Source: Candidatus Saccharimonadia bacterium
GTDB taxonomy: Bacteria; Patescibacteriota; Saccharimonadia; UBA4664
Length of the DNA: 53,236 bases
Reading direction: 5' to 3'
Assembly: GCA_038251135.1 (NCBI GenBank)
Contig: JBBSBR010000003.1
Coordinates: 1 to 53,236, forward strand
In this document: positions 1 through 53,236 of the stretch, in pieces
How the letters are laid out: every line of letters starts with the position of its first letter
Numbering within the stretch: position 1 is the stretch's first letter
The notes under the pieces: model-generated
What the model was told of the DNA's origin: nothing
Database searches by the model: none
The model's input: the letters and a program-made list of their open reading frames with translations, nothing else
Made by a program: the position numbers and the translations under genes

Positions 1-192
1 ATGATTTCATTGCCGCCGCGTCCCAAGCATTATCGCCGATCGCGCAATGTCTGGATGGTGTTGCAGTGGGTATTGTTGCCGGTAACCTCGATAATTTTTG
101 GTTCGTTCGCCGCCCTCGACGCACAGACGCGGCTGATGTTTGGTAAATACCTTGGGTTCTATGTAACCGCCAAGGCGACCAAGAAGAAATGA
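1..192 (+). CDS. C-terminal fragment of a membrane glycosyltransferase (GT2-like), 5'-truncated by the window
   Basis: Hydrophobic helices ending ...LDAQTRLMFGKYLGFYVTAK, resembling CPR GT2 C-termini; stop overlaps the next start (ATGA at 189). Confidence 0.55.
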   Translation: MISLPPRPKHYRRSRNVWMVLQWVLLPVTSIIFGSFAALDAQTRLMFGKYLGFYVTAKATKKK

Positions 193-1244
193 TCTATTTT
201 TTGGCCTTTCTTATCGCTTTGGCGGTCTCGGCCGGAATTACCCCCGTTATTCGGAGCTATGCGCTCTCCCATGGGATCGTAGACCGTCCCGATAACCGCC
301 GCAAAATCCATACCAAGCCGATAGCTTACCTGGGCGGGGTAGCCATCTACATCAGTTTTCTCGCCTCGTTGGCCCTTTGGCTGCATCCCTCGCGCCAACT
401 TACGGCGCTCATACTCGGCTGCAGTATCCTGGTGGCGGTCGGTGTGATCGACGATATCCGCCCGATGTCGGCCTGGACGAAGCTCTTCTGGCAATTTGTG
501 GCAGCGACCGTCGCCCTGGCGGGGGGTATCGGCATCACGACGGTCACAAATCCGCTCGGCGGCGTGATCGACCTGGGCTGGGGCCGCTTCTCGGCTTCGG
601 TCTTCTCGTTTGAATTCCATGTGACGCCGATTGCCAACCTCATCAGTATCCTTTGGATGGTGGGTCTGGCGAATACGATCAATTTTCTCGACGGACTCGA
701 CGGCCTTGCCTGCGGCGTCTCCGGCATCGCGGCGTTTATCCTCTTCCTGCTTTCAGTCGGGCCGCGCGTAGCCCAACCTGAAGTGGCTCTGATTGCGATT
801 ATTCTGGCGGGCGCCGCTTTTGGCTTCCTGCCGTACAATTTCTATCCGGCCAAGATATTTATGGGCGACTCAGGGGCGTACTTTCTGGGACTGACGTTGG
901 CCATGCTCTCAATCTACTCCGGCGCCAAGCTCGCGACGGCGGTATTGGTTCTGGGATTTCCGATCATCGATGCCGTCTGGGCGACCGTCCGCCGGATGGC
1001 CAAAGGCACCTCGCCGTTTAAAGCCGACCGCCTGCATTTTCACCACCTGCTGATATCGGCGGGACTGAGCCAGCGCCAAGCCGTACTCATTCTCTACGCT
1101 CTGTCGCTAACCTTCGGCGCCTCGGCGCTCCTGATCAGTCCCGTGGCCAAAGTCATCGCTTTCGCCCTGCTCGGTACCCTGATGGCGCTGACGATCTATT
1201 ACCTCACCGCGGCGGGGAAACGTCGCAATATTCAGGCCCAATAG
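189..1244 (+). CDS. Undecaprenyl-phosphate GlcNAc-1-phosphate transferase (WecA/TagO/MraY family)
   Basis: Motifs GVIDD, NFLDGLDGL, FMGDSG, DRLHFHH; about 11 TM segments. Confidence 0.92.
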   Translation: MIYFLAFLIALAVSAGITPVIRSYALSHGIVDRPDNRRKIHTKPIAYLGGVAIYISFLASLALWLHPSRQLTALILGCSILVAVGVIDDIRPMSAWTKLFWQFVAATVALAGGIGITTVTNPLGGVIDLGWGRFSASVFSFEFHVTPIANLISILWMVGLANTINFLDGLDGLACGVSGIAAFILFLLSVGPRVAQPEVALIAIILAGAAFGFLPYNFYPAKIFMGDSGAYFLGLTLAMLSIYSGAKLATAVLVLGFPIIDAVWATVRRMAKGTSPFKADRLHFHHLLISAGLSQRQAVLILYALSLTFGASALLISPVAKVIAFALLGTLMALTIYYLTAAGKRRNIQAQ

Positions 1245-1305
1245 TCTTATGTTTGTTCGGTTGGCTTGATTTTGCTAGAATGGTCAGGTAACGAGGGACT
1301 TTACA

Positions 1306-1638
1306 ATGCACCCACGATATCTTCAGGACCTGATCAAGAACCTTCAGGAGCTTTATAAGTGCCCTTCGTGCGATACTAATTATCATTTCGATGATATTCG
1401 CTTCCTAGGCGAGATAGACAGTTACTGTTTCGTTCAGCTCAGTTGCCACCATTGCTCCATGCCGGTCCTTGCCACGGTCACCCTTGGTGATCAGCAGGCC
1501 GATAAGAAGTCCGGCACCGATATGCGCGAGAATGAGGTAGTGAAATTTGCTGCCCGCGGAGCCATTACGGCTGGAGAAATCGCCGAGTTCCATCGTTGGA
1601 TCACCAAGTCCCGTCTCGTCTTCAAACGTTCGAAATAA
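1306..1638 (+). CDS. Small zinc-ribbon hypothetical protein
   Basis: CPSC...CHHC pair; -10-like TGCTAGAAT and GAGG upstream. Confidence 0.7.
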   Translation: MHPRYLQDLIKNLQELYKCPSCDTNYHFDDIRFLGEIDSYCFVQLSCHHCSMPVLATVTLGDQQADKKSGTDMRENEVVKFAARGAITAGEIAEFHRWITKSRLVFKRSK

Positions 1639-1664
1639 TTCTTGAGAAAGGTAATTTAGAGATC

Positions 1665-2351
1665 ATGACCAAGTTAGTTTTGGACGCGCAGACGCGTACT
1701 ACCCACGGCAAGAAAAACCTACACCTGCGGGCGAAGGGTCTTGTGCCGGCTGTTGCATACGGCCGCGGATTTGAGTCGCAGTCACTCGAAGTCGACGCGC
1801 GCCAGCTCGACAAGGCTTTTAAGCAGGTCGGGCACAACCAGATCTTGGATATTAAGGTCGGATCCGCCGGCCCCAAGGGCGCCCTTATTCACGACCTGCA
1901 GTTCGACGCCCTCACCGGCGCCGTAACTCACGCGGACTTTTACCTCGTCCGCATGGACGAGACGCTCCGAACCGCCGTTCCGCTGCACTTTATCGGTGAA
2001 TCGACGGCCGTCTACCAGAGCGAAGGAACGCTGTTTAAGAACGTGGAAGAGGTCGAGATCGAGTGTTTGCCGGCCGACCTGCCGGAGTCGCTGGAAGTAG
2101 ACATCTCGGTCCTCGACGACTTCGAGAAGACAATCAGCTTGGCTGACCTCGTGATACCGAAGGGCGTTAAGCTCCTCGAAGAAGACCTCACGATCCTCAT
2201 CGCCCGCGTTGAAGCGCCTCGCAGCGACGAGGAGATAGCTCAGCTTGATGAGGAACTGGGCGACACGGTCCCGGACAGCGTCAAGGAAGAGAACCCGATC
2301 GTGGTCTCCGAAGAGAACGAAGGCGACAAGGATCGCCGCGACAAGAAGTAG
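1665..2351 (+). CDS. rplY: 50S ribosomal protein L25/Ctc
   Basis: LRAKGLVPAVAYG, HADFY, VEIECLPADLPESLEVDIS, acidic tail; start moved to ATG 1665. Confidence 0.95.
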   Translation: MTKLVLDAQTRTTHGKKNLHLRAKGLVPAVAYGRGFESQSLEVDARQLDKAFKQVGHNQILDIKVGSAGPKGALIHDLQFDALTGAVTHADFYLVRMDETLRTAVPLHFIGESTAVYQSEGTLFKNVEEVEIECLPADLPESLEVDISVLDDFEKTISLADLVIPKGVKLLEEDLTILIARVEAPRSDEEIAQLDEELGDTVPDSVKEENPIVVSEENEGDKDRRDKK

Positions 2352-2370
2352 CCAGCTTGACCGCTCGCAC

Positions 2371-2398
2371 CAAAATCCGCCCCGAGGGGCGGTTTTTG
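2371..2398 (+). terminator. Intrinsic terminator after rplY
   Basis: CCGCCCC/GGGGCGG stem followed by TTTTT. Confidence 0.85.
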
Positions 2399-2499
2399 AT
2401 TTAGATTTTTCGGCCGCTGAGCTCAAGAGGTATTTCTAAATCCGAACCGGATGATATACTCAAATTACCCCATTCCCACCAAACGAGAGGGGAGTAACT

Positions 2500-2904
2500 G
2501 TGGCAATTGACCAACAGACCGCTACCCGGCCGCCGTCGTGGCGATCGCCCGGCGTGCGGGGTGACGTGGAGGCCGCCCTCAACGCCTTCCGCGGCCTGCT
2601 TCGCATGATTCGCACTCAGCATGCTTTTCGCCTGCAAATGCTTGTGAGCGCCCTCTACGCGGTGCTGGCGCGGTATCGAAACGTCTCGGCTGCCGAGTGG
2701 GTGGTGAGCGTTCTGGCGGTTGCGGCCGTCCTAGCCGCGGAAACCATCAACACGGCCATCGAATCGGTCTGCGATTTCATACATGCCGAGCACCATGAGG
2801 AGATAGGGATCATCAAAGATCTCGCCGCCGGTGCGGTACTAATCTTCGTCCTGGCCGCTCTGAGCCTGGGATCCGCCTTCCTGATCTGGCCCCAACTCAT
2901 CTAA
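2500..2904 (+). CDS. dgkA: Prokaryotic diacylglycerol/undecaprenol kinase (DgkA family)
   Basis: ETINTAIESVCD and KDLAAGAVL motifs, 3 TM. Confidence 0.88.
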   Translation: MAIDQQTATRPPSWRSPGVRGDVEAALNAFRGLLRMIRTQHAFRLQMLVSALYAVLARYRNVSAAEWVVSVLAVAAVLAAETINTAIESVCDFIHAEHHEEIGIIKDLAAGAVLIFVLAALSLGSAFLIWPQLI

Positions 2905-2997
2905 CCGCCCAACGAGCCTTCGTTCGGCGGCTTTTTCTTGCCTAATTTGGGGTACTGACCGCGGAAGCCGATTAAAATATCGGATTGCCCGTTGCTT

Positions 2998-3444
2998 CTA
3001 ATCGTACTTCTTGAGTTCCTTCTTGAGCTGGGCATCGCTCGCCAGATCGGTCTGGTAGGCAAGGTAGCGCAGGAAGGCCGAGGTATTGAAATGTTTGAGC
3101 GTCACGAGGACGATGCGGGCGATGTCCTGCGAGGTGATTACGGATTGCTTCGTATCGAGTAATTTAGCCTCAACGGTGTCGGTCACGGCATCCACGGTGG
3201 TCTCCTTTTGGGGGATCGAGAGGAAGGCGCCGTAAATACCGGAGTAGAGCTTGGCGCGGGAGTAGCGCTGTTTCTTCCCGGTCTTTTTTATTACTTTGAA
3301 AAAGCCCAAATCAGGCGCTTCATAGGTTGTAAATGCCTCGTGGCAGTTCCGGCACCGCCGCCTTCGCCAAATCTGATTCCCAAACTTGGTAGTCCGGGAA
3401 TTGTAGACTTCGGTAGCGGTTTCACGACAAAAGGGACATTTCAT
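2998..3444 (-). CDS. nrdR: Transcriptional repressor NrdR
   Basis: MKCPFC...RRRRCRNC..FTTYE zinc ribbon followed by an ATP cone. Confidence 0.93.
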   Translation of the reverse strand: MKCPFCRETATEVYNSRTTKFGNQIWRRRRCRNCHEAFTTYEAPDLGFFKVIKKTGKKQRYSRAKLYSGIYGAFLSIPQKETTVDAVTDTVEAKLLDTKQSVITSQDIARIVLVTLKHFNTSAFLRYLAYQTDLASDAQLKKELKKYD

Positions 3445-3459
3445 GACTATATGTTGTCA
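3444..3459. promoter_or_regulatory. Candidate NrdR box at the nrdR start
   Basis: TGACTATATGTTGTCA matches the NrdR core CWATATNTWG; weaker copies at 3462-3477 and 3521-3536. Confidence 0.5.
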
Positions 3460-3628
3460 TGTAACTATCAATTGTGGAAGGGGATAACTTTGCGTTTGTG
3501 TGCAAAACCCCTCGCCGACCTGACTATATCTATGGCTATGATTGCTCATTACGCCAACCCATACTCAGGGTGGGATTTTCCGGAGAGATCCTGAACCAAT
3601 TTCTGAATTACCCATAAGGAGACGTACA

Positions 3629-4117
3629 ATGAGGCTCTTAGCAGGTGCCGAAGCACAATCTGCCTGGCAAATGGTATCAGAGGCCGTAAATGAGGCCAGA
3701 CTGGCCTCCTGCGGCCGCTCGCGTTGCGGAAGCGTGATCATAACGGCTGCCGGTGGGGTTATCGGCCACGGCTTCAATTCACCGCCAGCCGATCGGCCCG
3801 ACCAAAGGCGATGTGAGCGTAAATTTGAACTTGCTCCTGGCTTTAAGTCGGATCGTACCTGCTGTATTCACGCCGAGTGGCGGGCAATCTTGGACGCGCT
3901 GCGCCAGTATCCCGATCAGATCGGCGGCGGTCGGATCTACTTCATACGACTGGACGCGCAGGGCGCACCCGAACCGGCAGGGCAACCGTACTGCACGATC
4001 TGCAGTAAACTGGCCTTGGATGTAGGCCTGGCCGAGTTTGTACTCTGGCATGCAAAGGGGATTACCGTTTATGATACGGCGGAGTACAACGACCTCTCTT
4101 ACGCCTATGGCAACTGA
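3629..4117 (+). CDS. dCMP/cytidine deaminase family Zn-dependent deaminase
   Basis: GFNSPP, IHAE, PYCTIC motifs; AGGAG upstream of ATG 3629. Confidence 0.85.
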   Translation: MRLLAGAEAQSAWQMVSEAVNEARLASCGRSRCGSVIITAAGGVIGHGFNSPPADRPDQRRCERKFELAPGFKSDRTCCIHAEWRAILDALRQYPDQIGGGRIYFIRLDAQGAPEPAGQPYCTICSKLALDVGLAEFVLWHAKGITVYDTAEYNDLSYAYGN

Positions 4118-4185
4118 TTTACATCTGAGGTTGAGCGTGCTTTAATCAGGGCTCGCCGCACCGACCAGACCGAGGAGGTCACGGC

Positions 4186-4851
4186 ATGTATAGCTGGCAG
4201 CGACAGTATCGCGAGTACCCGGGCCACTTCCTGATTTTTCAGGGGCCGTCTGGGGCGGGCAAGAACGCCATCATCACGGCACTTAGGGAGCGGTACCCGC
4301 AGCTGGTTACAGTGATCTCAGAGACCGACCGTCCACCCCGCGAGGGTGAGGTCGACGGAGTACACTATGAGTTCGTCTCCAACCAGGAGTTCATGGAGCG
4401 ACGGGAAGACGACTGGTACGCCGAGACTAACGGCTACATTACCGGTTACCTCTATGGCACTCCGCGTCGCCAGATCGAACCGGGTCTCGCCGCTGGCCAG
4501 CTGCTCATCGGTGACGCTGACGTAAATGGCATCGGTCAGCTCTTTGGGCGCTACGGAACCCGCGTGCTCACCTGGGTACAGGTGACACTCCGGCCCTTGG
4601 GCCGCATCACTCCCTCCGTTCTCCGCGACTACGAGGAGCGCATCGTGGCCCGTGAGCCTCATCTGGCCGGCACGCCAGAACTCGACAAGCGGCTGGGCGG
4701 TGCTCGGGCGGAGCTGGAGGAGATGCGTAAGTGGCACGACCAACTATCTGCCTACACGCTCGTGAACGAGTGCGACAAGCTCAAACGCGTCGTCGACATG
4801 GTCGATGCGGAGGTTGTTGCGCCCTGGCTTGAGCGCCTCAGCCTCATTTAG
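4186..4851 (+). CDS. gmk: Guanylate kinase-like protein (divergent)
   Basis: GPSGAGK P-loop, TDRPPREGEVDGVHYEFVS, YGT. Confidence 0.8.
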   Translation: MYSWQRQYREYPGHFLIFQGPSGAGKNAIITALRERYPQLVTVISETDRPPREGEVDGVHYEFVSNQEFMERREDDWYAETNGYITGYLYGTPRRQIEPGLAAGQLLIGDADVNGIGQLFGRYGTRVLTWVQVTLRPLGRITPSVLRDYEERIVAREPHLAGTPELDKRLGGARAELEEMRKWHDQLSAYTLVNECDKLKRVVDMVDAEVVAPWLERLSLI

Positions 4852-4898
4852 CCATCCTGATCTCAGGGTGGCCTTTTCTTTGCCCAAAATACTGCTGC

Positions 4899-4927
4899 TT
4901 GCGTTCGGTCTTTGTACGGTTTAGTAT
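4899..4927 (+). promoter_or_regulatory. Sigma70-type promoter with TTCGG-N6-TACGG direct-repeat operator (candidate LexA box)
   Basis: TTGCGT-17bp-TAGTAT; repeat at 4904-4919 fills the spacer; same motif at 7368 and 30653. Confidence 0.65.
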
Positions 4928-4949
4928 CAAGAGACGAGGTACCTGCGTC

Positions 4950-5210
4950 ATGAATGAAACACATAACGACACAGTGAGTGTACTGGCCTCGTTCGTGCCG
5001 GGGCCCAAGAATACGGTGCTCGTCACGCCTTACTTCATTAAATGGCGGGGCAAGCGCTACAAATTGGGCACCATGGGGCTCTACCACCCCGAGCGGCGGG
5101 GGACCAAGCAAATTCATATTTTTGAGTTTTCAGCCGGGACCATCAAATTCCGCGTGGAGCTCGACCCCGAGACGCTCGTGTGGACGGTGGTGGAGGTTTT
5201 TTATCCGTAG
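4950..5210 (+). CDS. Small beta-rich hypothetical protein upstream of dinB
   Basis: PYFIKWRGKRY...HIF...FRVELDPETLVW; GAGGT upstream of ATG 4950. Confidence 0.75.
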   Translation: MNETHNDTVSVLASFVPGPKNTVLVTPYFIKWRGKRYKLGTMGLYHPERRGTKQIHIFEFSAGTIKFRVELDPETLVWTVVEVFYP

Positions 5211-5487
5211 ATCCCACTTGCGGGGATCTATTGGCTTAGGAGAACCATGCCCGCATTGCCGTGGACGCACACAGCAGCGGACGACCAGATTCGGTCGCGT
5301 AGGAAGGGCCCTAGAAGGGTGCGGCAGAGATTGTATTCGAAGTCAGAGGGAGTTGTGCGCCACGGAATGCGGGCAACAGCCGGACGAAAAGAAGATATAT
5401 CGCCAGTAGGTAGTGATTGACACTCAAAAGTTAATCCACGAACTACGCACCGTCAGTTAAAGCCATAACGTCAGCCGAGAACCAATT

Positions 5488-6762
5488 ATGAACCTACGCA
5501 TCAACCCCGAACCGCCCGAAATCATGCACATCGACCTCAACTCGGCCTTCGCCATGGCCGAGCAGCAGGCCAACCCTCTGCTGCGCGGCCGGCCGGTGGG
5601 CATCACCAACCGCATCAATGAATACTCCATCTGCATCACCGCCTCGTATGAGGCTAAGCGGCTCGGCATTACCATCGGCACCCGCCAGCGCGAAGCCAAG
5701 CTCCGGGCGCCGGGCTTTGTAATGCTCGAAAGCGACGCGCCCAAGTACCAGTACGTCCATCGCAAGCTCAAAGCCATGTTCGAGAGCTACTCGCCGACCG
5801 CCCGCATGAAGAGTATCGACGAGGGCATCATCGACTTCATCGGCATGCGCCGCATCCTGAAAGGTCGTTCGCTCGAAGACATTGGCTTGGAGATTAAGCA
5901 ACGTATTCGCGATGAAATAGGGGATTACATGACCGTAAATATTGGCATCGGTCAGAACCGTTGGCTGGCCAAGGTCGCCGCCGGTTTCATGAAGCCGGAC
6001 GGCCTCTATACGATCGACAAGGATAACCTGGAGGTAGTCTACGGCCTTATGCGCCTTACCGACCTGCCGTATATCGCCAGCCGCAACAAGATGCGCCTCA
6101 ATGCAGCGGGCATCTATACGCCCCTGGAGTTTCTCGATGCGCCCGAGCGGGTGCTCACCAAGCAGGTCTTTCGAAGTATTAACGGGCACCACTGGTACCT
6201 CAAATTACGCGGCTATGAGACCGAGGTGGAGTACGGCATTCGCACCGTGGGCCGTAATTATGTGCTCGAGCACCGCACTGCCGATCCCGAGGAGATAGCA
6301 CTCCTGCTCCATAAGGCCTGCCTTAAGATCAGCCGGCGTTTGAAACTTAATAGCTTGGCTGCCCGCGGGCTCATGGTGCAGTTTGGCTACGCGCAGCCGC
6401 GCGGGAGCGACTGGCAACCGCACCGCGGCACTCCCGCCTGGCGGGCACGCAAGATGTACGGCATCGCGGTGCGCCGCGCCGATCAGCTCTACCATCGAGC
6501 CATGGAGCTCTTTGGCGAGAGCCCGGCCGGGGAGACGTTAGCCTCCATTATGATTACCGCCTACGCCGTGGAGCCGGCCCGGACCGAGCAGCTCTTTCTC
6601 TACGAGAGCGAGGATGCGGCCGCGGAGCGCATCGAAGACGCCTTAAATGCCGTCAACGACAAGTACGGCGAGCTCACGGTGGTGCCGGCCGCCGTCATGA
6701 AGTCCAAGAACCCTATGAAAGACAAGATACCGTTCGGGACAATCCGCTACTTTACGGGCTGA
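5488..6762 (+). CDS. dinB: Y-family DNA polymerase IV
   Basis: HIDLNSAFA, ASYEAK, SIDEG, LAKVAA...KPDG. Confidence 0.93.
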   Translation: MNLRINPEPPEIMHIDLNSAFAMAEQQANPLLRGRPVGITNRINEYSICITASYEAKRLGITIGTRQREAKLRAPGFVMLESDAPKYQYVHRKLKAMFESYSPTARMKSIDEGIIDFIGMRRILKGRSLEDIGLEIKQRIRDEIGDYMTVNIGIGQNRWLAKVAAGFMKPDGLYTIDKDNLEVVYGLMRLTDLPYIASRNKMRLNAAGIYTPLEFLDAPERVLTKQVFRSINGHHWYLKLRGYETEVEYGIRTVGRNYVLEHRTADPEEIALLLHKACLKISRRLKLNSLAARGLMVQFGYAQPRGSDWQPHRGTPAWRARKMYGIAVRRADQLYHRAMELFGESPAGETLASIMITAYAVEPARTEQLFLYESEDAAAERIEDALNAVNDKYGELTVVPAAVMKSKNPMKDKIPFGTIRYFTG

Positions 6763-6781
6763 AGGAGACTGAATACAAAAT

Positions 6782-6820
6782 TAAATAAGCGCTGGGACGG
6801 ATATCCCGAGCGCTTATTTA
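6782..6820. terminator. Hairpin between convergent genes (likely bidirectional terminator)
   Basis: TAAATAAGCGCT...AGCGCTTATTTA inverted repeat. Confidence 0.75.
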
Positions 6821-6871
6821 AGGATATATGATGTATTTCTTACAACATAACTGAGAAAGTTTGACCGGCAA

Positions 6872-7279
6872 TTACGCCTTGGCGGCTACTAATTCCTCCT
6901 TGGCTGACACTTCGGCTTGCTCCTGCCGCTCGATAAGCTTCAACTTAAACCACTTGGTCAGACCCCATGACTGCTTCATGATCGAAACGTAAGTCTCGAC
7001 GAGTTCATCGGAGACGCCTAGGGTCTTAGCTTCCTCGAGGAGCTTCTGGGCGGCCTCGGCTTCCCGGCGCGCGTTGGCGAGGGCATCAAGCTTCAGCCGA
7101 TAGCTGAAGAGCCGATGAGCCTCCATGATGTAGTGAGAGACGCCGGCGCTGGTGCGGCGCAGATCGTTGCCCAGCGGGTAGTGCTGTTCGGCGGGGAAGA
7201 GCTTTACGAGCTCGTAGACTTGGTCTTCGGCGGCGCGGGCAGTCTGGTAGATACGCAGTTGTTTGATTGATTCGGCCAT
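6872..7279 (-). CDS. Four-helix-bundle protein (23S rRNA-IVP / bAvd-like superfamily)
   Basis: LRIYQ...YELVKLFPAEQHYPLGNDLRRTSAGVSHYIMEA pattern; AGGAGG SD before ATG 7279. Confidence 0.85.
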   Translation of the reverse strand: MAESIKQLRIYQTARAAEDQVYELVKLFPAEQHYPLGNDLRRTSAGVSHYIMEAHRLFSYRLKLDALANARREAEAAQKLLEEAKTLGVSDELVETYVSIMKQSWGLTKWFKLKLIERQEQAEVSAKEELVAAKA

Positions 7280-7345
7280 TTGAAACCTCCTTGCCCGCGG
7301 CACCTTACCTAAAACCACCGCGGGACCTAAACGTTATTGTGTGTC

Positions 7346-7390
7346 TCACCTCATATTGTCGATGATACCGAATAAAAACCGAACAGTCAA
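7346..7390 (-). promoter_or_regulatory. Promoter with TTCGG-N6-TTCGG operator (candidate LexA box)
   Basis: TTGACT-17bp-TATCAT; repeat at 7368-7383; 38/45 identical to 30631-30675. Confidence 0.8.
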
Positions 7391-7445
7391 TACCGAAAAA
7401 GAGCGATGAAAATCGCTCTTTGGCAATGAACGTTGGCGGCTGATT

Positions 7446-7688
7446 CTAGGAAAATAGACTATCGGCGTCATCGGCGGGCGGATTCGGCGATTCTCCGCGA
7501 AGTTTGCGGGAGTCGTCGGCCAGCCGCTTCACCTGCTCGGGACTCAGCCCCTGAACCTTATCGGGAGGGGATACCGGGCCGTGCGAACTGTGGGCGTTGT
7601 CGTTGCGGATGATTTCGGACAGGTAATCGTATTTCTTAGGGATCTCAGCGAAGAATAGCTCGTAGCTATCTAGGTTTTCTTTTGACAT
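7446..7688 (-). CDS. Small hypothetical protein
   Basis: 80 aa ORF with GAGGT SD; no recognisable motif. Confidence 0.55.
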   Translation of the reverse strand: MSKENLDSYELFFAEIPKKYDYLSEIIRNDNAHSSHGPVSPPDKVQGLSPEQVKRLADDSRKLRGESPNPPADDADSLFS

Positions 7689-7907
7689 TTACTACCTCAG
7701 TTTAACTTCACTTTAACGCTGAACTGCGTGAGCACAACGTTGACTGTATAACCATACGCTCTTGGTCCCGTACCAGTCAAAGCCACATCTTACGAAAAGT
7801 CCGGGGGAATAGGGGGGTGTGTTTGTGGGTAATCCCGATAAAAAATCCAAAAATCCAGCGAGTGTCAGCAGTTTTCCAATCGAGAAGCGCTCCTTGAACA
7901 CAAAATA

Positions 7908-9092
7908 TCACACAGAGACGTCCTGGTAGAACATCAGGCCCAATTTGATCTGCAACGCGTCATCAAAATGCCTGGGGTCGAGCTGAATGAGCTTCTTGGT
8001 CTTATCGAGGCGATAGATGAGGGTATTGCGATGGATATGGAGGTTGGTGGCGGCTTCAGTGAGGTTGAGGCCGCTGGCCAGGAAGCTTTGTACCGTTTTG
8101 AAAAGCTGCTCGTCGCGCAGGAGCGGCGAGAGGATCTGATATGCCAGCTCGGCTTTGCGGTCCTGCGAGGTATTTGCGAGAGTAATGAACATGCCGACGT
8201 TTTTGATATGGTAGGGTCGGTTCGGACCCCAGACTTTCTTGCCTACCTCAAGCGCTAATTTGGCATCCTGATAGCTTTTGCGCAGACCGGCCAGATCGGG
8301 GTAGTACTGGCCTATACCTACGGTGAAGTTGAGTTTTAGTTGTAATTTTTTCAACATATTAAACAAGTTTTCGCCTTTTTCGTTCATGAACTTGATTGTG
8401 TTCAGAGTCGTGAGGTAGTCTCCGCCAATACCTTTGAAGAGAACGAAACGATCATTGCCCAGGTAGGCTACCAGGTTGTCCTGATGGTTTTTGTAAAATT
8501 CACGGAGAATATTCGATAGCCTCGTCGTCTCTTCGTCGAGCTTGAGCTGCTGCTCCTCAGCCGAGAGGCCGCGATGCAGATGGTGCTGAGCCGTCTCCAG
8601 GCCGTCGAATTCGATAAGGATCATGGCTTGGGGGGATCGCACGTCGAGCTGCAGGATATCGGCTTGGCGGTAGATGTCCTCGGTGATAATCGAGCCGGCG
8701 GTCAGAAGTTGCGTCAGGAAATCGGCTCGGATACGCTCGCTGCTCTGGAGCTTGTCGAACAGAAAGTGCTGGTAGAGGAGAACTTCAGCCAGGCCATGGA
8801 GGAGGTTGATGGCTTCCTGGGTAATCGGCTCGACGTCCACCGGCAGACCAAAGACGGCAGCGGTTTGTCCTTCATAGACGAACGGCCACCACTTGGTCTG
8901 GCGGTCGAGGTAATTGGTCGTGATGGTATGGCCGGTCTGAGCTACTCCGAGGGCTTCGGCAACGAAACGGTGGGAGTCTGCCTGTGCGCCCACGAGGACC
9001 TGGCCGCTCGTGTCGGTAATGACGATGTCGCGTTTGAGGATGGCCCGTGATTTCTCGGCTACCTGTTTTGCTAAGGCGCTATTTAGTTCCAT
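7908..9092 (-). CDS. CdaR/PucR-family transcriptional regulator (paralog 2)
   Basis: N-terminal LAKQVAEK..DIVITDTSG, VGIG...LRKSY, C-terminal HTH LHIHRNTLIYRL; start ATG 9092 overlaps the upstream paralog. Confidence 0.9.
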   Translation of the reverse strand: MELNSALAKQVAEKSRAILKRDIVITDTSGQVLVGAQADSHRFVAEALGVAQTGHTITTNYLDRQTKWWPFVYEGQTAAVFGLPVDVEPITQEAINLLHGLAEVLLYQHFLFDKLQSSERIRADFLTQLLTAGSIITEDIYRQADILQLDVRSPQAMILIEFDGLETAQHHLHRGLSAEEQQLKLDEETTRLSNILREFYKNHQDNLVAYLGNDRFVLFKGIGGDYLTTLNTIKFMNEKGENLFNMLKKLQLKLNFTVGIGQYYPDLAGLRKSYQDAKLALEVGKKVWGPNRPYHIKNVGMFITLANTSQDRKAELAYQILSPLLRDEQLFKTVQSFLASGLNLTEAATNLHIHRNTLIYRLDKTKKLIQLDPRHFDDALQIKLGLMFYQDVSV

Positions 9093-10215
9093 GGCCGGCC
9101 TCCACGAATCTGCCGTAAAGTATGGCGAGACGGATCTGTACCGCGTCATCGAAGACTCTCGGATCAAGCTCGAGCGTATCGGTGATGCGATCAAGACGAT
9201 AGACCAGCGTATTGCGGTGAATTTTGAGTTTCTCGGAGGTCCGGGTCAGGCTCATATCGAGCTCAAAGAAAACTTCCAGCGTCTGTGTGACCTCCTGATT
9301 TTCGCCCAGGCGTTCCAGAAGCTCGCGTGAGAAATAGATATTGTCTTCATCGACGCCCGTCAGCAGCGGTGCCACCACCCCGAAGTCGTCAATATGATAA
9401 ATCCGATCCTGATCCCAAGTCTGGCTTCCAAGCTCAATGGCCGAGGTGGCTTCATGGTAGCTTTGGCGTAAGCCTTCGATACCGGGATGGTAATTGCCGA
9501 CGCCCACCGTCGCCGGCAGCTTCAGCTCGCTCTTGAGAATGCCGTAGATGGCATTTAGACTCTTTTTGAACGTGTCGAGACTGGCATTTAGGTCGCCGTC
9601 GGTCTCGGTAACCAGGTCTTTCAGAATGGAGAATGAGGTCCCGCCGAGGTAGCTTACGACGTTTTCGCGGCTTGAGGTGTAGAAGGAGTTGAGCGCGCGC
9701 GTAATCCCAAACTTATAGCGCGTTACGCGGGTTTCGCGGTCGCTCGAGGGATCCTGCTGCCTAGCGATGAGCTTGGGATCGTCGATTTGGATGATGATGG
9801 CAATCCGAGGACGTTCGATATCGACGTTGAACAGGCGCGCCTCGGCGGACAATAGCGGCCAATCGGGCTGAGGCTGATTGAGGAGATCGTAGATGAACTT
9901 ATCGACCCGTTCATCTTGGCGGGGAATCTGCTCCAAGACGATCGTTTGGTGCATTACGAGCTCAGCGATGCTTTTGATGAGCGGCGCGGACTCGTCTTGA
10001 TTGGGCAGCTGAGTCTCCATAACGATGAATCCGACGGTACTCCCGCCGTAGCTGATCGGGATAGCCCAGGGCGTCTTACTCAGATCAATGTTGGCTGCGG
10101 CGAGAGACGGCGTGGCAGACAGCGTCTTGCCATCGGGGTCGGTAACCCTGAGTTCACGATTAACAAGGGTAGCCACCTTGGAACGTATTTTGTCGGCGAT
10201 TTGCTGACTCAGCAC
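9079..10215 (-). CDS. CdaR/PucR-family transcriptional regulator (paralog 1)
   Basis: VGVG...LRQSY, HTH LKIHRNTLVYRL; GTG start at 10215 with GAGGT SD. Confidence 0.9.
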   Translation of the reverse strand: MLSQQIADKIRSKVATLVNRELRVTDPDGKTLSATPSLAAANIDLSKTPWAIPISYGGSTVGFIVMETQLPNQDESAPLIKSIAELVMHQTIVLEQIPRQDERVDKFIYDLLNQPQPDWPLLSAEARLFNVDIERPRIAIIIQIDDPKLIARQQDPSSDRETRVTRYKFGITRALNSFYTSSRENVVSYLGGTSFSILKDLVTETDGDLNASLDTFKKSLNAIYGILKSELKLPATVGVGNYHPGIEGLRQSYHEATSAIELGSQTWDQDRIYHIDDFGVVAPLLTGVDEDNIYFSRELLERLGENQEVTQTLEVFFELDMSLTRTSEKLKIHRNTLVYRLDRITDTLELDPRVFDDAVQIRLAILYGRFVEAGHGTK

Positions 10216-10302
10216 ACTTCCATACCTCTTAAGTTGGTACTTCCTACAAATAGCGTAACGAACGAGCGGTATCCTCGCAAGCATTAGGGTCTTAAAATGA
10301 AG

Positions 10303-10332
10303 CGCCTCCTCCGCCGTTAAGCGGAGGAGGCG
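10303..10332 (-). terminator. GC-rich hairpin ending the Gam-like gene
   Basis: Perfect 12-bp stem CGCCTCCTCCGC/GCGGAGGAGGCG, followed on the minus strand by CTTCATTTT. Confidence 0.75.
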
Positions 10333-10340
10333 TGAGCTAG

Positions 10341-10949
10341 TCACTGCTTTGCGACAGGCGGGTTCGTCCCGGAGGAGGGGAGCAGACCCTGATCGGCAGC
10401 GAGACGTTGCAGCCGGGCTACCGGCAGGACGAACGGCTCGGAGCAGTTGGCAGCGCGAATCGTAAAGGTTTCGACGCCCGGCGCGCTGGCCGAGGCGAGC
10501 TGGCCGAGAACCTCGGGAAACTTCTGCTTGAGGGGGTCCTTGCGGATCGTCTTGACCGTTTTTACGATCTGATCGGCAAGCTCCGGGAACCGGGTCTCGA
10601 CCTCCGCTACGGCCGCGTCTTCGCCGTCAGGGAAGATCATCGCTCCGACCGCCCGCGTGATCCGTTCGGCCGTACCCGTGCCCAGATCGGCAGTCTGAGT
10701 ATCGGTGAATTCTGACCACCGGGGGTAGACGCTGGCAAAGATCGCGGCGGCGTCCCGTTCGATGAGGCGGCCGTCCCTGGCGTCGAGCGAGGCCAGCTGG
10801 GACTTGATGACGGTGAGCTGGTCTTCGTGACGAGCCTTACGGGCGTTGAGCCGCGCGCGGCGGTTCGTGACGCGCTGGAGGCGGCGCCCCAGCCGAGCGA
10901 CTGCCAGAGCCAGCTGCTCCGGGGTCTTGATTTGAGAGGTAGTCGACAT
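10341..10949 (-). CDS. Mu Gam-like host-nuclease inhibitor / DNA end-binding protein
   Basis: Long N-terminal coiled coil, then TADLGTG, DAAVAEVE, IVKTVKTIRKDPL, GVETFTI, collinear with Mu Gam motifs as I recall them. Confidence 0.7.
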   Translation of the reverse strand: MSTTSQIKTPEQLALAVARLGRRLQRVTNRRARLNARKARHEDQLTVIKSQLASLDARDGRLIERDAAAIFASVYPRWSEFTDTQTADLGTGTAERITRAVGAMIFPDGEDAAVAEVETRFPELADQIVKTVKTIRKDPLKQKFPEVLGQLASASAPGVETFTIRAANCSEPFVLPVARLQRLAADQGLLPSSGTNPPVAKQ

Positions 10950-11187
10950 GACTACGTCCTTCCTGGTACTCCCACACTCTCGCAGTGGGCTAGCGCCGAC
11001 AGAAGGTTTTCTGTACGAATGACGATACCGTAGAGTTATGATCGCATCCAGTCAAATTTTGTTACCTAACTGCATGTAGCCCGCGGTTAACGCGGAGCAC
11101 CTAGCCTACTGCCCGCTGGGCGGCGGATAAAGCGGGTTCTTGATCGGAGAGGGGATTTCCGCTATAGTTCTCCCTTGTAGACGCCTT

Positions 11188-11264
11188 GGATCCTTAGCTC
11201 AGCTGGCTAGAGCGCCTCATTGACGTTGAGGAGGTCAGAGGTTCGAATCCTCTAGGATCCACCA
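11188..11264 (+). tRNA. tRNA-Val(GAC)
   Basis: Cloverleaf, anticodon arm CCTCA-TTGACGT-TGAGG, GTTCGAATC, encoded CCA. Confidence 0.96.
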
Positions 11265-11423
11265 TAATGAACGCCTCACGAAAGTGGGGCTTTTATTATA
11301 GCGGATGCCAGAAAGTCTGAGACACGAAAATCGAAGCGGAGGTTCGTCCGGCCCCTTTCGCCAGAGTTTCACCGTATCCTAGAACGTTTCTTATTAATCC
11401 GCTACAATTCTTTCGTTGCCCAT

Positions 11424-11500
<77 letters not shown>

Positions 11501-11596
11501 AGGTAAAGGCCCCGTCTTCGGGGTCTTTACCTTGGCTGATTGTCTAGGATAGAGAATCTTTGGTAACATTAACTTTATAGATGATATGGAGCCCAA

Positions 11597-12001
11597 ATGC
11601 CCGAAGGATCAAGACAAGAAGAGTTCCCGATTCCGCCTCAACAAGAATCCGAAGAACCGGCCGTTGTGAATCCAGCCCCCGAGAGACTCAATCCTCGCGA
11701 AGAATTGGGGAAAGTTGAACGTGATCAAGATACTACGAATCAGATCCAAAAGATTCGTCGCAGCCAGTTGATCGCTCAGGCTCGCATCGATATCGAGGCC
11801 GGCGGAAAGAGGCGGGAGGACAATGAAAGGCGGAAGCAGGAGGAAAAGAAGATTACTGATGCCGCAACTGCGGCGGGCGTTCATGTTGAGCTTGTAAGTC
11901 AGTCTGAAGTCGACCAGACCGGAGCATTAGCCGGTCTCAGGCAGACCACGGAGTCAAATGGGACGCCGCCGGCTCCGGAAGCCCCCGATCAGACCAAATA
12001 A
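11597..12001 (+). CDS. Hypothetical low-complexity/coiled-coil protein
   Basis: 134 aa ORF filling the gap, E/Q/P rich, followed by a hairpin at about 12011-12047. Confidence 0.6.
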   Translation: MPEGSRQEEFPIPPQQESEEPAVVNPAPERLNPREELGKVERDQDTTNQIQKIRRSQLIAQARIDIEAGGKRREDNERRKQEEKKITDAATAAGVHVELVSQSEVDQTGALAGLRQTTESNGTPPAPEAPDQTK

Positions 12002-12063
12002 ATTAGACTTGACCAAAACCGGCTCCAAATCGAACCGGTTTTGTGGTAATCTGAGGGTGTTAG

Positions 12064-12215
12064 AGAGCGTTGACCGGGTCCAACCAACCCGCGAGCCCCG
12101 CCGCCGCGAGCGTATCGTAGCATCCTAGAGCGTCCCGAAGACCGTTTCGGGGAAGTCTGGTGGAACCGCCCCTCAGTTTGGGGTCCAGACGCATAGCCGA
12201 GCTATGCGTCTTTTT
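12064..12215 (+). promoter_or_regulatory. T-box riboswitch (Thr) with transcriptional terminator
   Basis: T-box TCTGG-TGGAACC-GCCCC..GGGGT-CCAGA antiterminator (12156-12189); terminator GACGCATAGC/GCTATGCGTC-TTTTT (12188-12215); ACC specifier at 12083 in a very short stem I; directly upstream of thrS. Confidence 0.88.
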
Positions 12216-12236
12216 GTAACTAATTGAGGTTATTCT

Positions 12237-14087
12237 ATGAGTAAATCAGTCGCCCCCGAACATGTTTATGCCATGCGTCACTCCATGGCGCACATTATGG
12301 CGACGGCCGTGCAGGAGCTTTACCCGGAAGCCAAGTTCGGTATCGGCCCCGTCGTTGAGAACGGCTTCTATTATGACATCGACCTTCCGGTGCGCCTGAG
12401 CGAGGAAGATTTGAGCGCCATTGAGAAAAAAATGAAGGAGGTCGTTAAGGCCAACTATCCGTTTGAGCAGTCGCACATGAAGCTCGACGAAGCCATTGAT
12501 TACTTTGGCCGTAAAGACCAGACCTTCAAACTCGACCTGCTGAACGACCTCAAAGTGCACGGCACCACGGTCGCCAAGGACATCGACCGCACGCAGCTCG
12601 GCATCGAAGAGGGAAACCGGGTCGACGAGGTGTCCATCTATACCGACGGCCCGTTTGCCGACCTCTGCCGGGGTCCGCACGTGGAGAGCACCGGCCGCGT
12701 CGGCGCCTTCAAGCTGATGCGAGTGTCCGGCGCCTACTGGCGGGGCAACGATCAGAACGCCCAACTTCAACGTATTTATGGTGTAGGATTTACAACGAAA
12801 GAGGAGCTAAACGCCCATCTGACTATGCTGGCCGAGGCTGAGAAGCGTGATCACCGTAAGTTGGGCAAGGAGCTTGATCTCTTTGTCTTCAGCGATCTCG
12901 TCGGACCCGGTCTGCCGCTTTGGACGCCCCGCGGAACGACGCTGCGACGTGAACTGGACAATTTCGTACAGGAGTTGCGCGGCGAATATGACTTCCAAGA
13001 AGTCGCTATCCCGCACATTACCAAGAAAGATCTCTACGAGAAGAGCGGTCATTGGGAGAAATTTAAGGACGACCTCTTCCGAATCGAGACGCGTGAGGGT
13101 CATGAGTTTGCGATGAAGCCCATGAACTGTCCGCACCACGCCCAGATTTTTGATTCGCGCCCCCGCAGCTACCGCGAAATGCCCGTCCGCTACCGTGAGA
13201 CCACCATGGTCTACCGCGACGAACAGAGCGGTGAGCTAGGAGGCCTCTCGCGCGTGCGCGCCATCACTCAGGATGATGCGCATGTCTTCTGCCGCCAGAA
13301 CCAGATTAAGACCGAGGTACTGCAACTTTGGGATATCGTTGAGCGTTTCTATGGGACGTTTGGCTTGGAGCTGCGCCTTCGAGTGTCCACTCACGATCCG
13401 GAGAATATGCAGGCGTACAGTGGCACGGCCGAAGCTTGGGAGGTATCGGTCAATCAACTCAAAGCGATTGCCGAGGAGAAACTGGGTGCCGACTACGAAG
13501 TCGGTGTCGGCGAGGCGGCGTTCTACGGACCGAAGCTCGACTTCATGGCGCGCGACGCCATCGGCCGCGAGCACCAAGTCGCGACGATTCAGCTCGATTT
13601 TAATCAGCCCGAAGGGTTTGACCTCAACTGTATTAACGAAAGCGGTGAGACGGAACGCGTGGTGATGATCCACTGTGCCATTATGGGCAGTATCGAGCGG
13701 TTCCTGGTCGTTTTGATCGAGCATACGGCCGGTCGTTTCCCGCTCTGGCTGGCTCCTGAGCAGGTTCGAGTAACTTGCGTCAACGATGATCCGGCTGTCA
13801 TACGGTGCGCCCAGGATCTGGTTCGCGACCTCAAGGCCGCCAAGGTACGGACCGAACTGGATATTACCAATGAGAGCGTCGGCAAGAAGATCCGCTCTGC
13901 CGAGCTGGCCAAGGTACCCTATACGGTGGTAATTGGCACCAAGGAGGCCGAGAGCGGCCACCTGACCCCCCGAGTGCGGGCGGATCTGGCCGTTGCCAAC
14001 GAGAAAGACCACGACATTACCTTCGAGAACTTCGTGCAAAGCGTGGCCCGCGAGATCAAGACCCGGGCAAGCCGTTCGAGCCTGTAG
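12237..14087 (+). CDS. thrS: Threonine--tRNA ligase
   Basis: RHSMAH, DLCRGPH, RDHRKLG, KPMNCPHH, AFYGPK, GSIERF. Confidence 0.98.
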   Translation: MSKSVAPEHVYAMRHSMAHIMATAVQELYPEAKFGIGPVVENGFYYDIDLPVRLSEEDLSAIEKKMKEVVKANYPFEQSHMKLDEAIDYFGRKDQTFKLDLLNDLKVHGTTVAKDIDRTQLGIEEGNRVDEVSIYTDGPFADLCRGPHVESTGRVGAFKLMRVSGAYWRGNDQNAQLQRIYGVGFTTKEELNAHLTMLAEAEKRDHRKLGKELDLFVFSDLVGPGLPLWTPRGTTLRRELDNFVQELRGEYDFQEVAIPHITKKDLYEKSGHWEKFKDDLFRIETREGHEFAMKPMNCPHHAQIFDSRPRSYREMPVRYRETTMVYRDEQSGELGGLSRVRAITQDDAHVFCRQNQIKTEVLQLWDIVERFYGTFGLELRLRVSTHDPENMQAYSGTAEAWEVSVNQLKAIAEEKLGADYEVGVGEAAFYGPKLDFMARDAIGREHQVATIQLDFNQPEGFDLNCINESGETERVVMIHCAIMGSIERFLVVLIEHTAGRFPLWLAPEQVRVTCVNDDPAVIRCAQDLVRDLKAAKVRTELDITNESVGKKIRSAELAKVPYTVVIGTKEAESGHLTPRVRADLAVANEKDHDITFENFVQSVAREIKTRASRSSL

Positions 14088-14419
14088 TGAGCGATATGAC
14101 CGCGTTCTCGGATCGAGTAACGGATCTGGTAGCCCGGATTCCTTCCGGCCGGGTGATGACTTACGGCCAGATAGCGGCGCTATGCGGGAGTCCGCGCGCC
14201 GCCCGCATAGTGGGCGGAGTGGCGCATTACGGATCCGAAGAGCTGCCTTGGCACCGGGTGGTCAATAAGCAGGGCGGGCTGGCAGCGGCTTTCCCGGGCG
14301 GGCGCGCCGAACAGGCCAAGCGCCTCGCCGGAGAGGGGATCGAGCTCAACGAGTCGGGCGTCGTCGATATTGACTCGATACTATGGTGGCCTTCAAGTAT
14401 AAATATAATCGATTTATGA
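14087..14419 (+). CDS. Alkyltransferase-like (ATL/MGMT family) DNA-binding protein
   Basis: IPSGRVMTYGQIA, PRAARIVG, PWHRV (Trp in place of the catalytic Cys). Confidence 0.9.
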   Translation: MSDMTAFSDRVTDLVARIPSGRVMTYGQIAALCGSPRAARIVGGVAHYGSEELPWHRVVNKQGGLAAAFPGGRAEQAKRLAGEGIELNESGVVDIDSILWWPSSINIIDL

Positions 14420-14423
14420 TGTA

Positions 14424-15314
14424 ATGATTACAACGAAAAATTCACAAAATAATAAATTTATCACTATTCTGGGGCCGACGGCATCAGGTAAGTCAGACTT
14501 AGCCTTGAGGCTTGCCGAAAGCATAAACGGTGAGATTATCTGTGCTGATTCCCGGACCGTCTACCGCGGTATGAACATCGGTACGGCTAAACCGACCGAG
14601 GCTGAGCAGGCAAGGGTGCCTCATCATCTGTTGGACGTCGTAAATCCGGATCAGCGTCTGAGCGCCGCCGAGTTCAAGCGACTTGCCGTGGACGCAATTG
14701 AGTTCATTCATAACCGGGGCCGGGTACCATTGTTGGTCGGCGGGAGCGGACTCTACATCGACAGCGTTATCTTTGACTATAAATTTCCGCCGGAGGCCGA
14801 TCCGATTCGGCGCCAAGCCCTCGAGGCGCTGAGCGACGACGCCCTGCGCGAGCGCTTGAAACAAGCCGACAGAGCGGTCTACGAAAATACCGATACCGCC
14901 AACCGCCGCCGGGTTGTCAGAGCGCTGGAAACGCTTGATGCACCCCGATCTCGCCGTGATCAGATGCTGCCCGATACCTTGGTTCTCGGACTGACTATGA
15001 ACAAAAATATTGCTCAAAAACGAATAGAAATGCGTATCGAAAAAATGCTTGAGGAAGGCTTTATTGACGAAGTAAGAGCTGTCGGAACTGAGTACGGTTG
15101 GGACTCTGAGGCCATGAATATCATAGGCTACCGGGCCTTTAAGGACGTCGTCTTGGGTACCAGAAGTATTGCCGACGGGATTGCTGATTTTGCGGCCGGC
15201 GACATGGCTCTCTACAAAAAACAGATCACCTGGTTTCGGCGTAATCCGTCGATTCACTGGCTCGAAGATCCAGCCGACGCCGACAGACTCGTGCGCACAT
15301 TCTTGGATGATTAA
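14424..15314 (+). CDS. miaA: tRNA dimethylallyltransferase
   Basis: GPTASGKS, ADSRTVYRGMNIGTAKP, VGGSGLY, KKQITWFR. Confidence 0.96.
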   Translation: MITTKNSQNNKFITILGPTASGKSDLALRLAESINGEIICADSRTVYRGMNIGTAKPTEAEQARVPHHLLDVVNPDQRLSAAEFKRLAVDAIEFIHNRGRVPLLVGGSGLYIDSVIFDYKFPPEADPIRRQALEALSDDALRERLKQADRAVYENTDTANRRRVVRALETLDAPRSRRDQMLPDTLVLGLTMNKNIAQKRIEMRIEKMLEEGFIDEVRAVGTEYGWDSEAMNIIGYRAFKDVVLGTRSIADGIADFAAGDMALYKKQITWFRRNPSIHWLEDPADADRLVRTFLDD

Positions 15315-15329
15315 GTTATAATCGAACCA

Positions 15330-16703
15330 ATGCGCCAGACTCTTACCTTAGCCATTACCAAAATCGCCGCCGGCACCAGCCGAATGCTCGGAAGGGGCGG
15401 CGGCGGCGCTTTGCCCGGTTTGATTGCGGAGAAGCTTGATCCTACGCTTGGGACCAATCTGGCGGCTCAGCTGCCCCACGGCGTTATTCTCATAACGGGT
15501 ACCAACGGCAAGACGACGACGACCAAGCTAATCGCGGCCGAGCTTGAGGCTCACGGTGAAAAAGTACTTACGAATCGAAGCGGCTCCAATCTGCGCCGCG
15601 GCGTGGTGTCGAGTTTGATTGACGCCTCAAATATGGGCGGCGAAATCGACGCTACGATCGGTCTCTTCGAGGTCGACGAGGCCTGGCTCAGGATCGTCGC
15701 AGCCGAGCTGCAACCCCGCCGGATCGTGGTACTGAATCTCTTTCGCGATCAGCTGGATCGCTACGGCGAGCTTGATACTCTGGCCAAATTGATCGGGGAG
15801 GGGATTGCGGCCACCCAAGCCGAGCTCTACCTAAATGCCGACGATCCGCTGGTAGCGAGCTTGGCCAAGTACGCCGCGCGACCGGAGCTGGTAAATTACT
15901 TCGGCGTCGAAGGACTGCCCGCTCAGACGGCCGGTCACCAAGTGTCACCGATAGATTCCGATCATTGCCCGATTTGCAGCGCCGAGCTTAATTTCAGCCG
16001 CGTATTTTACGGACACATCGGCCATTACCGCTGCCCCCGGGGCGATTTCAGCCGTCCGCAACCTGAAGTCAGCCTGACCCATGTCAACGAAACATCGGCG
16101 GAGACGTCCAAGTTTACCGTTGCGATCAGCGGCAAGCGGCAAGACTTCGAGCTGGGGCTGCCGGGCACCTATAACCTCTATAACGCCCTCGCCGCGATAT
16201 CGCTCGGGTACGGCTATGGCGTCTCGGTTGCAAACCTCGAGCAGGCGATTCGGACGACCGACGCCGCGTTTGGCCGGGTCGAGAGCGTTGCTATCGGCAA
16301 TAAGACGCTGTTGTTGCTGTTAATTAAGAATCCCACCGGCTTCACCCAAGTGATCGAGACCTTTCTGGCGGCCAAAACCAGACCGAATATTCTCATGATC
16401 ATTAACGACAACCTGGCTGACGGCCGGGATGTTTCGTGGCTTTGGGACGTGCCTCTGGAAATTCTGGCAGCGAGCCGGCCGCAGGTGATCTGTTCGGGCA
16501 TTCGTGCGACCGACATGGCGTTGCGCCTCAAGTACGCCGAGATCGACAGTCTTTGCGTTGAAGATCCAAGCAGTGGACTGAACCGCCTGCTCGATGCGAT
16601 TCCGGACGGGGAGACGGGGTACATCTTGCCGACCTACACCGCCATGGTAGCTATTCGGCGCGAGCTCAGCCTCCGCACCTCGATGCCGGAGGTCAAGATA
16701 TGA
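15330..16703 (+). CDS. murT: MurT ligase (lipid II isoglutaminyl synthase subunit)
   Basis: ITGTNGKTTT, FEVDE, NLFRDQLDRYGE, KNPTG, DGRDVSWLWD. Confidence 0.94.
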   Translation: MRQTLTLAITKIAAGTSRMLGRGGGGALPGLIAEKLDPTLGTNLAAQLPHGVILITGTNGKTTTTKLIAAELEAHGEKVLTNRSGSNLRRGVVSSLIDASNMGGEIDATIGLFEVDEAWLRIVAAELQPRRIVVLNLFRDQLDRYGELDTLAKLIGEGIAATQAELYLNADDPLVASLAKYAARPELVNYFGVEGLPAQTAGHQVSPIDSDHCPICSAELNFSRVFYGHIGHYRCPRGDFSRPQPEVSLTHVNETSAETSKFTVAISGKRQDFELGLPGTYNLYNALAAISLGYGYGVSVANLEQAIRTTDAAFGRVESVAIGNKTLLLLLIKNPTGFTQVIETFLAAKTRPNILMIINDNLADGRDVSWLWDVPLEILAASRPQVICSGIRATDMALRLKYAEIDSLCVEDPSSGLNRLLDAIPDGETGYILPTYTAMVAIRRELSLRTSMPEVKI

Positions 16704-17413
16704 AATCCATCGTCATCGCCCATCTCTACCCGCGCGAAATGAATATTTATGGCGACCTGGGAAACATTATTACTCTCAGGAAGCGCCTCGAGTGGCGCGG
16801 ATACGCTGCGGAGGTACGGGCGGTCGAAGTCGGCAAGCCTTTCGATTTCTCCGAGGTCGACATCGTTTTCGGCGGTGGCGGGCAGGACTCCGGGCAATTG
16901 CTGGTCGGCGCCGACTTGGCGGAGCGGGGCGAGGAGTTGCGCCGTCTGGCCGCCGAGGGGGTACCGATGTTGGTGATCTGCGGCCTATACCAGCTATTCG
17001 GACGGGCATTTATGACGCTGGAGGGACAGAATATACCCGGAATTGATGTATTTCGCACAACGACTACCGGCTCACCAACCCGGATGATCGGTAATATCGT
17101 GATTGAAAGCAGCTTTGGAAGACTTGTCGGCTTCGAGAACCACTCCGGACAAACCCGGCTCGAACCCGAACAATCGCCTCTGGGGAAAGTGAAACGGGGT
17201 TTTGGAAACAATTCCGCCGGAAAATTCGAGGGGGCAGTTAGTAACAATGCAATTGGCTGCTACTTGCATGGACCGGTATTGCCCAAGAATCCGGAGCTGG
17301 CCGATGCGATGATTTTGACGGCTTTAAACCGCAAGTACGGCGTAACCGAGCTGGCATCGCTGGATGACAGTGCAGAGCTGGCAGCCGCCGAGGTGGCAGC
17401 ACGGCGTCCGTGA
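16700..17413 (+). CDS. gatD: GatD glutamine amidotransferase
   Basis: MNIYGDLGN, GGGQD, ICGLYQ, GFENHSG, YLHGPVLPKNP; coupled to murT. Confidence 0.94.
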   Translation: MKSIVIAHLYPREMNIYGDLGNIITLRKRLEWRGYAAEVRAVEVGKPFDFSEVDIVFGGGGQDSGQLLVGADLAERGEELRRLAAEGVPMLVICGLYQLFGRAFMTLEGQNIPGIDVFRTTTTGSPTRMIGNIVIESSFGRLVGFENHSGQTRLEPEQSPLGKVKRGFGNNSAGKFEGAVSNNAIGCYLHGPVLPKNPELADAMILTALNRKYGVTELASLDDSAELAAAEVAARRP

Positions 17414-17474
17414 GCAGGGATTGGGGATAGACAAAGACCCTTATTCTCCTTATGCTTATTTTACTATGATACTT

Positions 17475-18839
17475 ATGCCCGATGAGGCCATCACCGAGGC
17501 CGAACTTCTAATGACGCCGCCCCCTGAAGGCTCAAAACGCCACCAGCAAAAGGGGTTCGGGCGGTTTTTGCGTATTCTGGGACCCGGCATCGTAACCGGA
17601 GCGGCCGACGACGATCCGAGCGGCATAGCTACCTACTCCCAAACCGGCGCTCAATTTGGCTTTGCGCTCAACTGGACGATGCTGTTGGCTTATCCGTTAA
17701 TGACGGCCGTCCAGGAGGCTTGCATGCGGATCGGCGCCGTCACGGGCAAGGGACTGGCAGCGGTCATCCGCGAGCGGTATCCGAAGTGGCTGCTCTATCC
17801 GGTAGTCGGCTTGGTCGTGCTGGCCAACACCCTCAACATCGGCTCCGACATCGGCGCCATGGCGGCCAGCACTCAACTCTTGATTCCAAGTTCCTCGACC
17901 CTCGTCTTCCCGGTTCTGGCGATCGGCTTTTCGATCATTATGATCCTGCTGGAAATCTTCGTCTCCTATAAGACATACGTACGTATACTGAAGTGGTTGG
18001 CACTGGCTCTCCTGGCCTACGTCGTCACGGCCTTCCTGATCAATGTGCCGTGGGTCGAGGCAATCAAGGCGACCTTTGTCGTCAATCTCCAGTTTAACGC
18101 GGCGTATCTCTATATCCTGGTAGCCATTTTTGGCACCACCATCTCGCCGTATTTATTTTTCTGGCAGACGAGCGAGGTGGTCGAGGATGAGATCGCGGCC
18201 CACCGTCTGGCTCAACGGGGAGGCGTGCCCAAACTATCCAGGCCGTATCTCAAGCGCCTCCGAATCGATACGGCCTTCGGTATGCTCTTCTCGAACGTGA
18301 CGGCTTGGTTCATCATGGTGGTCGCCGCGGTCGTTCTGCACAGTAACGGGGTTCTAACCATCAATACCGCCGCCGATGCCGCGCGCGCCTTGGAGCCGCT
18401 CGTGCATACCTTTCCGAACGCGGGCTACATTGCAAAAGTCATCTTTGCCGTCGGTGTGATCGGAATCGGTCTCATGAGCGTTCCCGTGTTGGCGGGTTCG
18501 TCTTCTTATGCCATCTCCGAAACCTTCAATTGGCACGAGGGACTATTCCGAAAGTTTAAGCAGGCGCGCGAGTTCTATCTGATAATTATTATCGGTACGC
18601 TGGCCGGCTTGGTGTTCAATTTCGCCGGTCTGGATCCGATTAAGATGCTGGTATTTACGGCCGTCTTTAACGGCTTGGCTGCCGTTCCGCTAATTTTCCT
18701 GATCGCCAAAGTGGCGGGCCGCTCCGATATTATGGGCGAATACAAAAGCCGGTTCTGGTCCAAACTCGGCGTCTGGGCTGCCTTCGTGGTGATGCTCGCG
18801 GCCGCCCTCGCTCTGATCTACTCGATGATCCATCCCTGA
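17475..18839 (+). CDS. NRAMP-family divalent metal transporter
   Basis: GPGIVTGAADDDPSGIATYSQTGA, GTTISPYLFFWQ; about 11 TM. Confidence 0.9.
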   Translation: MPDEAITEAELLMTPPPEGSKRHQQKGFGRFLRILGPGIVTGAADDDPSGIATYSQTGAQFGFALNWTMLLAYPLMTAVQEACMRIGAVTGKGLAAVIRERYPKWLLYPVVGLVVLANTLNIGSDIGAMAASTQLLIPSSSTLVFPVLAIGFSIIMILLEIFVSYKTYVRILKWLALALLAYVVTAFLINVPWVEAIKATFVVNLQFNAAYLYILVAIFGTTISPYLFFWQTSEVVEDEIAAHRLAQRGGVPKLSRPYLKRLRIDTAFGMLFSNVTAWFIMVVAAVVLHSNGVLTINTAADAARALEPLVHTFPNAGYIAKVIFAVGVIGIGLMSVPVLAGSSSYAISETFNWHEGLFRKFKQAREFYLIIIIGTLAGLVFNFAGLDPIKMLVFTAVFNGLAAVPLIFLIAKVAGRSDIMGEYKSRFWSKLGVWAAFVVMLAAALALIYSMIHP

Positions 18840-18972
18840 TACATTTTGAGCGACAACCGATAAGTCGGAAAACAGCCCGAGTAAGTAACTCCGATTATAC
18901 CTAGATGCGCGGAGTCGTTTTTGTTATAATGAGCCTAAGCAGAGTGTGTAAACAGGAGCGAAGTAAAGCGAC

Positions 18973-19659
18973 ATGATCGAGCAACTATTTGGTTCGAAGA
19001 CCCGCGTGAAGCTCTTGAGCCTATTTTTTAATAACCCCGGACGGCCTTTTTATGTCCGTGAAATAACCCGCAAAATCGACGAGCAGATCAACTCGGTCCG
19101 TCGGGAACTGGCAAATTTATTGTCGATCGGACTGGTTTCGTCCGACAGTTCGAACAACCGCCTCTATTATGAAGTAAATCCAAAGTACGAATACTACGAA
19201 CAGCTACGGACCATATTTACTTCCATGCCGACCAAGAGCGCCGATCCGGTAATGCAGGAGACACGCGAAGAGGATCAGATTATCAAGAAACTTCGATCGA
19301 CCGGAAGCATCCAACTGGCACTGCTCACCGGTACGTTCGCGCGTGATGAGCGTGCCAATGTCGATATCTTCGTGGTAGGGGACGTCAATAAGGCGCGTCT
19401 GGCGAAGGTGGTTGCCGAGCTTGAGAAGGAAATGGGCAGGGAGCTCAATTACAGTTGTCTGACGCCGGCTGAGTACGACTATCGTATCGGTCTCAACGAC
19501 CGCTTCATAACCAACATCATGGAGTCAAAGAAGATAGTGGTGATCGACGGTCAGCACGAGAAGCCGTTGGTCCACAATGACGTGACGTTCGGTGAATTTG
19601 TTGAGGGTTCGCGGACCTCCCGCCGGGTGCCTATTTCGATCCGATTTCCCGGCCGCTAA
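18973..19659 (+). CDS. Winged-HTH plus nucleotidyltransferase-like domain protein (CPR-type)
   Basis: LFGSKTRVKLL..YVREITR..NSVRREL HTH, then TGTF..VDIFVVGD. Confidence 0.8.
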   Translation: MIEQLFGSKTRVKLLSLFFNNPGRPFYVREITRKIDEQINSVRRELANLLSIGLVSSDSSNNRLYYEVNPKYEYYEQLRTIFTSMPTKSADPVMQETREEDQIIKKLRSTGSIQLALLTGTFARDERANVDIFVVGDVNKARLAKVVAELEKEMGRELNYSCLTPAEYDYRIGLNDRFITNIMESKKIVVIDGQHEKPLVHNDVTFGEFVEGSRTSRRVPISIRFPGR

Positions 19660-19748
19660 CCAAAAGGCGCGGATCGAGTGGCGCGGACTCAAGTATAATC
19701 ATTAGCGGAAGGCGACATGAAACGTCGCTTGTAACATGAAAGGCAGTT

Positions 19749-20375
19749 ATGGATATTACATACCTAGGCGCAGGCAGCATAAAATTATCGGGTAAAAGCA
19801 TCAATATAGTCGTCGATCCGTTCGACGCCTCGGCCGGACTGGGAACCTTCACGACTAAGGCCGATGTCGCGGTCGTTACCGGGCCCGAAGGTTATGCCGA
19901 CGTGCCGGGGGCGTTGCTGGTGGACGGCCCGGGTGAGTACGAAGTGAAAGGGGCGATGATTACCGGCGTACCGGTACGGCTTCACATCGACGAGGACGGT
20001 ACTCGCGGCGCGGCTTACTCGATCGTTGTCGACGGGGTTAACGTCGTGGTAACCGGCGATATTGCCGGCAAGCTCGATTCTTCCGCGGTCGAGAAGCTCG
20101 GCAAGGTCGACGTATTGGTCGTGCCGGTCGGGGGCTTCGGCCTGACGCTCGACGCCGAAGGCGCGGCCGCGGTGGTCGCCCAGCTTGAGCCAAACTATGT
20201 CGTACCGGTGCACTTCGACGACGGCAAGACGAAGTACCCGATGCCGCAGGGCGGGGTGGAGCTTTTCTTGAAGGAGATGGGGGTCAACCCTGAGCCCGAG
20301 ACCAAGCTCAAAGCCAACGCCAAGGAGATGCCGACCGAAACTCAGGTAGCTCTGCTGTCGCGAGCCGGCGCCTAA
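19749..20375 (+). CDS. Metallo-beta-lactamase-fold protein (degenerate metal site)
   Basis: VVDPF, GPGEYEVKG, GD, VDVLVVPVGG, PVHF; canonical HxHxDH absent. Confidence 0.85.
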   Translation: MDITYLGAGSIKLSGKSINIVVDPFDASAGLGTFTTKADVAVVTGPEGYADVPGALLVDGPGEYEVKGAMITGVPVRLHIDEDGTRGAAYSIVVDGVNVVVTGDIAGKLDSSAVEKLGKVDVLVVPVGGFGLTLDAEGAAAVVAQLEPNYVVPVHFDDGKTKYPMPQGGVELFLKEMGVNPEPETKLKANAKEMPTETQVALLSRAGA

Positions 20376-20452
20376 CACCGATTGTCCAGTAAGCGTGTCG
20401 AGACATCCTGAATAGATCCTTCGACGGTCGCGCGGGATATGAAACTGGAATT

Positions 20453-20478
20453 AAAAATACCCCGAGAGGGGTATTTTT
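20453..20478. terminator. Bidirectional intrinsic terminator
   Basis: AAAAATACCCC-GAGA-GGGGTATTTTT between convergent genes. Confidence 0.9.
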
Positions 20479-20499
20479 GATGGGGAAGGCGTTTGAGAT

Positions 20500-20745
20500 T
20501 TAGGCTGCGACGGCCGGACTGTTCTTTTCGGCGGCGGCTACGGCCTTGGCCGCGGCTTCACGTTGGTACTTAGCGAGGGTACGAATGCACTGGGTGCACA
20601 TCTTAACCTGGATACGAGTCGTGCCCACGGTCAAACGCTGGCGCTGCAAGTTTGGGTGCCAAACTTTTCGCGTCTTCTTCTGCGAGAACGGTACGTTATT
20701 ACCGAACTGCTTGCCTTTATTACAGATGTCGCAGGCGTAGGCCAT
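20500..20745 (-). CDS. rpmB: 50S ribosomal protein L28
   Basis: CDICNKG..FGNNV..S..KTRK.W.PNLQ...CTQCIRT. Confidence 0.96.
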   Translation of the reverse strand: MAYACDICNKGKQFGNNVPFSQKKTRKVWHPNLQRQRLTVGTTRIQVKMCTQCIRTLAKYQREAAAKAVAAAEKNSPAVAA

Positions 20746-20837
20746 GTCGTAGATCCAACTTAGATAACTGTCAGATGATAGCAGGAATACTCGAGTGGGT
20801 CAAGGATTAGTGGGCGTAATAATGTACAATAGGAGCA

Positions 20838-21458
20838 ATGGATATACTAATTTCGGTTGTCGCCCTAATCATCGCCCTTACGCTTCACGAGTTTGCCCAT
20901 GCCCTGATGGGGGATTATCTCGGCGACCCCACTGCCCGTCACGCGGGGAGAATAAGCCTCAATCCGGCGGCTCATATCGATCCGTTCACGACGCTCGCCC
21001 TGCCGCTCTTATTGATACTGGCGCATTCGCCGGTAATCTTTGCCGCCGCCAAGCCCGTGCCGTTTAATCCCTGGGCGGTGCGCGGAGGAAAGTGGGGGGT
21101 AGCCATGGTTGCCTTTGCCGGGCCGGCCACCAATTTGTTGATGGCTGTGTTCTTTTCGGTCTGGCTCCGCTTAATGCCGGGCAACGTTTTGATGTACCAG
21201 ATTTTGGGATCCATGATTATTATCAATATCAGTTTATTCGTCTTTAACATGATCCCGTTCCCGCCGCTCGACGGCTCGCGTCTGCTCTACGCGGTCGCCC
21301 CATCCGGTCTGCGCGACGTCATGGATAGGATCGAGCGCGGCGGGATCGTGCTGCTATTTCTCCTTCTGTTCTTGGGATATCAGTTTATCGCACCCATAGT
21401 GGGTAAGATCACGGTCTTTATTTTGAGTTTTCTGTTCCCAGGCAGCCCACTGCCATAG
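20838..21458 (+). CDS. Site-2 protease (M50 family)
   Basis: HEFAH, AGPATN, FNMIPFPPLDG. Confidence 0.93.
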   Translation: MDILISVVALIIALTLHEFAHALMGDYLGDPTARHAGRISLNPAAHIDPFTTLALPLLLILAHSPVIFAAAKPVPFNPWAVRGGKWGVAMVAFAGPATNLLMAVFFSVWLRLMPGNVLMYQILGSMIIINISLFVFNMIPFPPLDGSRLLYAVAPSGLRDVMDRIERGGIVLLFLLLFLGYQFIAPIVGKITVFILSFLFPGSPLP

Positions 21459-21514
21459 ACCGAATGGTGGAGTTTACGCTTGGCGGGTCTTGGTTGTGAC
21501 CGTATAATGGAGTT

Positions 21515-21667
21515 ACCTCTGCGGTACTGGAGTTGGCTTATCATTTTTCTCTGTAAGATAACCAACGGGAACCCAAGATTGTCCTGGCCCGTGGGCCGAG
21601 TGACTGAGGGTACCCACCTGCTTTTAGCAGGGAAAAGTTGGCTTGCCGATACCGTATTCGCGGAGTC
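21515..21667 (+). ncRNA. ssrS: 6S RNA
   Basis: TATAAT at 21503; closing stem CTCTGCG/CGCGGAG; GGGAACCC...GAGGGTACCCACCTGC-TTTT-AGCAGGG resembles the Firmicute-type 6S core; downstream hairpin 21687-21717. Confidence 0.8.
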
Positions 21668-21766
21668 TGAATAATTTACGGACAGCGTAAGAGGGGGCCT
21701 ATGCGGTCCCTTCTTGCAATTTATGAGCGCGCTGGGGCATACTTGGTAGGTTCAAGTTAAACATTT

Positions 21767-21842
21767 CGGGGTGTGGCGCAGTTGGTAGCGCGTACGGCTG
21801 GGGGCCGTGAGGTCGCAGGTTCAAGTCCTGTCACCCCGACCA
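21767..21842 (+). tRNA. tRNA-Pro(GGG)
   Basis: CGGGGTG acceptor, anticodon arm TACGG-CTGGGGG-CCGTG, encoded CCA; hairpin 21841-21878. Confidence 0.96.
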
Positions 21843-22015
21843 GAGAAGAGACTTCACATCAGTTGAGTCTCTTCTCTGATTTAGTAATTACGATACCGTC
21901 GAGCATATTGTATGTAATTATGCTGTAATAAATACAACGCTAGAGAATCATTATTGAACTCAATGTACCGCTTATGATTGAAATTTAGCCTCAAATCTGC
22001 CATAATCAATCTTGT

Positions 22016-22516
22016 CAGTGCAGAAGATGACCGCGCCCGGATCTTTTAAAACCGCCATAGAGTGATGCAGTACAAGGAAGGCAGAGCATTTTCGAGAGCC
22101 GTACTCAAGGTACGGTGAGCGAAAAGCGCAATGCGTGACGAAGTAGTGCGCAGTCTATGGTGGTTTTACCCTGGGTGAGGAAAGTCCGGACAGCATAGAG
22201 CAGGACGGTTGCTAACGGCAACCGCAGGCGACTGTAGGGAAAGTGCCACAGAAACGATACCGCCGCGCGGTAATTACAAGATTACTTTACGCGGTAAGGG
22301 TGAAACGAGTGCGGTAAGAGCGCACAGCCGAACCGGGTGACCGGCAAGGGAGGTAAACCCCGTCTGCTGCAAGGTTGCTTTAACGCCCCGCAAGGGCTGT
22401 TGCTCGCAGGTTAAAGCGTACGTACCGCTCGAGGTTCATGGCGACATGGATCCCAGATAGATGGTCATCACGTGTACGATTTCGGTCGTGCATGGACAGA
22501 ATCCGGCTTACCACTG
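22016..22516 (+). ncRNA. rnpB: RNase P RNA (type A-like) with enlarged P3
   Basis: GAGGAAAGTCCGG, GAAAGTGCCACAGAAA, GGGTGAAAC, GGTAAACCCC, ACAGAATCCGGCTTA; promoter TTGAAA-17-CATAAT upstream. Confidence 0.96.
22047..22168. repeat. Palindromic insertion in RNase P helix P3
   Basis: Terminal IR TAAAACCGCCATAGA/TCTATGGTGGTTTTA, apical GCCGTAC-TCAAG-GTACGGT. Confidence 0.7.
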
Positions 22517-22591
22517 CTCTGGCAATGATATGATTCGCCCAATGCCTCAAAGCCTTGGGCGTTTCGTTGCAATAATCCCGCCTAGTGTACA

Positions 22592-24070
22592 ATGAGAAGG
22601 CAAATCAAAAACCATATGCGCAAACGCAGCGAACTCATTTTTAGCTTAATCTTGGTCCCCGTCGATTATTTCGCACTGGTGGCGGCCTTCGTGGCCGCCT
22701 ATATCGTCCGTGTGAAGATTGATGTCCGTCCGGTCGCCCACCCGGTCGAGGCTTTGACCTATCTCAAGTTCGCTTTGATTCTACTGCCAATCTGGATACT
22801 GATATTTGCCTTGGCAGGGCTATATAATCAGTCGAGCCAGCGGGGTCGGCTCGGTGAGCTCGGCAAGATATTCGTGGCAGTCTCGGGCGGAGTAATGTTT
22901 ACCATTCTGCTCGATTTTCTCCAACCGGTTCCGCTTTTTCCGTCAAAATCGATCCCGATCTATGCTTACGGCTTCGGTCTACTTTTTGTATCGCTGGCTC
23001 GTATAATTGTTAGGGCGATCCAGCGCGGTCTCTTTAGTTACGGCGTGGGCGTTTATCGCATACTGATTATCGGCAGCGGCGATCTCGCGCAAAAGATAGC
23101 CGCCGGACTTTCTCGGCCTCACAGCGGTTATAAGATTGTGGCCGTGATCGACATCGCCAAAGGTGCTGGTAAGCGGATGAAGGGGTATCCGGTCTATGAA
23201 TCGCTCGAGGCGGCATTACATGATCTGGTGGTCAAAGATATTGACGAGATCGTGCAGGCTGATTCGGCCCTCGAATCCGACGAGATTCTCGATCTGGTAG
23301 GCTACTCGACAAACCACCATCTGACGTATCGTTTCGTACCAAATCAATTCGGGGTCTATGCCGTTCGTTCGGAGATGGGCAATCTGGCCGGAATACCCGT
23401 CATATCCATGAAACGTACGGCTCTCGACGGCTGGGGTAGGATTCTTAAGCGCAGCCTAGACTTCGCCGGCGCACTCCTCGGCCTCATTATCTTGTCGCCG
23501 TTCTTCGCTATAATCTTTGTCATTATGAAATTCACCGACAACGGTCCGTTTTTTTACCTGCACCGCCGCCTGAGCAGATCGGGGGGTGAAGTACGCATTT
23601 ACAAGATACGCACCATGATCTGGAAGTATTGCCCGGGCGCCAGCCGTCCTTATAAGACCGCCCAAGAGGCGCTGACGGGCATGGGGCACGCTGATCTGAT
23701 TCCGGAGTTCGAGGCGGCACAGAAGCTCGAGCATGACCCTCGCGTGAGCCGATTGGGCGACTTCTTGCGTCGGACCAGCATCGACGAACTGCCGCAGCTC
23801 ATTAACGTCCTGAAGGGCGAAATGAGCCTCGTAGGACCGCGCCCGATCATCCCGGCCGAACTCGAACACTACGGCGAACAAGGATCGAGCTTCTTGGCGC
23901 TGAAGCCGGGCATCACCGGATTATGGCAGATATCCGGTCGGAGCGATCTGAGTTACCGTGAGCGCGTAAAGTTAGACATATTTTATGTCGAAAACTGGAC
24001 GCTGTGGTTAGATATCAAAATATTACTCAGAACGGTGGCGGTAGTTCTCGGTCGGAAAGGGGCTTACTAG
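22592..24070 (+). CDS. Polyprenyl-phosphate sugar phosphotransferase (WcaJ/WbaP-type initiating transferase)
   Basis: [56 protein letters not shown]. Confidence 0.94.
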
Positions 24071-25197
24071 TGGCTGAACAAAAAATTGCACTCGTTCATC
24101 ATTGGCTCACATCGCAGGGCGGAGCCGAGAAAGTGTTGTATGAATTACATCAAATGTACCCCGAGGCGCCTATTTATACGACTGCGTATTTACCCGAGAA
24201 ATTCCCGGAATTTGCCGATGCCAAGGTGCATACGACGTTTTTGAACTATATACCCTGGCTGCGCCGGCATCATCAGCTCTTTCCAATCTTTCTCGGAACG
24301 CCGTTCAAGACATTCAGGATGAATCAGTACGACATCGTGATCTCGTCTTGTGCGGCGGAGGCCAAGTATGTCCGCACCGGCGAGAACACTTTGCATGTCT
24401 GCTACTGCCACACCCCGGTACGCTACTACTGGACCGACTATGAGTGGCGCCTTCAGAATATGCCTTTCGGCTTACTCAATCCGATAGCGCGCATCGTATA
24501 TCCGGTTTTGATCGGGCTGCTGCGCAAGATCGACTACGCCGGGGCACAGGGGGTAGATGTCTACATTGCTAATTCCGAGCATATTAAGCGCCGCATCAAA
24601 CAGTATTATCATCGTGACTCCACAGTCATCTACCCGCCAATTTCGACCGAACAGTTTCTCGATGCTCCGTCGGGGAAGCGCGATTACTACCTAGTTCTCG
24701 GCCGTCAGGTAGCCTCAAAACGTCTGGATATTGCGGTAGACGCCTTCAATGAGCTTGGATTGCCGCTGAAAGTGGCCGGTACGGGCGAGGATATTGCCGT
24801 ACAGCGGCCCCGAGCTAAGGCTAACATTGAGTTTTTGGGCCGCGTGAGTGAAGAGGACAAGGCAGGGCTCTTAGCCGGAGCCAAGGGCTTCATCTTTGCT
24901 CCGGAGGAAGACTTTGGTATGACGCCCATCGAAGCCATGGCGGCGGGCTGCCCCGTAATCGCTTACGGGAGCGGAGGGGCGCTGGAGAGCGTAGTCGAGG
25001 GGGTGACCGGTACATTCTTTGGCGAGCAGACCTCGGCGTCGCTTATGGAGGCTGTGAAGCGGTTCGAGACGATGCCGTTCGACGAGGCAGTGATACGAGA
25101 ACATGCAAAGTCCTTCGATGCCTCGATCTTTAGGCAAAAGATAGCTGCGTTTGTGGCGAACAGCTGGGATAAGTTTCCGGGTAAGCGCGCTTCATAG
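24070..25197 (+). CDS. Glycosyltransferase family 4
   Basis: HHWLTSQGGAEKV, YCHTPVRY, EDFGMTPIEAMAAG; GTG start overlapping the upstream stop. Confidence 0.92.
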   Translation: MAEQKIALVHHWLTSQGGAEKVLYELHQMYPEAPIYTTAYLPEKFPEFADAKVHTTFLNYIPWLRRHHQLFPIFLGTPFKTFRMNQYDIVISSCAAEAKYVRTGENTLHVCYCHTPVRYYWTDYEWRLQNMPFGLLNPIARIVYPVLIGLLRKIDYAGAQGVDVYIANSEHIKRRIKQYYHRDSTVIYPPISTEQFLDAPSGKRDYYLVLGRQVASKRLDIAVDAFNELGLPLKVAGTGEDIAVQRPRAKANIEFLGRVSEEDKAGLLAGAKGFIFAPEEDFGMTPIEAMAAGCPVIAYGSGGALESVVEGVTGTFFGEQTSASLMEAVKRFETMPFDEAVIREHAKSFDASIFRQKIAAFVANSWDKFPGKRAS

Positions 25198-25379
25198 ACT
25201 CTTTTGTTTGATTTTTTATCGGGTGCCCTGAACGGGGCATTCTTCTATTTGAATAGAGAGGTGTTGATCCCTCCATATACCGCCCGAATCTGTCTTACAT
25301 CGAGTATATTTTCTCGGACATTCTCGGCTTTATACGCCCTTAGCCGACTCTTTTGAGGGGAAGAGGTTGTGTCATTTCG

Positions 25380-25436
25380 TATATACCAAACTTTGGTATA
25401 TATTAAGCGGTTTAAATATACCAAAGTTTGGTATAT
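25380..25436. promoter_or_regulatory. Tandem perfect palindromic operators ATATACCAAA-S-TTTGGTATAT
   Basis: Copies at 25381-25401 and 25416-25436, directly upstream of a PadR-like gene. Confidence 0.85.
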
Positions 25437-25445
25437 AGTAAATAC

Positions 25446-25805
25446 ATGGCAACTCTCTACGACGAAGGCGATCATTATTCGCTAACAAAAATCGATATTC
25501 GGGTGCTGCTTGCACTGCTGGGCGGCCCGCTAAACGGCTACGAGGTGGCGCGGCAGTGCGAACGTGACCACGATTGGGGTAATCGGCCGGTCAATATAGG
25601 CTCAGTGCAGCATTCAATCAAGAGTATGTTGGCACTTATGCTCATCAAGGAACTACCGGGCCGCACAGACGGCCCCGGCAAACCGAGTCGCACATTTAAG
25701 ATCACGACGGTCGGGCGGCAAGTCCTCGGCTGGGAGGTAGAGACAATGAAACATCAGCTGGAACTTATAGAAGAACGTTCTGAGTCCGCCAAAAAGCGCC
25801 CCTAA
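25446..25805 (+). CDS. PadR-family transcriptional regulator
   Basis: VLLALLGGPLNGYEV...GSV...RTFKITTVGR. Confidence 0.8.
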   Translation: MATLYDEGDHYSLTKIDIRVLLALLGGPLNGYEVARQCERDHDWGNRPVNIGSVQHSIKSMLALMLIKELPGRTDGPGKPSRTFKITTVGRQVLGWEVETMKHQLELIEERSESAKKRP

Positions 25806-25815
25806 GGGCGCTTTT
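25791..25815. terminator. Bidirectional terminator
   Basis: AAAAAGCGCCC-CTAA-GGGCGCTTTT. Confidence 0.85.
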
Positions 25816-25840
25816 ATCGTTCACGAGAGGGAAGGGTAAA

Positions 25841-26191
25841 TTACTTGGCGGCTTTGGCTGTCGCCACGACGGCTTCGAAGGCCTTCGGCTCGCGGACGGC
25901 GAGGTCGGCCAAGATCTTGCGGTCGAGGATGACGCCGGCCTTCTTCATCTGGCCCATAAAGGCCGAGTAAGAGATCCCGAACGGGTTCAGCGCGGCGTTG
26001 ATACGGGTAATCCAGAGCCCGCGAAGGTCGCGCTTCATGTTGCGGCGGTCACGGTACTGGTACATGAGTGCCTTGGTGACGGCCTGACGGGCCTGTTTGA
26101 CGCTCGAACGACGTACGAGGCTGTAGCCTTTTGTCTGCTCTCGCAGCTTCTTGTGTTTGGCGTGGCTGGTAACGCCTCGTTTAATTCTCAT
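25841..26191 (-). CDS. rplT: 50S ribosomal protein L20
   Basis: [33 protein letters not shown]. Confidence 0.98.
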
Positions 26192-26217
26192 AATTTACTT
26201 CCTTCTTTCTCTTCTGG

Positions 26218-26418
26218 TTAACGGTAGGATCCGAGCATCTTCTTGACGTTGGCGGTATCGCCAGCGGAGATTTCGAATTCTTTGACGTATTCGCGCTTAG
26301 CCGAGGTCGACTTGTGGGCGAGCATGTGGTTACGGTTGGCGGAACGACGGAGAAGCTTACCGGTGGAGGTAACTTTAATCCGCTTGGCCATTCCCTTGTG
26401 TGTCTTCAGCTTTGGCAT
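26218..26418 (-). CDS. rpmI: 50S ribosomal protein L35
   Basis: MPKLKTHKGMAKRIKVTSTGK. Confidence 0.97.
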   Translation of the reverse strand: MPKLKTHKGMAKRIKVTSTGKLLRRSANRNHMLAHKSTSAKREYVKEFEISAGDTANVKKMLGSYR

Positions 26419-26923
26419 CTTTCTTCATCCCTACTATCATATTAAGATCACGGCCGGTCATTATTGGAGATTGCTCCTGTACGGCAACGTCCGAGAGAGC
26501 TTCCATGACCCGGTCCAGAATTTCTCGTCCGAGTTGCGGGCGAGAAATCTCGCGGCCGCGGAAGCGTAGGCTTATCTTGACCTTGTCGCCCTGGTCCAGG
26601 AACTTGCGTGCCCGTTTCAGTTTGACGTCCAGATCGTGTTGGCCGATCTTGAGGCCGAGGCGAACCTCTTTGATTTCAACCTGCTTTTGATTCTTCTTGC
26701 TTTTGGCAAGCTGCTTGGTCTGTTCGTAACGGTATTTACCCCAATCGAGGATTTTGGCTACGGGAGGTTGGGCGTTGGGAGCGATTTCCGCCAGATCCAA
26801 TCCCGCCTCGGCGGCGGCTGCTAACGCTTCACTGAGCGTGACAACGCCGAGCTGTGAACCATCGACATCGACCAAACGTACTGTTTGGGCAGATATTTCT
26901 CGGTTCAATCGGATTTTATTGAT
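26375..26923 (-). CDS. infC: Translation initiation factor IF-3 (probable ATC start)
   Basis: RLNREI...VRLVD, PPVAKILDWGKYRYE, KVKISLRFRGRE; GAAGGAG 8 nt before ATC at 26923. Confidence 0.95.
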   Translation of the reverse strand: MNKIRLNREISAQTVRLVDVDGSQLGVVTLSEALAAAAEAGLDLAEIAPNAQPPVAKILDWGKYRYEQTKQLAKSKKNQKQVEIKEVRLGLKIGQHDLDVKLKRARKFLDQGDKVKISLRFRGREISRPQLGREILDRVMEALSDVAVQEQSPIMTGRDLNMIVGMKKDAKAEDTQGNGQAD

Positions 26924-26986
26924 CTGTCGTACTCCTTCAAAAGCTCCGTAGTAATATACCAGCAATGCCTACGTAAAGTCAACGGC

Positions 26987-27859
26987 TCAGGTTCGAAGTC
27001 CCATCGCCAACTTCTCGGTTATAAATTTCACGCGGCGATCGGTGAGGCGGATGGCGATCGGGGTGCGTGAGGCCACCTTGCCGTCGACCATGATCCCGGA
27101 GACCGGTTTGGTCTCGATTACGACGCGAACGGCCAGGAAGCGGGTGGTAGCCTCCTCTTCGAGGGGCGACGTTCCGTGCTTGATGAGCTGCCAGAGGTAG
27201 CTGCCGAGCTGGCGTCCGCCCGGGCGATCGCTGATCGAGACCAGGAGTTTATTGTCGGCGAGGGGGTTGATGAATTTCTGATTAGCAATTGAGAGCGAGA
27301 AGAGGTCGCATTCGAGGCTGAAATCATCGTCGGCTTTGATGACGGCATGCAGGCTTTCGAACGAACGGGCAGTGCCCCAGCCGCGGCGGAGCTGAGCGAT
27401 ACGCGCGCGCCAGCCGGTTGCCGCGATGTCGATGCGTTTGTCGAGATCGGTCTCGAAGCCGAGAGTGAGAGTCGATAGGAAGTATTGCTGGCCGGCGGCA
27501 ATCAGGCTAAACGACGACAGCCGACGGGCGGCCAAGACTTTGCACGCCTGTTGCCAGCTCTCGATTCCAAATTGACGGGCTAACCGATTATTGCTCCCCG
27601 TAGGTATTATACCGATTGCAACCTTCTCATCGCGAATGCCGTTCATAACTTCATTCACAGTATCGTCGCCGCCGACCGCCACGATCGTAGTGTGGCCTTT
27701 GGCGACCGCCTCGGCCGCCATCTTGGTGGCTTCGCCGGGTCCGGTCGTGTGAGCCCACTCGCCGCGGATACCAAGCTCATCCAGCCGCGAACGGATCTTC
27801 TCTTCGAGATGGGTGATTTGTCCGCGTCCGGCGGCGGAATTCACGACGTAGTAGTACAT
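26987..27859 (-). CDS. Diacylglycerol kinase-family lipid kinase (YegS/DagK-like)
   Basis: VNSAAG, VAVGGDDTVNEV, IIPTGSNN, VDG. Confidence 0.88.
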   Translation of the reverse strand: MYYYVVNSAAGRGQITHLEEKIRSRLDELGIRGEWAHTTGPGEATKMAAEAVAKGHTTIVAVGGDDTVNEVMNGIRDEKVAIGIIPTGSNNRLARQFGIESWQQACKVLAARRLSSFSLIAAGQQYFLSTLTLGFETDLDKRIDIAATGWRARIAQLRRGWGTARSFESLHAVIKADDDFSLECDLFSLSIANQKFINPLADNKLLVSISDRPGGRQLGSYLWQLIKHGTSPLEEEATTRFLAVRVVIETKPVSGIMVDGKVASRTPIAIRLTDRRVKFITEKLAMGLRT

Positions 27860-27865
27860 TGGTCC

Positions 27866-28249
27866 TTAATCCTCGTGATCTTCGGGAAGTCCCAGCTGCG
27901 GAGCTGAGATTACCCGGCTTCGACCTTCAAATTGGCCGCCGTTGGCAATGCTGAGGCCGGCCGACCCGACATCCCCGTGCACTTGACCGGATTCGGTGAT
28001 GGAAGCCTCGCCCTGCGCCAGGATATTGCCGGTAAGAGTACCGCCAACCACAACGTTGAGAGCCGCAATATTGGCCTTAATAACGGCATTAACGCCGAGT
28101 GTAACGTCACCGACGGTCTTGATGTCGCCGGTTACCTCGCCGTCGATAAAGATGTCGCCCTCGCTGTAAAGGTTACCGGTTACAACGACTCCCGGTCCGA
28201 TGATGGTGTCGGCTCCCGTTACTCCCAATGCGTCTGTGCGTCGTGCCAT
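27866..28249 (-). CDS. Bactofilin (polymer-forming cytoskeletal protein)
   Basis: TIIGPGVVVTGNL..IDGEVTGDI beta-helix repeats, FEG. Confidence 0.92.
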   Translation of the reverse strand: MARRTDALGVTGADTIIGPGVVVTGNLYSEGDIFIDGEVTGDIKTVGDVTLGVNAVIKANIAALNVVVGGTLTGNILAQGEASITESGQVHGDVGSAGLSIANGGQFEGRSRVISAPQLGLPEDHED

Positions 28250-28265
28250 GATCGTAAGGCTCCTC

Positions 28266-28754
28266 TTAGTCGGTTTTGGTCGGTAACTCGGGTATGCGCT
28301 TCTCGGCGAGGCTCAAAGCCTGTTTTTCCTCTTGAGAGAGGCTGTATTTACTCTCACCAAAGTCAACCGGCTTCACATAGACCCGCGTACCTTGTCGACC
28401 GTGGATGCTCGTCAGAACGTAGCCTGAATTGTGGGCGTCGAGGACGGCCAGGCTGAAGCTCTGATCGCCGCCGGTATCGCCAAAGGGGTTGAAACGGATC
28501 AGGGCTATCTTCTGCGAGGCGACGCTGTTGGTGACGGAGAGCCGCTCATATTCGGTTTCGAGCTCGCTGAGGCGCATATCTACCTCGTCCACCCGCTTGA
28601 GGTGTCCGGCGAGGGTTGTCTCGAGGGAGTGTTCGCTGACGCCGCCGAGAGCGGTCTCAAAGCGGCTCGTGAGACGCTTAAGTCTGACGATCGCCACGAT
28701 CGCGGCCGCTAGGCCCAGAATCCCTACAAGCAGGGCCGATATTGTAATTAACAT
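28266..28754 (-). CDS. DUF4446-family membrane-anchored protein
   Basis: N-terminal TM, RFNPFGDTGGDQSFSLAVLD, RVYVKP, LSQEE. Confidence 0.88.
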   Translation of the reverse strand: MLITISALLVGILGLAAAIVAIVRLKRLTSRFETALGGVSEHSLETTLAGHLKRVDEVDMRLSELETEYERLSVTNSVASQKIALIRFNPFGDTGGDQSFSLAVLDAHNSGYVLTSIHGRQGTRVYVKPVDFGESKYSLSQEEKQALSLAEKRIPELPTKTD

Positions 28755-28807
28755 ACGCTTAAAAACATCCGTTTCTTCGTTTTTAAGTATGCTACAATAC
28801 GCACATT

Positions 28808-29095
28808 ATGGCAAAGAAGAAGAATCAGTCGAAGAAGCATCGCTTCAAATACACCGAAGCACCAACTGAATCCGCAACCGCTGTCGGTACGCCGGCCGAC
28901 GAAGCTAAGGCCAAAACCGTTTCGGCATCGGTTCGCCCGAGCCAGGATTCAGAGCGTGACTTCTCCTACGTATCGCGAGACCTCAGGCGTATCGCAGTTT
29001 TGGCCGTGTGCTTGGTACTGCTCGAGGTAGGCTTGGCGTATATGTTCAATCACACCGGACTCGGTTCGACGGTCGACAACCTCATTAAGCTCTAG
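28808..29095 (+). CDS. Small membrane hypothetical protein
   Basis: Basic N-terminus, YVSRDLRRI, one TM; TGCTACAAT 10 nt upstream. Confidence 0.75.
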   Translation: MAKKKNQSKKHRFKYTEAPTESATAVGTPADEAKAKTVSASVRPSQDSERDFSYVSRDLRRIAVLAVCLVLLEVGLAYMFNHTGLGSTVDNLIKL

Positions 29096-30596
29096 CCCGA
29101 TACTGCAGCGCCTCGGTGAAGTGGGGAAGTTGGATATCGGCCGATTGTTCGAGGTCCGCAATCGTGCGGGCGACCTTCAGAACGCGGTTGTATGATCGCG
29201 CGGAGAGCCGCAGTTGACCGACGGCTTGCCGGGCCAAATTTGTGAGCTCGGATGTGAGCTTGCAATAGGTACGAATATGAACATTGGTCATTTGCGAGTT
29301 GGTTTGGACCGCGGGCTCGTGCTCATAGCGTGCCGCCTGCAACCGGCGCGCCTCCAAGACCCGCCGGGCGGTTATCGAGCTTGGCTCGGAGGCTTGCCCG
29401 GCTATTAGCTGGTCGCGGTCCACGCGGGCAACGTCGACGCAGAGGTCGATGCGGTCAATGAGGGGCCCCGAGATGCGCTGCTGATAGCGGATAACCTGAG
29501 CCGGAGTGCAGGTGCAGGCCTGCAACGGATCGCCGGCGTAGCCGCAAGGGCAGGGGTTACGGGTTGCCACGAGCATAAAATCGGCGGGGAAGGTGACCGC
29601 ACGCAGAGCCCGGGCGACCGTAACCTGCCCGTCTTCGAGGGGCTGGCGGAGTACTTCGAGGACACTGCGGGGAAATTCGGGCAGTTCATCGAGAAAAAGC
29701 ACGCCGCGATGGCTGAGGCTGATCTCGCCGGGCCGCGGAATCGCACCTCCCCCGATGAGTGCAACGCTGGAGGCGGTATGGTGGGGCGCCCGGAAGGGAC
29801 GTTCGCGGATAACCCCGTCGGCGTTGAGTCCCGCCAGGCTATAGATGCGGGTGACCTCGATCATTTCCGGGAAGGTGAGCGGCGGCAGGATGCCCAAAAG
29901 GGCCTTGCTGAGCATGGTTTTGCCGGATCCGGGAGGGCCGGACATGAGTATATTGTGGCCGCCGGCGGCTGCGATCTCCAAAGCGCGCTTAGCCTGCTGC
30001 TGGCCGTAGATCGAGGAGAGATCAGTGCAGGATTGAGGCGAAATTGAATGGTGTTCCGTAGCTATATTTACAACACTTATGGTTAGTTCGCCGACCAGAT
30101 GGCGGTATAATTCGTGGAGCGATTGAACCGGATAGACCGCAATATCTCCGAGCAGGGCGGCCTCTTCGGCATTATCAGCCGAAACATAGACCGATTTGTA
30201 GCCCAGCGTCGCTGCGAGCTGGGCGGCGAGCAGCGCTCCGCGGACAGGGCGCAACGTACCGTCCAGCGCCAGCTCACCTAGAAATATCGCCTCGTTTACG
30301 GAGCTTTGCTCAATCTGGCCGCTCGCGACGAGTACGGCGACGGCCATCCCCAGATCGTAGCCGGTTCCGTCTTTCGGCAGATCGGCCGGGGCGAGGTTAA
30401 GGGTGAGGCGTTTCTGGGGCAAAACCAGGCCGCTGTTGCGAATAGCGCTGCGAACGCGCTCCTTGGATTCATCGATGGCCTTGTCGGCGAGGCCGACGAC
30501 TACAAATCCAGGCAAGCCGTTGGCTAAATCGCACTCAATATCGACCATATGTCCTTCGAGACTCAACAGGGCGGCAGCGTGAATATGGGCTAGCAT
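29085..30596 (-). CDS. comM: YifB/ComM Mg-chelatase-like AAA+ ATPase
   Basis: NLAPADLPKDG, GPPGSGKT, RPFRAPHH, LFLDELPEF, NPCPCG, ARTIADL. Confidence 0.94.
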   Translation of the reverse strand: MLAHIHAAALLSLEGHMVDIECDLANGLPGFVVVGLADKAIDESKERVRSAIRNSGLVLPQKRLTLNLAPADLPKDGTGYDLGMAVAVLVASGQIEQSSVNEAIFLGELALDGTLRPVRGALLAAQLAATLGYKSVYVSADNAEEAALLGDIAVYPVQSLHELYRHLVGELTISVVNIATEHHSISPQSCTDLSSIYGQQQAKRALEIAAAGGHNILMSGPPGSGKTMLSKALLGILPPLTFPEMIEVTRIYSLAGLNADGVIRERPFRAPHHTASSVALIGGGAIPRPGEISLSHRGVLFLDELPEFPRSVLEVLRQPLEDGQVTVARALRAVTFPADFMLVATRNPCPCGYAGDPLQACTCTPAQVIRYQQRISGPLIDRIDLCVDVARVDRDQLIAGQASEPSSITARRVLEARRLQAARYEHEPAVQTNSQMTNVHIRTYCKLTSELTNLARQAVGQLRLSARSYNRVLKVARTIADLEQSADIQLPHFTEALQYRARA

Positions 30597-30630
30597 GATT
30601 GACTCCGGTAAAATATAATTATCTCCCAAC

Positions 30631-30675
30631 TCACCTCATTACGTCGATAATACCGAACACAAGCCGAACAGTCAA
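30631..30675 (-). promoter_or_regulatory. comM promoter with TTCGG-N6-TTCGG operator (candidate LexA box)
   Basis: TTGACT-17bp-TATTAT; repeat at 30653-30668. Confidence 0.8.
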
Positions 30676-30754
30676 GCGGAATTTGATAAAGCATAGCGTT
30701 ATTGTTGTCAGTAGTTATTGACTTTCGTTGCATAAATCAGGTATACTGTACTAC

Positions 30755-31543
30755 ATGAATGAAGAGCAGCTAATCTCCCATATTGAAGAACTCGGCCTCT
30801 CCAACAAGGAGGCGCGCGTCTATGTAGCCTGTCTTAAGACGGGCGCCGCTTCGGTCCAGCGCATCGCCGACCAGTCGGGCATAAAGCGCGTTACGACTTA
30901 CGTAATCCTTGAGTCGCTGGTCGGTCTCGGCCTCGTGTCGCAGGCGATCAAAGGCAAGAAGACGCTCTTTATGGCTGAAGATCCGTCAAATCTCCGCCGC
31001 ATCATTGAGAAGCGCGAGCAGGAACTGGCCGAGCAGAAGGTCAACTTCGAGCAGGCGTTACCGGGTCTGCTCGGGTTGAAATTGCTGCCGCAAGACACCC
31101 CGAACGTGAAGTTTTACGATAGCGTCGACGGTATCAAGGGCGTTATGAAGACATTTCTGGCCATTCACAAAAAAGACGCCGCCGGCGGTATCTACGGCAT
31201 CACCAATGTCGATCAGCTCTATGTATTCTTCCCTGAGATCCGGTCCAGCGGCGGCAACCCGGCCCGCATTAGCGAGGGCGTGCATAGCCAAATTATTTAT
31301 ACGAGCAGCGAGGGGCCGATCTACAAAGGCACCGATGAGGCGAGGAACCGCGAGTCGCGCTGGGTACCGGCCGATAAGTATCCGTTGACGAGCGATATTA
31401 CGATTGTCGGCAGCCACATTATTATGCTTTCACTCACCGGACCGCAACCGATCGGCATCACGATCGACAGCCGCGATATAGCCTTGGGGCTTACGGCTTT
31501 CTTTAAGCTGGCTTGGGAAGCGGCTGAACAATATAACAAATAA
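30755..31543 (+). CDS. TrmB-family transcriptional regulator
   Basis: LGLSNKEARVYVACL...IKRVTTYVILESL HTH, VKFYD, F..AWE. Confidence 0.88.
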   Translation: MNEEQLISHIEELGLSNKEARVYVACLKTGAASVQRIADQSGIKRVTTYVILESLVGLGLVSQAIKGKKTLFMAEDPSNLRRIIEKREQELAEQKVNFEQALPGLLGLKLLPQDTPNVKFYDSVDGIKGVMKTFLAIHKKDAAGGIYGITNVDQLYVFFPEIRSSGGNPARISEGVHSQIIYTSSEGPIYKGTDEARNRESRWVPADKYPLTSDITIVGSHIIMLSLTGPQPIGITIDSRDIALGLTAFFKLAWEAAEQYNK

Positions 31544-31582
31544 GCGTTCACTTATAACGTTCCCCTTTGTACTCATGAACCG

Positions 31583-31611
31583 TTGACCAAAAACCAACTA
31601 TATGTTAGATT
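31583..31611 (+). promoter_or_regulatory. Sigma70-type promoter of the candidate ncRNA
   Basis: TTGACC-17bp-TAGATT with extended TG. Confidence 0.7.
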
Positions 31612-31617
31612 GGTTGT

Positions 31618-32010
31618 GTTCACGCACCACGAAACGTGGTGCCTGAGACTTGGACCGCGTCCGCGGCCTCGACCTGCACCAGGCGGCGATCGAAGGAGAG
31701 AGAGATGGGTAACTGATGTTCATCATCAGATTTATTCGACCCTCTGTCTCCCTGGACTCTGCCAAGCGGCTGATGTAGCTGCGTCAGGCAGAGACTTGGG
31801 GACACCATGCTTTGTGAGCCCTTACCCCAAGTCGGGGCTCGCAAAGGGGGAACGCGGACTGCGCAGTCCTAGATCCCGTATCCAAGTAGGCGAGGTCGGT
31901 AGACCTACCTCCACGTCGGCGCTGTCGGCCTCGTCTACTTGCATTTCAGCCCGATCCTCTTACGAGAGGGTAATTTCGCCCCCATCTTGGATCCCAAGAT
32001 GGGGTCTTTT
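31618..32010 (+). ncRNA. Unassigned large structured RNA (about 390 nt)
   Basis: At least 8 stems, candidate 8-9 bp pseudoknot, G-U pairs favouring the + strand, UACG tetraloop, own promoter and + strand terminator; no credible ORF. Confidence 0.75.
31978..32010 (+). terminator. Intrinsic terminator (+ strand)
   Basis: CCCCATCTTGG/CCAAGATGGGG stem then TCTTTT. Confidence 0.85.
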
Positions 32011-32014
32011 CGTA

Positions 32015-32980
32015 TCAGAGCCGGTTGTTGTACCAAAGGGCGGCATACTCGGGCAAAACGGGATTGGTAATTATACCGGTGCCCATTTCGGCGCCGGCGT
32101 ACTCTTTGTGGCGGCGAGGCTCCAGTTTGATGATCAAGTGATGGTTGAGGCCGTCGATTGCTTCCTGGATGTGGTAATTGAAACTCATATTGGCACTGTC
32201 GAGGCGGGCCGCGACGTGGCGGAGACTGCTGGCGAGCGAGTGCAGCTCGCCGACGCCAAGTTCATTAAACAAGCTTACGTGACGGCGCGGCATAAACCAG
32301 ACTTCATACATGTGCGCCGAGGCGTAGGGAGTAACGGCCACCAGATGCTTATCGGCATAGATAACCCTGACCTTTTGCGACTCCTCCCATTGCACCACGT
32401 CGCAGATGGCACAAGATCCGTTCTCGGCGTAATAATGGGTGAAAGCGTCGCTCTCGGCGACAATGCGCGGCGGTACCAGCGGCAAAGCATATATCTGGCA
32501 GTGCGCATGGGAGACACTCGCTCCGGCGATCGGTCCGTCGTTCTTGAAAACCAAGACGTAGCGAATGCCGGGGGTAGCCTTGAGAGCGGTTAGGCGCTGA
32601 CGGTAGGCTTCGAAAATCAGTTCGATATTCTCGAGACTGAGCTCGGAGAATTCGCGGTCGTGGTCGGGGGTGTTGATGACGACCTCAGTCGTTCCGTATG
32701 CCTTGGGATTATTGAAGTTCAGTTGCGAGAAGAGGTTGGTCACGACCTTGACCTGCCAATTCTTGGGTCCGGGTTGGGCAAACTTGCTAGGCTCGGCATT
32801 GTTGCAGAACGGACAGTGGGGGTTTGGGATCTTGTGAGGCTCGGGCTCAGCTGATCCGGAAAAGGCATCCGGGCGCTGGTTTCGCCTGGGCGCCATAATC
32901 ACATATCGATCGAGATAGTAGTGCTTACGTATCTCGGAGCTAGGGGTTTCGGGATTCGATGGTGGCAGCTTTGGTTTCAC
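32015..32980 (-). CDS. galT: Galactose-1-phosphate uridylyltransferase-like HIT protein
   Basis: SEIRKHY..DRYVI.APRR..RP, CPFC, FKNDG..AGAS.SHAHCQI; start (GTG 32980) uncertain. Confidence 0.82.
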   Translation of the reverse strand: MKPKLPPSNPETPSSEIRKHYYLDRYVIMAPRRNQRPDAFSGSAEPEPHKIPNPHCPFCNNAEPSKFAQPGPKNWQVKVVTNLFSQLNFNNPKAYGTTEVVINTPDHDREFSELSLENIELIFEAYRQRLTALKATPGIRYVLVFKNDGPIAGASVSHAHCQIYALPLVPPRIVAESDAFTHYYAENGSCAICDVVQWEESQKVRVIYADKHLVAVTPYASAHMYEVWFMPRRHVSLFNELGVGELHSLASSLRHVAARLDSANMSFNYHIQEAIDGLNHHLIIKLEPRRHKEYAGAEMGTGIITNPVLPEYAALWYNNRL

Positions 32981-34226
32981 GATGGCGCTCAATAGTCTCC
33001 TCGTATAAGCGTAACAACTTAACGGCCTGATTGGTAGCGCTAAACTCGGCCGCCAGGTCGGCGCTGCGGCGTCCCATCTCGAGGCGGACCTCGTCGTCAG
33101 CCAAGACATGATTAATTTTGGCGGCGAAGTCACGGGCGGTCGGCTTGGCGAAGAAGCCGTTGTAGCCGTCACGCACGATCTCGGTAACCGCCGGGTCGGT
33201 CATCACAATCGGGAGGCCGGAGCGGGCGGCTTCGTTGAGCACCAGTCCCTGGGTGTCCGTCATTGAAGGAAAAGCGAAGACGCTGGCTATGGCGTAGAGG
33301 GCGCCAAGTTTGGAGTGGTCGACGTGCCCGGCAAAGGTTATGCGGTCGCCGTAGACGGTGGCCGCGGCTTGGTTCTTGAAGGCCTGAAGATCTTCGCCGG
33401 TACCGGCAATGAGAAGTTTGGCGTGCTCGTTCTTGGTTGCGATGCCGTCGAAACTGCGAATAAGCAATCCAAGGTTCTTTTCGGTTCCTATTCGCCCGAC
33501 AAAGAGGACGGTTCTATCGGCCGGGGAGATATGATAGTGTTTTCTGGCTTCGGCAATTTCTTTAGAATTCGTTGTAATTCTATCAACACCTGTGGGCAGC
33601 ACGACGAGCCTCGACTTCGTACCCCAGCCCTTGAGCTGATCCCTGATTTTTACTGATGGCGTTATGACGACGTCGCAGTAGTTATGGATCATGGTCACGC
33701 TGCGCGCCACGATCTTTTGGTTCCAGGCATCGACGTTGCGCTCGGGCTTAATAGCCGACAGACCGGTACGGAAGTCGGCCATGCCGCCGCCGGTGAAGGC
33801 CGGGGCAAGCAGCGAGAGGGCGATGGTACCGGGCAGGACCTGGGGGTAGTGCTTTACGTACTCGAAGAGGTCGGTGTGGTAGGTAGTTATGAGCGGGATG
33901 TTGTTGCGCATGGCGAAGTAAGCTCCGAGCAAACCGACCTGGGACGGTGTGTGGTAATGGATGACGTCGAGCTTGAGCTTCTCGATTTTGCGCAGAGCCT
34001 GGGGCGGGAAGTAGAAACTGGTCAGGTAGTCCTCGAAGAAGAGTCCTTTGACGGCCGGGAAACGGATGATGCGCTTGTGGGGTTCCTTGTAGCGGAGGTT
34101 CGGCTTGGGCGCAAAGATATAGACTTCGTGGCCCATGGCCTCGAGTTCGGTACGGAAGGTTTCGATGGAGAAGGCGATACCGTCGGCGCGGGGCAAGTAC
34201 ATGTCGCTGAAGAAGCCTATCCTCAT
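32940..34226 (-). CDS. Glycosyltransferase family 4 (glycolipid synthase-like)
   Basis: MRIGFFSDMYLP..DG, TYHT, VGRIGTEKN, TDTQGLVLNEA. Confidence 0.92.
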   Translation of the reverse strand: MRIGFFSDMYLPRADGIAFSIETFRTELEAMGHEVYIFAPKPNLRYKEPHKRIIRFPAVKGLFFEDYLTSFYFPPQALRKIEKLKLDVIHYHTPSQVGLLGAYFAMRNNIPLITTYHTDLFEYVKHYPQVLPGTIALSLLAPAFTGGGMADFRTGLSAIKPERNVDAWNQKIVARSVTMIHNYCDVVITPSVKIRDQLKGWGTKSRLVVLPTGVDRITTNSKEIAEARKHYHISPADRTVLFVGRIGTEKNLGLLIRSFDGIATKNEHAKLLIAGTGEDLQAFKNQAAATVYGDRITFAGHVDHSKLGALYAIASVFAFPSMTDTQGLVLNEAARSGLPIVMTDPAVTEIVRDGYNGFFAKPTARDFAAKINHVLADDEVRLEMGRRSADLAAEFSATNQAVKLLRLYEETIERHRETKAATIESRNP

Positions 34227-35404
34227 GCTCTGTCCGTACGGTGCTTAACGGCCCGTTTATAGGCGGTTTCATACTTTTCAAACGTCACATCGGTGCTGTG
34301 AAGTGACTGAACAATATTCATACTCTCTTTGGAGAATGAGCTCATTAGTGCTTTGTCGGGCAGTAATTTATTGACTCGTTCGGCCAGAGCCTTGAAATCA
34401 TCGCGTGGAAACAGGAATCCGTTCTGGTCGTCGTGACAAAGCTCCTTGAGGGCGGCGACATCGACCGAAATGATTGGCAAGCCGGTGGCCATGGCTTCGA
34501 GCGTAACGATCGACTGGAGTTCGGCCGGGGAAGATATCACGAAGACGCTGGCGGCGTTGTAAATGACGGGCTTTTCGTCTTCATCGATATAGCCGGTAAA
34601 GATTATGTCATCTGCCACACCCAATTTATTGGCTTGCGCCTTCAAATCGTTCATCGCTTTGCCGGAACCGACCATCACAAGCTGCACATTCTGTTGTAAT
34701 TTAATCAACGGTAAGGCGGAAATAATGAGGTCAAGCCGCTTTTCGCCGTCGAGCCGGCCCACGTAGATAAGCACTGGGCGGTCGGTAGCGATCTGGTACT
34801 TGGCCGCGACGGCGCCGGTGTCCTGCCGGGGGTGGAAGACCTTGGTATCGATGCCGTTGGAGATCGGCTCGTGCGGAGCCTTAAGGCCGTGGTCGACCAA
34901 AAGCTTCACGGCGGTGGGGGTCGGCGAGGTTACAAAGTCTGCACGGTTATGGAACCAGACGAGAAACGACCAGATAAAGCGTTCGAGCGGCTTATACACA
35001 AAATCGGTGCCCTTGAGATTAAGCAGGGCGTTCTCCGGCATGAAGTGGTTGGTGGCGAGGACCGGAATCTTGAGCAGTCTGGCCCAGAACATCGTAAACA
35101 GCCCCATCCAATAGGCGTTATGAATGTGGATTACGTCCGGGCGCTCGGCACGGATGACCCGGTAGGCTTTGATGAAGGGGAAGAGGCTCACCTTGTATTT
35201 ACGGTTGGCCAGAAACAGCACGCCCTTTTCGCGGTGGATGACATAAGGACCGTCCTGCTCGTCGTACGACTTAAATTTGGGGCCGGGTGCCCAGACGCTC
35301 ACCTGATTGCCTCGCCCGATGAGCCCCAAGACCAAACGCCGCTCAAAGAGGGCGCCGCCGTCGGCGTTGGGCCAGTAACTTTCGGTCACCACAAGCACTT
35401 TCAT
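34223..35404 (-). CDS. Glycosyltransferase family 4
   Basis: ESYWPNADG, TNHFMPEN, VGRLDGEK, ELQSIVTLEAMATG. Confidence 0.92.
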   Translation of the reverse strand: MKVLVVTESYWPNADGGALFERRLVLGLIGRGNQVSVWAPGPKFKSYDEQDGPYVIHREKGVLFLANRKYKVSLFPFIKAYRVIRAERPDVIHIHNAYWMGLFTMFWARLLKIPVLATNHFMPENALLNLKGTDFVYKPLERFIWSFLVWFHNRADFVTSPTPTAVKLLVDHGLKAPHEPISNGIDTKVFHPRQDTGAVAAKYQIATDRPVLIYVGRLDGEKRLDLIISALPLIKLQQNVQLVMVGSGKAMNDLKAQANKLGVADDIIFTGYIDEDEKPVIYNAASVFVISSPAELQSIVTLEAMATGLPIISVDVAALKELCHDDQNGFLFPRDDFKALAERVNKLLPDKALMSSFSKESMNIVQSLHSTDVTFEKYETAYKRAVKHRTDRA

Positions 35405-35516
35405 AGGAGTCATTATAGCAAAGTGCTTCAACAATACCCACACCAGGCCAATCTGAACGACCCCCTGATCCTTGGAGGTCGTTCAGATTGGGATTGATTG
35501 TGTTGGATCGGAAGGT

Positions 35517-35759
35517 TTAATCTTCCTCGATAATTTTCTCATCGATAGAATCATCGCCCAGCCGCTCACGAAAGCCCGGCTCGATGTCCTCAATCGGCTC
35601 GTCGTCCATCAGGCTGTCGGTGTCGAGCTCCGGCTCGGGGGCATCCTCCGTGGTAAGGGAGTCTTTATCTCCGGGCGTTTCGATCCGCTCGCCAAATTCG
35701 TCGACGTAGAAGTCGGAACCATCGTCCGGGTACAACCCGCTGTTTGATACATCAGCCAT
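35517..35759 (-). CDS. Small, very acidic hypothetical protein
   Basis: AAGGAGGAG SD, D/E-rich 80 aa, hairpin 35448-35491 downstream. Confidence 0.7.
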   Translation of the reverse strand: MADVSNSGLYPDDGSDFYVDEFGERIETPGDKDSLTTEDAPEPELDTDSLMDDEPIEDIEPGFRERLGDDSIDEKIIEED

Positions 35760-35926
35760 GCCAATCTCCTCCTTAGTGCTCTCATGCTACCCTGACGCGT
35801 CGGGAGGGGACTATGGAGGGGATTACGAAAATGCTCGTGTCTCGCGGATGGTTTTTGGAGATATTGTAGAGTTGATTACAACAATGCTTATGCTTAATGG
35901 AGAGTAATTGACCGAGTAATAGCTGG

Positions 35927-36319
35927 GTTGTCACCCTGAGCTTGTCGAAGGGTCTAGATTAATTCATTTATAGATATTTATTACTTTTGCCACCAAAAGT
36001 AACCAAAATTGCTGGGCCAAATATCTCCTTGAGACCAGCTGACGTATCGTTCAGCGACCGACAGAATCGACCCCGTTGAAGTCGTCGAGGACGACGTCTT
36101 TACGGGGATTGTCCCTCACTTATCTAATTGAGGTTCGGGCTATTCTGCCGGTTATTCGCTGACCGCTAAGCCATCTGCTTCAGGGAGATATTTAACGCCC
36201 AGACCCCGCCGCGGGGCTGCTTGGTCGGGATCCCCAGGGGATACAGGCAATGCTTCAAGGACTAGTAGCATCCCCTGGGGACTTTACCGTAGTTGTCATC
36301 CTACGGCTTTACCGGAGGT
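35927..36319. repeat. Composite palindromic (REP/BIME- or MITE-like) element
   Basis: Two GTTGTCAYCCT-initiated REP-like hairpins (35927, 36292) bracket TTACTTTTG/CAAAAGTAA, a 190-nt branched hairpin (36012-36202) and TCCCCAGGGGAT/ATCCCCTGGGGA (36231-36281). Confidence 0.65.
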
Positions 36320-36416
36320 TCGTTGAGCCGTCTCTGGACTAGAATTTTGAGGCCAAATGTGCTACAATTCTCGAGTATTTAAGGCAGGATTGTCGTAAAT
36401 ATGATCTCAAAATTTT

Positions 36417-36794
36417 GGGGCTGATCAGCTTCGACGTTGGGACTTTTACAAGCTATGTGCGCAGGTCGTTTTGCACGCGTAACGTGCTACAACTTACCTC
36501 AATTGGCAAGTTTTTTGCGCAGGTGAAGGCAGCTTTTAGCTCACCTTCATTTGCACCAGCTTACGCCTAAACAACATAAGCCATCGGCACCTGACTCCAG
36601 ATGGGGGTTCGCCGGTGTTATATTATCTGGACGCTCCGAGCAGTAGACCTCTGCTGCCCGGCTAAGATGTGAGGTTGCTCTAGCGGAGAGTCTGTTCGTT
36701 CATGGCCGCTAGCTAAGATTTAAGACGGACTAAACCTGTAGTGCACTCGCGAGTAACCCGGCGGACCGGGGTGCAATTCCCCGCAGCTCCACCA
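36417..36794 (+). ncRNA. ssrA: tmRNA
   Basis: GGGGCTG...CAGCTCCACCA Ala acceptor with G3-U70, TTCGAC, tag ORF 36505-36570 GKFFAQVKAAFSSPSFAPAYA*; terminator 36793-36825. Confidence 0.96.
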
Positions 36795-37001
36795 TTAAAA
36801 CCCGACTAAGTGTCGGGTTTTAATGTAGGCGTTACAACAGAATCAGCCGGCATCCGACCTCATAGGCCGCTTATAATGAATCTACCTGACCTCCGAGGTC
36901 GGGAATAGAGTTCGGGCTATGTACTTACCTCTCAGGGCAGCTTACGGATGTTCCCGCAAGGCTTTAACTCAATTATACTCAAGTTAGCGTAGATATTACT
37001 A

Positions 37002-37030
37002 TTGACAAAATAACCTTATTATGCTAATAT
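37002..37030 (+). promoter_or_regulatory. Near-consensus sigma70 promoter
   Basis: TTGACA-17bp-TAATAT with extended TG. Confidence 0.8.
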
Positions 37031-37207
37031 GTACACACTTCGTTGAGGTGGGTAACAACTCACTCATTTCCGAGGTACTTTAACAAGTTCTCTGTTACCA
37101 GCTCCTTTGAGGAGTTGTGGTGAGCAGCCGGTTCATGATGTATTTCGTGCTCTTATTGTTTACCATGACCACTCATGTCCACCCCGGACCAACCAGAGGA
37201 GCAATCC

Positions 37208-38095
37208 ATGAACAGCACCATCACCAAGCGTTACCGCGTCATTGCCACGACCACCATCGGCTTCGTCGACCCCAAGGTTGACACTATCGTGAAGTGGGAG
37301 GGCACCGACACCGATGAGCTGAGCCGAGAATACCCGCCCAGCGACATCATGTTCGCCGACCCGCTTGACCAGAAGGAAATCGAGGATGGATTCATCATCA
37401 CTCGCTTCGCCTTCGAGCAGCAGCTCACTGACGGCTCCTGGGAGCAAATCGACGACCCCCGTCGCCGGCTCACCCCCATTACCACCTACGAGCGTGCCAT
37501 CGACGAGGAGAACCGCCGCCTGTATCCTGGTGACTACATCACCGAGTGCCAGGACTGCGGCTACGACGATTGTCGCTGCGACGACAACAGTGTCGACTGC
37601 ACTGCGTGCAACGACAACGGGTGCGCCAAGTGCGACCCCGACTGGTGCACGGCATGCGACAACAACGGGTGCGCCAAGTGCGACCCCGGCAACGTCTGCC
37701 CGTCGTGCAAGCACTACGTCTACGGCGAATCGCTGAGCATCGGCTCCGGTCTGTGCCAGAACTGCGAGATCAACGAGCGGCTCTGCACACAGTGCGGTTA
37801 CAACTCCCACAACGGCGAAGACCGCCTCTGTGGCAGCTGCCGCTCCGACAACGAGTGGGAAGCCGCCCTCAAGTGCAGCAACTGCTACAACGCTGTCGTT
37901 GCCCAGGAAGGCGACAACTGCCCGGCCTGCCCGGCCTGCCAGGCCATCCTGGACACCCAGTGCATCTACTGCCAACGCGACGTTGCCGACGGTGACGACA
38001 AGCTGTGCAGTGACTGCCGAGAGTACGTATCCGACCTGGACAAGTACTACGGCTGGTGGCGTCGGGCGCTTCGTGCGTGCAAGTTCTGGCGCTAG
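37208..38095 (+). CDS. Cysteine-rich multi-CxxC hypothetical protein
   Basis: GAGGAG SD; 30 Cys, 14 CxxC; strong C/G third-position bias; internal 48-nt duplication 37598-37688. Confidence 0.85.
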   Translation: MNSTITKRYRVIATTTIGFVDPKVDTIVKWEGTDTDELSREYPPSDIMFADPLDQKEIEDGFIITRFAFEQQLTDGSWEQIDDPRRRLTPITTYERAIDEENRRLYPGDYITECQDCGYDDCRCDDNSVDCTACNDNGCAKCDPDWCTACDNNGCAKCDPGNVCPSCKHYVYGESLSIGSGLCQNCEINERLCTQCGYNSHNGEDRLCGSCRSDNEWEAALKCSNCYNAVVAQEGDNCPACPACQAILDTQCIYCQRDVADGDDKLCSDCREYVSDLDKYYGWWRRALRACKFWR

Positions 38096-38254
38096 AGCGA
38101 CAGAGAACTGCATCCGGGAGGGTGGACGGGTGAAGGACGCATCCGCGTTCGCAATATCACTCGTTCCACCTTCCCGCAGTTCCCCAAGTGCATCTGTTTC
38201 AGATGTGTTTAGTGAACTGAATAGGGGTAAAGAAATAGGTAAATAACGGTAAAA

Positions 38255-38458
38255 CTATTCGCTCCAACTCGGCGTGTAACTGAGTGGCTCGATAGTCATT
38301 TCTTCTGACTCACCATAGAAAACTAAAGGCCCCGCCTCTTTTTCGAGCAGGGCAGTCAGCTGCCGCTCGAGCTGTTTAAGCCGTTCGGCTGGTATGTCGC
38401 TTAAAATTACAGCCGTCCAGCTCCTCTCGGTCCTTCTGGAGCCGTTTGCCGAGGACAA
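38255..38458 (-). CDS. Small hypothetical protein
   Basis: 67 aa ORF with plausible alpha/beta pattern; TTG start uncertain. Confidence 0.4.
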   Translation of the reverse strand: MSSANGSRRTERSWTAVILSDIPAERLKQLERQLTALLEKEAGPLVFYGESEEMTIEPLSYTPSWSE

Positions 38459-38594
38459 TCAGCCGGTGTTGCTTGGATGCCCAACCAAACACCTGGTAAC
38501 AATCGGGTGTTTGGTTTATGTATCAAACGACCTCTGAGGTCACCTAGGAAGGATGTCTGCCCCCCCCTGATATAATTGACTCAAAGGAGCGGCG

Positions 38595-38972
38595 ATGGGG
38601 AAAGTTACGGCGATTGATACGATTCTGCTCAAAGCGGTCAATGCCAGCTCGGAGAGCATTGTGGTGACGGACCCGAACCAAGAGGGTAATCCGATCATCT
38701 TTGCCAACAAGGTCTTCGAAGAGCTGACGCAGTACTCCATGGACGAGATCATCGGGAGCAACTGCCGCTTCCTGCAGGGTGACGACCTGGATCAACCGGA
38801 AATCGCCCGCATACGTTCAGCCGTCGGTTTCGGGACCGAGGTCAAGGTAACGCTCCGCAACTACCGCAAGGACGGCACCATGTTCTTAAACGAACTGTCG
38901 ATTTCGCCGGTCCACGACGCGCAGGGGCGGCTGAAGTACTTCATCGGGGTTCAACGGGTCGTCGGGAGGTAG
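38595..38972 (+). CDS. Stand-alone short LOV (flavin-binding PAS) protein
   Basis: GSNCRFLQG, RNYRKDG, LNEL, FIGVQ; AAGGAG SD. Confidence 0.92.
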   Translation: MGKVTAIDTILLKAVNASSESIVVTDPNQEGNPIIFANKVFEELTQYSMDEIIGSNCRFLQGDDLDQPEIARIRSAVGFGTEVKVTLRNYRKDGTMFLNELSISPVHDAQGRLKYFIGVQRVVGR

Positions 38973-39157
38973 AATTGTCCATAATCACAACCGAAGCAAA
39001 CAATCAGCGATACGGTTTGTGAGGTGCCTCGCGATTGGCCGGTATAATTTTGTTACTTAAAATTTTAAGATTATAGTAAGATATTTTTTCGCCGGACATC
39101 CGAAGATCTGACGAGCCATACAGGGTAATATTCACTGATAAATAAGGAATGTGCAGT

Positions 39158-39403
39158 ATGGAATCTTCTAAAGGAATCGGAGCAATGTCGATTATAGCCT
39201 TTGTGCTGGTAGTCGTCGGCGGGCTTAACTGGGGGTTGGTCGGGTTGTTTGAATTCAACCTGGTAACCTACCTCTTCGGCGAGGGCAGCGCTTTGTCGAG
39301 ATTAGTCTTCGTATTGGTGGGATTGTCGGCCGTATATCTGGCGGCGGCGGTGCCAATGATGTTGCGGCGGGGCATACCCCAGGCCGTTCAGCCAACCCGC
39401 TAG
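39158..39403 (+). CDS. DUF378-family small membrane protein
   Basis: LVVVGGLNWGLVGLFEFNLV..LFG...LVGLSAVY. Confidence 0.9.
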   Translation: MESSKGIGAMSIIAFVLVVVGGLNWGLVGLFEFNLVTYLFGEGSALSRLVFVLVGLSAVYLAAAVPMMLRRGIPQAVQPTR

Positions 39404-39553
39404 TGGGCAATATGCTTAACTGACAAGCCGAGCATTCGCACTGACGGCTTACACTCAATAAATACCCGGCAACGACCGGGTATTTCTTCGTTTAATGCAG
39501 GTTAGTGAGTAAGAACGGTCTAAGAATTCGTTGTAACAAACACTACAAACAGA

Positions 39554-40639
39554 TTAATTATCAGCAGAAAAGAATATGACCCCGCTTGTGCGGGGCCAGT
39601 CGGTTATGGGCAGGTACGGGGAGAAGAGCGGCTCGACGTCCGGTTCGGTGCGCGGCCCGCTGATCACGAGCCTGCCGAGCCGATAACGAGGTCCGGAAGG
39701 CACGTTGGCATCGCACTCGGTGCGGACCGGGCAACTGCCGCAGGCGAGCCCGAAAGCCTCGATGTCGGTAGTTTAGTTCCAATCCGGCTCGTAGGCAATT
39801 TGCACCGTACTTCGGGCGTTGTAGCTGCCGATCTGCAGCGTCCGGTTACCAGGATTACGCCGGCGCAACGTTCGGGACAGTATCCATAGCGCATCGGCAA
39901 ACCGATTGCCGTCCAGTCCGTGTCTGAGTTGGTAGTCCAGGTACAGATCCCGAAGCAGCGCTTGGATGGCTTCGAACTCGCGGTCCGACTTCGCTATGAG
40001 GAGATCGCCGTCGCTGCGGCGCAGGATCCCGGTGGCGATTGCCACCCGCTGCAGGTGGAAGTCCACCGGCGGCGGGAATGGGAACGGCGTGATGAGATTC
40101 TCCTCCATGAGGAAGTAGAGCAGCATGCTCACCATCTTGGAGCGGAAGCCGATGAAGCCGTCGCCATTACTCTGGTGCAGACGGCGTTTGGCTTCCTCGA
40201 AGTCCGTAACTCCATCCAATATATTGAGTACGTTGCCGTCCCACCGGTCGATGAGGCGTTGCGCATTCTCAATCCACCCCGGGGCGGATTGATGCATGCC
40301 CAGACTCACCCTAGTCAGCAGCTCGACGATGCGCTTGGGCTGGAGTTGGGCGGCATCGCGGACGTTGAACGGGTTGCGACAACGGCGCGGTGCCAGGTAT
40401 TCGTAGAGCACTCCGAGCTGTTTGGCGGCATCGGTGCTGTTGACCCCGCCACGCATCCAGAGGCAAACGACCATCCAGTACCAGGCTTCTTCGGCTCCGC
40501 ATCGCTTGAGCGAGGACGGTATGAATTGCTGCGGCAGCATTGTGAAGGCATGCTTGTAGGGGTATTGGCCGGATGCGTAGCGTTCCCAGATCTTACCGAG
40601 GACCACCTCGGCTCGAGGCTGGTCAACGGTATAGATCAT
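39554..40639 (-). pseudogene. HhH-GPD/endonuclease III-like DNA glycosylase interrupted by an in-frame TAA (39773-39775)
   Basis: GFRSKMVSM (HhH-like), PPVDFH, ALWILSR; the same frame continues after the stop with CGSCPVRTEC. Confidence 0.65.
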
Positions 40640-40903
40640 GGTTTACTCCCTAGCTGAAGGTTCGGACAGGGCCTAGCTTATAGTCAGCCCGGACATACGT
40701 CAAGACGCGGTATCAATCCAGTAACACTTGCGGCAGAAATCGTTGTAATTATATCAACAAAAGCATCCCCGTAATTGATTGCCAGCTATCGTCAGTCCGA
40801 GCATAGCTTTAGTTTTTTGCTGTATGCGCGTAAGATACACTCGATAGCGGCTATGGCGCCGCCAGGCGTTTCCAGCCCTTTGATACCGACCCGAGAGGCA
40901 AAC

Positions 40904-41260
40904 ATGACCCGAAAAGTAACCGTTGCGGGCCTCGCCGCCGGGGCACTGGTGACGGCGGGGATCGCGGCCATTGAGAGCTACCGACTCGGCCACAAGCTCA
41001 CCGAAGAGGAGCATGATCATCTGCACGGACTGGTGAAGTGGCTTCATGCCGTGGATGACGGATCCGATACGCCTGATCATCTCCAGCTGGTACGTTTTTG
41101 GGGCAGGCTCAAAGACCGGGGTTTTATAGCACCGGGACGGTTGGCGTCACTCGTCACCCAGTTCCGAATCGGAACGTATCTGGACGATCAGGTGGTTAAC
41201 TTCATTGAGTCCGAACTCAGACGAATTGAGGATCGGTCGGATCTGGATCATCTGGCTTAG
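40904..41260 (+). CDS. Hypothetical protein with N-terminal hydrophobic helix
   Basis: GAGG upstream of ATG 40904; terminator-like hairpin at about 41317-41340. Confidence 0.6.
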   Translation: MTRKVTVAGLAAGALVTAGIAAIESYRLGHKLTEEEHDHLHGLVKWLHAVDDGSDTPDHLQLVRFWGRLKDRGFIAPGRLASLVTQFRIGTYLDDQVVNFIESELRRIEDRSDLDHLA

Positions 41261-41346
41261 CCGCCGGGCGGTCCGATAATACCGTGCAGTTCGTTCGCCC
41301 TCACGGGCGGGGCATGACGCTCCTTCCGTGGGGGCGTTTTGCTATT

Positions 41347-41946
41347 CTAAAGCCCGAGTCGATGAGCGATCGCCTCTACGCGGTCGACGTAACTCCATGA
41401 ATGGTTATAGCTGTACAGCGCATTGCGAATTCGTCCGCGGTCGGCGCCGCCCGCAGCCAGATACCGTCCGGCCGAATACATGGCGTCGTCCAGATCGGTG
41501 ATGTCACGCGTGCCGTTGCCGTCGCCATCGACCGCGTAGGTACGAAAGGTTGCCGGCATGAACTGCATCGGACCGGTAGCGCCGGCGGAGGAGCGGCGTG
41601 AGGTACTGCCGGCTTGGTTGGTTTCTACCTTGTGGACAGCGGCCAACAATTGCCAAGGGGCACCCGTATGTGTCTGTACGGCCAGGTAGAGGGCGGCATA
41701 CTCCGCGTGCAGTCCGGCTTGCGTGAGCTTGGCCGTAGCTTCCGCGACCGGGTCGGAGGCGGGCGCCGGCACGGGAGCAGGGGAGACAGCTACTGCCTTG
41801 GCAAGGGGCTTGGTACTCACCCGAGCGGGCGTAATGCGCGTGGCGGGCTTGGCGGCTAAGGCGTCGTGAGTAAACTGGCAGACGTTGAGGGTGAGTGCCA
41901 TCGCTAGGCTGATGATTACGGCTGTTTTGAGGTCGATTTGGGTCAC
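41347..41946 (-). CDS. Secreted lytic transglycosylase (SLT domain)
   Basis: Signal/TM, WQLLAAVHKVET, GATGPMQFMPATF, ALYSYNHS..YV. Confidence 0.9.
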   Translation of the reverse strand: MTQIDLKTAVIISLAMALTLNVCQFTHDALAAKPATRITPARVSTKPLAKAVAVSPAPVPAPASDPVAEATAKLTQAGLHAEYAALYLAVQTHTGAPWQLLAAVHKVETNQAGSTSRRSSAGATGPMQFMPATFRTYAVDGDGNGTRDITDLDDAMYSAGRYLAAGGADRGRIRNALYSYNHSWSYVDRVEAIAHRLGL

Positions 41947-42113
41947 GGGTTATGGTCCATCTTTTTGTTGGCGATGAAACATTGTCTGCCCGAAGCGATT
42001 ATTCGTCAACCTTAAGCGAAACCACTACTGATTGCCTGCCTATTTACAGATACGTCATGCTCAATTACGCTAATGCCACTCGTACGTTCACATATCTCCC
42101 GTCGAAGGGGGGA

Positions 42114-42281
42114 ATGATGCTCAAATCGGATCAGACCGAAGGATCTCTTGCGGCCTGCGCCGCAGTCCGACCGGTTTGCGTCAAGCACGAATGCGTCCAG
42201 CCTGCCGGCGAGGATGGTGTACATTGCGAAGACCATCGGTTTGAGCTCTCGCTGGACTTTCATGAGACGACCGCTGCGTAG
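42114..42281 (+). CDS. Possible small Cys/His-containing protein
   Basis: Purine-rich SD-like run; C-x4-C-x10-C-x2-H pattern; sits just upstream of the 42299 ORF. Confidence 0.35.
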   Translation: MMLKSDQTEGSLAACAAVRPVCVKHECVQPAGEDGVHCEDHRFELSLDFHETTAA

Positions 42282-42298
42282 AGAGGCGATGGGATCCT

Positions 42299-42898
42299 AT
42301 GACGACGGGTATCTGGGACGATGAGGTTGCAACGTTTGAAAACGTATTGCGGCTGATCCGCAGCGAGCTCCCGATCGAGTACGTCGGATGGCGGATAGCG
42401 GGCCGCGCCGAGGATCGTTTGGCAGATAGGATTTTATTCGGGATTGCCGGTTTCTGGGCTCATGATACTCTGGTGACGAGTCGGCGCGACGACGGGACCA
42501 CCGAGTTGATAGTTCACAACGACGGCACCCAGTACAATACCGGCATCATTGTGATTTCCGGGGAGGAAGGCGACGTTCAAGAGCGGATGCGGCTCGTAAA
42601 GTCGAGCATCGTAAAAGCCGAACTGCCTCCCGAGGCAATTGAGGCGTCCGTTGAAATCTGCGAATACTGGTCTGAGATCGGTCCGGACGAAAAGTCAGCG
42701 ATCGGCGAGCATGCCATCATCGAGGCGCTCCTCAACGGAGTACCGCTAGTCTTCATGACTTTCAATCGAGTTGTGAGTACAAACTCCATTTACGGCGTGC
42801 TCTGGCACCCACGCACCTTCACCCCTCAGGACAGCTTGGCGCACATCCAGGACAGAGTTCAGGATTACGTTTACGCCGAGATGACCGCCAGTCTTTAG
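42299..42898 (+). CDS. Hypothetical protein
   Basis: 199 aa acidic ORF filling the region; no motif recognised. Confidence 0.65.
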   Translation: MTTGIWDDEVATFENVLRLIRSELPIEYVGWRIAGRAEDRLADRILFGIAGFWAHDTLVTSRRDDGTTELIVHNDGTQYNTGIIVISGEEGDVQERMRLVKSSIVKAELPPEAIEASVEICEYWSEIGPDEKSAIGEHAIIEALLNGVPLVFMTFNRVVSTNSIYGVLWHPRTFTPQDSLAHIQDRVQDYVYAEMTASL

Positions 42899-43008
42899 TC
42901 CTAGTTCCTTGCCCCGCTGCATAGCGGGGCATTATTATGTCCGCCGGCCCGATGTGCGGGCGCAGTCGAAATGTTACTATGGTTACCAGATAAGGAATCA
43001 AAACACCC

Positions 43009-43437
43009 ATGGCCATCTACTATACCGACGGCAGCTGCGAACCCAACCCCGGAACCGGCGGTTTTGCCGTTATCAAAGACATGAAGCCCTATATTCTCGA
43101 CGGGGAAGACGAGCCGACTACGAATATCCGCATGGAAGGACTGGCACTGATCGCGGCGCTCAAAGACGCCGGCAGCGAGCCGGCCGTCATCCATACCGAC
43201 AGCGAGTTTTGGATAAACGTGATCACCAAATGGGCGCCTGCCTGGGAGGCCAACGGTTGGCGCAAGAAGGGCGGTGAGATCAAGAATCTCGACATCGTGC
43301 GCGAGGTGACACCGCTCTACCGGGCATCCAAGGCCGAGCTGGTGTGGGTGCGCGGTCACAATGACGATCCGGGCAATGAACTGGCTGATCACTGGGCCAA
43401 TGAAGCACGCAAACAGCAACTCGCCAAACGTCGGTAG
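43009..43437 (+). CDS. rnhA: Ribonuclease HI
   Basis: YTDGSC.PNPG.GG, TTNIRME, TDS, WVRGH..GNELAD. Confidence 0.95.
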   Translation: MAIYYTDGSCEPNPGTGGFAVIKDMKPYILDGEDEPTTNIRMEGLALIAALKDAGSEPAVIHTDSEFWINVITKWAPAWEANGWRKKGGEIKNLDIVREVTPLYRASKAELVWVRGHNDDPGNELADHWANEARKQQLAKRR

Positions 43438-43661
43438 CAACTCGCATCCGATACAGCATGTGGTTAATAAAGTTGTAAGATATACAACGTTATTATATCG
43501 CCAAGGCAACATGCAGTCATTTGCAGGCCTGAACACCAATATGCGTCAGATCGGTTAAATACCTTGGAAAAGGGATTTACTACCATCAGATTTCGATAGT
43601 GTGAATCGTTCGGCGGTGTGGGGCGAAGTATGTCATAATTGCACCTAGAATTGAGCCAACG

Positions 43662-43874
43662 ATGAATGAACCCCTAAGTACCGAACAGCGTGAAGCGATC
43701 GACAAAGATCGCAACTGTATGAGCAAACTGACCTGGGCGACCGAAGAGCAAGCCCGGGCGGCTGCGAGTTATGCCAAATGGCAGTACGGCGGGGACGATT
43801 CGAAACCGAGACCTTATAGGTGCCGGCATTGCCTGAAGTGGCACCTGTCTCGGGACTATCGAGACGCCGACTAA
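43662..43874 (+). CDS. Small zinc-finger hypothetical protein
   Basis: C..K.....A...A and YRCRHCLKWHL. Confidence 0.75.
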   Translation: MNEPLSTEQREAIDKDRNCMSKLTWATEEQARAAASYAKWQYGGDDSKPRPYRCRHCLKWHLSRDYRDAD

Positions 43875-43877
43875 AGC

Positions 43878-44927
43878 CTAGGCGGCGAGCCGGTCCTTGA
43901 GGAGTTCTTTGGCCACCACCTGAAGCGTTGCCGCGGCCGGGATGGCGATCAGTGCGCCGACGATACCCGCCATGGCTCCGCCCAGCAGGATAGAAACCAA
44001 AACGATGAGCGGCGATATTTCCACGCTCTTGGAGTAGACCATGGGGTTCAAGACGTTATTTTCCAGCTGCACATATAGGATCGTGAATACGGAGAAGACT
44101 ATGGCGGTCGTAACTTCGCCGGAGAGCAGACTGATGATCGCGACGATCACGGCGCCAATCGTGGAACCGACCAACGGTATCAAGTCGATTAATCCGACGA
44201 CTAAACCAAGCGGAAGCCAATACGGGCTGCCCATGACCCACAGGACAATCGCGCTGCTTACGCCAAAGACTACGCTCAAGATGAGATTACCGACGACGTA
44301 ACCCGTAATTATGACGTAAACTTTGCGGCCGATTTTCGCGGCCCGCTCGCGATTTTCCGGCACGATGATTCTTAAGGCGAGTGCCTTCAACGACTTGCCC
44401 TCGACCGTCATAAAAAATATGAGCGTAACTATTGCAACCAAGGCGATAACGCTGTTGATGGTCGCCATGAGAATACCGACCAAGGCGCCGCCGATGGCCG
44501 AGGCCGAGAGGACGATATTGGATATATTTGCCTGGATGTACTGATCGATGTCGGACTGCGTGAGGTTGATGTTCTGGGCGATCGGCGTGTTGGTCAGGAA
44601 CTTGGATGCCTGGTGGATTAGGTCGGGAATGCTGGCAATCAGGCTGGATGTTTGTTGGATCAGCGGAGCGAGAAAGAGATACGCTAGGATAGATAGGCCG
44701 ACCGCCCCGGCGGCTAACACCGTGATGGCGGCTAGGGAAATATTGTTTTTGGGCATGTAGCGTGACACCCGATGAACGAGCGGGTTGATGGCGACCGCAA
44801 AGAACGCCGCGATACCGATCCAGAGTAACGGCTCGCGAGCGAGGTAGAACAGGTATAAGACGGCAAAGACGCTGACGATGATGGCCGTAGCGAGAACGAC
44901 CCGGTTGATAAAGAATTTGGTATTCAT
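43878..44927 (-). CDS. AI-2E family transporter
   Basis: LIPLVGSTIG, QLENNVLNP, GIVGALIAIP. Confidence 0.92.
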   Translation of the reverse strand: MNTKFFINRVVLATAIIVSVFAVLYLFYLAREPLLWIGIAAFFAVAINPLVHRVSRYMPKNNISLAAITVLAAGAVGLSILAYLFLAPLIQQTSSLIASIPDLIHQASKFLTNTPIAQNINLTQSDIDQYIQANISNIVLSASAIGGALVGILMATINSVIALVAIVTLIFFMTVEGKSLKALALRIIVPENRERAAKIGRKVYVIITGYVVGNLILSVVFGVSSAIVLWVMGSPYWLPLGLVVGLIDLIPLVGSTIGAVIVAIISLLSGEVTTAIVFSVFTILYVQLENNVLNPMVYSKSVEISPLIVLVSILLGGAMAGIVGALIAIPAAATLQVVAKELLKDRLAA

Positions 44928-45051
44928 CTGCGAGATGCCTCGGTTGTTCGATTTGGTTTAAATAATGCCATTTGTCGGGACTTAACTCAAGCCTATTATG
45001 TTTTTGAAAGTGCATTGTCGCACGGCTGCGGTATGCGGTAAACTTGATGGA

Positions 45052-45750
45052 ATGCGTGTAAGAACTGTGATTATAAGTAGCCTGGTAGTGGTCACCGGGG
45101 TAGCAGCCGGCTTCGGGGGTATCTGGTATGCCCAGAGTCAGGCGGCGGAATCGAACCCGGTCGCAGCCAGCAACGGTGGCTCCGTACCGCTGAGCATTTC
45201 CGAGAGCTCGTCACAAACCGTACCGCTCAGCCAGTTTGACGCATCACCGTCGCAAACAGGAAATAATACGGATAATACGCAAAATAATACAGGAAATAGC
45301 CTCAAAGTGAATGACAATACTCAAAATCCTAGCAATAATTCAAATGCCCCCCAAACATCATCTGCCGCCCCTACGCTGGCCGAGCTGGAGCAATATGATA
45401 CGTCGTATAGGGACAAGGACTCAGCCTTTTTCGGCGATCTTAAGGTTGGCGACGGCGAAGAGGCGGTCAGCGGCAAGACTATCGTTGTCGATTACCGCGG
45501 TTGGCTGACCGACGGCCGGATATTTGACGAGTCGTACCAGACGGGCAAGCATTTCGAGTTTGTACTGGGTAAGCAGCAGGTAATTACCGGTTGGGAAGAA
45601 GGTATCGCGGGGATGAAAGTTGGCGGCAAACGGCGCATCATCGTACCCCCATCGGTCGGTTATGGCGCGAAGGCGGTCGGACCGATTCCCGCCAATTCGT
45701 TGCTCGTTTTTGACGTTGAATTGCTCGACGTTCAGCCGACAAGTCGGTAA
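45052..45750 (+). CDS. Membrane-anchored FKBP-type peptidyl-prolyl isomerase
   Basis: VDYRGWL.DG..FD.S, VITGWEEG, GMKVGGKR, IPANSLLVFDVEL. Confidence 0.93.
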   Translation: MRVRTVIISSLVVVTGVAAGFGGIWYAQSQAAESNPVAASNGGSVPLSISESSSQTVPLSQFDASPSQTGNNTDNTQNNTGNSLKVNDNTQNPSNNSNAPQTSSAAPTLAELEQYDTSYRDKDSAFFGDLKVGDGEEAVSGKTIVVDYRGWLTDGRIFDESYQTGKHFEFVLGKQQVITGWEEGIAGMKVGGKRRIIVPPSVGYGAKAVGPIPANSLLVFDVELLDVQPTSR

Positions 45751-45780
45751 TTAATGGAATTTTGCCTACCAAAGGTGATT

Positions 45781-46200
45781 TTATAAGAGAGTATAGCTGA
45801 CGGTTCTCGGCCGGAAGAGGAGGTAGATCTCCCATATGACGGCCAGCAGTACGAGGGGCTGGAGGGCAAAATGGAGACCCGCAAGCGTCAGGCTCAAGGT
45901 AGTTCCGATTGCCATCACGACGCCGGCGCCAAGGGCCATCGGCCAACCCCAGCCGTAGTTGCGCCAGAGTCCGACCGAGCTCAAGACAAACGCCAAGCCA
46001 ATGACGACCAGAAAAACCCCTATCGAGCGAAAGTCGGTTATGGGCAGACCATCCAGTAGACGGTTCGAAAGCGCCAGAGACGCTCCCGATGAATCAGCCA
46101 TGAGTACCGTACCGTAATACAAGCTTACGAGCCCCATCACCGTGTTCAGGACGGCAAGGAGGACAACGGCGAATGGGCGGTAGTCGGCAGGTGTTTTCAT
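45781..46200 (-). CDS. 4-TM membrane hypothetical protein
   Basis: Four hydrophobic helices; TATAAT 10 nt upstream on the minus strand. Confidence 0.7.
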   Translation of the reverse strand: MKTPADYRPFAVVLLAVLNTVMGLVSLYYGTVLMADSSGASLALSNRLLDGLPITDFRSIGVFLVVIGLAFVLSSVGLWRNYGWGWPMALGAGVVMAIGTTLSLTLAGLHFALQPLVLLAVIWEIYLLFRPRTVSYTLL

Positions 46201-46242
46201 TCTATGTGCATTATACCCCAACCGGTGCGGTATAATGACTCT

Positions 46243-47328
46243 ATGAATAATAACCAGCAGCCGCGCAAAGTGCATTACGACGAGGCTGATGAAACTTTTC
46301 CCCCGTCCGCAACGCCGACTCCGTCCGTGGCTCAGCCCAGTCCTCCGTTACCGCCACCCCGCCCCCACAAGCGCCATTGGGGGCGCATAGCCGGTGCGAT
46401 TGTGCTTCTGATATTGTTGGGGCTTGGTATATATGTGGCTGTCTTGATCAAAAACGTTGCAAAAATATCAACATCTCCTTTTACATTAACGCCTTTGGCA
46501 GCGGATTCCACCGGTCGTACCAACGTATTGTTGCTGGGCGAAGGCGACGCGGGTCACGCGGGTGAAGGTTTATCCGATACCATGATGCTGCTCAGCATCA
46601 ATAAGCCCACGAATCAGACGGCCCAAGTCAGCATTCCGCGCGATCTGCGCGTGCCCATCCCGGGCTACGGCTATGCTAAGATCAATAGTGCCAATGCTCA
46701 GGGCGGCGTTACGTTGGCCCAGCAGACGGTAAGCAACACCTTCGGCGTGCCGATTTATTATTTCGTCTCAACGAATTTCAGCGGACTGGTATCGGTGATT
46801 GATTCGGTTGGCGGCATTGAGGTTGACGTCCGAGAGCGCCTCTATGACCCCGAGTATCCTTGCGACAACAATCAGTATTTGGCTTGCGGGATGGACATAC
46901 AACCCGGGTTACAGCATATGGACGGCGCAACCGCCCTCAAGTATGTGCGTTGCCGTAAGGGCACATGCGGCAACGACTACGGACGGGCGTTGCGCCAGCA
47001 AGAGGTCGTAAATTTACTGGTCGCTAAGATTATGACCTGGCAGACGCTCCTGAACCCGTCGAAGCTTATTCCTTTGACCAGCTCCTTGAGCGGTGCACTG
47101 AAGACCAATATGGGCGCCGTGCAGATGGGGGAGTTTGGTTTGAGTTGGCTCAGCGGCCGGAAGCACCAGCCGATAACGTTGGTGCTGTCGACTTTTCCGG
47201 GCAACTACCTCGTTGACGACCCGTCATCGAGCGACTTATTGCCCAAGGGCGGCAATTTCACCACGATTTCCAACCGCATTGAAAATATCTTCACTTTGCC
47301 GACGCTCGCGAGCGATATACCTAAGTAG
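46243..47328 (+). CDS. LytR-CpsA-Psr (LCP) family protein
   Basis: NVLLLG, SDTMML, SIPRD, KINSA, ALKYVR.R, DYGRALRQQ. Confidence 0.93.
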   Translation: MNNNQQPRKVHYDEADETFPPSATPTPSVAQPSPPLPPPRPHKRHWGRIAGAIVLLILLGLGIYVAVLIKNVAKISTSPFTLTPLAADSTGRTNVLLLGEGDAGHAGEGLSDTMMLLSINKPTNQTAQVSIPRDLRVPIPGYGYAKINSANAQGGVTLAQQTVSNTFGVPIYYFVSTNFSGLVSVIDSVGGIEVDVRERLYDPEYPCDNNQYLACGMDIQPGLQHMDGATALKYVRCRKGTCGNDYGRALRQQEVVNLLVAKIMTWQTLLNPSKLIPLTSSLSGALKTNMGAVQMGEFGLSWLSGRKHQPITLVLSTFPGNYLVDDPSSSDLLPKGGNFTTISNRIENIFTLPTLASDIPK

Positions 47329-47478
47329 CCCCAATAGGGTAGCTGCGAACGCAAAAGGTGAGGCGGCACGCACTCTGCAACGGGCGGACGCTAGGCGGCC
47401 GCTGCGCTATCGGCTTACGGCAGGCTTTGTGCTGGCGGGCAATTCGGCTTATGCTAGAAGAGCATAAGTGGTATATCG

Positions 47479-49110
47479 ATGATTCCAAAATCCAGTTCAA
47501 GCCGTTGGTATGAGCGCAGCGTACTCTACCAAGTCTATCCGCTCAGCTTTGCCGACTCGAATTCGGATGGGTTTGGTGACCTCAAGGGCGTAATCAGCCA
47601 CCTGGATTACCTTAATGACGATACGCCGGAGTCGCTGGGCGTGGGGGCTATCTGGCTCTCGCCGGTCTTCAAGTCACCCATGGCGGACTGGGGCTATGAC
47701 ATATCCGACTACAACCAGATTGATCCTAAATTTGGCGACATCTCCGATCTCGACATCCTCGTCTTTGAGGCCCATAAGCGCGATATCAAGGTCTTACTCG
47801 ACCTAGTCGCCAACCACACCTCTAGCGAGCACCCGTGGTTTAAGGCCTCTCGCTCAAGCAGGACCGATCCCAAACGTAACTGGTATATCTGGGCCGACCC
47901 CAAGCCGGACGGGATGCCGCCCAATAACTGGCTGTCCCGCTTCCAGGGACCGGCGTGGACGTTGGACGAGCATACCGGCCAGTACTATATGCATACTTTT
48001 TTGAGCCAACAACCGGATCTCAATTGGCGTAACGCGGATGTCAGGCAGGCGATGGGCAAGATGATGAACTTCTGGCTGGAACGGGGAATCGACGGTTTTC
48101 GTGCGGATGCGGTTACCTCACTGCTTAAGGATGCCCAACTGCGCGACGATGAGCCAAACCCGGAGTACAGGCCCGGTACAGATGAGCCGAGCGAGCGCAA
48201 TATTAGGACTCGCAGCGAAGTTCGAACGGAATCTGTAGATATAATTACAACGTTTTGTGAAATTATGAGCAAATCCGGCGACAAGCTCCTCGTATCTGAG
48301 GCTTATCTTGATATTCCGGGCATGCAGGAACTTTACCGTGCGTGCGACGACCATCCGCTCCACGCGCCGTTTAATTTCAACCTGATCGGGCTTGGTTGGT
48401 CGGCCGCCGGCTTCCGTTCATTCATTGATGAATACGAAGCTTCAATGCGGCCGGAGGATATTCCGAACTATGTTTTGGGCAATCATGATCGATCGAGAGT
48501 CGTCACCAGGGTCGGTTATGATCGTGCCAGGCTGCTGGCGATGCTTCAGCTGACGTTGCGGGGTCTGCCGGTCATTTACTACGGTGAGGAGCTGGGAATG
48601 ACGGACATCGACGTCCCCCCCAAGCAGCAGCGGGATATTAACTCGGTGACTTCGCAGGGCGAGGGCCGTGACGGCGTGCGTACGCCAATGCCCTGGTCGA
48701 CTGATGATGTAATTACTACAACAGATATAAATTGGCTTCCCAAAGGAATAAACTCAGGACAATTGAGTGTCGAAAATCAAACCACCGATCCTCAGTCGAT
48801 GCTTAGTTTCTACCGCCATCTCATTCACTTGCGCCAAACGTTGATCGCACTGCACCGAGGCTCATATCGTTCATTGCAGACGTCCGATCCGGACGTTTAT
48901 GGGTACGTACGCGAAGACGGGTTGCAAAAATGTTATGTATTCTTGAATTTTTCTCCCAGCCCAAGCTCGGTTAGCGTTGGGCGGATCGGGCGATGGATAG
49001 CCGGAACCCATTTGGTGGATGGCGACGGAGAAACACTGGAGATTCCCGAGCTGACACTCGAAGGTTATGAGGGGCGGCTATATGAATTAAGACGGGGTGA
49101 GAAGTTATGA
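47479..49110 (+). CDS. GH13 alpha-glucosidase / oligo-1,6-glucosidase
   Basis: YQVYPLSFADSN.DG.GDL, DLVANHTS, DGFRADAV, NHD, RDGVRTPM. Confidence 0.93.
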   Translation: MIPKSSSSRWYERSVLYQVYPLSFADSNSDGFGDLKGVISHLDYLNDDTPESLGVGAIWLSPVFKSPMADWGYDISDYNQIDPKFGDISDLDILVFEAHKRDIKVLLDLVANHTSSEHPWFKASRSSRTDPKRNWYIWADPKPDGMPPNNWLSRFQGPAWTLDEHTGQYYMHTFLSQQPDLNWRNADVRQAMGKMMNFWLERGIDGFRADAVTSLLKDAQLRDDEPNPEYRPGTDEPSERNIRTRSEVRTESVDIITTFCEIMSKSGDKLLVSEAYLDIPGMQELYRACDDHPLHAPFNFNLIGLGWSAAGFRSFIDEYEASMRPEDIPNYVLGNHDRSRVVTRVGYDRARLLAMLQLTLRGLPVIYYGEELGMTDIDVPPKQQRDINSVTSQGEGRDGVRTPMPWSTDDVITTTDINWLPKGINSGQLSVENQTTDPQSMLSFYRHLIHLRQTLIALHRGSYRSLQTSDPDVYGYVREDGLQKCYVFLNFSPSPSSVSVGRIGRWIAGTHLVDGDGETLEIPELTLEGYEGRLYELRRGEKL

Positions 49111-49916
49111 AGTTAGTCTTTGACATCGGCGGAACCAATACTCGGCTGGGTTTGGTTCATCAAGGCAAATTGGGTCCGACCAGACACTTCAAGACGGATA
49201 CGTCGGCTCACGGGATCGACTCCATGCTTGACCGGACGCAAGAGTTTACGGCCGGACATCGGCTCGACGGCATCGCCGGGGGATTGCCGGGACAGATCGA
49301 CCGTGTTACTGAGCGGATTGTTCACGCCACAAACCTGCCGAACTGGGAGGGTCAGATCTTTACCGCGGCTTTGCGGGACCGTCTGGGCGCACCGGTTACG
49401 GCCGTGAACGACGTGATGATCGGCGGACTTGGCGAGGCGAATTACGGAGCCGGCAAAGGACGTTCGATTGTGGCTTACTTTACGGTAAGCACCGGCGTTA
49501 ACGGCGTCAGGATCATCGACGGCAGCCTGGATCGGAATGCTCGCGGATTCGAGGTTGGCGCCCAGCTCATGAGTGACGACGAGGGTAATTTGTCGACGCT
49601 CGAGGGTCTCACGGGCGGTGCGGCGCTTAACCGTCGGACCGGTAGCGACCCACGCAATATCCATGACCCTGCGATATGGCGTCAGGAGGCGCGTTTTCTA
49701 GCGCGCGGCCTATATAACAGTTGCTTGCATTGGTCGCCCGACGTCGTAGTTCTGGGGGGTCCCATGATGCATGATATTTCGATCGACGAGATTATTTCAG
49801 AAATGCATCAGCACCCCGACATGACTGGAGGATGGCCCGAAATAGTACCTGCAATCCTTGGAGACGAGCGTGGGCTGCAGGGCGCGATATCGCTATTGGG
49901 TTACAAAACGCCGTAA
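49107..49916 (+). CDS. ROK-family sugar kinase
   Basis: DIGGTN, NDV..G.GE, TVSTGV, VVLGG; coupled to the glucosidase. Confidence 0.9.
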   Translation: MKLVFDIGGTNTRLGLVHQGKLGPTRHFKTDTSAHGIDSMLDRTQEFTAGHRLDGIAGGLPGQIDRVTERIVHATNLPNWEGQIFTAALRDRLGAPVTAVNDVMIGGLGEANYGAGKGRSIVAYFTVSTGVNGVRIIDGSLDRNARGFEVGAQLMSDDEGNLSTLEGLTGGAALNRRTGSDPRNIHDPAIWRQEARFLARGLYNSCLHWSPDVVVLGGPMMHDISIDEIISEMHQHPDMTGGWPEIVPAILGDERGLQGAISLLGYKTP

Positions 49917-50037
49917 TAATTACAACAATATATGATATTTTGTTCATTTGACCGCTTCGGTGCGACAAAATAGTGTCTTCGGCTTGTCGCTTATGCTAAA
50001 ATTTAGGGTAACTTAACTGCATGGTGAGCAGACCAAG

Positions 50038-52053
50038 ATGAAATGCCCAAAGTGTGCTGCCCAACTTCTGCTCGTTCAGAACGATTATTTTTGTTTGCAG
50101 TGCGGGGAGCTCATATACGGTTCAAGCGTCAAGGGCGAGGCGGTCGAGCTGTTGCAACTGGAGACGACCTCTGAGCCGGTTCTTAGGCGTGCCATTTTGG
50201 ACGCATCGGATAGTTTGGTCGAGTTTCTTCCGTCGGGGGCGAATACCTCGGCGGCCGATAGCCGTCCGGCCGCATCGACTGCGGCACCGCTGCTTGAGGC
50301 CACTTCAGAGCGCGGGCTACATGAAGTCCTATCACTGTCGGCGAAAGCGCAACTGACTACGTCGGAAACTGCAGTTCCGCCCCCTCCGGTAACTCCGACG
50401 GTTTCGCCGTCTGCCGCGCCGTCACCATTACCGCCCCCTCCGGCACGAGCCGAACCTCCGTATAAATCCGATCTGCATGAACCGGTAGCTGCGGCTACGC
50501 CTGAGGCCAATACCGTTCCCAAGCCGCCAAATGTCCCCACACCGGCACCTGAGCCTGAGCCCGGTCCCGTGCCGGTAATCCCCGGTACCGTGCAACCGGC
50601 GGCCGCTTCCGCTCCGCCGCCCGGCCCGGCGGCGCCCGGGCATCCGTCTCCGCCGGTTTCACTCCATCACTGGAGTCATAATCTCGCTTTCGTGAGCGTG
50701 GCGCTGGGGGTATTGGCACTAGCGAACCTCACCGTCGGCTGGTACTTTCAGGATAAGTTCTATCCGGGAGTCTCGGTGGGCGGGCAACAGGTCGGCGGAA
50801 CGCCGCTGGCCAGTGCTTCATCCAAGATCGGCGTGATTAAAACATTGGACTATGTGGATTTCGTAGTGGGGTCAACGAACTACCGCCTCAAGGCGGCCGA
50901 TCTGGGAGTCGAAGTGGATACGGCCTCAATCATTGAGCGGGCCAAGCAGATCGGTCACGATGCGCCGTTCCCCATGATGGGTCTCTATCAATCGCTCCGG
51001 GGTCAGTCGGTAACGGCCGTCTATGCCGTAGACGAGAAGATTTTTGAGTCTAAGGTGGCTCAGATTGCGGCCGAGCAGAGTCATGCGGCAACCCCGGCCA
51101 GGGCATTGGTGGTCGGGTCGAACGTCGTATCGCTGAGCGATAAGGCCGGACAGCAGGTAGAGGCCGATAAGCTCGCTGCCGGTATTAAATCGGCGATCAG
51201 GACTCAAACGAAGGTCGTCATCGACGCTGCCGAGATCGAGGCGCCGGTGAAACTTGACACCTACAAGGCCGACATCGATGCAGTTCAGGCCCGTCTCGGC
51301 TTGGCGATTTCGATCAAGATTAAGCTCAAGACAATTACCGTACCGGCTTCCGAGATTGCCAAGTGGGTCGGTTTCGGTGAACCCGGCAGTGGCGCTCTCA
51401 TCAATCAAGCCCGTATCGCCGATTACGTGGGTACGCTTGGGAGCGGTTTTGACCGGGCGGCGGCCGTTACCGCTTTGGCCGCGACCCTGAATTCGGGTAC
51501 GAATTTAGCCTATACCGCCAACATTAAGAAGACGACGGCCCTGCCGAAACCCGCGGCCGGCGATCAGGCGCCGGTTCGGCTACAATACTGCATTGCCTCC
51601 ATGGGTGCGACCGACGGCGACATCAGCGGTCTGGCGGCCAAACTCGAGTCGACCTATGCCGATTCGCGCGGCTGGGGTCTCGGCGGGTTGATTCTCTATA
51701 ATCAGGTCGCTTCGGGCTGCAATTATACCGTCTGGCTCGTATTGCCGTCGGCTATGGATTCGTTCAGCCCGGCCTGCCATAACCAGTCAACCTGCAGGGT
51801 AGGCAATAATGTGGTGCTGAACAGGGATAACTGGAACACGCCGCCAAACAATTGGACCGGAACGGCGGAGGATTATCGCAGCGAGCTCATTAACCACGAG
51901 ACCGGCCACTGGCTCGGTTTTGACCACTTAGCCTGCGGCAAGGGAGCGACGGCACCGATTCAGGCTACAAACGTCCTCATCTGGGGCTGCTCTCCCAATT
52001 GGTGGAGCGTGCCGGCCGAACTTCAGGACATCAAAGTTCTGGCAGGTTTCTAA
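50038..52053 (+). CDS. Membrane protein: Zn-ribbon, Pro-rich linker, TM, YoaR-like peptidoglycan-binding region, DUF3152-like zincin
   Basis: CPKC..CLQC; PGVSVGG..VGG; DSRGW...INHETGHWLGFDH. Confidence 0.75.
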   Translation: MKCPKCAAQLLLVQNDYFCLQCGELIYGSSVKGEAVELLQLETTSEPVLRRAILDASDSLVEFLPSGANTSAADSRPAASTAAPLLEATSERGLHEVLSLSAKAQLTTSETAVPPPPVTPTVSPSAAPSPLPPPPARAEPPYKSDLHEPVAAATPEANTVPKPPNVPTPAPEPEPGPVPVIPGTVQPAAASAPPPGPAAPGHPSPPVSLHHWSHNLAFVSVALGVLALANLTVGWYFQDKFYPGVSVGGQQVGGTPLASASSKIGVIKTLDYVDFVVGSTNYRLKAADLGVEVDTASIIERAKQIGHDAPFPMMGLYQSLRGQSVTAVYAVDEKIFESKVAQIAAEQSHAATPARALVVGSNVVSLSDKAGQQVEADKLAAGIKSAIRTQTKVVIDAAEIEAPVKLDTYKADIDAVQARLGLAISIKIKLKTITVPASEIAKWVGFGEPGSGALINQARIADYVGTLGSGFDRAAAVTALAATLNSGTNLAYTANIKKTTALPKPAAGDQAPVRLQYCIASMGATDGDISGLAAKLESTYADSRGWGLGGLILYNQVASGCNYTVWLVLPSAMDSFSPACHNQSTCRVGNNVVLNRDNWNTPPNNWTGTAEDYRSELINHETGHWLGFDHLACGKGATAPIQATNVLIWGCSPNWWSVPAELQDIKVLAGF

Positions 52054-52069
52054 ACGTCGACCTGAGACG

Positions 52070-53236
52070 CTACGAGCCGAGCGCGCGGTAGACTTCATCG
52101 AGCGTGGTATCGCCAGCCAGCGCCTTCAAGACGCCATCCTGAATGAGGGTAATCATGCCGTCTTTCTTGGCCGCTTCCTCGATCGCCTGAACCGTGGTAG
52201 CCGAGCTGCCTTTGGCTACGAGCCCGATCATCGGCGGCGTCATCTCGAGTTGTTCCACGATGTTGATGCGCCCCTTGAAGCCGAAGTTATGGCACTCCGG
52301 GCAGCCGACGGCCTTGTGGAGCTTGATGGCGTCGAAGTCGGGTTTGAGCTTGGCCGGAAGATCGTTTAAGGCGGTCTTGATTTCGAGGAGTTCTTGCTTG
52401 TCCGGCGTATACTCGGCGCGGCAGACGGTGCAGAGACGGCGAACCAGCCGTTGGGCCATAATGAGACTGATGGCTGACGACAGCAGGGGGTTTTGGCCGA
52501 TCATATCCATGAGCCGTGTAATGGCCGCCGCGCTCGATGAAGCATGGAAGGTCGAGAGAACGAGGTGACCGGTGAGGGCGGCCTGCAGTGCCGTCTTGGC
52601 CGTGTCGGCGTCCCGGATTTCACCGATCATGATGGTATCGGGGTCTTCGCGCAGAACGGCGCGGAGTTTGTCGCTGAACGATTGCATGTCTTCGGTATGT
52701 ACCGGAACCTGCGAGATGCCGTTCAGCTCGTATTCGATCGGGTCTTCCAGGGTTACGATCTTGACCTCGGGCTGGTTGAGATGGTTTAAGATTGAGTACA
52801 GCGTGGAGGTTTTGCCCGATCCGGTCGGACCGACGACCAGAACCATGCCGCGGGGGTGGGCGATGGCACGTAACAACGCCTCGTTCTGATCAGGGGTCAG
52901 GTGCAGGTTCTCGAGATTCATAAACTCGGTCGAGATGTTGAAGAGGCGCACGACGACGTCCTGGCCGAAGAGGGAGGGTATCGTCTCAAGGCGCATGTTG
53001 AGCTCGACTTCATCGCCAAGGTCGTTGATTACGCGGGTATTCACGCGCCCTCCCTGCGGGGTGTCGGCGCCCCATTTGACACTGGCGCGCATCTGCAAGT
53101 CGCTCGTTAAGAGGTCGTAGCGGTCACGGGGGATTATAATGATCGGGTGGAGCGTGCCGTCGATACGAAAGCGGAGGCGGGCTTCATTGGCGCTGGGTTC
53201 CAGGTGAATATCGGATGCTCCGAGCTGATAGGCCAG
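52070..53236 (-). CDS. GspE/PilB-family secretion/pilus ATPase, 5'-truncated by the window
   Basis: ASDIHLEP, GPTGSGKT, TLEDPIE, LREDPD.IMIGEIRD, TGHLVLSTFH, tetracysteine motif. Confidence 0.93.
   Translation of the reverse strand: MAYQLGASDIHLEPSANEARLRFRIDGTLHPIIIIPRDRYDLLTSDLQMRASVKWGADTPQGGRVNTRVINDLGDEVELNMRLETIPSLFGQDVVVRLFNISTEFMNLENLHLTPDQNEALLRAIAHPRGMVLVVGPTGSGKTSTLYSILNHLNQPEVKIVTLEDPIEYELNGISQVPVHTEDMQSFSDKLRAVLREDPDTIMIGEIRDADTAKTALQAALTGHLVLSTFHASSSAAAITRLMDMIGQNPLLSSAISLIMAQRLVRRLCTVCRAEYTPDKQELLEIKTALNDLPAKLKPDFDAIKLHKAVGCPECHNFGFKGRINIVEQLEMTPPMIGLVAKGSSATTVQAIEEAAKKDGMITLIQDGVLKALAGDTTLDEVYRALGS

Follow-up and report, generated by a model that had tools for sequence, protein, structure and literature searches.

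A palindromic site array confined to one conserved chromosome block in Saccharimonadales

The window analysed here is a stretch of 53,236 nucleotides from a Candidatus Saccharimonadia bacterium (contig C3 of an 865-kb genome, G000), and it carries, from position 6830 to the contig end at 53236, an array of sites with the 17-base palindrome consensus yGTTGTAA-www-TTACAACr, to which no strand is assigned. Distinct sites were counted at >=12 bits on a position weight matrix; there are 19 in the window and none in positions 1-6829. Of the 29 sites that the matrix scores across the whole block (see below), 24 were used to build it; the sites at 30058, 35866, 46456 and 48235 were not seeds. The matrix drifts into generic AT-rich sequence when iterated too far. 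The sixteen sites and three weaker ones of the original prediction are all present where it placed them.

Many sites lie within genes, and Pfam supports this for thrS, the CdaR paralog, gatD, the GT4 genes, comM and an alpha-amylase gene. GTTGTAattttTTCAAC (8339-8355; 24.1 bits) is deep within the first of two PucR/CdaR paralogs; GGTGTAggattTACAAC (12780-12796; 19.4 bits) falls in thrS at the peptide GVGFTT and is kept in relatives G007 and G004, conservation that may be due in part to the peptide; GATGTAtttcgCACAAC (17045-17061; 17.4 bits) is within gatD; GTTGTAtgaatTACATC (24135-24151; 25.2 bits) is 65 bp into a GT4 gene, at a junction with a sugar transferase gene, a position shared with G007 and G004. 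The weaker GTAGCTatattTACAAC (30058-30074; 16.8 bits) lies in comM, where G007, G024, G023 and G020 have a site no more than 35 bp from the projected position. Two minus-strand GT4 genes, 32940-34226 and 34223-35443, contain GTTGTAattctATCAAC (33571-33587; 22.4 bits; position shared with G007, G004 and G023) and GTTGTAatttaATCAAC (34693-34709; 21.4 bits), and the alpha-amylase gene contains both GTAGATataatTACAAC (48235-48251; peptide VDIITT; 19.4 bits) and GATGTAattacTACAAC (48706-48722; peptide DVITTT; 26.0 bits). By gene calls made ad hoc for this analysis, 10 of the 19 window sites are intragenic, eight of them deep within the gene. This bears out the earlier estimate that about half lie in coding sequences, except for GTTGCAaaaatATCAAC (46456-46472; 18.8 bits; position shared with G007 and G004) at the 5' end of the LCP gene, which is inside only under a longer reading frame and upstream by our own call.

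Three sites, where one had been noted originally, lie between convergent gene ends: GATGTAtttctTACAAC (6830-6846; 25.2 bits) between dinB and a 23S-IVP gene (neighbours by Pfam), the weaker GTTGTAacaaaCACTAC (39530-39546; 16.6 bits) between a PAS-domain gene and the minus-strand gene 39773-40639, and the perfect GTTGTAagataTACAAC (43472-43488; 22.3 bits) between rnhA and an AI-2E transporter gene. GATGTAatgatTACAAC (14418-14434; 24.9 bits) is at the ogt/miaA junction (Pfam); GCTGTAataaaTACAAC (21922-21938; 23.6 bits) is flanked by tRNA-Pro (21767-21842) and RNase P RNA (22138-22526); the weaker GTAGAGttgatTACAAC (35866-35882; 15.3 bits) is intergenic, about 550 bp upstream of tmRNA (36417-36794), and AATGTAggcgtTACAAC (36822-36838; 14.8 bits) stands directly past the tmRNA 3' hairpin. 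GTTGTAattatATCAAC (40742-40758; 24.1 bits) is in a divergent intergenic region, and GCCGTAataatTACAAC (49910-49926; 20.8 bits) is at a gene junction, the end of 49107-49916.

The motif was originally taken for a chromosome-wide pattern; this does not hold. G000 has 46 distinct sites of at least 12 bits: 29 on C3 and a second contig, C8, and 17 in the other 776 kb, a roughly 20-fold difference in density. Loose matches behave likewise (24 of 41 on C3+C8, which make up 10% of the genome; the remaining 776 kb is close to shuffle expectation), and in an unbiased scan of all 6-Nk-6 near-palindromes, 13 of 13 strict GTTGTA-N5 matches fell on C3+C8. The array goes on into C8 in reverse orientation, from C8:36119 down to 12880; C8 genes directly follow those of C3 by synteny with G023, G024, G025 and G020, and the two stretches, joined on the assumption of no gap, cover 69,630 bp and contain 29 sites. 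Gaps between sites are more even than random in G000 (CV 0.63, P=0.006) and G007 (CV 0.50, P=0.002); even gaps are absent in G024 (CV 0.98) and G004 (CV 0.87). A DNA-uptake sequence, or sites of the Noc/SlmA type, would be expected over most of the chromosome; both readings are rejected because the motif is confined to one block of about 70 kb.

Within the window, TGTA-N5-TACA occurs 8 times against 0.25 expected, in agreement with the earlier count of eight exact cores where fewer than one was predicted, and GTTGTA-N5-TACAAC with at most two mismatches occurs 15 times against 0.85; no dinucleotide shuffle of 100 reached either count. Spacing is specific: half-sites on C3+C8 are found 24 times at N5, three times at N4 and never at N6, the last two being at background; the counts at N2 (12) and N8 (9) we read as the same sites counted again at ±3 bp. 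The G at -8 and at -5 is kept in 94-100% of 27+91 sites, and the arms are fully complementary in only 3 of 29 sites, deviations in one arm going without compensation in the other; half-site sequence is itself what is conserved, which argues for a protein site rather than a hairpin. The AT-rich patches described originally exist but are narrower than the roughly 50-100 bp given: AT content is 0.63-0.70 in a core of ~40 bp and 0.50-0.54 from there to about ±70 bp, the genome-wide value being 0.45.

Inside genes, the sites in the block are selected at the DNA level. Codon-preserving shuffles of block genes gave 1.95±1.29 intragenic sites against 16 observed (0 of 300 shuffles reached 16); the same procedure on all genes outside the block found no excess (5 against 4.47). 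Codons turn from GC-rich to AT-rich locally, as noted originally: GC3 is 0.22 for codons beneath sites and 0.65 in the host genes. CdaR-1 gives an example: among 26 genomes examined, 22 align without gaps over the stretch, and eight of these, including G023 from another family, carry the 8339 site at this codon position; orthologs with the site use TTG, TTA and CAA, whereas site-less ones with a similar peptide use CTG or CTC. Some scored sites, for example in thrS, may have arisen as by-products of a V-x-x-x-T-T peptide.

Conservation across families concerns the array, whereas its individual sites turn over. Four genomes from three families have about 24-29 sites over 65-70 kb (29 over 69.6 kb in G000, 24 over 68.5 in G025, 24 over 64.6 in G024 and 26 over 65.1 in G004). 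Orthologous positions are retained within the family in 8 of 11 cases (G007) and 5 of 10 (G004), but between families in 3/13, 3/12, 1/15 and 2/10. In 19 of 20 further relatives, site density beside the CdaR genes is at least 1 per 10 kb, against a background of about 0.2. The array lies away from both origin and terminus: in G023, the only relative with a closed genome, it occupies 313-407 kb, mid-replichore, with the origin at ~100 kb and the terminus at ~640-690 kb, and in five genomes 120-220 kb separate it from dnaA.

Location in the block, not the identity of the gene, appears to decide where sites occur. Only G000 has the atp operon within the block, with three sites in it; its orthologs outside the array are site-free (maximum 6.8 bits in G023; none of at least 12 bits in G025), and the lineage-specific stretch of the window at 35.8-50 kb still has nine sites, although the argument depends on a single translocation event. 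Nor are the sites linked to promoter-like elements. An extended -10 proxy is found within 150 bp of one site in 29, that at 40742, and upstream of 63 of 110 gene starts. The original idea of a recognition code stands in so far as the sites would be recognised by a protein and are under DNA-level selection regardless of genes and promoters; its chromosome-wide extent does not.

The three candidate readers named originally are encoded in the window. The tandem PucR/CdaR-type paralogs (7908-10344, minus strand; Pfam Diacid_rec, GGDEF_2 and HTH_30) remain viable, with a distribution that matches the array: the pair occurs in 26 of 31 relatives; none of 3 array-less Saccharimonadales and none of 5 same-class genomes has it, and across the phylum it turned up in 10 of 120 genomes. 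It sits at or near one array edge. Both paralogs have the helix HRNTL(I/V)YRLD(K/R), nearly invariant in 26 genomes; a single common recognition helix fits a palindrome with identical halves. P0001 (18973-19659, plus strand), a winged-helix protein with a nucleotidyltransferase-like C-terminal part and only a weak ArsR-type match, is viable as well: its first 70 residues hardly vary among 21 orthologs, and 31 distant loci have a motif-like site ~62 bp upstream of its start, under synonymous-site constraint, which in array-less relatives looks like autoregulation. The TrmB-family regulator (30728-31543, plus strand; the only Pfam TrmB match in G000) is weakened because G024, 100% complete and with a full 24-site array, yielded no ortholog.

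One way to explain the array is as a local super-regulon, in which an ordinary transcription factor encoded in the block, most plausibly the PucR/CdaR pair and otherwise P0001, would control many of the block's transcription units together and use the sites as operators, roadblocks or internal control points. An activator pair of PucR type with an array-like distribution fits a regulator equally well, as do its shared helix and its place at the array edge, and the apparent autoregulation of P0001 is what such a scheme would contain; 16 of the 29 sites are intergenic or no more than about 65 bp away from a gene end. Translation and envelope genes abound in the block (five aaRS genes, infC-rpmI-rplT, rplY, miaA, RNase P RNA, tmRNA and tRNAs among its contents), so that co-regulation is possible. 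Yet 28 of the 29 sites lack a promoter-like element nearby, 13 are deep in genes and three between converging ones; the promoter regions of the CdaR operon, P0001, TrmB and MarR genes in G000 have no site; sites shift between families but keep their number and span; no target is found beyond the block; and in G022 (97% complete) no CdaR homolog was found despite a motif excess of 8 against 2. We consider this reading possible but rather unlikely.

A second perspective supposes that the sites are the Saccharimonadales equivalent of parS, read by the chromosomal ParB, and this we regard as improbable. The genome does encode ParA and a full-length ParB (ParB_N, HTH_ParB, ParB_C); canonical parS is present in 35 of 121 phylum genomes but does not rise above control level in G000, five same-class genomes or 30 relatives; and the outer half-site GTTGTA resembles the parS half-site consensus GTTnCA. 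The motif halves, however, are 3 bp wider apart; no less than 120 kb separates the array from dnaA, and parB is far from it as well; and parS in other Patescibacteria forms tight, undispersed arrays of 2-12 copies within 1-2 kb. Caulobacter R173 is the residue that reads the outer G of parS, and it is reported not to vary among parS-specific variants (PMC7383237). The equivalent residue is R in five of five Patescibacteria with canonical parS, but R, R, V, T, Q and K in six array-bearing genomes with the same motif. It is very improbable that the sites are footprints of mobile or recombination events (miniature element ends, recombinase sites) gathered in the block by chance: palindromic 17-mers with AT-rich flanks do resemble some recombinase sites, and G067, of the same class, has six near-identical copies on six contigs in the manner of a repeat element, but similarity around the sites ends at ~21 bp, spacers vary from site to site, in-frame sites in essential genes are made by synonymous choices, and block synteny is kept across families. 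Still less credit can be given to RNA or DNA hairpins (terminators, processing signals, cruciforms) selected for pairing, despite inverted-repeat arms and several sites at transcription-unit ends, as past tmRNA: the rarity of full pairing and the conservation of arm sequence beyond mere complementarity speak against them, the stem is 6 bp and AU-rich, and no Rfam family overlaps a site. Least credible is chance or base composition. The motif is AT-rich and sits in AT-rich patches, and the drift of the matrix has been mentioned; against this stand the shuffles, the background counts at N4 and N6, swapped-half and reversed controls of 44 and 24 against 135 for the motif (80 loci), and the marking of the same block in other families.

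The account we put first, tentatively and with a little less than even confidence, is built on sequence comparison: the sites would be an array bound by one dimeric protein acting on the whole block, in an architectural role. One sequence-specific, two-fold symmetric helix-turn-helix protein, with the PucR/CdaR pair and P0001 as candidates, would recognise the sites; selection would retain some 25-30 of them, about one every 2.5 kb along a single syntenic block of 65-70 kb, wherever coding constraints permit. It is this maintenance across a single block that suggests a protein that handles the block as one physical entity, whether it coats, bridges or compacts it or positions it in the cell, and that acts neither as a gene-by-gene promoter operator nor through a genome-wide code. 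The matS, ram and parS arrays are the nearest concept to such a domain-restricted array; the present one is mid-replichore, rather than at origin or terminus. We know of no organiser array at mid-replichore, so the architectural role would be without precedent, and no published account of the motif was found in the literature searched. The block of about 70 kb may be a landing strip for a putative DNA-binding protein to which the whole stretch is a single unit.

All the sites of the original prediction lie in the window where it had placed them, and they are far more numerous than chance would supply. The core TGTA-N5-TACA occurs 8 times in the window (0.25 expected), and GTTGTA-N5-TACAAC, allowing up to two mismatches, 15 times (0.85 expected); the enrichment over dinucleotide-preserving shuffles holds for both patterns, as 0 of 100 shuffles reached 8 and 0 of 100 reached 15, respectively. 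Spacer length is specific: on contigs C3 (the window itself) and C8 of the same genome, G000 (GCA_038251135.1), there are 24 matches with N5, 3 with N4 and none with N6, and the neighboring spacings are thus not equally common, in keeping with the prediction. Raised counts at N2 (12) and N8 (9) probably come from the same sites, matched a second time with a 3-base shift.

Taken over 27 sites of G000 and 91 from five relatives, the motif is yGTTGTAA-www-TTACAACr, with G at −8 and G at −5 in 94–100% of sites. Outside ±9 there is little information, apart from a weak A/T preference at ±11–12 confined to G000; this, together with the 16 sites that lie inside called genes, speaks against repeats of the REP or MITE type. 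The AT fraction is 0.63–0.70 across the central ~40 bp, 0.50–0.54 out to about ±70 bp and 0.45 in the genome. Scores come from a fixed position weight matrix (PWM) built on 24 seed sites (15 on C3, 9 on C8), and are circular for those 24; iteration of the matrix drifted to generic AT-rich sequence (62, 130, 254, then 435 hits) and was dropped for the fixed form. Exact-palindrome de novo scans did not bring up the motif, since its sites are mostly imperfect, and the same scan on sets of orthologous loci returned mainly conserved genes. The arms are fully complementary in only 3 of 29 sites, and the deviations are uncompensated, which argues that the sequence is read as such and not as a hairpin; no Rfam family overlaps any array site.

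The excess is regional. G000 comprises 865 kb in 45 contigs and is 94% complete; the window is all of contig C3. Eight of the 14 TGTA-N5-TACA cores in the genome are on C3. Loose matches number 41, with 15 on C3, 9 on C8 and 17 over the other 43 contigs (776 kb), the last figure being about the shuffle expectation. At a PWM threshold of 12 bits the 47 raw hits reduce to 46 distinct sites (19 on C3, 10 on C8, 17 elsewhere), and the invariant GTTG is missing from most hits outside these two contigs. An unbiased scan of 6-Nk-6 near-palindromes for contig bias ranked GTTGTA-N5 second, with 13 of 13 matches on C3 or C8.

The two contigs appear to form one block. By tblastn of our own gene calls (home-made, and Pfam-backed for most genes), C3 is collinear with 317–380 kb of the single 1.19-Mb contig of G023, a relative from another family, and C8, reversed, with 385–421 kb; the order C3-then-C8 recurs in G024, G025 and G020, also of other families. 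The junction is drawn from this synteny, and the joined span assumes contigs lying end to end, with no gap between them. So joined, the array comprises 29 sites in 69.6 kb, from window position 6830 to C8 position 12880; the flanks (window 1–6829; C8 1–12,800) hold no array site. The original prediction of a chromosome-wide code does not survive this distribution: the sites are confined to ~8% of the genome, and the remaining 776 kb is at about shuffle level. Two functions suggested for such a code fall with it. Noc or SlmA nucleoid-occlusion sites are expected nearly everywhere but at the terminus, not in one twelfth or so of the chromosome; DNA uptake sequences (DUS/USS) are expected at hundreds of copies genome-wide, and here the distinct scored sites total 46, with 29 in one block, and the motif is symmetric.

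Another repeat of G000 is unrelated to the array motif. The top match in this unbiased scan for contig-restricted palindromes was a 21-bp near-palindrome, TCCTCCGG-N5-CCGTAGGA and its complement, at 4209, 6146, 6518 and 8259 of contig C24; the copies alternate in orientation and bracket dnaA and the next gene (dnaN-sized), and a related copy lies ~100 bp upstream of the tmRNA gene (window 36301–36317). In the whole G000 genome, TCCCC-N1-GGGGA occurs 17 times against 0.34 expected.

Selection at the DNA level acts on the sites within genes, and it does so in the block only. When synonymous codons were shuffled within genes, the 67 block genes had 16 observed sites against 1.95±1.29 (0 of 300 shuffles reached 16), and the 738 other genes 5 against 4.47; the intragenic excess that the original prediction put up for a codon-preserving check is therefore present, in block genes alone. 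Codons beneath intragenic sites have a GC3 of 0.22, compared with 0.65 in the host genes, and just two reading phases occur, giving V-(V/D)-x-x-T-T or x-L-x-x-L-Q-x. The site in CdaR-1, one of two tandem PucR/CdaR paralogs (window 7908–10344, minus strand), illustrates the point. Among 26 genomes examined, 22 gave a gap-free alignment and 8 of these carry the site: seven of the family and G023 from another. Their codons are TTG-CAA-AAA-TTA-CAA or similar, and orthologs that encode a similar peptide in CTG/CTC codons are without the site. One peptide thus has two codings, AT-rich where the site is kept and GC-rich where it is not, and the array is a clear case from nature of information being written by selection, at the level of the DNA, into coding sequence. 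As a separate observation, the best matches to CdaR-1 have in-frame stops in 18 of 26 relatives (TAG in 16) and none in G000 (window 7908–9194); these probably reflect the stretch that overlaps the upstream paralog.

The array is conserved as an array, and its individual sites less so. With at most one mismatch, 16 of the 31 genomes of the order (including G000) have at least three times the matches of a reversed control, and in long contigs these matches cluster: 9 of 13 at 315–389 kb in G023, and further clusters at 134–173 kb of G025:C2, 45–83 kb of G024:C3 and 134–169 kb of G004:C2. PWM scans of the syntenic stretches, which gave 29 sites over 69.6 kb in G000, gave 24 over 68.5 kb in G025, 24 over 64.6 kb in G024, 26 over 65.1 kb in G004 (same family), 17 over 58 kb in G023 and 16 over 36.9 kb in G007 (same family), where the contig ends. 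Beside the CdaR genes, 19 of 20 further relatives have 1.0–5.5 sites per 10 kb, against a G000 background of ~0.2; the exception, G029, has 0 sites in 6 kb. Projected through protein alignments (chance expectation 4–6%), G000 sites are kept at the orthologous place within the family in 8 of 11 cases in G007 and 5 of 10 in G004, and beyond it in 3 of 13 (G024), 3 of 12 (G023), 1 of 15 (G025) and 2 of 10 (G020). Some sites deep inside genes are old, namely those in CdaR-1, comM, one GT4 gene and an AddB-like gene; most sites have moved, with number and span held constant. Sites are spaced more regularly than chance predicts in G000 (gap CV 0.63, P=0.006) and G007 (gap CV 0.50, P=0.002); the result is borderline in G023 and G025, and in G024 and G004 there is no such regularity. 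As the genomes are kin, these tests are not independent. In three other genomes of the phylum, G143, G047 and G067, an excess of the motif proved to be dispersed or a repeat element, with no array. G067, of the same class, has six near-identical copies of GTTGTAATTTTTACAAC on six contigs, which look like a dispersed repeat element.

The place of the block in the chromosome is also consistent, with replichore position resting on one closed genome, G023. There the detrended cumulative GC skew bottoms out at 100 kb, near dnaA (94 kb), and peaks at ~640 kb, with a fall in raw skew near 690 kb; the array, at 313–407 kb, is therefore mid-replichore, starting ~219 kb from dnaA. Clustering of DnaA boxes gave no clear origin in G023; the origin was set by dnaA and the detrended skew. 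Elsewhere dnaA and the array lie at 310 and 122–190 kb in G025 and at 314 and 119–184 kb in G004; dnaA and the CdaR genes lie at 325 and 465 kb in G013 (= G153) and at 252 and 111 kb in G154. The distance is 120–220 kb in these five genomes, and the array is always one-sided. No GC-skew switch occurs across joined C3 and C8. Plotted against origin and terminus, a check that the prediction asked for, the array occupies a domain that is at neither.

One way to understand the array is as the operators of a block-wide regulator; this plausible view is the main rival to a reading in which a protein acts on the block as a unit, and the two are not mutually exclusive. An operator set at target promoters is hard to reconcile with where the sites are: 13 of 29 lie >100 bp inside a gene, 3 lie between convergent gene ends, and a single one is within 150 bp of TGnTAYAHT, a proxy that covers extended −10 promoters only (110 copies in the genome, 63 of them 5–150 bp upstream of a called gene start). 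The block genes share no one theme: they include five aminoacyl-tRNA synthetases, infC-rpmI-rplT, rplY, miaA, murT/gatD, glycosyltransferases, LCP, bactofilin, DUF4446, comM, repair genes, RNase P RNA (window 22138–22526), tmRNA (window 36417–36794), and two tRNA-Val and two tRNA-Pro genes (window 11188–11500 and 21767–21842; C8 28246–28321). The stretch at window 35.8–50 kb consists of genes without orthologs in the G023 array, yet it carries 9 sites, two of them inside an alpha-amylase gene. Conversely, the atp operon has 3 sites in G000, where it is within the block (C8 21.4–27.6 kb); in G023 it is at 605–611 kb, beyond the array, and nothing in it scores above 6.8 bits, and in G025 it is beside the array, with no site of at least 12 bits. 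Sites follow position rather than gene identity, a conclusion of limited weight insofar as the atp case is one event. The block-level reading draws on this case, on the density kept through turnover, on the indifference to promoter and frame, and on the lack of targets elsewhere; the step from array to a protein acting on the block as a unit is one that we infer.

Three features of the block stand apart from this argument. A very AT-rich spacer of 1.2 kb adjoins the atp operon (C8 ~27.6–28.8 kb). The PheRS beta-chain gene (C8 9963–12764) has an NlpC/P60 peptidase match at residues 442–528, between B3_4 and B5, an unusual insertion. Near the middle of the array is a gene pair for bactofilin and DUF4446 (membrane helix plus coiled coil; window 27866–28754), syntenic in 5 of 5 relatives examined.

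A second perspective looks to known systems of chromosome organization. The matS sites mark the enterobacterial Ter macrodomain for dimeric MatP and, like those here, are a short palindrome present some two dozen times in one domain and seldom outside it, in and between genes; but matS occupies hundreds of kilobases at the terminus, whereas this array spans 65–70 kb, has another motif and in G023 lies well short of the terminus (~640–690 kb). The analogy with matS in the original prediction is thus borne out for a domain-restricted, gene-indifferent palindrome and fails for terminus location, which the lack of a skew switch in C3 and C8 also disfavors. In Bacillus subtilis, RacA-ram and RefZ-RBM anchor or capture a chromosome region through sets of palindromes at defined positions, read by proteins resembling transcription factors, the RBMs being on the chromosome arms. 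Those sets are ori-centered or ori-symmetric and serve sporulation, whereas the array here is one-sided and its hosts are non-sporulating epibionts. Multi-copy parS arrays spread over tens to hundreds of kilobases; in actinobacteria they comprise tens of palindromes, many intragenic, in one part of the chromosome, as here. The outer half-site GTTGTA also resembles GTTnCA of parS, but parS is a contiguous palindrome of 16 bp, and the present site has 17 bp with a 5-bp AT-rich center, its halves 3 bp further apart; nor does the array adjoin ori. By these comparisons, the array resembles matS, ram, RBM and multi-copy parS in concept and falls short of each in motif, location and reader.

ParB itself is an unlikely reader, to judge from its sequence in these genomes. 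G000 encodes parA and a full-length parB on contig C17 (5886–7555). The canonical parS, the palindrome TGTTNCACGTGAAACA, has no match with up to two mismatches in G000. In the phylum, 35 of 121 genomes have it, for the most part in tight arrays; it is absent from the 5 same-class genomes and at control level in the 31 genomes of the order. A search of G000 and G023 for a parS-like palindrome near parAB, or a tight array of any palindrome, found nothing shared. In Caulobacter ParB it is R173 that reads the outer G of parS, and parS-specific variants are reported not to differ at this position (Jalal et al. 2020, PMC7383237). Patescibacteria with canonical parS have R there in 5 of 5 cases; in G000, G007, G004, G023, G024 and G025 the residue is R, R, V, T, Q and K, respectively, and these six genomes share the same motif with its outer G invariant. 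A residue that varies while the motif stays constant argues against ParB, and a parS/ParB centromere is further disfavored by the missing canonical parS and by the distance from dnaA. A second, shorter ParB_N frame (286 aa) lies at ~300.1–300.6 kb of G023:C1, ~13 kb short of where the array begins; G000, G004, G024 and G025 showed no counterpart.

Of the binders that the original prediction named, the CdaR pair and the winged-helix protein P0001 (window 18973–19659, plus strand) are retained, and the TrmB-like protein (window 30728–31543, plus strand) is lowered; P0001 and the CdaR pair rank about equally, ahead of TrmB, MarR and ParB. The CdaR pair shares the distribution of the array and sits at its edge, and is a candidate for binding it. 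Of 31 relatives, 26 have the pair. Three more distant Saccharimonadales, in which the motif is unclustered and below control (30 vs 81, 107 vs 126, 65 vs 94), all lack it, as do all 5 same-class genomes; in the phylum, 10 of 120 genomes have it. Both paralogs have in common one nearly invariant recognition helix. Against the pair, G022 (97% complete) has an excess of the motif and no CdaR match, and co-distribution within one clade is not independent evidence. Known PucR/CdaR members act at promoters of a few operons, and we know of no palindromic array for the family.

P0001 is a core protein, found in 90 of 121 Patescibacteria genomes, usually in single copy. It combines a winged helix with a nucleotidyltransferase-like part, belongs to no Pfam family and gave nothing meaningful in a PDB sequence search with its profile; the N-terminal 70 residues hardly vary across the Saccharimonadales, as judged from 21 orthologs. 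A motif-like site (GTWG-N9-CAAC register) is present ~62 bp upstream of the P0001 start, inside the 3′ end of miaA, in 31 distant loci that have no dense array. The first Thr codon at this site is ACA in 31 of 31 and the next in 14 of 31, in miaA genes where ACA makes up 22% of Thr codons, and the Val codon is GTW in 28 of 29. The site looks like an autoregulatory operator. In G000 no motif site was found upstream of the CdaR, P0001, TrmB or MarR genes, and autoregulation outside the order was rejected, as 20 P0001 homologs from other classes and orders had no motif-like upstream site (best 4.4 bits).

The remaining candidates fare less well. TrmB operators have a 6-N5-6 geometry identical to that of the motif, and a TrmB-family gene is inside the array; the Thermococcales glycolytic motif is TATCAC-N5-GTGATA, and TrmBL2 is chromatin-like. 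The half-site sequence here differs, however, and no TrmB ortholog was found in G024 (100% complete) despite its 24-site array. The MarR-like protein encoded on C8 is not conserved in arrays of other families. Lrp/AsnC, for which the consensus compared was that of Ss-LrpB, TTGYAWWWWWTRCAA, is rejected by the finding of PF01037 in 0 of 5 genomes, and LexA by its gene being on contig C9, which has no site of at least 12 bits.

In sum, one mid-arm block carries palindromic recognition sites in an array that is conserved, has sharp borders and is under selection at the level of the DNA. No published description of the motif, or of any site array in Saccharibacteria, was found by titles and abstracts. 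We propose, tentatively and with the odds against it, that the array is the cis element of a new chromosome-organizing system of the Saccharimonadales. A lineage-specific HTH protein, of the PucR-type pair or the winged-helix/nucleotidyltransferase-like kind, would read the mid-arm domain of ~70 kb and would compact, anchor or time it. The block might, for example, be a ParB-independent segregation handle, in a clade whose ParB has lost the fixed parS-reading residue; or a titration locus, whose duplication half-way through replication would signal cell-cycle progress.

The array bears on chromosome folding, segregation and regulation in the ultrasmall, host-dependent Patescibacteria. Its signature says that one block of 70 kb is handled unlike the remainder of the chromosome, and it comes with a short list of candidate readers. 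Models of how chromosomes segregate in this clade are also affected by an order-wide ParAB for which no canonical parS was found, and whose parS-reading arginine is not conserved.

What the first reader, a model, noticed from the sequence alone, without database searches (positions are those of the whole stretch)
31583..32010. Stand-alone ~390-nt highly structured RNA with no recognisable family
Seen: the gap between the TrmB regulator and galT carries a promoter (TTGACC-17-TAGATT) and a terminator whose U-tract works only on the + strand, so it is not simply galT's terminator. Between them the sequence is densely paired. Stems: GCACCACG/CGTGGTGC (31624-42); CCGCGT(CC)/(GG)AACGCGG (31655/31849) closing a multi-stem domain; GAGAGA.GGGT/ACCC.TCTGTCTC around CTGATG/CATCAG (31698-31750); CTCTGCC/GGCAGAG (31757-93); CTTTGTGAGCCC/GGGCTCGCAAAG (31810-46); GGACTG/CAGTCC; a 19-bp stem at 31884-31940 with 4 G-U pairs (+ strand polarity); CCTCT-UACG-AGAGG. 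The loop CCCCAAGTC of the 31810 stem is complementary to GACTTGGGG (31793-801), a candidate pseudoknot. GAGACTTGG occurs twice (31645, 31791) with two CCAAGT partners (31827, 31882), one competing with the 19-bp stem, so alternative folds are possible. RNase P, tmRNA and 6S are accounted for elsewhere in the window, and I see no SRP, group I/II intron or riboswitch core. Inference: a new large ncRNA class (ribozyme or RNP scaffold) kept in a reduced genome.
Basis: partly seen in the sequence, partly recalled or inferred. Interest (0 to 1): 0.88.

Follow-up and report, generated by a model that had tools for sequence, protein, structure and literature searches.

The report
Unlisted structured RNA beside TrmB gene
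The gap between two genes of this tiny-genome bacterium holds a real, separately transcribed, highly folded RNA of about 395 bases that belongs to an undescribed family found across its whole order, and it combines a ribosome start site and a three-codon mini-gene with a conserved hairpin and pseudoknot.

Summary
Window 31583-32012 (+) has a promoter, about 395 nt of unusually stable folding (z -6.9) and a terminator that works on the + strand only. It is single-copy and matches no Rfam family.

BLAST finds no relatives, but synteny does. The same kind of element lies just downstream of the TrmB-type regulator gene in 10 of 16 orthologous loci of the family, in 19 of 19 loci fetched from other families of the order, and in many metagenome contigs.

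Conserved features:
- a near-consensus promoter;
- a Shine-Dalgarno site plus AUG, followed in most loci by an ORF of only 3-4 codons (12 of 19, against 17 of 130 control AUGs);
- in 18 loci where I could see it, a hairpin (P5) with an invariant 5-nt core;
- a pseudoknot between the 3' flank of P5 and the apical loop of the next hairpin. The paired letters differ from locus to locus (16 of 18 have 7-12 perfect pairs; three control pairings are at chance).

His long-range closing helix and his alternative partners are not. It is not an SRP RNA, because the whole SRP pathway is missing in this order.

Some lineages carry a 30-48-codon ORF at the same start. My best reading, still unproven, is a TrmB-linked regulatory RNA that carries a small ORF and senses translation.

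The parts
30728..31543 (+). TrmB-family regulator gene, the conserved upstream neighbour
   Evidence: Pfam TrmB, 1.3e-12. Orthologue present in 39 of 53 genomes of the order.
31583..31611 (+). Promoter: -35 box, 17-nt spacer, extended -10
   Evidence: An equivalent promoter-like site is seen by eye 25-110 nt after the TrmB stop in 19 of 19 order-level loci and in most family and metagenome loci.
31624..31642 (+). 5' hairpin H1 (8 bp, 3-nt loop) right after the likely start of the RNA
   Evidence: A 5' hairpin is present in the folds of all nine family homologues.
31694..31698 (+). Shine-Dalgarno-like purine run
   Evidence: A Shine-Dalgarno core 4-12 nt before an AUG is found in 19 of 26 promoter-bearing loci.
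31705..31716 (+). Mini-ORF: AUG, two sense codons, UGA
   Evidence: An ORF of 4 codons or fewer occurs at 12 of 19 Shine-Dalgarno-linked AUGs, against 17 of 130 other AUGs in the same RNAs.
31716..31778 (+). Second short ORF (20 codons). Its AUG overlaps the mini-ORF stop, and its own stop lies in the P5 apical loop
   Evidence: A stop/start overlap or close neighbourhood occurs in 10 of 12 mini-ORF loci. The peptide is not conserved.
31754..31796 (+). Hairpin P5 with invariant 5-nt core (arms 31757-63 / 31787-93)
   Evidence: Alignment A6 has 94.9% of cells paired and 4 of 12 pairs changed on both sides. Model R2 hits once per genome, at this locus, in G000, G001, G008 and G012.
31793..31801 (+). 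5' strand of the pseudoknot, abutting the P5 3' arm
   Evidence: 9 perfect pairs with 31825-33. An equivalent pairing of 7-12 nt is present in 16 of 18 loci.
31810..31846 (+). Hairpin P6 (12 bp). Its 13-nt loop holds the 3' strand of the pseudoknot (31825-31833)
   Evidence: In 15 of 17 loci the 3' strand lies at the apex of a hairpin closed by at least 10 pairs.
31856..31869 (+). Small hairpin
   Evidence: Not compared across loci.
31884..31940 (+). Long hairpin of about 20 bp with G-U pairs
   Evidence: Long G+C-rich hairpins of varying number and sequence fill the 3' half of all homologues.
31956..31969 (+). 5-bp hairpin with tetraloop
31980..32012 (+). Intrinsic terminator (11-bp stem and T run), 3 nt from the stop of the convergent GalT-like gene
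32015..33172 (-). GalT-like gene, convergent downstream neighbour
   Evidence: Pfam GalP_UDP_transf. Convergent arrangement kept in 10 of 16 family loci.

Best explanation
Window 31618-32012 (+) encodes a stand-alone structured RNA of about 395 nt. It belongs to an undescribed family that sits directly downstream of a TrmB-type sugar regulator gene throughout this Patescibacteria-like order.

Shown:
- It has its own strong promoter and terminator.
- A ribosome-binding site with a 3-codon mini-ORF is conserved.
- About 25-50 nt further on lies a conserved hairpin (P5).
- A covarying pseudoknot links the 3' flank of P5 to the apical loop of the next hairpin (P6).
- In 10 of 18 loci (not in this window) the 5' strand of that pseudoknot begins at +3 or +4 and so overlaps the outer 3' arm of P5. 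Full-length P5 and the pseudoknot exclude each other there.

Inferred:
- Ribosomes that start at the AUG and restart on the overlapping second short ORF run through the 5' arm of P5 and stop in its loop.
- That melts P5 and frees its 3' flank to capture the P6 loop. The RNA would then act as a translation-gated switch.
- Its output acts in trans as a regulatory RNA that carries a small ORF, in the manner of SgrS, SR1 or RNAIII.
- It probably belongs to the regulon of the adjacent TrmB regulator.
For: - Transcription unit: promoter and terminator on the + strand only.
- Stability: z -6.92 on +, against -4.74 on -.
- Single copy. No Rfam family in the window or in 19 homologues.
- No conserved peptide in any frame among ten family loci.
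- Synteny: non-coding gaps of 400-650 nt after the TrmB orthologue in 9 family loci, and a short 175-nt version in one more. The same layout occurs in 19 of 19 loci from 11 other families of the order (read by eye) and in many of 44 metagenome loci.
- Mini-ORF: 12 of 19 against 17 of 130 controls, binomial p 5e-7. A restart codon lies at the stop in 10 of 12.
- P5: 94.9% of cells paired, and 4 pairs with changes on both sides. 4 of 500 shuffles reach that pair count and 9 of 500 reach the covariation score. The motif is unique in each genome and lies at this locus.
- Pseudoknot: 16 of 18 loci have 7-12 perfect pairs with different letters, and 13 of 18 have shuffle p of 0.03 or less. The 3' strand sits at a hairpin apex in 15 of 17. 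Three control pairings are at chance.
- The AUG lies 25-52 nt before P5 in 17 of 17.
- The link to a regulator also holds for the paralogous TrmB type in other orders, by eye in 9-10 of 10 loci.
Against: - No expression data: no RNA run was listed.
- The switch and the trans action are inferences. No target, no protein partner and no output were identified.
- In minimum-energy folds the Shine-Dalgarno site and the AUG are paired about as often as the average base. So nothing shows that the start site is either exposed or masked.
- The P5 core is recognisable in only 18 of the roughly 45 loci with an element, and I picked those 18 by eye. The pseudoknot was tested only in them.
- In minimum-energy folds the pseudoknot's 3' strand is only partly unpaired (22-100% of its bases; 70% or more in 2 of 17).
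- In this window the loop leaves 3 nt and 1 nt of linker around a 9-bp pairing. All nine pairs and the full P6 stem can hardly form together.
- In this window the pseudoknot's 5' strand shares only one base with the P5 core arm, so the exclusion argued from other loci is weaker here.
- The loci are related, so the binomial and shuffle figures overstate independence.
- Lineages with a 30-48-codon ORF suggest that a peptide, not the RNA, could be the effector.
Confidence: 0.4

Rival explanations
1. It is essentially the mRNA of a small protein with a long structured 3' untranslated region. The peptide is the effector. In this window the gene is degenerate (a 3-codon stub plus a 20-codon remnant), and the folded part serves only stability.
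For: - At the same Shine-Dalgarno/AUG position, two loci of family f5 and four metagenome loci carry ORFs of 30-48 codons, with Ser/Thr-rich starts and Arg-rich ends.
- Between two of them the first 13 codons differ mostly at synonymous sites, including a Ser codon changed at all three positions. I read this by eye.
- The second short ORF of one family locus begins like those longer ORFs (by eye).
Against: - No peptide conservation among ten family loci in any frame.
- ORF length after the conserved AUG ranges from 3 to 48 codons.
- By my reading, the conserved P5 core is read in two different frames in the six family loci where I traced it. That points to selection on the RNA.
- 3-4-codon stubs recur in at least seven families, with promoter, start site and fold all kept. 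That is not how a decaying gene behaves.
- Pfam finds nothing for five of the long ORFs, and the large protein collection returns only the query itself.
Confidence: 0.25
2. One reading: a protein-binding scaffold, sponge or catalytic RNA (a new ribozyme or RNP). The conserved P5 core and the pseudoknot would be the binding or active site, and the start site would be incidental or a guard against read-through.
For: - An invariant 5-nt core in a hairpin that is unique in each genome.
- A covarying pseudoknot.
- Strong promoters.
- Retention in genomes of 0.6-1.7 Mb.
Against: - Outside the core almost nothing is conserved in sequence, and the number and size of hairpins vary freely. One genus has a version of only about 80 nt. 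This is unlike known ribozymes and large RNPs.
- The element is missing downstream of TrmB in 6 of 16 family loci.
- No candidate partner was found, and CsrA is absent.
- The mini-ORF enrichment goes unexplained.
Confidence: 0.15
3. A by-product of the convergent gene layout: a spacer that insulates or terminates the TrmB and GalT-like transcripts, or that makes antisense RNA to the GalT-like operon on read-through. It would have no function as an RNA molecule.
For: - The terminator lies 3 nt from the GalT-like stop codon, and that gene has no terminator of its own on the - strand.
- The convergent layout is kept in 10 of 16 family loci.
Against: - Two family loci have the two genes 0-22 nt apart with no spacer, so the spacer is not needed for the layout.
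- A spacer would not keep a dedicated near-consensus promoter, a start site with a mini-ORF, and a covarying pseudoknot.
- The element is also present where the downstream neighbour is not the GalT-like gene.
Confidence: 0.07
4. A very divergent housekeeping RNA that Rfam fails to recognise, above all the SRP RNA. No SRP RNA is found anywhere in this genome.
For: - Neither bacterial SRP RNA model matches the genome.
- The small-SRP model matches none of 41 genomes of the order.
- The RNA has a strong promoter, as housekeeping RNAs do.
Against: - The SRP proteins are missing too. The Ffh M domain is found in 0 of 41 genomes. The SRP54-type GTPase gives only weak P-loop matches (model positions 2-54) in 8 of 41 and none in this genome. 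The control genomes score 14 of 14.
- Loss of ffh and ffs is already described for Parcubacteria (PMC4508563, passages read).
- No SRP, tmRNA or 6S match in the region even at E up to 10.
- tmRNA and RNase P are present elsewhere.
Confidence: 0.02

Closest known systems
Regulatory RNAs that also carry a small ORF (SgrS with SgrT next to the regulator gene sgrR; SR1 with SR1P; RNAIII with hld). Recalled from general knowledge, not from a call.
   Same: - Own promoter and terminator.
- A few hundred nucleotides with many hairpins.
- A ribosome-binding site and a small ORF in the 5' part, whose presence and length vary between lineages.
- The gene lies beside a sugar-related transcription factor gene.
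   Different: - No sequence or Rfam relationship.
- In most lineages the ORF is only 3-4 codons and is coupled to a second short ORF.
- A conserved hairpin plus loop-flank pseudoknot follows the ORF.
- No seed region or target is known.
- The phylum is Patescibacteria-like, where no such RNA has been described in the papers I could search.
Leader-peptide switches in which translation opens a helix so that a hairpin loop can form a pseudoknot (repY/repZ of IncI-alpha plasmids and similar). Recalled.
   Same: - A very short ORF whose stop overlaps the next start.
- A hairpin loop pairs with a distant single strand.
- The structures exclude each other.
   Different: - Those elements control a downstream cistron on the same mRNA.
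- Here the transcript ends at a terminator, and the next gene is convergent.
The mRNA-like domain of tmRNA. Recalled.
   Same: A short ORF inside a stable structured RNA. Its stop codon lies in a hairpin loop, and pseudoknots follow.
   Different: - It has a Shine-Dalgarno site and AUG for ordinary initiation.
- It has no tRNA-like domain.
- There is no tmRNA model match.
- A canonical tmRNA lies at 36417-36794.
Large bacterial ncRNAs of unknown function in Rfam (OLE, GOLLD, ROOL, raiA, HEARO). Names recalled.
   Same: Long, strongly structured, restricted to particular lineages, and found by comparative analysis.
   Different: - No region match to any of the 4227 Rfam models reached a gathering score.
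- Much less sequence conservation, and a size that varies from about 80 to 550 nt.
- Carries a translation start.

Membership tests
Any Rfam 15 family | Covariance-model score at or above the family's gathering score | tested here: not met
   There are no matches in 31450-32150 at gathering scores. Only two chance-level matches appear at E up to 10: 16.8 bits against 49.5, and 12.1 against 38. Nothing better than E 0.09 is found in 19 homologous loci.
SRP RNA (4.5S / large bacterial SRP RNA) | Match to the domain IV model | tested here: not met
   RF00169 and RF01854 match nothing in the genome and nothing in the region. RF00169 matches 0 of 41 genomes of the order.
SRP RNA (4.5S / large bacterial SRP RNA) | The partner protein Ffh, with its RNA-binding M domain, is present | tested here: not met
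   PF02978 is found in 0 of 41 genomes. PF00448 gives only weak P-loop fragments in 8 of 41 and none in the own genome. Control genomes score 14 of 14.
tmRNA | tRNA-like domain and a tmRNA model match | tested here: not met
   No match in the region. The genome's tmRNA is at 36417-36794 with 86.6 bits.
6S RNA | Match to the 6S model (long interrupted helix with a central bubble) | tested here: not met
   The only 6S-like match in the genome is at 21513-21670, with 40.8 bits, below the cut-off. There is none in the region.
Regulatory RNA carrying a small ORF (a functional class, not a homology family) | Independent transcription unit | tested here: met
   Promoter and terminator on the + strand. 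Promoter conserved in 19 of 19 order-level loci by eye. No transcript data.
Regulatory RNA carrying a small ORF (a functional class, not a homology family) | A translated small ORF | tested here: inconclusive
   A conserved Shine-Dalgarno site plus AUG is present (19 of 26). The ORF has 3-48 codons and no conserved peptide within the family. A coding-like pattern in one lineage was seen only by eye.
Regulatory RNA carrying a small ORF (a functional class, not a homology family) | Base-pairing with target mRNAs | not tested
   No target search was made. The loop sequences differ between genera.
Riboswitch or cis-acting leader | A regulated gene downstream on the same strand | tested here: not met
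   A terminator is followed 3 nt later by the end of a convergent gene.
MITE or other repeat | Several near-identical copies in the genome | tested here: not met
   One match in the 865-kb assembly. The P5 model also hits once.

The most novel reading that the evidence does not exclude
A new class of stand-alone RNA switch gated by ribosomes. A minimal translated unit (start site, 3-4 codons, coupled restart) drives a hairpin-to-pseudoknot rearrangement in an RNA that regulates nothing in cis. The RNA would report the cell's translational or sugar state in trans. It has been inherited together with a TrmB-type regulator across a whole class of ultra-small bacteria, including after duplication of the regulator.
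Probability: 0.2. Interest if true: 0.85.

Novelty: new variant of a known kind. Interest (0 to 1): 0.72.

Why it matters
- Patescibacteria have almost no described regulatory RNAs. Their genomes are so reduced that whatever they keep is likely to matter.
- This is an unannotated RNA gene with a strong promoter and a pseudoknot supported by covariation. It is kept beside one regulator gene across an order, and probably more widely.
- It offers a concrete, testable case of a mini-ORF of 3-4 codons under selection inside a structured RNA.
- It offers a possible regulator-RNA pair in organisms where regulation is largely unknown.
- Because its sequence turns over so fast that BLAST sees nothing, it also shows that such families are missed by routine annotation.

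Tried and rejected
- BLASTN of the RNA against 40 relatives found only a 24-nt chance-like match. nhmmer and sensitive blastn against the syntenic gaps found nothing.
- MAFFT on whole gaps or on the stretch from start site to P5 misaligned the helices. Only the trimmed P5 hairpins aligned.
- A single-sequence covariance model (R1, built from the window stretch aligned to itself) recovered only the closest relative at 21 bits.
- The P5 model R2 is too weak for a class-wide scan: 2 of 151 genomes, and it misses known copies. That scan says nothing about absence.
- Two marginal R2 hits elsewhere (G009, G040) were not examined.
- The first protein-pattern scans of metagenome and genome contigs with the single TrmB protein gave nothing useful.
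- No RNA holder was listed for the region.
- SRP RNA idea: rejected (see rivals).
- Likeness of one long ORF to ribosomal protein L34, which I noticed from memory: rejected. Pfam finds no L34 match, and a true L34 gene lies elsewhere in the genome.
- CsrA sponge idea: no CsrA gene in the genome.
- Programmed frameshift into the 336-codon open frame 31583-32593: that frame has no Pfam match and no counterpart in relatives.
- A helix that masks the Shine-Dalgarno site and AUG (H3): it looked convincing by eye in five loci, but a run-length test was at chance in 17 of 17, and pairing probabilities are average.
- Word counts found no further conserved motif.
- Literature searches listed no paper on this RNA. 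I saw search listings only, except PMC4508563, of which I read four passages. Supplementary files were not opened.
- The search for homologous proteins returned only the query's own cluster for a 48-codon ORF.
- The protein atlas gave only hints of taxonomy: Patescibacteria-type phyla among look-alikes of the regulator. The phylum is therefore inferred, not shown.
Full report
**What is in the window.** The 471-nt gap lies between a TrmB-family regulator gene (30728-31543, +) and a convergent GalT-like gene (32015-33172, -). It contains the following:
- a promoter-like site at 31583-31611 (9 of 12 consensus positions, 17-nt spacer, TG before the -10);
- a terminator-like hairpin at 31980-32004 followed by a T run.

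Both are called on the + strand only. The stretch between them folds to -190.4 kcal/mol. That is z = -6.92 against dinucleotide shuffles, with 0 of 100 as good. The reverse strand gives z = -4.74.

**It is not a known RNA and not a repeat.**
- Rfam 15 at gathering scores finds RNase P, tmRNA and three tRNAs in the window, but nothing in the region.
- At E up to 10 only two chance-level matches appear, and one of them is the terminator.
- The sequence occurs once in the 865-kb assembly.
- No frame of the region has a Pfam match. That includes a 336-codon open frame on the + strand that runs on antisense to the GalT-like gene.

**Homologues exist but are invisible to sequence search.** BLASTN against 40 relatives found nothing real. 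The TrmB gene, however, has orthologues at 41-76% identity in 15 other genomes of the family. In 10 of the 16 loci the GalT-like gene is convergent downstream.
- Nine loci have non-coding gaps of roughly 400-650 nt.
- One locus has a 175-nt gap.
- Two loci have the genes 0-22 nt apart.
- Four loci have other neighbours.

nhmmer, blastn and tblastx between the gaps find no similarity and no shared peptide. Read side by side, the gaps share an architecture:
- a near-consensus promoter 25-60 nt after the TrmB stop;
- one or two 5' hairpins;
- a purine-rich Shine-Dalgarno-like run followed by AUG;
- a hairpin with a constant 5-nt core;
- several long G+C-rich hairpins of variable number;
- a terminator.

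A scan of metagenome contigs with an alignment of the 16 regulators added 44 loci. Many show the same layout. The regulator's orthologue is present in 39 of 53 genomes of the order. I fetched the 700 nt downstream of it in 19 genomes from the 11 other families. By eye, all 19 show the promoter, 5' hairpins and a Shine-Dalgarno/AUG site in a stretch without a long conserved ORF. None of the 19 matches an Rfam family.

Outside the order only the paralogous type of the regulator is found (about 200 bits against 345 or more). Even so, 9-10 of the 10 loci I looked at again have a strong promoter and a non-coding stretch with a start site and a short ORF downstream (by eye). The pairing of regulator gene and RNA gene therefore looks old, and it seems to have been duplicated as a unit.

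**The translation-start module.** I searched 26 loci with a recognisable promoter for a Shine-Dalgarno core 4-12 nt before an AUG, within 20-160 nt of the presumed start of the RNA.
- 19 of the 26 have such a site.
- In 12 of those 19 the ORF has only 3 or 4 codons.
- Among all other AUGs in the same RNAs the figure is 17 of 130. The binomial p is 5e-7, which is overstated because the loci are related.
- In 10 of the 12 a new start codon overlaps or directly follows the stop. I did not test this against a null.
- In the window the mini-ORF is 31705-31716. The second ORF (31716-31778, 20 codons) ends in the apical loop of P5.
- Among the 19 order-level loci I count by eye ten more ORFs of 3-4 codons. 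The rest have 6-20 or about 30-36 codons.

The second ORFs are not alike. By my reading, the conserved P5 core is read in two different frames in the six family loci where I traced it. That argues that the RNA, not a peptide, is conserved there.

Against a purely non-coding reading, two loci of family f5 and four metagenome loci carry 30-48-codon ORFs at the same start. Two of these differ mostly at synonymous positions over their first 13 codons, by eye.

Predicted pairing of the start site is no different from the RNA average. A helix between the start site and the stretch before P5, which looked good by eye, is at chance in 17 of 17 loci.

**The conserved hairpin P5.** Trimmed hairpins from eight loci align cleanly (A6). 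On the 12-pair stem:
- 94.9% of cells are standard pairs, against 35-55% when the partner is slid by 1-3 columns;
- 4 pairs never vary, 3 vary on one side and 4 change on both sides;
- 4 of 500 shuffles reach the pair count and 9 of 500 reach the covariation score.

This is modest but real support, and mostly the stem is conserved in sequence. A model of it (R2) picks out the training loci and one new one among 42 loci. It hits exactly once, at the regulator-linked locus, in four genomes of the family. The AUG lies 25-52 nt upstream of P5 in all 17 loci measured.

**The pseudoknot.** I tested the equivalent pairing in 18 loci in which I could recognise a P5-like hairpin. I chose them by eye. 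Four have a variant core, and the loci without a recognisable P5 were left out.
- I took the 21 nt that begin 3 nt into the P5 3' core and looked for a perfect Watson-Crick complement 28-110 nt downstream. 16 of 18 loci have one of 7-12 nt, where shuffles give about 5.
- 13 of 18 have a shuffle p of 0.03 or less. The two failures have 4 and 6 pairs.
- The paired letters differ from locus to locus, so this is covariation.
- When the 5' strand is left out and the rest is folded, the 3' strand sits at the apex of a hairpin closed by at least 10 pairs in 15 of 17 loci. Minimum-energy folds leave only 22-100% of its bases unpaired, and 70% or more in just 2 of 17.

Three controls with the same method are at chance:
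- the loop against the upstream region (0 of 17 at p of 0.05 or less);
- the start site against the stretch before P5 (0 of 17).

In 10 of the 18 loci the 5' strand begins at +3 or +4, which is inside the outer 3' arm of P5. Full-length P5 and the pseudoknot then compete for the same bases. In the window the overlap with the core arm is a single base. The 13-nt loop would also leave linkers of only 3 nt and 1 nt around nine pairs, so P6 and the full pairing can hardly coexist. Either way, the geometry points to alternative states rather than one rigid fold.

**What it is not.**
- The genome has no SRP RNA match, which made a divergent SRP RNA worth testing. The small-SRP RNA model matches none of the order's 41 sampled genomes. 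The same genomes also lack the Ffh M domain and any full SRP54-type GTPase. All 14 control genomes have both proteins. Loss of ffh and ffs has been reported for Parcubacteria (PMC4508563, passages read). The SRP idea is rejected.
- A CsrA sponge is unlikely, because no CsrA gene is found.
- A resemblance of one long ORF to ribosomal protein L34 did not survive Pfam.

**How it most likely works.**

Shown:
- an independent transcription unit, judged from sequence signals;
- family-wide and order-wide conservation of its position next to the regulator gene;
- a selected start site with a minimal ORF;
- a conserved hairpin;
- a covarying loop-flank pseudoknot.

Inferred:
- Ribosomes initiating at the AUG, and re-initiating on the overlapping second ORF, would unwind the 5' arm of P5 and terminate in its loop. 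That would release the 3' flank to pair with the P6 loop.
- The RNA would thus switch state with translation.
- There is no gene downstream on the same strand, so any output must act in trans or through the convergent operon.
- By analogy with SgrR/SgrS and with SR1 (recalled, not tested), I favour a regulatory RNA tied to the adjacent sugar-type regulator.

I put this reading at about 0.4. A small-protein mRNA whose folded part is accessory is at about 0.25. The remainder is shared among layout by-product and unrecognised housekeeping RNA.

That the locus encodes a real, conserved, structured RNA family absent from Rfam I hold at about 0.9.

**Novelty and limits.** My five literature searches listed nothing on this RNA. 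No Rfam model matches it.

It is a new family. In kind it looks like a variant of structured bacterial regulatory RNAs that carry a small ORF. Two features are unusual: a selected 3-4-codon ORF, and a hairpin/pseudoknot pair right behind it.

The weak points are these:
- there are no expression data (none could be listed);
- several counts rest on loci chosen or read by eye;
- there is no alignment-based statistical test of the pseudoknot;
- there is no clue to a target or partner;
- the phylum assignment rests on look-alikes of the regulator in a protein atlas and on genome size, not on a marker tree.

Noticed in passing
whole genome G000 and 40 relatives of the order: The whole SRP pathway seems to be missing. 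There is no small-SRP RNA match (0 of 41), no Ffh M domain (0 of 41), and no full SRP54-type GTPase for Ffh or FtsY (only weak P-loop fragments in 8 of 41). All control genomes have them. The large-SRP RNA model was tried on G000 only. The same loss has been reported for Parcubacteria.
   Followed up: partly
window 21513-21670 (+): A 6S RNA-like match lies below Rfam's cut-off (40.8 bits against 46.4; E 2.6e-7 for the genome). It sits just upstream of a tRNA and RNase P RNA. It is probably the genome's 6S RNA.
   Followed up: no
window 31583-32593 (+): An open frame of 336 codons runs through the whole RNA gene and on, antisense to the GalT-like gene. It has no Pfam match and no counterpart in relatives. 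It is probably a chance open frame in G+C-rich sequence.
   Followed up: partly
L115 160-270, L116 125-217; L073, L074, L047 and L053 (ORFs 105-147 nt long that start 136-139 nt after the TrmB stop): ORFs of 30-48 codons follow the conserved start site in some lineages. They have Ser/Thr-rich beginnings and Arg-rich ends. Two of them look protein-coding by eye, from synonymous differences. They have no Pfam family, and there are no relatives in the large protein collection beyond the query itself.
   Followed up: partly
L016 (G020), about 375-760 nt after the TrmB stop: In this genome a tmRNA-like sequence occupies the place downstream of the TrmB orthologue. I recognised it by eye from its ends. 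In the window the tmRNA lies 4.4 kb further on.
   Followed up: no
L117-L128 (other orders, and second copies in G025 and G052): The paralogous type of the TrmB regulator is also followed by a strong promoter and a non-coding stretch with a start site and a short ORF. Regulator and RNA may have duplicated together.
   Followed up: partly
L047 and L053, from about 340 nt after the TrmB stop onward: Two metagenome loci look nearly identical, by eye, in the 3' part of the element and in the GalT-like gene. They differ strongly in the ORF-bearing 5' part. This suggests very fast turnover or recombination of that part.
   Followed up: no
window 32940-33172 (-): The listed GalT-like ORF (GTG start at 33172) overlaps the upstream glycosyltransferase ORF by 233 nt. 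Its Pfam matches begin only at residue 118, so the true start is probably further downstream.
   Followed up: no
L009 (G007), 40-165 nt after the TrmB stop: One genus has a minimal version of about 80 nt: promoter, a hairpin that presents the Shine-Dalgarno run, a 2-codon ORF and a terminator. There is no P5 or P6.
   Followed up: no
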